DNA from: an uncultured bacterium
GTDB lineage: Bacteria; Actinomycetota; Acidimicrobiia; Spongiisociales; UBA5794
DNA length: 20,996 bases
Direction of reading: 5' to 3'
Assembly: GCA_963801165.1 (NCBI GenBank)
Contig: CAWDDT010000008.1
Coordinates: 1-20,996, forward strand
The notes below the pieces were generated by a model. It was not told the origin of the DNA. It was given only the letters and a program-made list of their open reading frames with translations, and did not search any database. Below, one piece after another: positions 1-20,996 of this stretch. Both the position numbers and the translations under genes were made by a program. How positions within the stretch are numbered: position 1 is the stretch's first letter; each line of letters begins with the position of its first letter.

Positions 1-86
1 AGCATGACATGGTGTGACGAAGTTGTGCCGGCACCTACACCGCTCGCATCGCAGCCCAATGCCTGGGGCTGTTGTCGCCACCACCC

Positions 87-128
87 AAAAAACCTAGAGC
101 CCTCGGGCGATTTCCACCTGAGGGCTCT
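87..128 (-). terminator. Intrinsic terminator-like hairpin downstream of tRNA 3' remnant
   Basis: AGAGCCCTCGGG (96-107) / CCTGAGGGCTCT (117-128) inverted repeat; A6 tract at 87-92 gives a U-tract on the minus strand; abuts the tRNA 3' end remnant. Confidence 0.75.
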
Positions 129-143
129 TCGTAGCGGGGGTAG
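128..143 (-). repeat. 16-bp tRNA-fMet 3' end remnant; left target-site duplication of the IS481 shell
   Basis: TTCGTAGCGGGGGTAG is identical to 6744-6759 and is immediately followed by the TGT IS end. Confidence 0.85.
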
Positions 144-218
144 TGTCGTGTTTCAGAACATAGGAAAGGTATGTCGCGGGACATAGGAACATCGGCTACG
201 CCCTGCTTGGGCGGGTCG

Positions 219-702
219 ATGTCGAAGGCACGTCTTGTCATCATGTCGGTTGTTGTCGAGGGCCGTTCCCAGGCGGATACGGCCCTCCTCTACGCGGTCT
301 CACCCGGCTGGGTATCGAAGCTGGTGGTCCGCTACCGCCTGGATGGGGATGCCGCGTTCGAGCCCAAGTCGCGGCGTCCCAAGACCTTCTCGAATGCCCT
401 AGATCCGGCAACTGTCGAGTTGATCGTCGAGCTGCGCCAACGCCGTGCCGGCGACGGTCTCGATTCCGGGCCGCACACGATTGCATGGCATCTCGAAAAA
501 GATCATTCGCTGGTGGTATCGCCAGCAACGATCTGGCGGCATCTCAAAGCTGCGGGACTGGCCACACCGCAGCCGAGGAAGCGTCCCAAAGCACCGTATG
601 TCAGGTTCCAAGCCGACCTACCCAACGAAATGTGGCAATCTGATTTCACCCACTGGCGCCTCGAAGACGGGACTGACGTTGAGGTCCTCGCCTTCATCGA
701 CT
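219..702 (+). pseudogene. IS481-family transposase, N-terminal part (HTH plus start of DDE core), truncated
   Basis: MSKARLVIMSVVVEGRS, HTH, SRRPK, GPHTIAWHL, PNEMWQSDFTHWRL; similarity ends at VLAFID, where DDHSR would be expected. Confidence 0.9.
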
Positions 703-744
703 ACCGACACGTCGCCGCGCTCTGGCACCGGCTGATGGGCGGTC

Positions 745-975
745 TGGCCGGCAGTGGATCGATTGGCATTTGACCACGGGCAGCGATCCGGTCCCTGAGT
801 ACAAGCGGGCAATCGGAACGGTGCATCTGAAGGACAAGTTCACTCACGCCGGTAGCGACCGACCTGATCGCGGCGCCGATAGTTGCGGAGTGTCCCATCA
901 CACTCGAGGCATCGGTGACAGCCATCCATCCGTTCCAATCCCACGACGCACATCTGGCGGTGATCGGGATCGGAC
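745..975 (+). pseudogene. Flavin reductase-family fragment, frameshifted
   Basis: Across frames: AVDRLA/LTTGSDPVPEYK...DKFTHAG/TPVATDLIAAPIVAECPITLEASV. Confidence 0.6.
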
Positions 976-1218
976 AGCGACGATCTGCTCCTGCTCGTGA
1001 ACGGCGTACTCGTGGTGAAGGTCGACGGCGAGCAGCTTGCTGAGGTCGGGCCAGGTGCCGTGCTCGGTGAACGTGCGCTGCTGGAGGGTGGGACCCGAAC
1101 CGCAACGCTGCGAGCGGTGACGGAGTGCAAGGTCGCCGCAGTGCCGGCGGACCAGGTCGACCGCGACAGGCTCGGCGTCGGCGGCCCTTCCGGGCCAACA
1201 GCAGCCGTACTCGCGTGA
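976..1218 (+). pseudogene. Cyclic nucleotide-binding domain C-terminal fragment
   Basis: LLVNGVLVVKVDGEQLAEVGPGAVLGERALLEGGTRTATLRAVTEC has the GE..R phosphate-binding cassette; no N-terminus. Confidence 0.7.
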
Positions 1219-1232
1219 ATTGTCGCACCGGT

Positions 1233-1259
1233 TGTCGATTTCGATGCGGCCGTTCGTAG
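1233..1259 (+). promoter_or_regulatory. Putative ECF sigma promoter (ECF42-like) for first DHFR-like gene
   Basis: TGTCGATTTCGA-N6-CGTTCGTAG; the same motif and spacing occur at 2435-2461. Confidence 0.6.
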
Positions 1260-1304
1260 TAGGGATAGACAGCGCATTCGGCGCTGCGAGAAGGAAGTTT
1301 AAGT

Positions 1305-1871
1305 ATGGGAAAGCTCATTGTTACCGAGTTCGTGTCTCTGGATGGGGTGATGCAGGCCCCGGGTGGTGAGGAATTCAAGTACGAGGCTTGGACGTTCGAC
1401 TTCGATCGTGGCGAGGACGGCAACCAGTTCAAGCTCGACGAGATCCTGGAAGCGGATGCCCACTTGCTCGGCCGTGTGACCTACGAGAGCTTCGCTGGAG
1501 CCTGGCCCAGTCGTGAGGGCCCGTTCGCCGAGAGGCTGAACAAGGATCCGAAGTACGTCGTGTCGACCACGCTCAAGAACCCCGAATGGACAAACGTGAC
1601 AGTCCTGGACAGCGGCGACGCCACCGCCCAGGTGGCGAAACTGAAGCAGGAGATCGACGGCACGATCCTGCTCGCCGGTAGCCGGCGGCTGGTCCAGGAA
1701 CTCCTGGGCGCCGATCTGGTCGACCAGATCAACTTGATGGTCTTCCCGGTCATCCTGGGCACGGGCGACCGAATGTTCGGCGAGATGAACGAAAAGACGA
1801 CGTGGAAGCTCGTCGAGTCGCGGCAGGTTGGATCCGACGGCGTTTTGGTGCAGAGCTACCGGCGCGCCTGA
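1305..1871 (+). CDS. Dihydrofolate reductase/RibD C-terminal family protein
   Basis: VSLDGVMQAPGG, LLGRVTYESFA, KYVVSTTL, GSRRLVQEL, LVDQINLMVFPVILGTG. Confidence 0.92.
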   Translation: MGKLIVTEFVSLDGVMQAPGGEEFKYEAWTFDFDRGEDGNQFKLDEILEADAHLLGRVTYESFAGAWPSREGPFAERLNKDPKYVVSTTLKNPEWTNVTVLDSGDATAQVAKLKQEIDGTILLAGSRRLVQELLGADLVDQINLMVFPVILGTGDRMFGEMNEKTTWKLVESRQVGSDGVLVQSYRRA

Positions 1872-2434
1872 GCGACGGGTCGGATCAGGACGGCCGATGC
1901 GCGGCTGCCGGGACATCTGCACCGAATCGATCGGGTCGGCCACTATGCGTTGGAGCCGCCGCGACTTGCGAACGTCGCCCTCGAGGCGAGCCAGCACCAC
2001 GTGACACCGACTTCAAGCGGTGCACGGGACTTCACGTCAACCCGACGCGCCGGTACCTCTCCCGACGCAAGTCGACAGGCTGGCCAAGCCCTACTGCCAT
2101 ACCGTCAGCGAACCGATGGCGAGGACGTGTCGAACTGCGGCTGGCGGAGATCGCAAGCGTCCGGTCCTGGTACTGGAGCTCTGTGATGTGCGCGCTTGCC
2201 ACGTGGTGCTCCGATCAACCGCCTGCGGCACCGAGACCTGCCCGGCCGGGCGCCATCACGGTGCCGGTTCGTTGATGCCGGTCCCGTTGTCCATGCCGCC
2301 GCCGCGGCGCGATGCGACGATCCCATCACTGTTGCGCCCACGCACCATCGGTTTCGGCCACATCGTCGGCTGGCTCGGTCGGTGTGTGTTTCCTCGTCGA
2401 CTGTCGATGTCGCAGGGGGCAGGCATGAATATGA

Positions 2435-2461
2435 TGTCGATTTCGACGGCGTCGTTCGTAG
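2435..2461 (+). promoter_or_regulatory. Putative ECF sigma promoter (ECF42-like) for second DHFR-like gene
   Basis: TGTCGATTTCGA-N6-CGTTCGTAG, matching 1233-1259. Confidence 0.6.
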
Positions 2462-2537
2462 AGAGGGCAGCGGGTTCACCTCGCCGCCGATCGGCGACAC
2501 CGGTTCGGCCCACGACTCACTCACGGAAGAGAGCATC

Positions 2538-3122
2538 ATGACCGCCACCTACACCTTCGATGTCTTTTGCAGCCTCGACGGCTTCGGAGCCGCTACCGGC
2601 GACTGGAGCGGCTATTGGGGTAAGCAAGGTCCCGAGCTGCTCGATCACCGTCTCGCCACCTATCGCCAGGACCAGCTCCTGGTTCTCGGGGCGAACACCT
2701 ACCGGCTTTTTGCCCAGCTACTGGCGGCGAGCACCGACGAGTCAGACGTGAGCGACCCGTGGGTCAAGCAGATGCGCAGCTTGCCGACAATGGTGGTGTC
2801 GAACACCCTGCCGCGACCGCTCGACGCGTGGCCGGACGCGACCATCGCTGCGGGTAACGCCCTCGACGTCGTCAGGCAACTCAAGGAACAGTCCACCACA
2901 CCGCTGCGGTCCCACGGCAGCTTGTCGATGAACCGGGCACTCATGTCCGCCGATCTGGTCGACGTCGTCCAGGTCACCGTCTTCCCGGTGATCACCGGCC
3001 GATCCGGCGTCGAGCCGATCTTCGAGGGCGCCGCCGACTTCGACCTCGAGCTGATCGAACAGCGAACCCTCGATGGGCACATACAAGAGCTGCTCTACCA
3101 CCCCACCCTCCACGAAGCCTGA
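2538..3122 (+). CDS. Dihydrofolate reductase/RibD C-terminal family protein
   Basis: Start moved to ATG 2538 (MTATYTFDVFCSLDG); GANTYR, VVSNTL, HGSLSMNRAL, VFPVITG. Confidence 0.9.
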   Translation: MTATYTFDVFCSLDGFGAATGDWSGYWGKQGPELLDHRLATYRQDQLLVLGANTYRLFAQLLAASTDESDVSDPWVKQMRSLPTMVVSNTLPRPLDAWPDATIAAGNALDVVRQLKEQSTTPLRSHGSLSMNRALMSADLVDVVQVTVFPVITGRSGVEPIFEGAADFDLELIEQRTLDGHIQELLYHPTLHEA

Positions 3123-3384
3123 TGGGTCAAGCCGCATTGATATCTGATGCTTAGGATCTATCGCACGTCAAAGGACTCGCCGGCAGCCAGCCGCACGCAC
3201 CCAGCGAAACGTTGGCAAGCAGCGCTACCGCGTTTTCGAGGCACCCCAAGTGCTCGAGCTCTTCACATAGTTAGAGCGTGCCCTCGCGAGCCCAACCGGC
3301 GACAGCGCAGCCGAACCACCGATCCGGCCGGTGCCAAGACGCTGAAATTGTGCGGAGGTTTCGGTCGTCCAAACAGCGATTCAG

Positions 3385-3538
3385 CGTAGGTAAACAACTC
3401 GGCCGTATCGAGACCGCGGGCAGCGTCGAAATCGTCCGATCGGGTGCCGACCTTCCATGCGGTGTAGCCGTCGTGCGCGGCGAGCCACTCGGCGATGTGC
3501 GACTCGAATGCCGCCTCGTCCGGATTCCATTCTGTCAC
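3385..3538 (-). pseudogene. hsdR: Type I restriction enzyme R subunit N-terminal fragment
   Basis: GTG start after a G-rich RBS; EAAFESHIAEWLAAHDGY...DFDAARGLDTAELFTY resembles HsdR N-termini; breaks off after about 50 codons; downstream of an hsdS remnant. Confidence 0.65.
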
Positions 3539-3633
3539 CCCCCTTGCTCCGATCAACTGGAATACCACACCTGGGGGCGAGCCGCCATTCCAGTAATCGC
3601 CGCATTTCTGGAATAGGACCTGGGGTGGATCGA

Positions 3634-4917
3634 TCATGTCCGGCCATTCTGGTCTGAAGGTAACCCGGTGCCACCCCACAACGCCGACACGGGGGTCGCC
3701 CAGATCCTGTCGTCGAGTTGGACCGTGAGCGGGCCCGTGTGAAACACCACGCCCGCAACCAACCGATCCCCAAGCCTGTCACGAAGGAATCTCAGCCCTT
3801 TGCCGTCGGATCGATTCACCGCTGCTGCCGACTTGACCTCGACAGCGACCACCGACCCGTCGGATCGTTCCACGACCAAGTCCACCTCGACGCCGGTCCG
3901 GTCCCGGAAATGCGCCAGAGCCAATGGTTCGTCGATCATGGCCGCTTGCTTGATCAGCTCCGTCACAACGAACGACTCGAGAAACGAGCCGCCCACCGGC
4001 ATCCGACCGAGACGAGCAGCATCAAAGCCCAGGACCGATGCCGCCAGACCGGTGTCCGTCACATGCAGCTTCGGCTTGCGGCCCACCCGGGCGGACAGCC
4101 CCACAGTCCAAGACGGGAGCTCATGAACCAGGTAGGTCCGGTCCAGCAGATCGAGGTAAGAGCGTGTCGTCTGCGGTTTCACGTCGAGGCGCCTTGCCAT
4201 TTCGGCCATCGTCACCACCGTTGCAGTCCGCTCAGCCGCCAACCGGTAGAGGCGGCTGATCGCCCCCGGGTTCCGGATATCAACGTGGGTCGGCAGATCC
4301 CGATCGGCCACCGTCGACACATAGCTTGCGAACCAGCGATGCCGGAGCCTCAGCGTTGGTCTCTCCAGAGCGCCGGGATACCCACCGGCGGCAACGAGCT
4401 CGAACACACCGTCACGATCCACCTCGGACCTCACATTTGGCGGCTCCCCGGCGTCGAGGGTCTCGGCGAGCCACTGGGTCGGCACTCCGAGCACCTCTCC
4501 GGCAGAAAGCGGCAACAAGGTGACTCGATTAACCCGCCCCGTCAGCGTCTCGGTGCCCGTAGGAAGCAGCCGACCACTCACAGAACCGGCCACCAGGAAC
4601 CTCGCCTGCCCACCTTGGCGGTCGACCACGCGTTTGACAACCGACAGGACACCCGGTGCGTATTGGAACTCGTCGATCACCACCAGATCCGATGAGACAA
4701 GCGGAGTAGTGGAGCCCTCCAAGATCGCCGCACGGGTCGGAAGATCGTCCAGATCCACTATCGCCACGCCATACTCAGCGGCAATCGCTCGAAGCACCGT
4801 CGACTTACCCGAACCACGAGGACCCTCGATCAAGACGGCCGGCTCCTCAGACACCAGCATCCGAATGTGAGCGTCCGCCAGACGGGGCACTATCCGTGAC
4901 AGTGCAATCAACACCAC
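3634..4917 (-). CDS. AAA_14 ATPase with DUF4143 and C-terminal PD-(D/E)xK-like domain
   Basis: Walker A GPRGSGKST, Walker B VVIDEFQ, AGS, LTGR, GGYP, KLHVTDTGL, EVDLVV...VAVEVK; exact start uncertain (4917/4914/4911). Confidence 0.9.
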   Translation of the reverse strand: MVLIALSRIVPRLADAHIRMLVSEEPAVLIEGPRGSGKSTVLRAIAAEYGVAIVDLDDLPTRAAILEGSTTPLVSSDLVVIDEFQYAPGVLSVVKRVVDRQGGQARFLVAGSVSGRLLPTGTETLTGRVNRVTLLPLSAGEVLGVPTQWLAETLDAGEPPNVRSEVDRDGVFELVAAGGYPGALERPTLRLRHRWFASYVSTVADRDLPTHVDIRNPGAISRLYRLAAERTATVVTMAEMARRLDVKPQTTRSYLDLLDRTYLVHELPSWTVGLSARVGRKPKLHVTDTGLAASVLGFDAARLGRMPVGGSFLESFVVTELIKQAAMIDEPLALAHFRDRTGVEVDLVVERSDGSVVAVEVKSAAAVNRSDGKGLRFLRDRLGDRLVAGVVFHTGPLTVQLDDRIWATPVSALWGGTGLPSDQNGRT

Positions 4918-4924
4918 TCCTCAG

Positions 4925-4989
4925 CCCTAGGGGCAGTTTCGCACACACCCTAGCGGCAGTTTCGCACACACCCTAGCGGCAGTTTCGCA
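4925..4989. repeat. 23-bp tandem repeat x2.8 directly upstream of the AAA-DUF4143 gene
   Basis: CCCTAG(G/C)GGCAGTTTCGCACACA at 4925-4947, 4948-4970, partial 4971-4989. Confidence 0.95.
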
Positions 4990-5119
4990 AGAGAGTCGAT
5001 GGCGCAGATCGGCCAGTAGCCCCGACAGACAGCGAAAACGTCCCGACCCAGACCGCGTTTTCGTCCCGCCGCCAACCGGCGGCAAGGTCTGCAACGCGAC
5101 TAGAACCATCCTTTGAGAA

Positions 5120-5641
5120 GTCGAGGTGACCGCATCTCCCCTCGTTGTCTCTTCCTGGTCAACCTCGGCCGGATCCAAGCCGACGGGTACCCACGCAAGG
5201 AGCTGCTCGTGATCCGAGTGGTCGGGTTGGCCAAGACCCCCAGCAGCTCGGCATAGCCTCCGGGACCGTCGCAGTCTTCGGGTGGGCAGGCTCGCCGGAC
5301 GGAATACTTGGCACCTTGCTCGAGGGCACTGATCGCGCCCCTAGCACGTCATGCTCCCAGCCGTCCCCGAAGTCGTAGTCCCACCGCATCTTCATCCCCA
5401 CATCGGGCAGCACATCTCCGAGCCGGACCCGGTTCTCGTCGAGATCGTCCGATGGCCACTCCGGCTCGGGGGTCCCGTACCGCCTTCGGTCCACCTCAAA
5501 GACGTGAAAGTGGCCACCCAGGCTCCCCATCGCTGCCTCCAACTCCCCTAGAGCTAGATGGGACTCGACGACGATCCGGCGCCACGCCGGCGGCTTCACC
5601 TGACGAAGCGTCACCCTCAACTGATGAACGGTCTCAGTCAT
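5120..5641 (-). pseudogene. Plasmid pRiA4b ORF-3 family protein, frameshifted
   Basis: QLRVTLRQVKPPAWRRIVV, HFHVF, YDFGDGWEH, then in another frame RACPPEDCDGPGGYAELL. Confidence 0.85.
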
Positions 5642-5659
5642 GACGGCTGTTCGGCGATC

Positions 5660-5900
5660 GTGTGCGCAAACGTCGAGCTCGCCGGTGACGGCGGTCGTGA
5701 TCAGCGCCTGCCGATGTTCGGCAAGTAGGTCGATCTGCTTCGCGAGCATCAATGTTGCGCGCTGACAGATTGAAGTCAGCTCATCGAGAATCCGGCGAGT
5801 CGAATCTGGACCTCGATGTCGTGCACAGGGATGGTGACTCGGCCCAGGTCCCAGATTCGCCAGGAGCGATGTCCATACGATTCGATCGATCTCGCACGCG
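5660..5900 (-). pseudogene. hsdS: Type I RM specificity subunit C-terminal fragment
   Basis: TIPVHDIEVQIRLAGF / LDE...QIDLLAEHRQALITTAVTGELDV across a frameshift matches the HsdS conserved C-terminal helix; 5' boundary approximate. Confidence 0.8.
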
Positions 5901-6035
5901 AGCCGCTCCCTGAGCCACGACGTGACCTCATCACAAGCCGTCCCCTCGCCAAGCGTGGCACTCCTGGGAGGGCCTCGCCGATGCAATGGACGTCCTCGCT
6001 CGGTTGCGGGTCGAGTGGCGTCCGGAGCTGCCGGC

Positions 6036-6467
6036 TCAAGCTGGTTCCAGCACGACGACCGGAATGGGTCGGTCTGTGACTGCCGCGTAACCGGCATAGT
6101 CGTCGGCAGCCTCAACGGCCTTTTGCCAGATCTCCTCGAACTCGGCACCGGCCGCGAAACGGGCCCTCACATCACTCCAGGTACCGTCGCGTCGGATGCG
6201 GGCGCCGGGGTGGGCACGGAGGTTTTTCACCCACGCCGGATCATAGGAAGCACCGGCGTTGGATCCGATGACCGCCGGTCCGCGAGCAGTACTCACGTAC
6301 CAGATCAGAATGCCTCTCTCCTGACCCGACCTGTGGCCGATCGTCACGAGCTCCAGGACCGGCATACCGCTGACACGCCGACCCAACCGCCCACCGGAGA
6401 GGTTCCAAACGAGCTTGTGGAGCCTCCACTGCATTCTCAGAAACCGACGCGACGAAGTACTGCTCAT
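6036..6467 (-). CDS. F420-dependent nitroreductase (Ddn/DUF385 family)
   Basis: PVLELVTIGHRSGQER, GSNAGA..DPAWVKNLRAHP, YAGYA..TDRPIPVVVLEP; start set at ATG 6467. Confidence 0.9.
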   Translation of the reverse strand: MSSTSSRRFLRMQWRLHKLVWNLSGGRLGRRVSGMPVLELVTIGHRSGQERGILIWYVSTARGPAVIGSNAGASYDPAWVKNLRAHPGARIRRDGTWSDVRARFAAGAEFEEIWQKAVEAADDYAGYAAVTDRPIPVVVLEPA

Positions 6468-6514
6468 GTAGACACGGTAGCGCCCCGCAACCCGCGGCGG
6501 CCTCAATCAACTGT

Positions 6515-6578
6515 GACCACTGGCCACCAACGGGCAGCAACATGGCCGCCACTAGGCAGAATCTCATGGCCGCCGACA
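6515..6578 (-). mobile_element. Orphan IS21-family terminal repeat region
   Basis: Minus strand TGTCGGCGGCCATGAGATTCTGCCTAGTGGCGGCCATGTTGCTGCCCGTTGGTGGCCA: TGT tip with reiterated GGCGGCCA..CTGCC units; no istA/istB. Confidence 0.7.
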
Positions 6579-6710
6579 GCGCAAGTGCTCATCAACGAAC
6601 TCGACATCCACATCATCAGCACCCAAACCGGCGAGATCATCCGCCACCTCACCCTCAACCCCAGCATCGATTACCAACCCCAACCACACAACAAAACCCC
6701 CAAACCATAG
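6579..6710 (+). pseudogene. IS481-family transposase C-terminal fragment
   Basis: VLINELDIHIISTQTGEIIRHLTLNPSIDYQP, typical tail of actinobacterial IS481 transposases; followed by the right IR. Confidence 0.8.
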
Positions 6711-6743
6711 GTTCAAGGGTTTCCAATGTCTCGCGACATCACA

Positions 6744-6789
<46 letters not shown>

Positions 6790-6801
6790 GAGTTTGGGGT
6801 G

Positions 6802-6914
6802 TTCGCTGAGCTGGGGAAACACGCGAAACGCCAATAAACACGGGCGCTATTGGTTCGCATCATTTCGCGTCATTTCCCGTCCTGTCCCATTCTCCCGCGC
6901 GATGGACGCGCGAT
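6802..6914. repeat. att arm region with 10-bp phased repeats and an 11-bp-period arm-like doublet
   Basis: TTCGCATCAT/TTCGCGTCAT/TTCCCGTCCT/GTCCCATTCT (6854-6893); CCGCGCGATGGACGCGCGAT (6895-6914) identical to 20908-20927; colinear similarity to 19381-19468. Confidence 0.7.
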
Positions 6915-6947
6915 CGGGGGAGCCAAGAAACCGGCGTGGGCCTCTTC

Positions 6948-6974
6948 CTCAGCTTGTCTCAGCTTCTCCACAGG
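6948..6974 (+). promoter_or_regulatory. Putative OmpR-family operator upstream of PepSY gene
   Basis: CTCAGC, CTCAGC, CACAGG at 10-11 bp spacing; same motif upstream of the response regulator. Confidence 0.5.
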
Positions 6975-7041
6975 CGGTTTGGAGCACGCTGTCGCCGAGA
7001 CGACCCCACAGGGGGGTCAACAGAGCCAGGAGGTTCTCCAC

Positions 7042-7713
7042 ATGAATACTGAGAAGAAACCGAAGAAGAGGCTGTACAGCCTCGCCGCCGCGATCGGACT
7101 CGCCTTGGGCACCATGGGCGTCGCCGCCGCGGCTAGCACGCCGTCCCAGCCGGCTTCGGCCGTCACAACGGCACAGCAGCAGTCGACGGCATCGACCACC
7201 GACAAGGCGGCTACCTCGGCCGACCAGACCACCGAGGCCGAGTCCTCAGGAAGCGACGGAGTTCAGGACCCGACGCTGAGCGGGTCCATCCAGGCTCCCG
7301 AGAGCACCTCGGGGTCGGAGGCTGATGAGGCCACCGCGCTCGAGGCTCTGGCGACGATCAGCTCGTCGGATGCCGAGTCTGCGGCGCTGGCTGCGGTGCC
7401 TGGCGGCACGGTGAATTCGGTCGAGCCCGGCAACGAGAACGGCAGTGTCGTCTACCAGGTCGACATGACCGATGCCGCCGGCCAGGCGGTCGAGGTGAAG
7501 GTGGATGCCGGAAGCGGTGACGTGCTTTCCACCGCGGCCGCAGACAACGAGGTCAGCGAGGCGGAAGGCAGCGACACCGAGGCCGAGACGTCCGGCGATG
7601 AGGCAACTGATGGTGTCGACCGCCAGTTCGAAGGCGAAGAGGTCGGCAACAACGGCGACGGCATCCCCGACGCCAACGAAGGAGCTGAGACCGAAGCCGG
7701 AACAAACGGCTGA
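7042..7713 (+). CDS. Secreted acidic PepSY-domain protein
   Basis: AGGAGG RBS at 7028-7033; signal peptide; ATISSSDAESAALAAVPGGTV...VYQVDM...EVKVDAGSGDVL. Confidence 0.85.
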   Translation: MNTEKKPKKRLYSLAAAIGLALGTMGVAAAASTPSQPASAVTTAQQQSTASTTDKAATSADQTTEAESSGSDGVQDPTLSGSIQAPESTSGSEADEATALEALATISSSDAESAALAAVPGGTVNSVEPGNENGSVVYQVDMTDAAGQAVEVKVDAGSGDVLSTAAADNEVSEAEGSDTEAETSGDEATDGVDRQFEGEEVGNNGDGIPDANEGAETEAGTNG

Positions 7714-7741
7714 TCAGCTCAAACCCATCCTGCCACCTGGT

Positions 7742-7769
7742 AGCGCCGGACCCGGCTGGGTCCGGCGCT
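7742..7769. terminator. Hairpin between convergent genes
   Basis: AGCGCCGGACCC-GGCT-GGGTCCGGCGCT, perfect 12-bp stem. Confidence 0.7.
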
Positions 7770-7780
7770 GCTGTAGGCGG

Positions 7781-9193
7781 CTAGGCCGGTGTTGCGGACT
7801 GCGACTGGGACAGGTCCGGTGAGGGCAGCGTCACGGTGATCAGAGTCCCTCCCAGTTGGCCGTCGTCGCCGATCGTGATCGTTCCGTGGTGGGCGTCGAT
7901 GATGCTGCGTACGACTGCCAGCCCGAGTCCGGTTCCGCCGGACCGGCGGGATCGGTCCTCGTCGAGCCTGACGAATCTGTCGAAGATCCGTTCCCGGTCG
8001 GCTGGTGGTATGCCGGGTCCGTCGTCGGCGATGCGAATAGTGGCGTCGCCAACAGCGCTCGTTTCGACGCGAATCGTTGTGGCGGCGTGGTGGGTGGCAT
8101 TGTCGAGGAGGTTTCTGACCACCTGGGCGATGCGTCTCCGGTCCCCGTACCCGCGCACGGGTTCGACATGATCGGTGTCGACGTTGATGCCGGTGGCGGC
8201 TTTGACGGCAAGCTCGCCGGTGACGACGTCGACGATGTTGAACCACTCCTGATGAAGGCGTAGCCCGTGCTCGTCGCTTTGGGCGAGGGTGAGCAGGTCG
8301 TCGACGAGGGCGGTCAGGCGCCGGGCTTGGCCGGCAACATCGGCGGCCAGCTCCTCCACAGCGAATCCCTGGGGGTTGGCTTCTGCCACTTCGGCCATGG
8401 TGAGCAGGGTGGCGACGGGGCTCTTCAGCTCGTGGCTGGCGTCGGCGGTGAATTGACGCTGCCGGACGGCGGATGTGTCCAGCCGGTTGAGCATCCGGTT
8501 GAGTACGACGGCGAGGCGACGGATCTCATCGTCGGGCTTCGGTTCGGGGACTCTGCGGTGGAGGTCGCTGTAGGAGATGGTGTCGGCTTGCCGGGCCATG
8601 TCGTCGACTGGGCGGAAGGCACGGCGGGTGAGACGTGACACGATCAGGGCGACGAGCAGCGTGATTGCCGGGATTCCGAGGGCGAGGAGCGGGATGAGGG
8701 TACGGGTGGCGTTGTCAACGGCGGCAAGCGATGCGGCGGCGAGTACAAGCGACGGCTGGCCATCGATGAGGACGCCGGTGGCTGCGACGAGGAACGGACC
8801 TTCGTCACCATCCTCGCCGGTCTCTCCCTGGTTGTCGGCGGCGTCCAGGGCCGGGATCCGGATGGTCTTCGTGGTTCCGCTATCGAGGGTGACATCGACA
8901 AAGGGCCGCTGCCCTTCAATGTCGGAGGTTGACGACACCACCGTTCCGGCGGTAATGATCTGGACCGAGATCGCTCCGACCAGAGGCACCTGGGTGAAAG
9001 CTGTGCCCGTTTCGAGCTGGCTGGCAACGTCTGCGGCTCGGGCGGTGGCGGTCGTCTCGACCGACTGATAGAGGGCCGATCGGGTGGCGACGATGAGCAG
9101 CGCTCCTGCAAGGGCGAGGACGGACCCGACGACGGCGGTTGCGATGACGGTGGTCCTGCCCCTCACTCCGAGCCGGCGGGGGTGGGCGGTCAC
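7781..9193 (-). CDS. Sensor histidine kinase (2 TM, HAMP, HisKA, HATPase)
   Basis: DASHELKSP, NLLDNA, DDGPGIP, IFDRFVR, GGTGLGL; GTG start overlaps regulator stop (GTGA). Confidence 0.92.
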   Translation of the reverse strand: MTAHPRRLGVRGRTTVIATAVVGSVLALAGALLIVATRSALYQSVETTATARAADVASQLETGTAFTQVPLVGAISVQIITAGTVVSSTSDIEGQRPFVDVTLDSGTTKTIRIPALDAADNQGETGEDGDEGPFLVAATGVLIDGQPSLVLAAASLAAVDNATRTLIPLLALGIPAITLLVALIVSRLTRRAFRPVDDMARQADTISYSDLHRRVPEPKPDDEIRRLAVVLNRMLNRLDTSAVRQRQFTADASHELKSPVATLLTMAEVAEANPQGFAVEELAADVAGQARRLTALVDDLLTLAQSDEHGLRLHQEWFNIVDVVTGELAVKAATGINVDTDHVEPVRGYGDRRRIAQVVRNLLDNATHHAATTIRVETSAVGDATIRIADDGPGIPPADRERIFDRFVRLDEDRSRRSGGTGLGLAVVRSIIDAHHGTITIGDDGQLGGTLITVTLPSPDLSQSQSATPA

Positions 9194-9864
9194 CGGTTGA
9201 CTCGCAGACGGTATCCGATCCCGCGGATCGTCTCGATCGAAGTGCGGTCGAAGGGCTCGTCGACTTTGCGTCTTATATATCCGATGTATACCTCGACCAC
9301 ATTGGGGTCGCCTTCGAAATCCCAGTCCCATACTGCGTTGAGGATGTCGGTCTTGGAGACCGCTTCGCCCCGGTGGCGCATGAGGTATTCGAGGAGCGCG
9401 AATTCCTTGGCGGTGAGCGTGATCTCAGTTTCGGCTCGGGCCACGGTGTGCGCAGCCGGGTCGAGACGCAGGTCACCGACCTCGAGGATGGTGGGTCGGG
9501 CCGGTGCTCCCCGCCGGGCCAGGGCCCGGATCCGTGCCGAGAGAACAACGAACGAAAAGGGCTTGGTGAGGTAGTCGTCGGCACCGGAGTCGAGCGCCTC
9601 TGCAATGTCGAACTCTCCGTCCTTGGCGGTGAGCATCAAGATCGGTGTCCAATCCGATTCGGCGCGCAGCGTTGCACACACCCGGTACCCGTTGCATTTG
9701 GGGAGCAGGATATCCAAGACGATGACGTCGTAGGGCTGGTTGCGGGCAAACCACAGTCCTTCTTCCCCGTCGGAGGCGACATCGACGGCGTGGCCGTCCG
9801 CCTCGAGACCGCGTTTCAGGTAGGCGGCGAGTTTGGTCTCGTCTTCGACAACCAGTAGCCGCAT
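9190..9864 (-). CDS. OmpR/PhoB-family response regulator
   Basis: LLVVEDE, VLDILLP, MLTAKD, GADDYLTKPF, NVVEVYIGYIRRK, TIRGIGY. Confidence 0.95.
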   Translation of the reverse strand: MRLLVVEDETKLAAYLKRGLEADGHAVDVASDGEEGLWFARNQPYDVIVLDILLPKCNGYRVCATLRAESDWTPILMLTAKDGEFDIAEALDSGADDYLTKPFSFVVLSARIRALARRGAPARPTILEVGDLRLDPAAHTVARAETEITLTAKEFALLEYLMRHRGEAVSKTDILNAVWDWDFEGDPNVVEVYIGYIRRKVDEPFDRTSIETIRGIGYRLRVNR

Positions 9865-9922
9865 GGTCTACCCGTTTCCTTGTTCGTATCGGGGCCGCCC
9901 TGCCGGAACATACGTGCTGATT

Positions 9923-9940
9923 GCTGAGAACCAGCTGAGA
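9923..9940 (-). promoter_or_regulatory. Putative autoregulatory direct repeat
   Basis: TCTCAGC-N4-TCTCAGC (11-bp period) about 60 bp upstream of the regulator start. Confidence 0.55.
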
Positions 9941-9989
9941 GGCGGGACGTCGTGCCGCCCCGCTCTCGCAGTCGACCACGGCGATTGAC

Positions 9990-10677
9990 TCAGTCGGCCG
10001 ACTCTTGACCCCCGGCGTCTTTCTGTACGGTCGCCGTCTGCGGCGCCGCCCCCTGGGCGCTCACCTCGACGGTCACGTCGAGTGCGTTGAGGGAGGTGGC
10101 GTAGACGCTGAACTCGTTGACCGCGAAGTGGTCGGGGGCTCCGCTGTTGTCGAAATGGATGGTTCGGCTGCCACCGGCCGGGATGGTGAACGAGCCGGGC
10201 AGCTTGGTGTAGTAATTCTCGCTGATTCCGGCGGTCGGGTCGGTGAACGTGTAGTACACCTCAAAGCCGCCGCAGTTCGGTCGACCCGGTGTTGGCCAGG
10301 GCGATCTCCAAGTGGTCGTCCACCGCGTTACCGGAGGCGTCGACATTGTTTTCCACGAGCACCGAATCGATCTTCAGGCCCTGTGCAGTGGCAGGGTTGT
10401 TGATCGGGTTGGAGGTGACCGGGAGCACCGGCCCCGAGGCATCCGTCGTAGCTGGCGCGCCCGCTGCCGTCGTCGTCGAGGTTGTGGGAACAGCGGTGCC
10501 CGCCGCCGTCGTGGTAGTAGAAGCGGCGGTGCCGGCTGCCGTGGTTGCGGTGGTCGACCCGGTGCCGGCTGCCGTGGTTGCGGTGGTCGACCCGGAGCCG
10601 CCGCACGCGGACAGCGCCATGCCGGCGGCGAGCGCTGCGGCGACGAGTCGAGGAGCGCGGTGGTTCTTCGTCTTCAT
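9990..10677 (-). pseudogene. Lipoprotein with Thr/Ala linker, single frameshift near 10273
   Basis: Lipobox LSAC; ATG overlaps permease stop; GAA CTG C GGC GGC TTT shifts NTGSTEL into GGFEVYYTF. Confidence 0.8.
10527..10595. repeat. Perfect 33-bp coding tandem duplication
   Basis: CGGTGCCGGCTGCCGTGGTTGCGGTGGTCGACC x2, encoding GSTTATTAAGT. Confidence 0.9.
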
Positions 10678-11663
10678 TGGGTTTCTCCTTGGGGGATCGA
10701 TGGTTGTTTGCGGAAACTTCTCTTCATGGCAAGCGGTAGCGCTGCGGTGTAGATCAGGAGCCACGCGATGGAGAAGCGAACCTGGAAGAGCAGGTCTGGC
10801 AGGCTCAGGCTCCGGAATCGCTCTTTGACGTCGGTCATGGCAAAGGCGAAGCGTTCGAAATGCTTCTCGAACGAGGCGGCTTCGATGCTCGTTCGGATGG
10901 TCTCGTAGGTGGCGAAGTGGGTGAGGATCTGGACCTCGCCGTTGTGGCCGAGACCGAGGGCAGCGAACAGACCACCGGGGAGTTGGTTGTCGGCGTCGAG
11001 CGTGTCGCCGATCTGGGGGAGGATAAGGACGACGACCAGCCAAATACCGAGGGCGATCATCAGCCCATTGATCGCAATCTTCGACGACGCGGTGGTCAGC
11101 GCACCGAGCGAGTAGAAGGTGACCATGTACATGATGGCGGCTAGGAAGGCGAGCAGCAGCTGCCCCGTATCGCGTAGTCCGATCCAATCGTGGCCGACCA
11201 CACCGACTGAGAGCACCGCAACGGCGGTAGTGGCGGCAATCAGAGTGGTGATCACTGCCACCGCCCCTAGCAGGCTGCCCGCGGTCAGTTCTCCGGAGGT
11301 CACCGGGCGAGACATGAGCAGCGGCAGAGTGCGGTTGACCCGTTCCCTGGATACGGTCAGATACCCGAGAGTGACGGCGATTACCGCCCCGATGATCTCG
11401 ATGTACTCGAATGCGCCCCGCAACAGCGACAGCGGCGCCAGGGGCGAGGGTGCGATCTGGGTGACGCCTCCTGCGATTGCCGCAGCCCGATAGGCCTGAT
11501 AGTCGGCGAGTTTGCTGGCGTAGCCGGCGGAGGCGATGATCACCGATCCGGCAGTGGCCACGATGAGGATCGCCAGCAGCACGATGAGGATCCGGCTGCG
11601 TACCGCCGCCCGGTACTCGTGGCGGGCGATGGCCAGGATGCGTTGTCGTTTCCTATTCGCCAT
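10674..11663 (-). CDS. ABC-2 type transporter permease
   Basis: ILAIARHEYR start motif, LGY..VSRER..RTL.LLMSRPVT, multiple TM helices; start ATG 11663. Confidence 0.88.
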   Translation of the reverse strand: MANRKRQRILAIARHEYRAAVRSRILIVLLAILIVATAGSVIIASAGYASKLADYQAYRAAAIAGGVTQIAPSPLAPLSLLRGAFEYIEIIGAVIAVTLGYLTVSRERVNRTLPLLMSRPVTSGELTAGSLLGAVAVITTLIAATTAVAVLSVGVVGHDWIGLRDTGQLLLAFLAAIMYMVTFYSLGALTTASSKIAINGLMIALGIWLVVVLILPQIGDTLDADNQLPGGLFAALGLGHNGEVQILTHFATYETIRTSIEAASFEKHFERFAFAMTDVKERFRSLSLPDLLFQVRFSIAWLLIYTAALPLAMKRSFRKQPSIPQGETQ

Positions 11664-12570
11664 TGCTACTCCTCGAGAAGTCGTGCCGGCGTACCAGCGC
11701 CACGACGGCGAGGGCGAGTAGCGCGGCCGCAAACAGGATCGGGACAGCTCGCAGCACCGTCTGCCAGGCAGGCTCGGCCGGTGCGGTGACCAGGATGTGA
11801 CCGCTGGCCCACTTGTATTGCTCGGCGATCGAGATCGGCCTGGCTCGAGCGGTGATCTGGAAGAAGCGTTGGGAGGTGCCCGCCGGGTCGACTATCGGGT
11901 TGAGCGATGCGGTGGGTCGCACCCCGGAGGTGAACTGCGGAATGGCAAAGGTGATGACGAGCCAGGCGCCCATCGCCGACAAGAGACCCAGCGAACGGCG
12001 GCGACTCAGCAGCGCGGCCGTCATGCCGATCAGCGCGAACACCATGAGATACAGCCACGACAGTGCGTAAAAGAGCCCGAGCCGACCCAATGCCGCAAGG
12101 CCGGGGAGGGCCCCATTAGCCACCAGGAGCGAGACGATGCTGAGGCCCATCGCTACCAGCACGATCACGCCCAGAGCGACAGCCGCGGCCACGATTTTGC
12201 CGGTGGCATAACCGGCTCGCGACATGCGTCGGGAGAAGATGAGACGGCCCAGCCCGGTGATCTCGTCATCGGCGAGACTGAGGTGTCCAACCAGCAGGGC
12301 CAGCAATGCGCCGAGCATGGGCACGTAGATCACCATGTTGGAAAGCAGCGACAGCTCCGGTTTGAGCAGGAACGGGTTTGGTGGTGCCGGCTGTCCCTTG
12401 GCGGCCAGCAGCCTCACCGCCTGGTCGTAGACCCGCACAATCGTGTTGTGGCTCGACCATCCGAGGATCCCGGCGGCAGCGGTCATTGCCACAAACATGC
12501 CCAGCGTCGCCAGGAAGACTCGTTGCCGGCGCAGCGAGAGCAGCTGCTGGCGGGCGACGGTTGCGATCAC
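11653..12570 (-). CDS. ABC-2 type transporter permease
   Basis: Paralogous topology; RLIFSRRMSR...GKI; coupled to the ATPase stop. Confidence 0.88.
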   Translation of the reverse strand: MIATVARQQLLSLRRQRVFLATLGMFVAMTAAAGILGWSSHNTIVRVYDQAVRLLAAKGQPAPPNPFLLKPELSLLSNMVIYVPMLGALLALLVGHLSLADDEITGLGRLIFSRRMSRAGYATGKIVAAAVALGVIVLVAMGLSIVSLLVANGALPGLAALGRLGLFYALSWLYLMVFALIGMTAALLSRRRSLGLLSAMGAWLVITFAIPQFTSGVRPTASLNPIVDPAGTSQRFFQITARARPISIAEQYKWASGHILVTAPAEPAWQTVLRAVPILFAAALLALAVVALVRRHDFSRSSNGE

Positions 12571-13301
12571 GGCAACGTGCCTTCCATCCGTACGTAGATG
12601 TCCTCGAGCGATTTCTCGTCGGGGAACCGGCGGATCGTCTCCTCCATCGAGGCGTTGTAGATGAGCTCGCCACTATTGAGTACCCCGATGGTGGTGCAGA
12701 CCCTGGAGACCTCGCTCAACTGGTGGGTGTTCATGAACACGGTCATACCCAGGTCACGGTTGAGGTCAAGGATCGTCTGCCGCAGCTGACGGATGCCGGC
12801 GGGGTCGAGCCCGGCGGTGGGCTCGTCGAGGAAGAGAACGGACGGGCGGTGCACGATCGCCTGGGCGATGCCGATCCGCTGCCGCATACCCGTGGAGAAC
12901 GACCCGACCCGGTGATCGGCGAGCTCGGAACAGTTGAGGTAGTCGAGTGTCTCGGCGACGGCACGTTTCACATCGGTCAGTCCGGACAGCTCGGCAAAGA
13001 AGGTCAGGTTCTCGGCGGCGGTCATGTGCGGATACATCCGCACCTCCGACGGCAGGTAGCCGATGTCGGCGGTCACCAGATAGCGTTCGGCGACCACGTC
13101 ATGGCCGTTGACCAGCGCCGTCCCGAACGTTGGCTGAAGCAATGTGGTCAGGATGTTGACCGTGGTGGTTTTCCCGGCCCCGTTATGACCGAGGAATCCG
13201 AAGATCTCACCACGATCGATGCTCAGGTTGACGTCATGCAACACCAAATCACCGTTGTAGCGGTGACCCAGGCCCTGGATTTCGATGGCGGGACCGTTCA
13301 T
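12567..13301 (-). CDS. ABC transporter ATP-binding protein
   Basis: GHNGAGKTT, FSTGMRQR, LFLDEPTAGLDP, NTH; GGAGG RBS before ATG 13301. Confidence 0.95.
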   Translation of the reverse strand: MNGPAIEIQGLGHRYNGDLVLHDVNLSIDRGEIFGFLGHNGAGKTTTVNILTTLLQPTFGTALVNGHDVVAERYLVTADIGYLPSEVRMYPHMTAAENLTFFAELSGLTDVKRAVAETLDYLNCSELADHRVGSFSTGMRQRIGIAQAIVHRPSVLFLDEPTAGLDPAGIRQLRQTILDLNRDLGMTVFMNTHQLSEVSRVCTTIGVLNSGELIYNASMEETIRRFPDEKSLEDIYVRMEGTLP

Positions 13302-13450
13302 CGGCCCTCCTTGTGTCTCAGCACCGGCACTGCCGGTGGTCACGGCCCTGATTGACCGGCCCGCGACAAGCTACAAAACCGCCGTCAAGACATCGGACAG
13401 CGCAAGGTAAGAGGTTTGCCAGAAATGAGACCCGTTGAAACGACCGTCGA

Positions 13451-14761
13451 TCAGCGGGGTGGGTCGCCGCCCACATCGGCCCGTTGCAGGACCACATCGA
13501 TCTGGGGATGGGGACCGAGCCGGGTTACCGTGATGCGGCCCGGCATCGACTCGACTAGCCGCCTTGCCAGCTGGAGACCGAGACGTCTCGACCCACGACC
13601 ATCGACTGTTTCGCTTCCGTCCGAACCGAATGGCGCCACCGCGAACCCGGGACCCTCGTCACCAACCTGCAACGTCACCGACTCGTCATCGACCCGGACA
13701 TCGACCATCACCGCACCGGCACCATGCTCGAGGGCATTGGCAACCAACACATCGAGCACGTGCCGCAGCACCGCCGCGCTTCCCCGCACCGGCGGGACGA
13801 ACCGGGTCGATGTGACGCGCAGCGTTCGTCTTGCCCGATCGAACAACCGTCTCCAGCCCTCCTCCACCTCCCCCACCACATCTGACACATGGATCTCCGA
13901 GCGTGCAACCTGTGCCGTCCGAGCGAAGCCAAGCAGATCGGTGACGGTCTGCTCCAACCGATCGATGTCCCCGAGCGTATCCTCGAGTACCTGCGACCGG
14001 TCGGGCCGAGGAAAGGCCAACTCGGTCTCGATCGCCGCACGCATCCCCGCAAGCGGTGTGCGCAACTGATGTGACACATCAGCGGTGAACATCCGCTCCC
14101 GTGCGATCAGATCGTCCAACCGGTCGGCAGTCACCGTCATAGCCTGGCCGGCCTCATCCAGCTCGGCCACACCGCTTGCCGGCACGTCGATGGCGAAGTC
14201 GCCGTCGCCCAGCCGAACCGCGGCGTCTCGGAGACGCACCACCGGCCGAACCAGCCGACTGGCCACAAACCAGCCAACCCCTACAGCGATAGCGAGGACG
14301 CCGACAGCCAAACCGAGCAACCCCCAAAGGGCGCGGCTGGCGCGGGCGTCCCCGGCCGCGGTGGACTGCTCGGCCCGAACCGCGCCTACCACCTGCTCGT
14401 CGGCCGCCACCGGCACCGCCACCACCCTGGTTTCTCCCTCTTCGGTGTCCGCCACTTCGCTGTGTAGTGCCTTCGCGGTGACGGCATCCGCCCGCGACGG
14501 GCCCTCTCCTGCCCTCAGGACGCCCTTCGGGTCGTACAGGCCAAAAACCACACCCTCCGAAGACGCAGGCAGCTCGACAGGGTCGCCACTCGACGCAAAA
14601 TCGGCCGGTACCGCCCGGGACGCCAGCACCGCCTCCCGCTCAACCCGCAGCGTGGCGGACTCGTCCAACAATCGACCGATTACGACGGCAAGTGGTATGC
14701 CAAACAACACAACAGCCAGCACCGTCACCGCCAGAATCGCCACCAACACACGGCGTCTCAT
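13451..14761 (-). CDS. Sensor histidine kinase
   Basis: 2 TM, HAMP, DVSHQLRTPL, LVANALEHG, DEGPG; G2 box degenerate (RRLGL). Confidence 0.9.
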   Translation of the reverse strand: MRRRVLVAILAVTVLAVVLFGIPLAVVIGRLLDESATLRVEREAVLASRAVPADFASSGDPVELPASSEGVVFGLYDPKGVLRAGEGPSRADAVTAKALHSEVADTEEGETRVVAVPVAADEQVVGAVRAEQSTAAGDARASRALWGLLGLAVGVLAIAVGVGWFVASRLVRPVVRLRDAAVRLGDGDFAIDVPASGVAELDEAGQAMTVTADRLDDLIARERMFTADVSHQLRTPLAGMRAAIETELAFPRPDRSQVLEDTLGDIDRLEQTVTDLLGFARTAQVARSEIHVSDVVGEVEEGWRRLFDRARRTLRVTSTRFVPPVRGSAAVLRHVLDVLVANALEHGAGAVMVDVRVDDESVTLQVGDEGPGFAVAPFGSDGSETVDGRGSRRLGLQLARRLVESMPGRITVTRLGPHPQIDVVLQRADVGGDPPR

Positions 14762-15438
14762 GGCAGCTCGAGGCGGTACCCGACACCCCGCAGCGTCGAA
14801 ATACGGCTCGGCTCACCCAGAGCATCCAGCTTTCGCCGTAACGCCGCAATATGGAAATCGAGCGTCTTAGTCGACCCAAACCAATGCTCGTCCCAGACAT
14901 CGCTCATCAACGTCTCCCGCGTCACCACAACCCCAGCGTCCTCAGCTAAACGGACCAGCAGATCGAACTCCTTGGCTCGAAGCTCCACCTCCTCCCCCGC
15001 CAACCAGACCCGCCGCGCGGCAACGTCTATCACCAAACCACCCACCGACAGCCGCTCATGGTGTGTCGGCTCTCGCCGTCGCAGCTGGGCACGAACCCGA
15101 GCGAGCAACTCGGCAAGCTTGAACGGCTTCGCCACATAATCGACAGCACCCGCATCCAAACCCACCACCACATCCAACTCTTCATCACGAGCCGTCAACA
15201 TCACCACATCGATAGACGGATCCGCCTCATGAATACGACCACACACCTCGATCCCGTCAACATCCGGAAGCCCCAGATCCAGCAACACGAGATCCGGACG
15301 GCGAGCAGCCACAGCATCGAGCCCACCTCGACCGGTCTGCTCCCACACCGCGTCGAAACCACTCCCAACCAGGGCGCGCAACAACGACGAGCCGATCCGC
15401 TCGTCATCCTCCACAATCAGAATCCGGTTCCGGTCCAC
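14758..15438 (-). CDS. OmpR/PhoB-family response regulator
   Basis: ILIVEDD, LLDLGLPDVDG, GAVDYVAKPF, KTLDFHIAALRRK, TLRGVGY. Confidence 0.95.
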   Translation of the reverse strand: MDRNRILIVEDDERIGSSLLRALVGSGFDAVWEQTGRGGLDAVAARRPDLVLLDLGLPDVDGIEVCGRIHEADPSIDVVMLTARDEELDVVVGLDAGAVDYVAKPFKLAELLARVRAQLRRREPTHHERLSVGGLVIDVAARRVWLAGEEVELRAKEFDLLVRLAEDAGVVVTRETLMSDVWDEHWFGSTKTLDFHIAALRRKLDALGEPSRISTLRGVGYRLELP

Positions 15439-15762
15439 ACAACCAGGCTAGAGCCTCCCCTATCGGCAGCCGGCCACGACGGCGCTGGGACGCTGCTGCC
15501 CCGCTCCCCGGCGGGGATCTCAACGTGATAGCTCGAGCATTGAGCTACTCGCCACGCGTCTTTCAGTAGGGGTAGCAGCTGCAGGGAGATTCCGGCGAAG
15601 CCCAACACCGCCGAGCCCCCGAGATCGGTAATCACCGCACGCCCGGGTGATCGCTGCCTTCGGTGCGGGCGCACGCGTCATGCTCGAAGGCGTACAAGCA
15701 ACGCCTCGCATCGTTTCGCCCACCCCGCCACCCAACGTTGGACACATTGAGTGTCCCAGCGG

Positions 15763-15783
15763 CTTCTACCGATCCTTCTACCG
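15763..15783. repeat. Arm-type-like doublet upstream of integrase
   Basis: CTTCTACCG x2 (12-bp period); inverted relative to CGGTAGAA repeats at 17941-17982. Confidence 0.65.
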
Positions 15784-15818
15784 GGTTCCGAACGTCGGTA
15801 CCCGGGAAGGACAGGATC

Positions 15819-16238
15819 ATGAACGGCTATGTGGCAAGCGTGGGTGACCGTTGGTATGCGGTCATCTACGAGGGACTCGATCCGGTCACCGGAAAGGAGC
15901 GACGGCGCTGGCATCCCGCCGGCGAGAGCCGGGCCGACGCCGAACGGCTCGCCTCTGCCCTTGCTGAGAAGGTGAATGGCCGCAACAACCAGGTCCGGTC
16001 ACTCACCTTCGGGGCATGCCTGGCGACCCGGTGGTTGCCGGGCAAGAAACTGGAGGTGGCGCACAGCACCTGGGACGGGTCCGCCGCAAGTTCAATCTCC
16101 ACATTCTCCCGACACTGCGGAAGGTCCCGATCCGTCGCCTCTGACCCGACCACCTGGAACGACTCTACGACGACAAGCTCCACCGAAAGAACAGCAAGCG
16201 GCCGCTGGCACCCAAGACCGTCCTGGAGATATACCTCT
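15819..16238 (+). pseudogene. Tyrosine integrase N-terminus (arm-binding plus SAM-like), frameshifted and truncated
   Basis: RWYAVIYEGLDPVTGKERRRW...LTFG...WLP...STWDG; frameshift near 16080 to RRKFNLHILPTL..VPIRRL*PDHLERLY...LAPKTVLEI; TGA at 16142-16144; no catalytic domain. Confidence 0.88.
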
Positions 16239-16320
16239 TGCTCCCCCGCTGCCGCCGACAGCCGAAAGGCGACGTTGACGGCCAGGCCAGAGATGTCGCC
16301 ATTCTGGAACACCATCGGTG
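16230..16320 (-). pseudogene. Class III adenylate/guanylate cyclase fragment
   Basis: NGDISGLAVNVAFRLSAAAGEQEV has the G..VN.A.RL cyclase motif; about 30 codons only. Confidence 0.55.
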
Positions 16321-16362
16321 GAACCCACCGACTTTCCCCCAGCAAGCAGAGGGACGAAGGGG

Positions 16363-17028
16363 CTACATCGCCTCTTTGATACCTTGGCGGATCAGCCAGG
16401 CGTTGACCGGGTAGGCGGTGAGGAAGCCGGCGAGCATGGCGATCTGCATCATGAACCAGAAGGTGGGGGAGGTCTTGGAGAGCTCCTGGCCGAAGATGGC
16501 GAAGGTGGCGATGGCCATCCACCCGTACATGCCCACCTGCCAGGCGGTGAGGGAGGCGGTGTCTGCCTTGAACGCCGCTCCCAGGGCCTCCCGACGGGTT
16601 GCGTCTTTCCGCATGGGACGGATGGTGAAGTACTGGAAGGCGATCCCGAAGCCGAAGGCGGCGATGTAGTCGATCACCCACGATCCGAAGATGTGATGCC
16701 CGAACAGGGTGATCGGCACGAAGAACACGAACCACTCCGCCACCAGGTCGCCCAATGCACAGCCGCTCCCGCAGTGGGTGGCACCCAGGGCGGCGCTGCG
16801 CCACAGGGGCCGGTTGCCGACGGAGGAGCGTCTTCCGACATAGGCGGCCACGGCGAGCGGGCCGGCGTAGAGGGCGGTGAGTGGCCACACCAGTCCCATG
16901 ATCCAGGGCTGGAGTCCGCCCCGGCGTACAACGGCGATGGCCAGCCCAAGGGCGCACAGCCCGCACAGGACGAGCCAAAAAACGGCCAGGCTCGAAAGCC
17001 AGCCCGGAATCACTACGAGAAAGGTCAA
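16363..17028 (-). CDS. DUF4396 family membrane protein
   Basis: IMGLVWPLTALY, HCGSGCALGD, FGIAFQYFTI, KADTASL..WQVGMYGWM, FWFMMQIAM..GF.TAYPVN.WL...GIKEAM. Confidence 0.88.
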   Translation of the reverse strand: MTFLVVIPGWLSSLAVFWLVLCGLCALGLAIAVVRRGGLQPWIMGLVWPLTALYAGPLAVAAYVGRRSSVGNRPLWRSAALGATHCGSGCALGDLVAEWFVFFVPITLFGHHIFGSWVIDYIAAFGFGIAFQYFTIRPMRKDATRREALGAAFKADTASLTAWQVGMYGWMAIATFAIFGQELSKTSPTFWFMMQIAMLAGFLTAYPVNAWLIRQGIKEAM

Positions 17029-17471
17029 CTGGTCAGCTCGGGATCAATCAGGGTGAGGCCCGTCTCGCGGTCGTAACGCTTGCGGAGGTGGGCGGGAGTC
17101 TCGGTAACCATGACCTCAAGGGTCGGCCACACCTGGGCCGAGCAGAAGTGGCCGCCCATGGTGGATCCGTCCTTCTTGCCTACCACCAGGTGGGCGTGAA
17201 TCTCGGGCTGCGCGTCGGAGAGGGCGATGTCGCCCACCATCGACAGCACCTCGACCTGCTCGTCGACGAGGATCTCGTCGTAGTCCATGCGGTCGCGGTT
17301 GAGGTAGCCGAGGGTGGCCGAGGAAAAGGCGCCCACCGCGGTGAGCGAGGCGCCGCTGATCTGTTCCTCCCCGGCAAACCTCTGGAGTCCACTGTGGGGC
17401 TCGTCGCCCTTGTCGAAGATCACGGCGTAGGTGCGTAGGCCGGCTTCGGTGTTGAGCAGCGCAGTTTGCAT
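17025..17471 (-). CDS. PPC domain (DUF296) protein
   Basis: AVGAFSSATLGY, EVLSMVGDI, HAHLVVG..DG.TMGGH, VWPTLEV, D.ETGL.LI. Confidence 0.9.
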   Translation of the reverse strand: MQTALLNTEAGLRTYAVIFDKGDEPHSGLQRFAGEEQISGASLTAVGAFSSATLGYLNRDRMDYDEILVDEQVEVLSMVGDIALSDAQPEIHAHLVVGKKDGSTMGGHFCSAQVWPTLEVMVTETPAHLRKRYDRETGLTLIDPELTS

Positions 17472-17534
17472 GTCTGTCCTTCATGGCTCGGGATCAACAC
17501 CTACCCAAGTGCTGTGAGGGCGAAACGCCGCCGC

Positions 17535-17845
17535 TAAGCCGATACGCTTCTGGTGATGGGGACACAGATAGGTGGAGCGCCCCGGCACTTCGATCCTCTT
17601 CAGCCGGTGCCCGACCCGGGCACACTCGTGTTCCGGGACGCGGTGGAACCTAGCCAGTCGTCGGAGAAGCTGAACGGGTCGGCTCGGTCCCCCGCCTCGT
17701 CCACCACGTCATGCAGGTCTCGAACAGCTGCTGGGACAGGTCATCGTCCAGGGTGGTCGTGTCGGACCGGGGGTGGATCCCGGCCTGGAAGAGGATCTCG
17801 TCGACGCAGACGTTGCCCAGCCCGGCCAGCGCCTCCTGGTTGCCG
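17535..17845 (-). pseudogene. Fpg/Nei DNA glycosylase C-terminal fragment
   Basis: H2TH motif NQEALAGLGNVCVDEILFQAGIHP; in another frame zinc-finger remnant EC...GRSTYLCPHHQ. Confidence 0.8.
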
Positions 17846-17940
17846 CCACCCACATTGTTCATCTCTGCGTATCGTGCTGCCAGTTTCAGTATCACTTTCT
17901 CTCCCCCGCGCCCGCTTTTTCGAACAGCTGATCACCGGCG

Positions 17941-17982
17941 ACCGGTAGAAACACCGGTAGAAAACCCTTCGGGACGGTAGAA
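17941..17982. repeat. Arm-type-like repeats next to att
   Basis: ACCGGTAGAAA at 17941 and 17953 (12-bp period), CGGTAGAA at 17975. Confidence 0.7.
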
Positions 17983-18011
17983 GCCCCGGTCAGCACATCG
18001 CTGACCGGGGC
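17983..18011 (-). terminator. Hairpin downstream of tRNA 3' remnant
   Basis: GCCCCGGTCAGC-ACATC-GCTGACCGGGGC, perfect 12-bp stem. Confidence 0.75.
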
Positions 18012-18013
18012 AT

Positions 18014-18059
18014 TTCGTAGCGGGAGTGGGATTTGAGCCTACGACCTTCGGGTTGCGAG
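18014..18059 (-). repeat. Degenerate tRNA-fMet 3' half (att core)
   Basis: 41/46 identical to 6744-6789; T loop and anticodon mutated. Confidence 0.88.
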
Positions 18060-18184
18060 CCAGGCGAGGTGGTTTGTGTCGATTCCGCCATGTCCACCGT
18101 CGAGGCTTCCCGTTCACCGGGCGAGATCGTGTGCGCCGACGGTGTGCGCTCACCTTGTTGGAGGACGGTACCCTGCTCGAACCC

Positions 18185-19258
18185 ATGCAGTCTCGTACTC
18201 GCCTATCGATGGTGACCCTCCTCGCCTTTCTCTTCCTCACCGGTTGCGCCTCCTCGGACCCGGGGGTCGTGGGATCTACCACCGTGTCCACGACCACAAC
18301 ATCGGCATCGGTCCCGACATCGACGCCACCGTCCACCGTGGAGGCGACACCCGACACCGTGGCGGCACGGTCGGAGTTTCGTGTTATCGGGTACATCAAC
18401 ACGTGGGACCGATTTCCCGAGAGCATCGGGGACATCGATTTGTCGGCGCTCACCCAGATCAACATCGCCTTCGCCAATCCCGACGACCAAGGCGATCTCG
18501 GTCCTATCGAAGGACTCGACGAAGCCGTGTCGGCCATCCATGCGGCCGGACCTGACGTCGTCCTCTCCCTCGGTGGCGCCGACCTCGGGGGCTCGGAGGA
18601 CGCGTGGCGGCAGCTCACGGCACCTTCGAAGGTCGACGAGTTCTCCGACCGGATCGTGGCATATGCGATCGAGCACGATCTCGACGGCATCGACATCGAT
18701 CTGGAGGGAGACATCATCGGCGACCAATACGCCCCGTTCGTCGCCGCCCTGGCCGATCGTCTCCATGCTTACGACAAGACGGTGACGGCGGCTGTCGCCA
18801 CCTGGTTCATCAACCAGATCCCGCCGTCGACGTTTGCCGACTTCGACCACGTCAACATCATGTCATACGACGCCACCGGCCCATGGGATCCCGACCGGCC
18901 CGGACCACACTCGTCGTTCGAGATGGCCGTCTCCGACCTGGAGACGTGGATCGGGTACGGCCTCCCGGCCGAAAAGGCCGGCGTCGGCGTGCCGTTCTAC
19001 GGCTACGGGTTCGGTAGCTACGCATCCAAGCCCGAGTACTCCTATGCCGAAATCATCGCCGAGTACCCGGACGCAGCCGCACACGACCAGATCGGTACAG
19101 CCGCAAACGCCATCTACTACAACGGCCCTGACACGATTCGCGCCAAGACCGAGATGGCTCTCCGGCAGGCAGGCGGTGTGATGATCTGGCAGCTCACATC
19201 GGACGCGACCGGTGACGAGTCGCTCCTCGCAGTGATCACCTCAACCGTCAACGGATGA
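18185..19258 (+). CDS. GH18 (chitinase-like) glycosyl hydrolase, lipoprotein
   Basis: Lipobox LTGC, Thr/Ser linker, INIAFA, LSLGG, catalytic DGIDIDLE, NIMSYD, GVPFYG, GGVMIW. Confidence 0.93.
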   Translation: MQSRTRLSMVTLLAFLFLTGCASSDPGVVGSTTVSTTTTSASVPTSTPPSTVEATPDTVAARSEFRVIGYINTWDRFPESIGDIDLSALTQINIAFANPDDQGDLGPIEGLDEAVSAIHAAGPDVVLSLGGADLGGSEDAWRQLTAPSKVDEFSDRIVAYAIEHDLDGIDIDLEGDIIGDQYAPFVAALADRLHAYDKTVTAAVATWFINQIPPSTFADFDHVNIMSYDATGPWDPDRPGPHSSFEMAVSDLETWIGYGLPAEKAGVGVPFYGYGFGSYASKPEYSYAEIIAEYPDAAAHDQIGTAANAIYYNGPDTIRAKTEMALRQAGGVMIWQLTSDATGDESLLAVITSTVNG

Positions 19259-19339
19259 CCAACAGAGGCGCCGGACGCGCAGGCAACCGGCCCGACTTGC
19301 CAACCGCTCGCCCCACGGAAAGCACCCGGCTTCGGAGGA

Positions 19340-19364
19340 GAACCTACGACCTTCGGGTCATGAG
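19340..19364 (-). repeat. Short tRNA-fMet remnant (att core)
   Basis: GAACCTACGACCTTCGGGTCATGAG is 24/25 identical to 6765-6789. Confidence 0.85.
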
Positions 19365-19380
19365 ACCTGGGGTCATGGTT

Positions 19381-19480
19381 TCGCTGACCAGGCGAAATCC
19401 ACGAAACGCCTGTACAGAGTGCACTTTCGGTTCGCGTCATTTCGCGTTCTCGACCGTCCCATGTCCCCGGAATCGCGGTC
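19381..19480. repeat. att arm region homologous to 6803-6895
   Basis: Shared colinear blocks TCGCTGA, CGAAACGCC, GGTTCGC(A/G)TCATTTCGCGT, GTCCCAT. Confidence 0.75.
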
Positions 19481-19878
19481 TATCTCACTATCTCGTCGAG
19501 TTCGGCGATCAGCCGCCGAGGTGCCGTGAGCCGGTAAGACTCTTCGATCAGCTCAGCGACCTCGTCGAAGTCGGAGTCGGATTCGAGATCGAGGCCGAGC
19601 CAACCGGATGGGCCGAGATAGGCCGGCACCCAGAAGCGTGTGTCCGTCTCGAGTGCCGGCCGCTCCTGCGGGTCAGGGAGGAACACGACCGCGCGGTCAT
19701 GCCCGACCCACTCGTTTCCGACCCTCATCGAGCCGCCGTAGTAGACGAACACCTTGCGGGTGAAGAATGCGGGGCGGCCATGCGACTCCTTCTCCCCGGA
19801 CCCGGGAAAGGCGAGTGCGACCTCACGCACCCGGCTCAGGAGCGGGTCCTCCGGGTCGTACATCCGCGGGTGTGCCAT
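19480..19878 (-). CDS. MmcQ/YjbR family protein
   Basis: RVREVALAFPG..EK.SHGRPAF, RFWVPAYLGPSGWLGLDL, EVAELIEESYRLTAP. Confidence 0.9.
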   Translation of the reverse strand: MAHPRMYDPEDPLLSRVREVALAFPGSGEKESHGRPAFFTRKVFVYYGGSMRVGNEWVGHDRAVVFLPDPQERPALETDTRFWVPAYLGPSGWLGLDLESDSDFDEVAELIEESYRLTAPRRLIAELDEIVR

Positions 19879-20029
19879 CCGACGAGTATCGCTGCTGTCG
19901 TCAGACGGGGCAACACCCTGGCCGAGTCGACCTGGCTACCGGCGAAACGATCGACTGGCACAACGTTTGTGCGGTGGGTCATCTCCGGGTACCGAAGCTT
20001 CGGGCGAACAGCGGGGACCAACTGGGGCC

Positions 20030-20650
20030 ACCATCGACCATGGTCGCCACCACCGCGCCCGGGCTTCTACCCTGCCGGATGACACCGCCACTCCGACCAG
20101 CGCATCCGGCGGCAGACCATGCCGGGGGTAGGTGCTCGTGAAGGCCTCACCATCGGATGTGAGCACCCGGGGCGGCCAGAGCCTCTCGTACCCGATCTGG
20201 TCGTGCCTGCTCCGTTCGATGAGCGAGTGGTCGACCACCACCCCGGTCGCCACGACATCCCGGAACTCGGCGAAGTCGAGGAAGAACACGTCTTCCGGAT
20301 CCGAAAGCGCTCCGGCGTCGACGAGGCGCTCGGCCTCGGCCAGCAGGATGCTCCGGTAGATGTGGTACCGGCTGGCCATCCCCTACCTGGCGAACTCCCG
20401 GTACCCGATGAACGTGCGCAGCCGATCGATCATCATCTTGGTCTCGGTGGCCTTGCGATTCCCGTCCGGGAGAGTGCGCACTAGGGCGCGCACCTCGCGT
20501 TCGGCGGCTCGGCGGAGCCCCTGCTCGGATCGCCGGACGGCCTCACCCGGCTGGGAGTGGCGGACATGGCCCATGATCGCCTGGAGGAGCGCAGCGGGGT
20601 GCTCCGCCCACTGGCGGCGAGTGATGGCAATCTCGGCTATTCGGAGACAC
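20030..20650 (-). pseudogene. rph: Rifamycin phosphotransferase (PEP synthase-like) internal fragment
   Basis: EI.ITR..W.E.P, LPDG..KA.ETK.MIDR.RTFIGYRE, EAERLV.AG, PPRVLTSDGE, VSSGRVEARAR; in-frame TAG at 20383-20385; both ends missing. Confidence 0.8.
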
Positions 20651-20907
20651 CGGCCCGGAACGCGACGATCGCCGCCGAGCCGCATGAGGCCTCCGGGCTG
20701 CTCAGACCATCGTGGGGCACTGCGACGTGCGGTCGTAGAAGGCACACCGGGGAGACTGGGCATGTCGGACGCGAGCTGCTCCCATCCGCCTGATCCGGCT
20801 GGTCTCTGTGACGACTTCGGGCGACACGCCCGAAGTTGGGCACCGAAACTGTCAGGCACCAACCGGAGCCACGATGTCCATCATGAACCGAAACAGCACA
20901 TTGGCGT

Positions 20908-20927
20908 CCGCGCGATGGACGCGCGAT
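20908..20927. repeat. Arm-type-like doublet identical to 6895-6914
   Basis: CCGCGCGATGGACGCGCGAT, 20/20, same orientation. Confidence 0.8.
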
Positions 20928-20967
20928 ACGGGCAGATGTCACGCAACAAGCGGGAGGTCTAGGACGC

Positions 20968-20996
20968 CGAAACCCCTTGCAGTGCAAGGGGTTTCG
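20968..20996. terminator. Perfect hairpin at window end
   Basis: CGAAACCCCTTGC-AGT-GCAAGGGGTTTCG; ends in TTCG, the way the other tRNA remnants begin. Confidence 0.7.

Follow-up and report, generated by a model that had tools for sequence, protein, structure and literature searches.

The window analysed here, an entire contig of 20,996 nucleotides from an uncultured Acidimicrobiia-like bacterium, is most probably what decay has left of several integrative islands, inserted successively into the initiator tRNA gene. Though crowded, it is an ordinary case of a known process, the tandem accretion and decay of islands specific for tRNA-fMet. The assembly to which the contig belongs (labelled G000, 4.55 Mb) was compared with genomes of related species (G003, G005 and G014), and family-wide counts were taken over 121 or 133 genomes.

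tRNA-fMet halves in the window

The array of tRNA-fMet halves is confirmed. A repeat finder, together with BLAST against the whole 4.55-Mb assembly, located four copies of the tRNA-fMet 3' part in the window, all in one orientation, the tRNA being encoded on the minus strand. The best preserved (6744–6789) is 46 nt long, beginning in the anticodon loop and including the 3' trailer; it is identical to the intact genes of G003 and G005, trailer included, at 46 of 46 positions and to the gene of its own genome on contig C11 at 41 of 41. The second (18014–18059) has diverged, with five changes in 46 nt and the anticodon destroyed (92.7% identity over 41 nt, 89% over 46), while the third (19340–19364, 96%) retains 25 nt from a strand of the T stem to the anticodon loop, the acceptor part being missing and the T arm halved. 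These three copies end in ...TTATGAG, ...TTGCGAG and ...TCATGAG, which places their ends inside the anticodon loop CUCAUAA of the intact C11 gene, as the first-pass annotation had proposed. The same annotation listed co-oriented remnants at 128, 6744, 18014 and 19340; all four are present and share one strand, but the copy at 128 is a target-site duplication (see below) and not a separate att site. This copy (128–143) comprises 16 nt of the trailer, the acceptor strand and the start of the T stem, is identical to 6744–6759 and, despite 100% identity, has an E value of 0.029 on its own. ARAGORN and Rfam made no tRNA call in the window, as expected of copies that are halves only.

A fifth half begins immediately past the last base of the window (contigs from two runs continue from 20996 into it). 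The assembly has an intact tRNA-fMet gene on a separate contig (C11, c[4064–4138]). C11 starts 4 kb from this gene, and neither an integrase in those first 4 kb nor an overlap of C11 with the window end was found. The link between the window contig and the intact tRNA is thus presumed, which counts against the reading as a decayed stack. Genome-wide BLAST of the core recovered the array, but the remnants are not confined to it: C7 has four more and C5 one. These five halves require further rearrangements, for which support comes from the C7 case only. Two or more copies of the 31-nt core are present in 35 of 121 family genomes (counted from a table).

Arms, hairpins and the integrase relic

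The first-pass annotation named no integrase relic and overlooked a frameshifted, 3'-truncated tyrosine integrase gene on the plus strand (15820–16235). Protein and DNA alignment show that only the N-terminal part is left, with a 1-nt deletion near 16072 and an end of homology near 16232. Against an intact 402-residue integrase of G014, which has PF00589 and Phage_int_SAM_3 domains, 81 of 94 residues are identical (86%, residues 17–110), a second frame matches residues 94–165, and DNA identity is 87% over 15756–16228. The earlier statement that the window lacks an intact integrase was borne out, and it holds for the cognate type in the whole assembly too, where the search found none and the best intact paralogue is 37% identical.

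The pseudogene belongs to a recognizable unit, in which it is followed by CGGTAGAA repeats, a hairpin and a tRNA half. The repeat occurs five times in the window against 0.25 expected, and none of 100 shuffles reached five. Two inverted copies on the minus strand, conserved in G014 and G003, lie just upstream of the integrase start (15764–15783), and three direct repeats on the plus strand (17943–17982), which number four at the corresponding position of G003 and G014, are presumed to serve as arm-type binding sites of the integrase. A hairpin with a 12-bp stem (17983–18011, minus strand) immediately follows the tRNA 3' end and is conserved in G014 and, beside the intact tRNA, in G003. The recurring unit of repeats, hairpin and tRNA 3' end described earlier is therefore real at 17943–18059, and other hairpins lie at 97–127 and 20968–20996, both on the minus strand. 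The former is also directly behind a tRNA 3' end, is terminator-like (−36.6 kcal/mol, z −4.96), and is followed by a T run on the minus strand (A run at 87–92 on the plus strand); its flank type also adjoins halves in G005, G014 and C7 of G000. The latter has a 13-bp stem at the extreme contig end (fold z −5.38), and in the flanks of G014 and G005 a tRNA-fMet half follows directly. At a metagenome locus, L013, a hairpin is succeeded by a 46-nt half and then by another arm.

On the anticodon side of the 6744 half is arm A (6790–6922), a conserved element-side arm that contains TCATTTCGCG/TCATTTCCCG and CGCGATGGACGCGCGAT. Half-adjoining arms of G005 and G014 (the latter with two copies) align with it, as does an arm in G003, and it has matches of 72–85% in several genomes of the order. 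A diverged relative, arm A' (19365–19460), likewise on the anticodon side of its half (19340), was identified through repeat family D3 and alignment. A second exact copy of CGCGATGGACGCGCGAT is at 20911–20927 on the plus strand (two matches against 0.33 expected; 3 of 100 shuffles reach two).

The association with tRNA-fMet extends to relatives. The whole unit, from integrase through CGGTAGAA repeats and hairpin to tRNA 3' end, adjoins an intact tRNA-fMet in G003 and a half in G014. Among 69 related integrase loci, 44 could be used (identity of 60% or more, C-terminus present, 250 nt or more downstream), and in 40 of these a co-oriented tRNA-fMet 3' core lies 76–206 nt downstream of the integrase; the core was absent in the other four. 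An intact tRNA-Met(CAT) is present in 22 of the 40 and a half alone in 18, five of which have an arm-A-like sequence after the half. One to four CGGTAGAA copies lie downstream of most related integrases. By coordinate comparison, 7 of the 20 PF00589 matches in the assembly are convergent with another tRNA gene and stop 140–206 nt from its 3' end, the same geometry as in the fMet units.

An IS481-bounded insertion in the outermost half

The first half is interrupted at its 3' end by a segment with IS481-family ends. The left end (144–773, plus strand) carries a truncated transposase (NCBIfam transpos_IS481, 5.5e-28, positions 5–155 of 284; Pfam HTH_32 and HTH_28), whose ORF (171–773) encodes HTH domains and just the first residues of the DDE domain. 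The right end (6597–6743, plus strand) consists of the last codons of the transposase frame and a terminal repeat ending in ...CATCACA; it is 76% identical to C7 15069–15250, a second junction of an IS end and a tRNA half. The two ends match as inverted repeats at 16 of 25 positions. Since the identical 16-nt copies at 128–143 and 6744–6759 are both flush with the TGT...ACA ends, the copy at 128 is the target-site duplication of a 6.6-kb insertion (144–6743) into the 6744 half. Passages in PMC10045372 describe IS481-family members with duplications of about 15–17 bp. The segment resembles this family in its termini, in the combination of an HTH N-terminus with a DDE transposase and in its long target duplication. 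It differs in that the transposase is cut after the first catalytic-domain residues, about 5.8 kb of unrelated genes separates the ends, and the element sits inside an integrase att site. An IS1202 subclass reportedly adjoins Xer sites (bioRxiv 10.1101/2022.12.17.520857).

The cargo or filler between the IS ends (1305–6506; Pfam, repeat family D4) comprises two RibD_C genes on the plus strand (1305–1871 and 2196–3122), an AAA_14/DUF4143 ATPase (3634–4917, minus strand), a tandem repeat of 3 x 23 nt (4925–4993, family D4), a PRiA4_ORF3 protein (5159–6148, minus strand) and an F420H2-dependent quinone reductase-like gene (6036–6506, minus strand). At 3168–3345 is a 3' relic of a gene that has a Fic domain in G014: it is 75% identical to C7 28694–28869 and 74% to the 3' end of a G014 ORF (L006:5743–7011), whose Fic domains lie within the N-terminal half.

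Modules and their variation among relatives

The modules had been given as about 11, 1.3 and 1.6 kb, but the 11-kb one is mostly a block (6948–15438; Pfam) encoding a PepSY protein, a histidine kinase and response regulator, ABC-2 transporter genes and a second histidine kinase and response regulator. This block is collinear and 75–79% identical in G003, G005 and G014. The last two genomes have it between Dak and MFS genes, off the tRNA-fMet arrays, as ordinary chromosome, so that at least one non-integrative rearrangement must be assumed. In place of the remainder of the integrase gene is a segment on the minus strand (16363–17895; Pfam) with a DUF4396 gene (16363–17028), a PCC-domain protein (17025–17471) and an 81-residue Fpg/Nei H2TH fragment (17650–17895; NCBIfam fpg, only positions 169–209 of 276). 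Further along are a GH18 chitinase-like gene (18185–19258, plus strand; Pfam Glyco_hydro_18, 8.2e-29), whose signal-peptide-like start was picked by reading the sequence, and a YjbR-family gene (19480–19878, minus strand; Pfam). Two adjoining ORFs (19936–20862, minus strand) correspond to C-terminal parts of a PEP-utilising enzyme or rifamycin-phosphotransferase-like protein and form an interrupted pseudogene truncated at its 5' end; they match NCBIfam RIF_Ptrans_rph at positions 580–667 and 671–778 of 864, far under the cut-off. Decay is thus visible as fragments of integrase, transposase, Fpg-like, Fic-domain and rph-like genes. No conjugation or mobilisation genes were seen in the window.

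Module order was compared among relatives, and both order and content differ between related species, content strongly so, as the first-pass annotation would predict; G005 and G014 have arrays of four co-oriented halves with differing modules. A 2-kb block with the chitinase-like and YjbR genes is 99% identical in three species: positions 18011–20155 match G005 at 98.9% (21 mismatches and three gaps in 2,148 nt) and 18114–20020 match G014 at 99.3% (14 mismatches in 1,907 nt). It occurs in 3 of 133 family genomes, G000 counted, and its position in the array differs among G000, G005, G014 and L013. The second half (18014) is part of the block shared with G005. The left edge is the tRNA 3' end of this half and not the anticodon loop, and the right edges (20155 in G005, 20020 in G014) fall inside the rph-like pseudogene. 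A simple transfer between att sites thus does not account for the block. No joint left by excision was seen.

Discussion

The pseudogene with its arm repeats, the intact integrase gene in relatives, the 40 of 44 loci with a tRNA-fMet core and the module differences all support repeated integration by tyrosine integrases at tRNA-fMet, followed by decay. Each island would have brought an attP carrying the last 46–51 nt of tRNA-fMet in a copy of its own, with its own terminator hairpin behind that copy. A tyrosine integrase of the phage type, probably bound to the CGGTAGAA repeats beside the core, would have exchanged strands in the anticodon stem-loop, a crossover point suggested by the ends of the halves. 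The gene would thereby be rebuilt from the island's copy and the earlier 3' half displaced to the far end of the island, repetition producing the co-oriented row. Later, the sole recognizable integrase gene was frameshifted and lost its catalytic part, the IS481-bounded segment entered the outermost half with its 16-nt duplication, and cargo would have been deleted to gene fragments. Recombination at the halves would have reshuffled modules and broken the array across the chromosome. The order of these events is tentative. The outermost half (6744) is perfect and the inner half at 18014 the most diverged, the opposite of a simple age order; this counts against the reading, as do the edges of the 99% block, the chromosomal setting of the two-component/ABC block in G005 and G014, the halves on C7 and C5 and the four related integrase loci that lack the core. 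The array in G000 is presumably immobile at present.

It could be argued that the integrase-less modules between halves (GH18, 1.3 kb; YjbR and fragment, 1.6 kb) are still mobile, circles being re-inserted at tRNA-fMet halves by an integrase acting in trans or by that of a neighbour, such that the array would serve as a cassette or CIME platform, anchored at the tRNA and exchanged among species. The near-identity of the 2-kb block, compared with 75–79% for the neighbouring conserved block, its rarity and varied array positions, including that in L013, the retention by the YjbR module of arm A' at one end and the motif and hairpin at the other, and the intact integrase of matching type in G014 all accord with this proposal. 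So does the fact that 18 of the 40 related integrases face a displaced half, which indicates that accretion is frequent. It should be emphasized, however, that the edges of the near-identical block lie off the expected crossover sites, the right ones within a pseudogene, that the assembly, 98% complete, has no cognate integrase and that genes inside the modules are broken. We consider continued mobility unlikely, and trans-mobilisation of integrase-less modules is unsupported.

The array might also belong to no single cell, reads of co-occurring related species having been joined at the repeated half. Indeed, the assembly has the appearance of a metagenome bin (contamination 5.6%), contains alternative or overlapping contigs (C2 against C3 at 90–98%; C12 against C5; C8 1–1164, the reverse of C3 1–1164), and the right-hand 2 kb of the window is 99% identical to two other species. 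Such a chimera is nonetheless highly improbable: independent short-read contigs of other runs bridge the critical joint (X3 record 23 covers 17758–18811 with four differences, X2 record 15 covers 15769–18043), four runs give uniform depth across the window, except in the bin with the conserved tRNA part, and a 46-nt repeat is short for a misjoin. Scarcely any credence can be given to the proposal that the IS481-like element, and not integrases, spread the halves or targets them specifically. Although there are two loci at which the right IS end borders directly on the 3' end of a tRNA half (6743/6744 in the window and C7 15209/15210, 76% identical over 189 nt) and the 16-nt duplication flanks the IS-bounded segment, just 2 of the roughly 10 halves across the genome are in contact with an IS end, the truncated transposase is present as a single copy, and the association of integrase and arms accounts for 40 of the 44 related loci.

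The suggestion of an integron-like cassette array was rejected. The row of co-oriented recombination sites between short modules and the tyrosine recombinase do recall integrons (IntI, attI, attC), but the window lacks an intI/attI platform, its sites are tRNA halves with arms and not folded attC, and its modules hold several genes on both strands as well as pseudogene fragments; the relatives' integrase scores 33–37 bits on integron-integrase models, against cut-offs of 265–435. Closer are the CIMEs, with which the window shares the loss of integration and transfer genes, the retention of flanking att sites and a composite tandem structure. The primary papers on CIMEs and accretion are said to be Pavlovic 2004 and Bellanger 2011. 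The parts of PMC5704250 that treat ICESt1-related elements of Streptococcus describe decay to att-flanked, integrase-less elements (CIMEs) and their subsequent site-specific accretion. In contrast, the target here is tRNA-fMet in an Acidimicrobiia-like genome, and several att sites are damaged (one of 25 nt, one with 5 of 46 positions changed, one split by an IS).

Passages in PMC4383910 state that a tRNA gene is restored by the island entering it while a fragment is displaced, and that tandem arrays occur; in the Islander collection, which counts an array only if each member has its own integrase, they give 125 tandems of two or more and four of three or more among 3,919 islands. The window differs in having at least five halves within 21 kb, a single integrase pseudogene and its intact tRNA on another contig. 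It resembles the Islander arrays in the rebuilt tRNA gene, the displaced co-oriented 3' fragment, the anticodon-centred crossover class and the presence of several islands per tDNA, and the intact units of relatives likewise have the integrase gene beside the tRNA end.

Initiator tRNA 3′ ends and their hairpins

The 3′ part of the tRNA-fMet gene occurs in four copies on the minus strand of the window, and a fifth half lies just past its end. The copy at 6744-6789 spans 46 nt and agrees at 46 of 46 positions with intact genes plus trailers in two relatives, that at 18014-18059 has diverged (89% over 46 nt), and the copies at 19340-19364 and 128-143 comprise 25 and 16 nt, respectively. The three longer halves are bounded by the anticodon loop, a known crossover sublocation; in relatives identity of the halves extends 5 nt beyond, into the anticodon stem. 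Neither ARAGORN nor Rfam, the latter applied at the gathering score and with E as high as 1, called a tRNA in the window, whole or partial; the sole Rfam row was mir-598 (E 0.94), which was rejected as a chance match.

Folding revealed strong hairpins at 97-127, 17983-18011 and 20968-20996, each adjoining a half or the site where one is expected. None of the three was listed by a consensus terminator scan because their tails are insufficiently T-rich for its rule. The end of the contig coincides exactly with the last hairpin. In two related genomes (G005 and G014) the hairpin of 20968-20996 recurs and is followed immediately by a half, and contigs from two independent runs extend past 20996 into a half. 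A metagenome scan with the last 34 nt of the window as query found one contig, L013; it shares 98.4% identity with the last 127 nt and continues through the hairpin into a 46-nt half and then another element arm; L013 comes from a related organism, and reveals the sequence after the hairpin there and not in the genome under study (G000). It is the hairpin-half order in relatives, the contigs of the two runs and L013 that place the fifth half beyond the window.

Four further halves are located on another contig of G000, C7, within its 12-29 kb interval. Contig C5 carries a single diverged half (87%) on the opposite strand, in the region 547134-548292, and ~1 kb from it a short fragment of the same integrase type as the pseudogene of the window (see below). 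Genes of kinds also represented in the window surround this half, namely an F420H2 quinone reductase-like gene, a PEP-utilising enzyme and a LuxR-type ATPase.

An insertion bounded by IS481-family ends

Segment 144-6743 has TTCGTAGCGGGGGTAG flush against both sides, as identical 16-nt flanks. Its termini (TGTCGTG... and ...CATCACA) agree at 16 of 25 positions, and the segment thus displays the TGT...ACA ends, imperfect inverted repeats and flanking direct repeat expected of IS481. Encoded in the left IS end is an IS481-family transposase, of which the N-terminal 200 residues are present. No intact DDE transposase was found, as the 200-aa ORF covers positions 5-155 of the 284-position model, scores below the cut-off and stops shortly past the first catalytic motif. 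The interior of the segment contains unrelated genes and the 3′-end relic of a gene that bears a Fic domain in G014. Taking the segment out restores the hairpin and a complete half. IS481 members with TGT...ACA ends and duplications of ~15-17 bp are among those described in the cited part of PMC10045372. The first-pass annotation had counted the copy at 128 as an att-site remnant; given the identical 16-nt flanks, the IS481-type ends and the ~15-17 bp duplications of the family, it is instead the duplicated target left when an IS-bounded segment inserted into the 6744 half.

An IS481-family right end abuts the 3′ end of a half both at window 6743/6744 and at 15209/15210 of contig C7; the two junctions are 76% identical over 189 nt, and the window insertion carries the 16-nt duplication. 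Elements of IS1202 type reportedly target Xer sites, if the title of a preprint is followed, and the analogy suggests that relatives of the IS481-family element in the window may seek recombinase sites. Within the segment, three tandem 23-nt repeats (CCCTAGGGGCAGTTTCGCACACA and variants) occur at 4925-4993, directly upstream of an AAA_14/DUF4143 ATPase gene on the minus strand.

An integrase pseudogene and the specificity of its family

The claim that the window has no intact integrase was borne out, but the first-pass annotation had missed an integrase pseudogene at 15820-16235. The stretch 15756-16228 is 87% identical to the 5′ start of a gene in the related genomes G014 and G003, which codes for a tyrosine integrase of 402 aa comprising an N-terminal SAM-like domain and PF00589. 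In the window residues 17-110 are matched at 86%, after which a 1-nt deletion shifts the frame and homology is lost near 16232; in place of its remainder stand, all on the other strand, DUF4396, a PCC-domain gene and an Fpg fragment. Homology with G003 and G014 restarts at 17909 with three CGGTAGAA repeats, the hairpin and the half. These repeats, presumed arm-type integrase binding sites, occur five times in the window against 0.25 expected, two inverted copies preceding the integrase start. The unit of integrase, CGGTAGAA and hairpin adjoins an intact tRNA-fMet in G003. In G014 the integrase unit adjoins a displaced half, and the other end of the element consists of a half and arm A, the ~130-nt sequence on the anticodon side of the half, which is found at 6790-6922 in the window, diverged at 19365-19460, and is conserved in relatives. 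Rather than one integrase per island, the window carries the one pseudogene. PF00589 had no match on the window contig (C8) or on C3, C7 or C11, and no intact integrase of this type was found anywhere in G000, where the best intact paralogue is 37% identical.

The specificity of the family was apparent from a scan of species-representative genomes, in which relatives of the G014 integrase turned up at 69 loci. Usable loci, defined by at least 60% identity, a C-terminus and at least 250 nt downstream, numbered 44; the other 25 were left out because identity was low, the C-terminus was missing or the contig ended. In 40 of the 44 a co-oriented tRNA-fMet 3′ core was located 76-206 nt downstream, and in four it was not found. 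Intact tRNA-Met(CAT) was present at 22 of these 40 loci and a half only at 18, five of the latter having arm-A-like sequence behind the half. The integrase family thus targets tRNA-fMet and, as a displaced half, and not the live gene, lies in front of 18 of the 40 related integrases, stacking is frequent and the pile-up of islands common. The 31-nt core was matched in 86 of 121 family genomes, with two or more copies in 35 (table count), in many cases sharing one contig in co-orientation or sitting at contig ends. The genomes with integrase relatives are labelled as Acidimicrobiia or Actinomycetota MAGs. When the G014 integrase was searched against IMG/VR viral contigs, three loci of at most 34% identity and no free attP form were found, and relatives in phage and plasmid collections likewise reached at most 34%. 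The same geometry is seen beside other tRNA genes for 7 of 20 other tyrosine integrases in G000.

In the intact island of relatives an AbiEi/AbiEii pair (toxin-antitoxin or abortive infection) is located directly upstream of the integrase (L006, in G014:C7, 14377-17276; L012, in G003:C10, 6957-9167). At a further locus in G003 (L010, C13 2900-3640) a degenerate integrase start with CTACCG-type repeats lies behind a two-component/ABC block and is followed by what resembles the 3′ part of another tRNA; in the vicinity are Phd/ParE as well as an Arr-type rifampin ADP-ribosyltransferase gene.

Variation between relatives, decay and REARRANGEMENT

Variation of modules between relatives, which the first-pass annotation had anticipated, was indeed found, both content and order differing between G005 and G014. 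In G005 the intact tRNA-fMet is 19-29 kb away from four halves, and G014 has four halves followed by a contig end. None of the conclusions draws on the unpublished genomes G027 and G038. The block at 18011-20155, which contains the diverged half, GH18, the 25-nt half, arm A′, YjbR and a partial pseudogene, is 98.9% identical in G005, and 18114-20020 is 99.3% identical in G014, whereas the adjoining two-component/ABC block is only 75-79% identical. The near-identical block is present in 3 of 133 family genomes, G000 counted. To judge from its sequence, this ~2-kb block has evidently undergone recent horizontal transfer. Relative to the integrase-bearing element it is on the far side in G014; in the window it is on the tRNA side, its neighbours in L013 differ again, and its edges do not match the expected crossover points.

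The proposal that the 11-kb module is the cargo of one island was rejected, as the two-component/ABC block is flanked by Dak and MFS genes in both G005 and G014; of these flanks the MFS gene alone is found elsewhere in G000. In G003, as in the window, a degenerate integrase start comes after the two-component/ABC block. Decay is represented in the window by five gene fragments, namely integrase, transposase, Fpg-like, Fic-domain and PEP-utilising/rifamycin-phosphotransferase-like. The last of these, at 19936-20862, is a broken gene whose two ORFs correspond only to positions 580-778 of the 864-position rifamycin phosphotransferase/PEP synthase model; in G014 most of the region is replaced by 40 nt, an allele also present in sequencing run X3. 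A joint of 20020 to 20857 with 40 letters between, seen in run X3, was rejected as an excision product, being the G014 allele from a relative. Across 1000-20996, Logan contigs of four runs, which drop rare variants, contained no excision or empty-site joint between halves of the window.

The 12-29 kb region of C7 shares the order DUF4386 then MarR with the outer part of the arrays in G005 and G014, with short stretches at 72% identity. Past the last C7 half, on its right, comes core sequence, which in G014 is ~220 kb from the array; this comparison points to a chromosomal rearrangement at a C7 half.

Relation to known systems

According to the cited part of PMC4383910, islands rebuild the tRNA gene and leave a displaced fragment, and tandem arrays occur; that of PMC5704250 describes decay to att-flanked elements without an integrase, followed by accretion. 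The structure of the window fits these two frames and is hence of a known kind. Like a tandem array of tRNA islands, it has co-oriented displaced halves, a boundary at the anticodon loop and an integrase family specific for tRNA-fMet; unlike such an array, it lacks an integrase gene in each island. The modules at 18060-19364 and 19365-20996, between halves and with no recombinase, resemble a CIME (cis-mobilizable element) in having att sites on their flanks while lacking integrase and transfer genes. An integron-like cassette array, as had been suggested initially, is contradicted by integrase scores and gene content. Against integron-integrase models, whose cut-offs are 265 and 435, the G014 integrase reaches 33.6 and 37.2 bits, and the window has no intI gene with attI and a cassette promoter. 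Integron cassettes mostly comprise one promoterless ORF with attC, in a single orientation, whereas the window modules are 1.3 to 11 kb long, carry genes on both strands as well as fragments, and have tRNA halves as sites.

A more far-reaching reading, which we consider quite improbable, is that the tRNA-fMet locus would be an open docking platform in Acidimicrobiia-like bacteria, in which short integrase-less modules that retain arm, hairpin and half would be cut out and re-inserted through the integrases of co-resident or incoming islands and passed between species as cassettes. The evidence for it consists of the 99% block and its changing position in the array; if true, it would account for the occurrence of a 2-kb chitinase/YjbR block, with 99% identity, at differing array positions in three species. 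On the reading of islands stacked in tandem and then decayed, the array in the window reveals no new mechanism. The analysis documents a tyrosine-integrase family of uncultured Acidimicrobiia-type bacteria that targets the initiator tRNA gene, and identifies the tRNA-fMet locus as a site of accessory gene gain, shuffling and loss. This is of use for island annotation in metagenome bins and accounts for assembly breaks at tRNA-fMet in the Acidimicrobiia-type group.

Assembly and the intact initiator tRNA gene

The window is one whole contig (C8, 20,996 bp) of the G000 assembly, which is metagenome-bin-like (4.55 Mb, 13 contigs, 64% G+C). Positions 1-1164 of the window are the reverse complement of C3 1-1164 (99.9%), and C3 therefore extends the sequence leftward. 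Independent short-read contigs span the joint of CGGTAGAA arm, diverged half and GH18 gene, and read depth is even across the window in four runs. Elsewhere in G000, parts of larger contigs recur at 78-100% identity in small contigs and at the ends of contigs (C2/C3, C12/C5, C5/C9 and C10/C6), examples being C2 18372-30085 versus C3 14755-25652, and C9 1-400, which equals C5 658784-659183. By these matches the assembly evidently contains overlapping ends and alternative strain versions.

The only initiator-type tRNA-Met of G000 is at C11 c[4064-4138], 4 kb from the left end of that contig, in the orientation expected if C11 were to the right of the window; the ends of the window and of C11 share no sequence. 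This gene (L003, 3950-4140) has G for A directly after acceptor position 72 and lacks the hairpin found behind every other copy, identity to the copies ending exactly there. The native 3′ trailer of the live gene has, on this comparison, evidently been replaced by something else. Next after the 3′ end of the tRNA is a DUF3644 gene (L003:3025-3978, minus strand).
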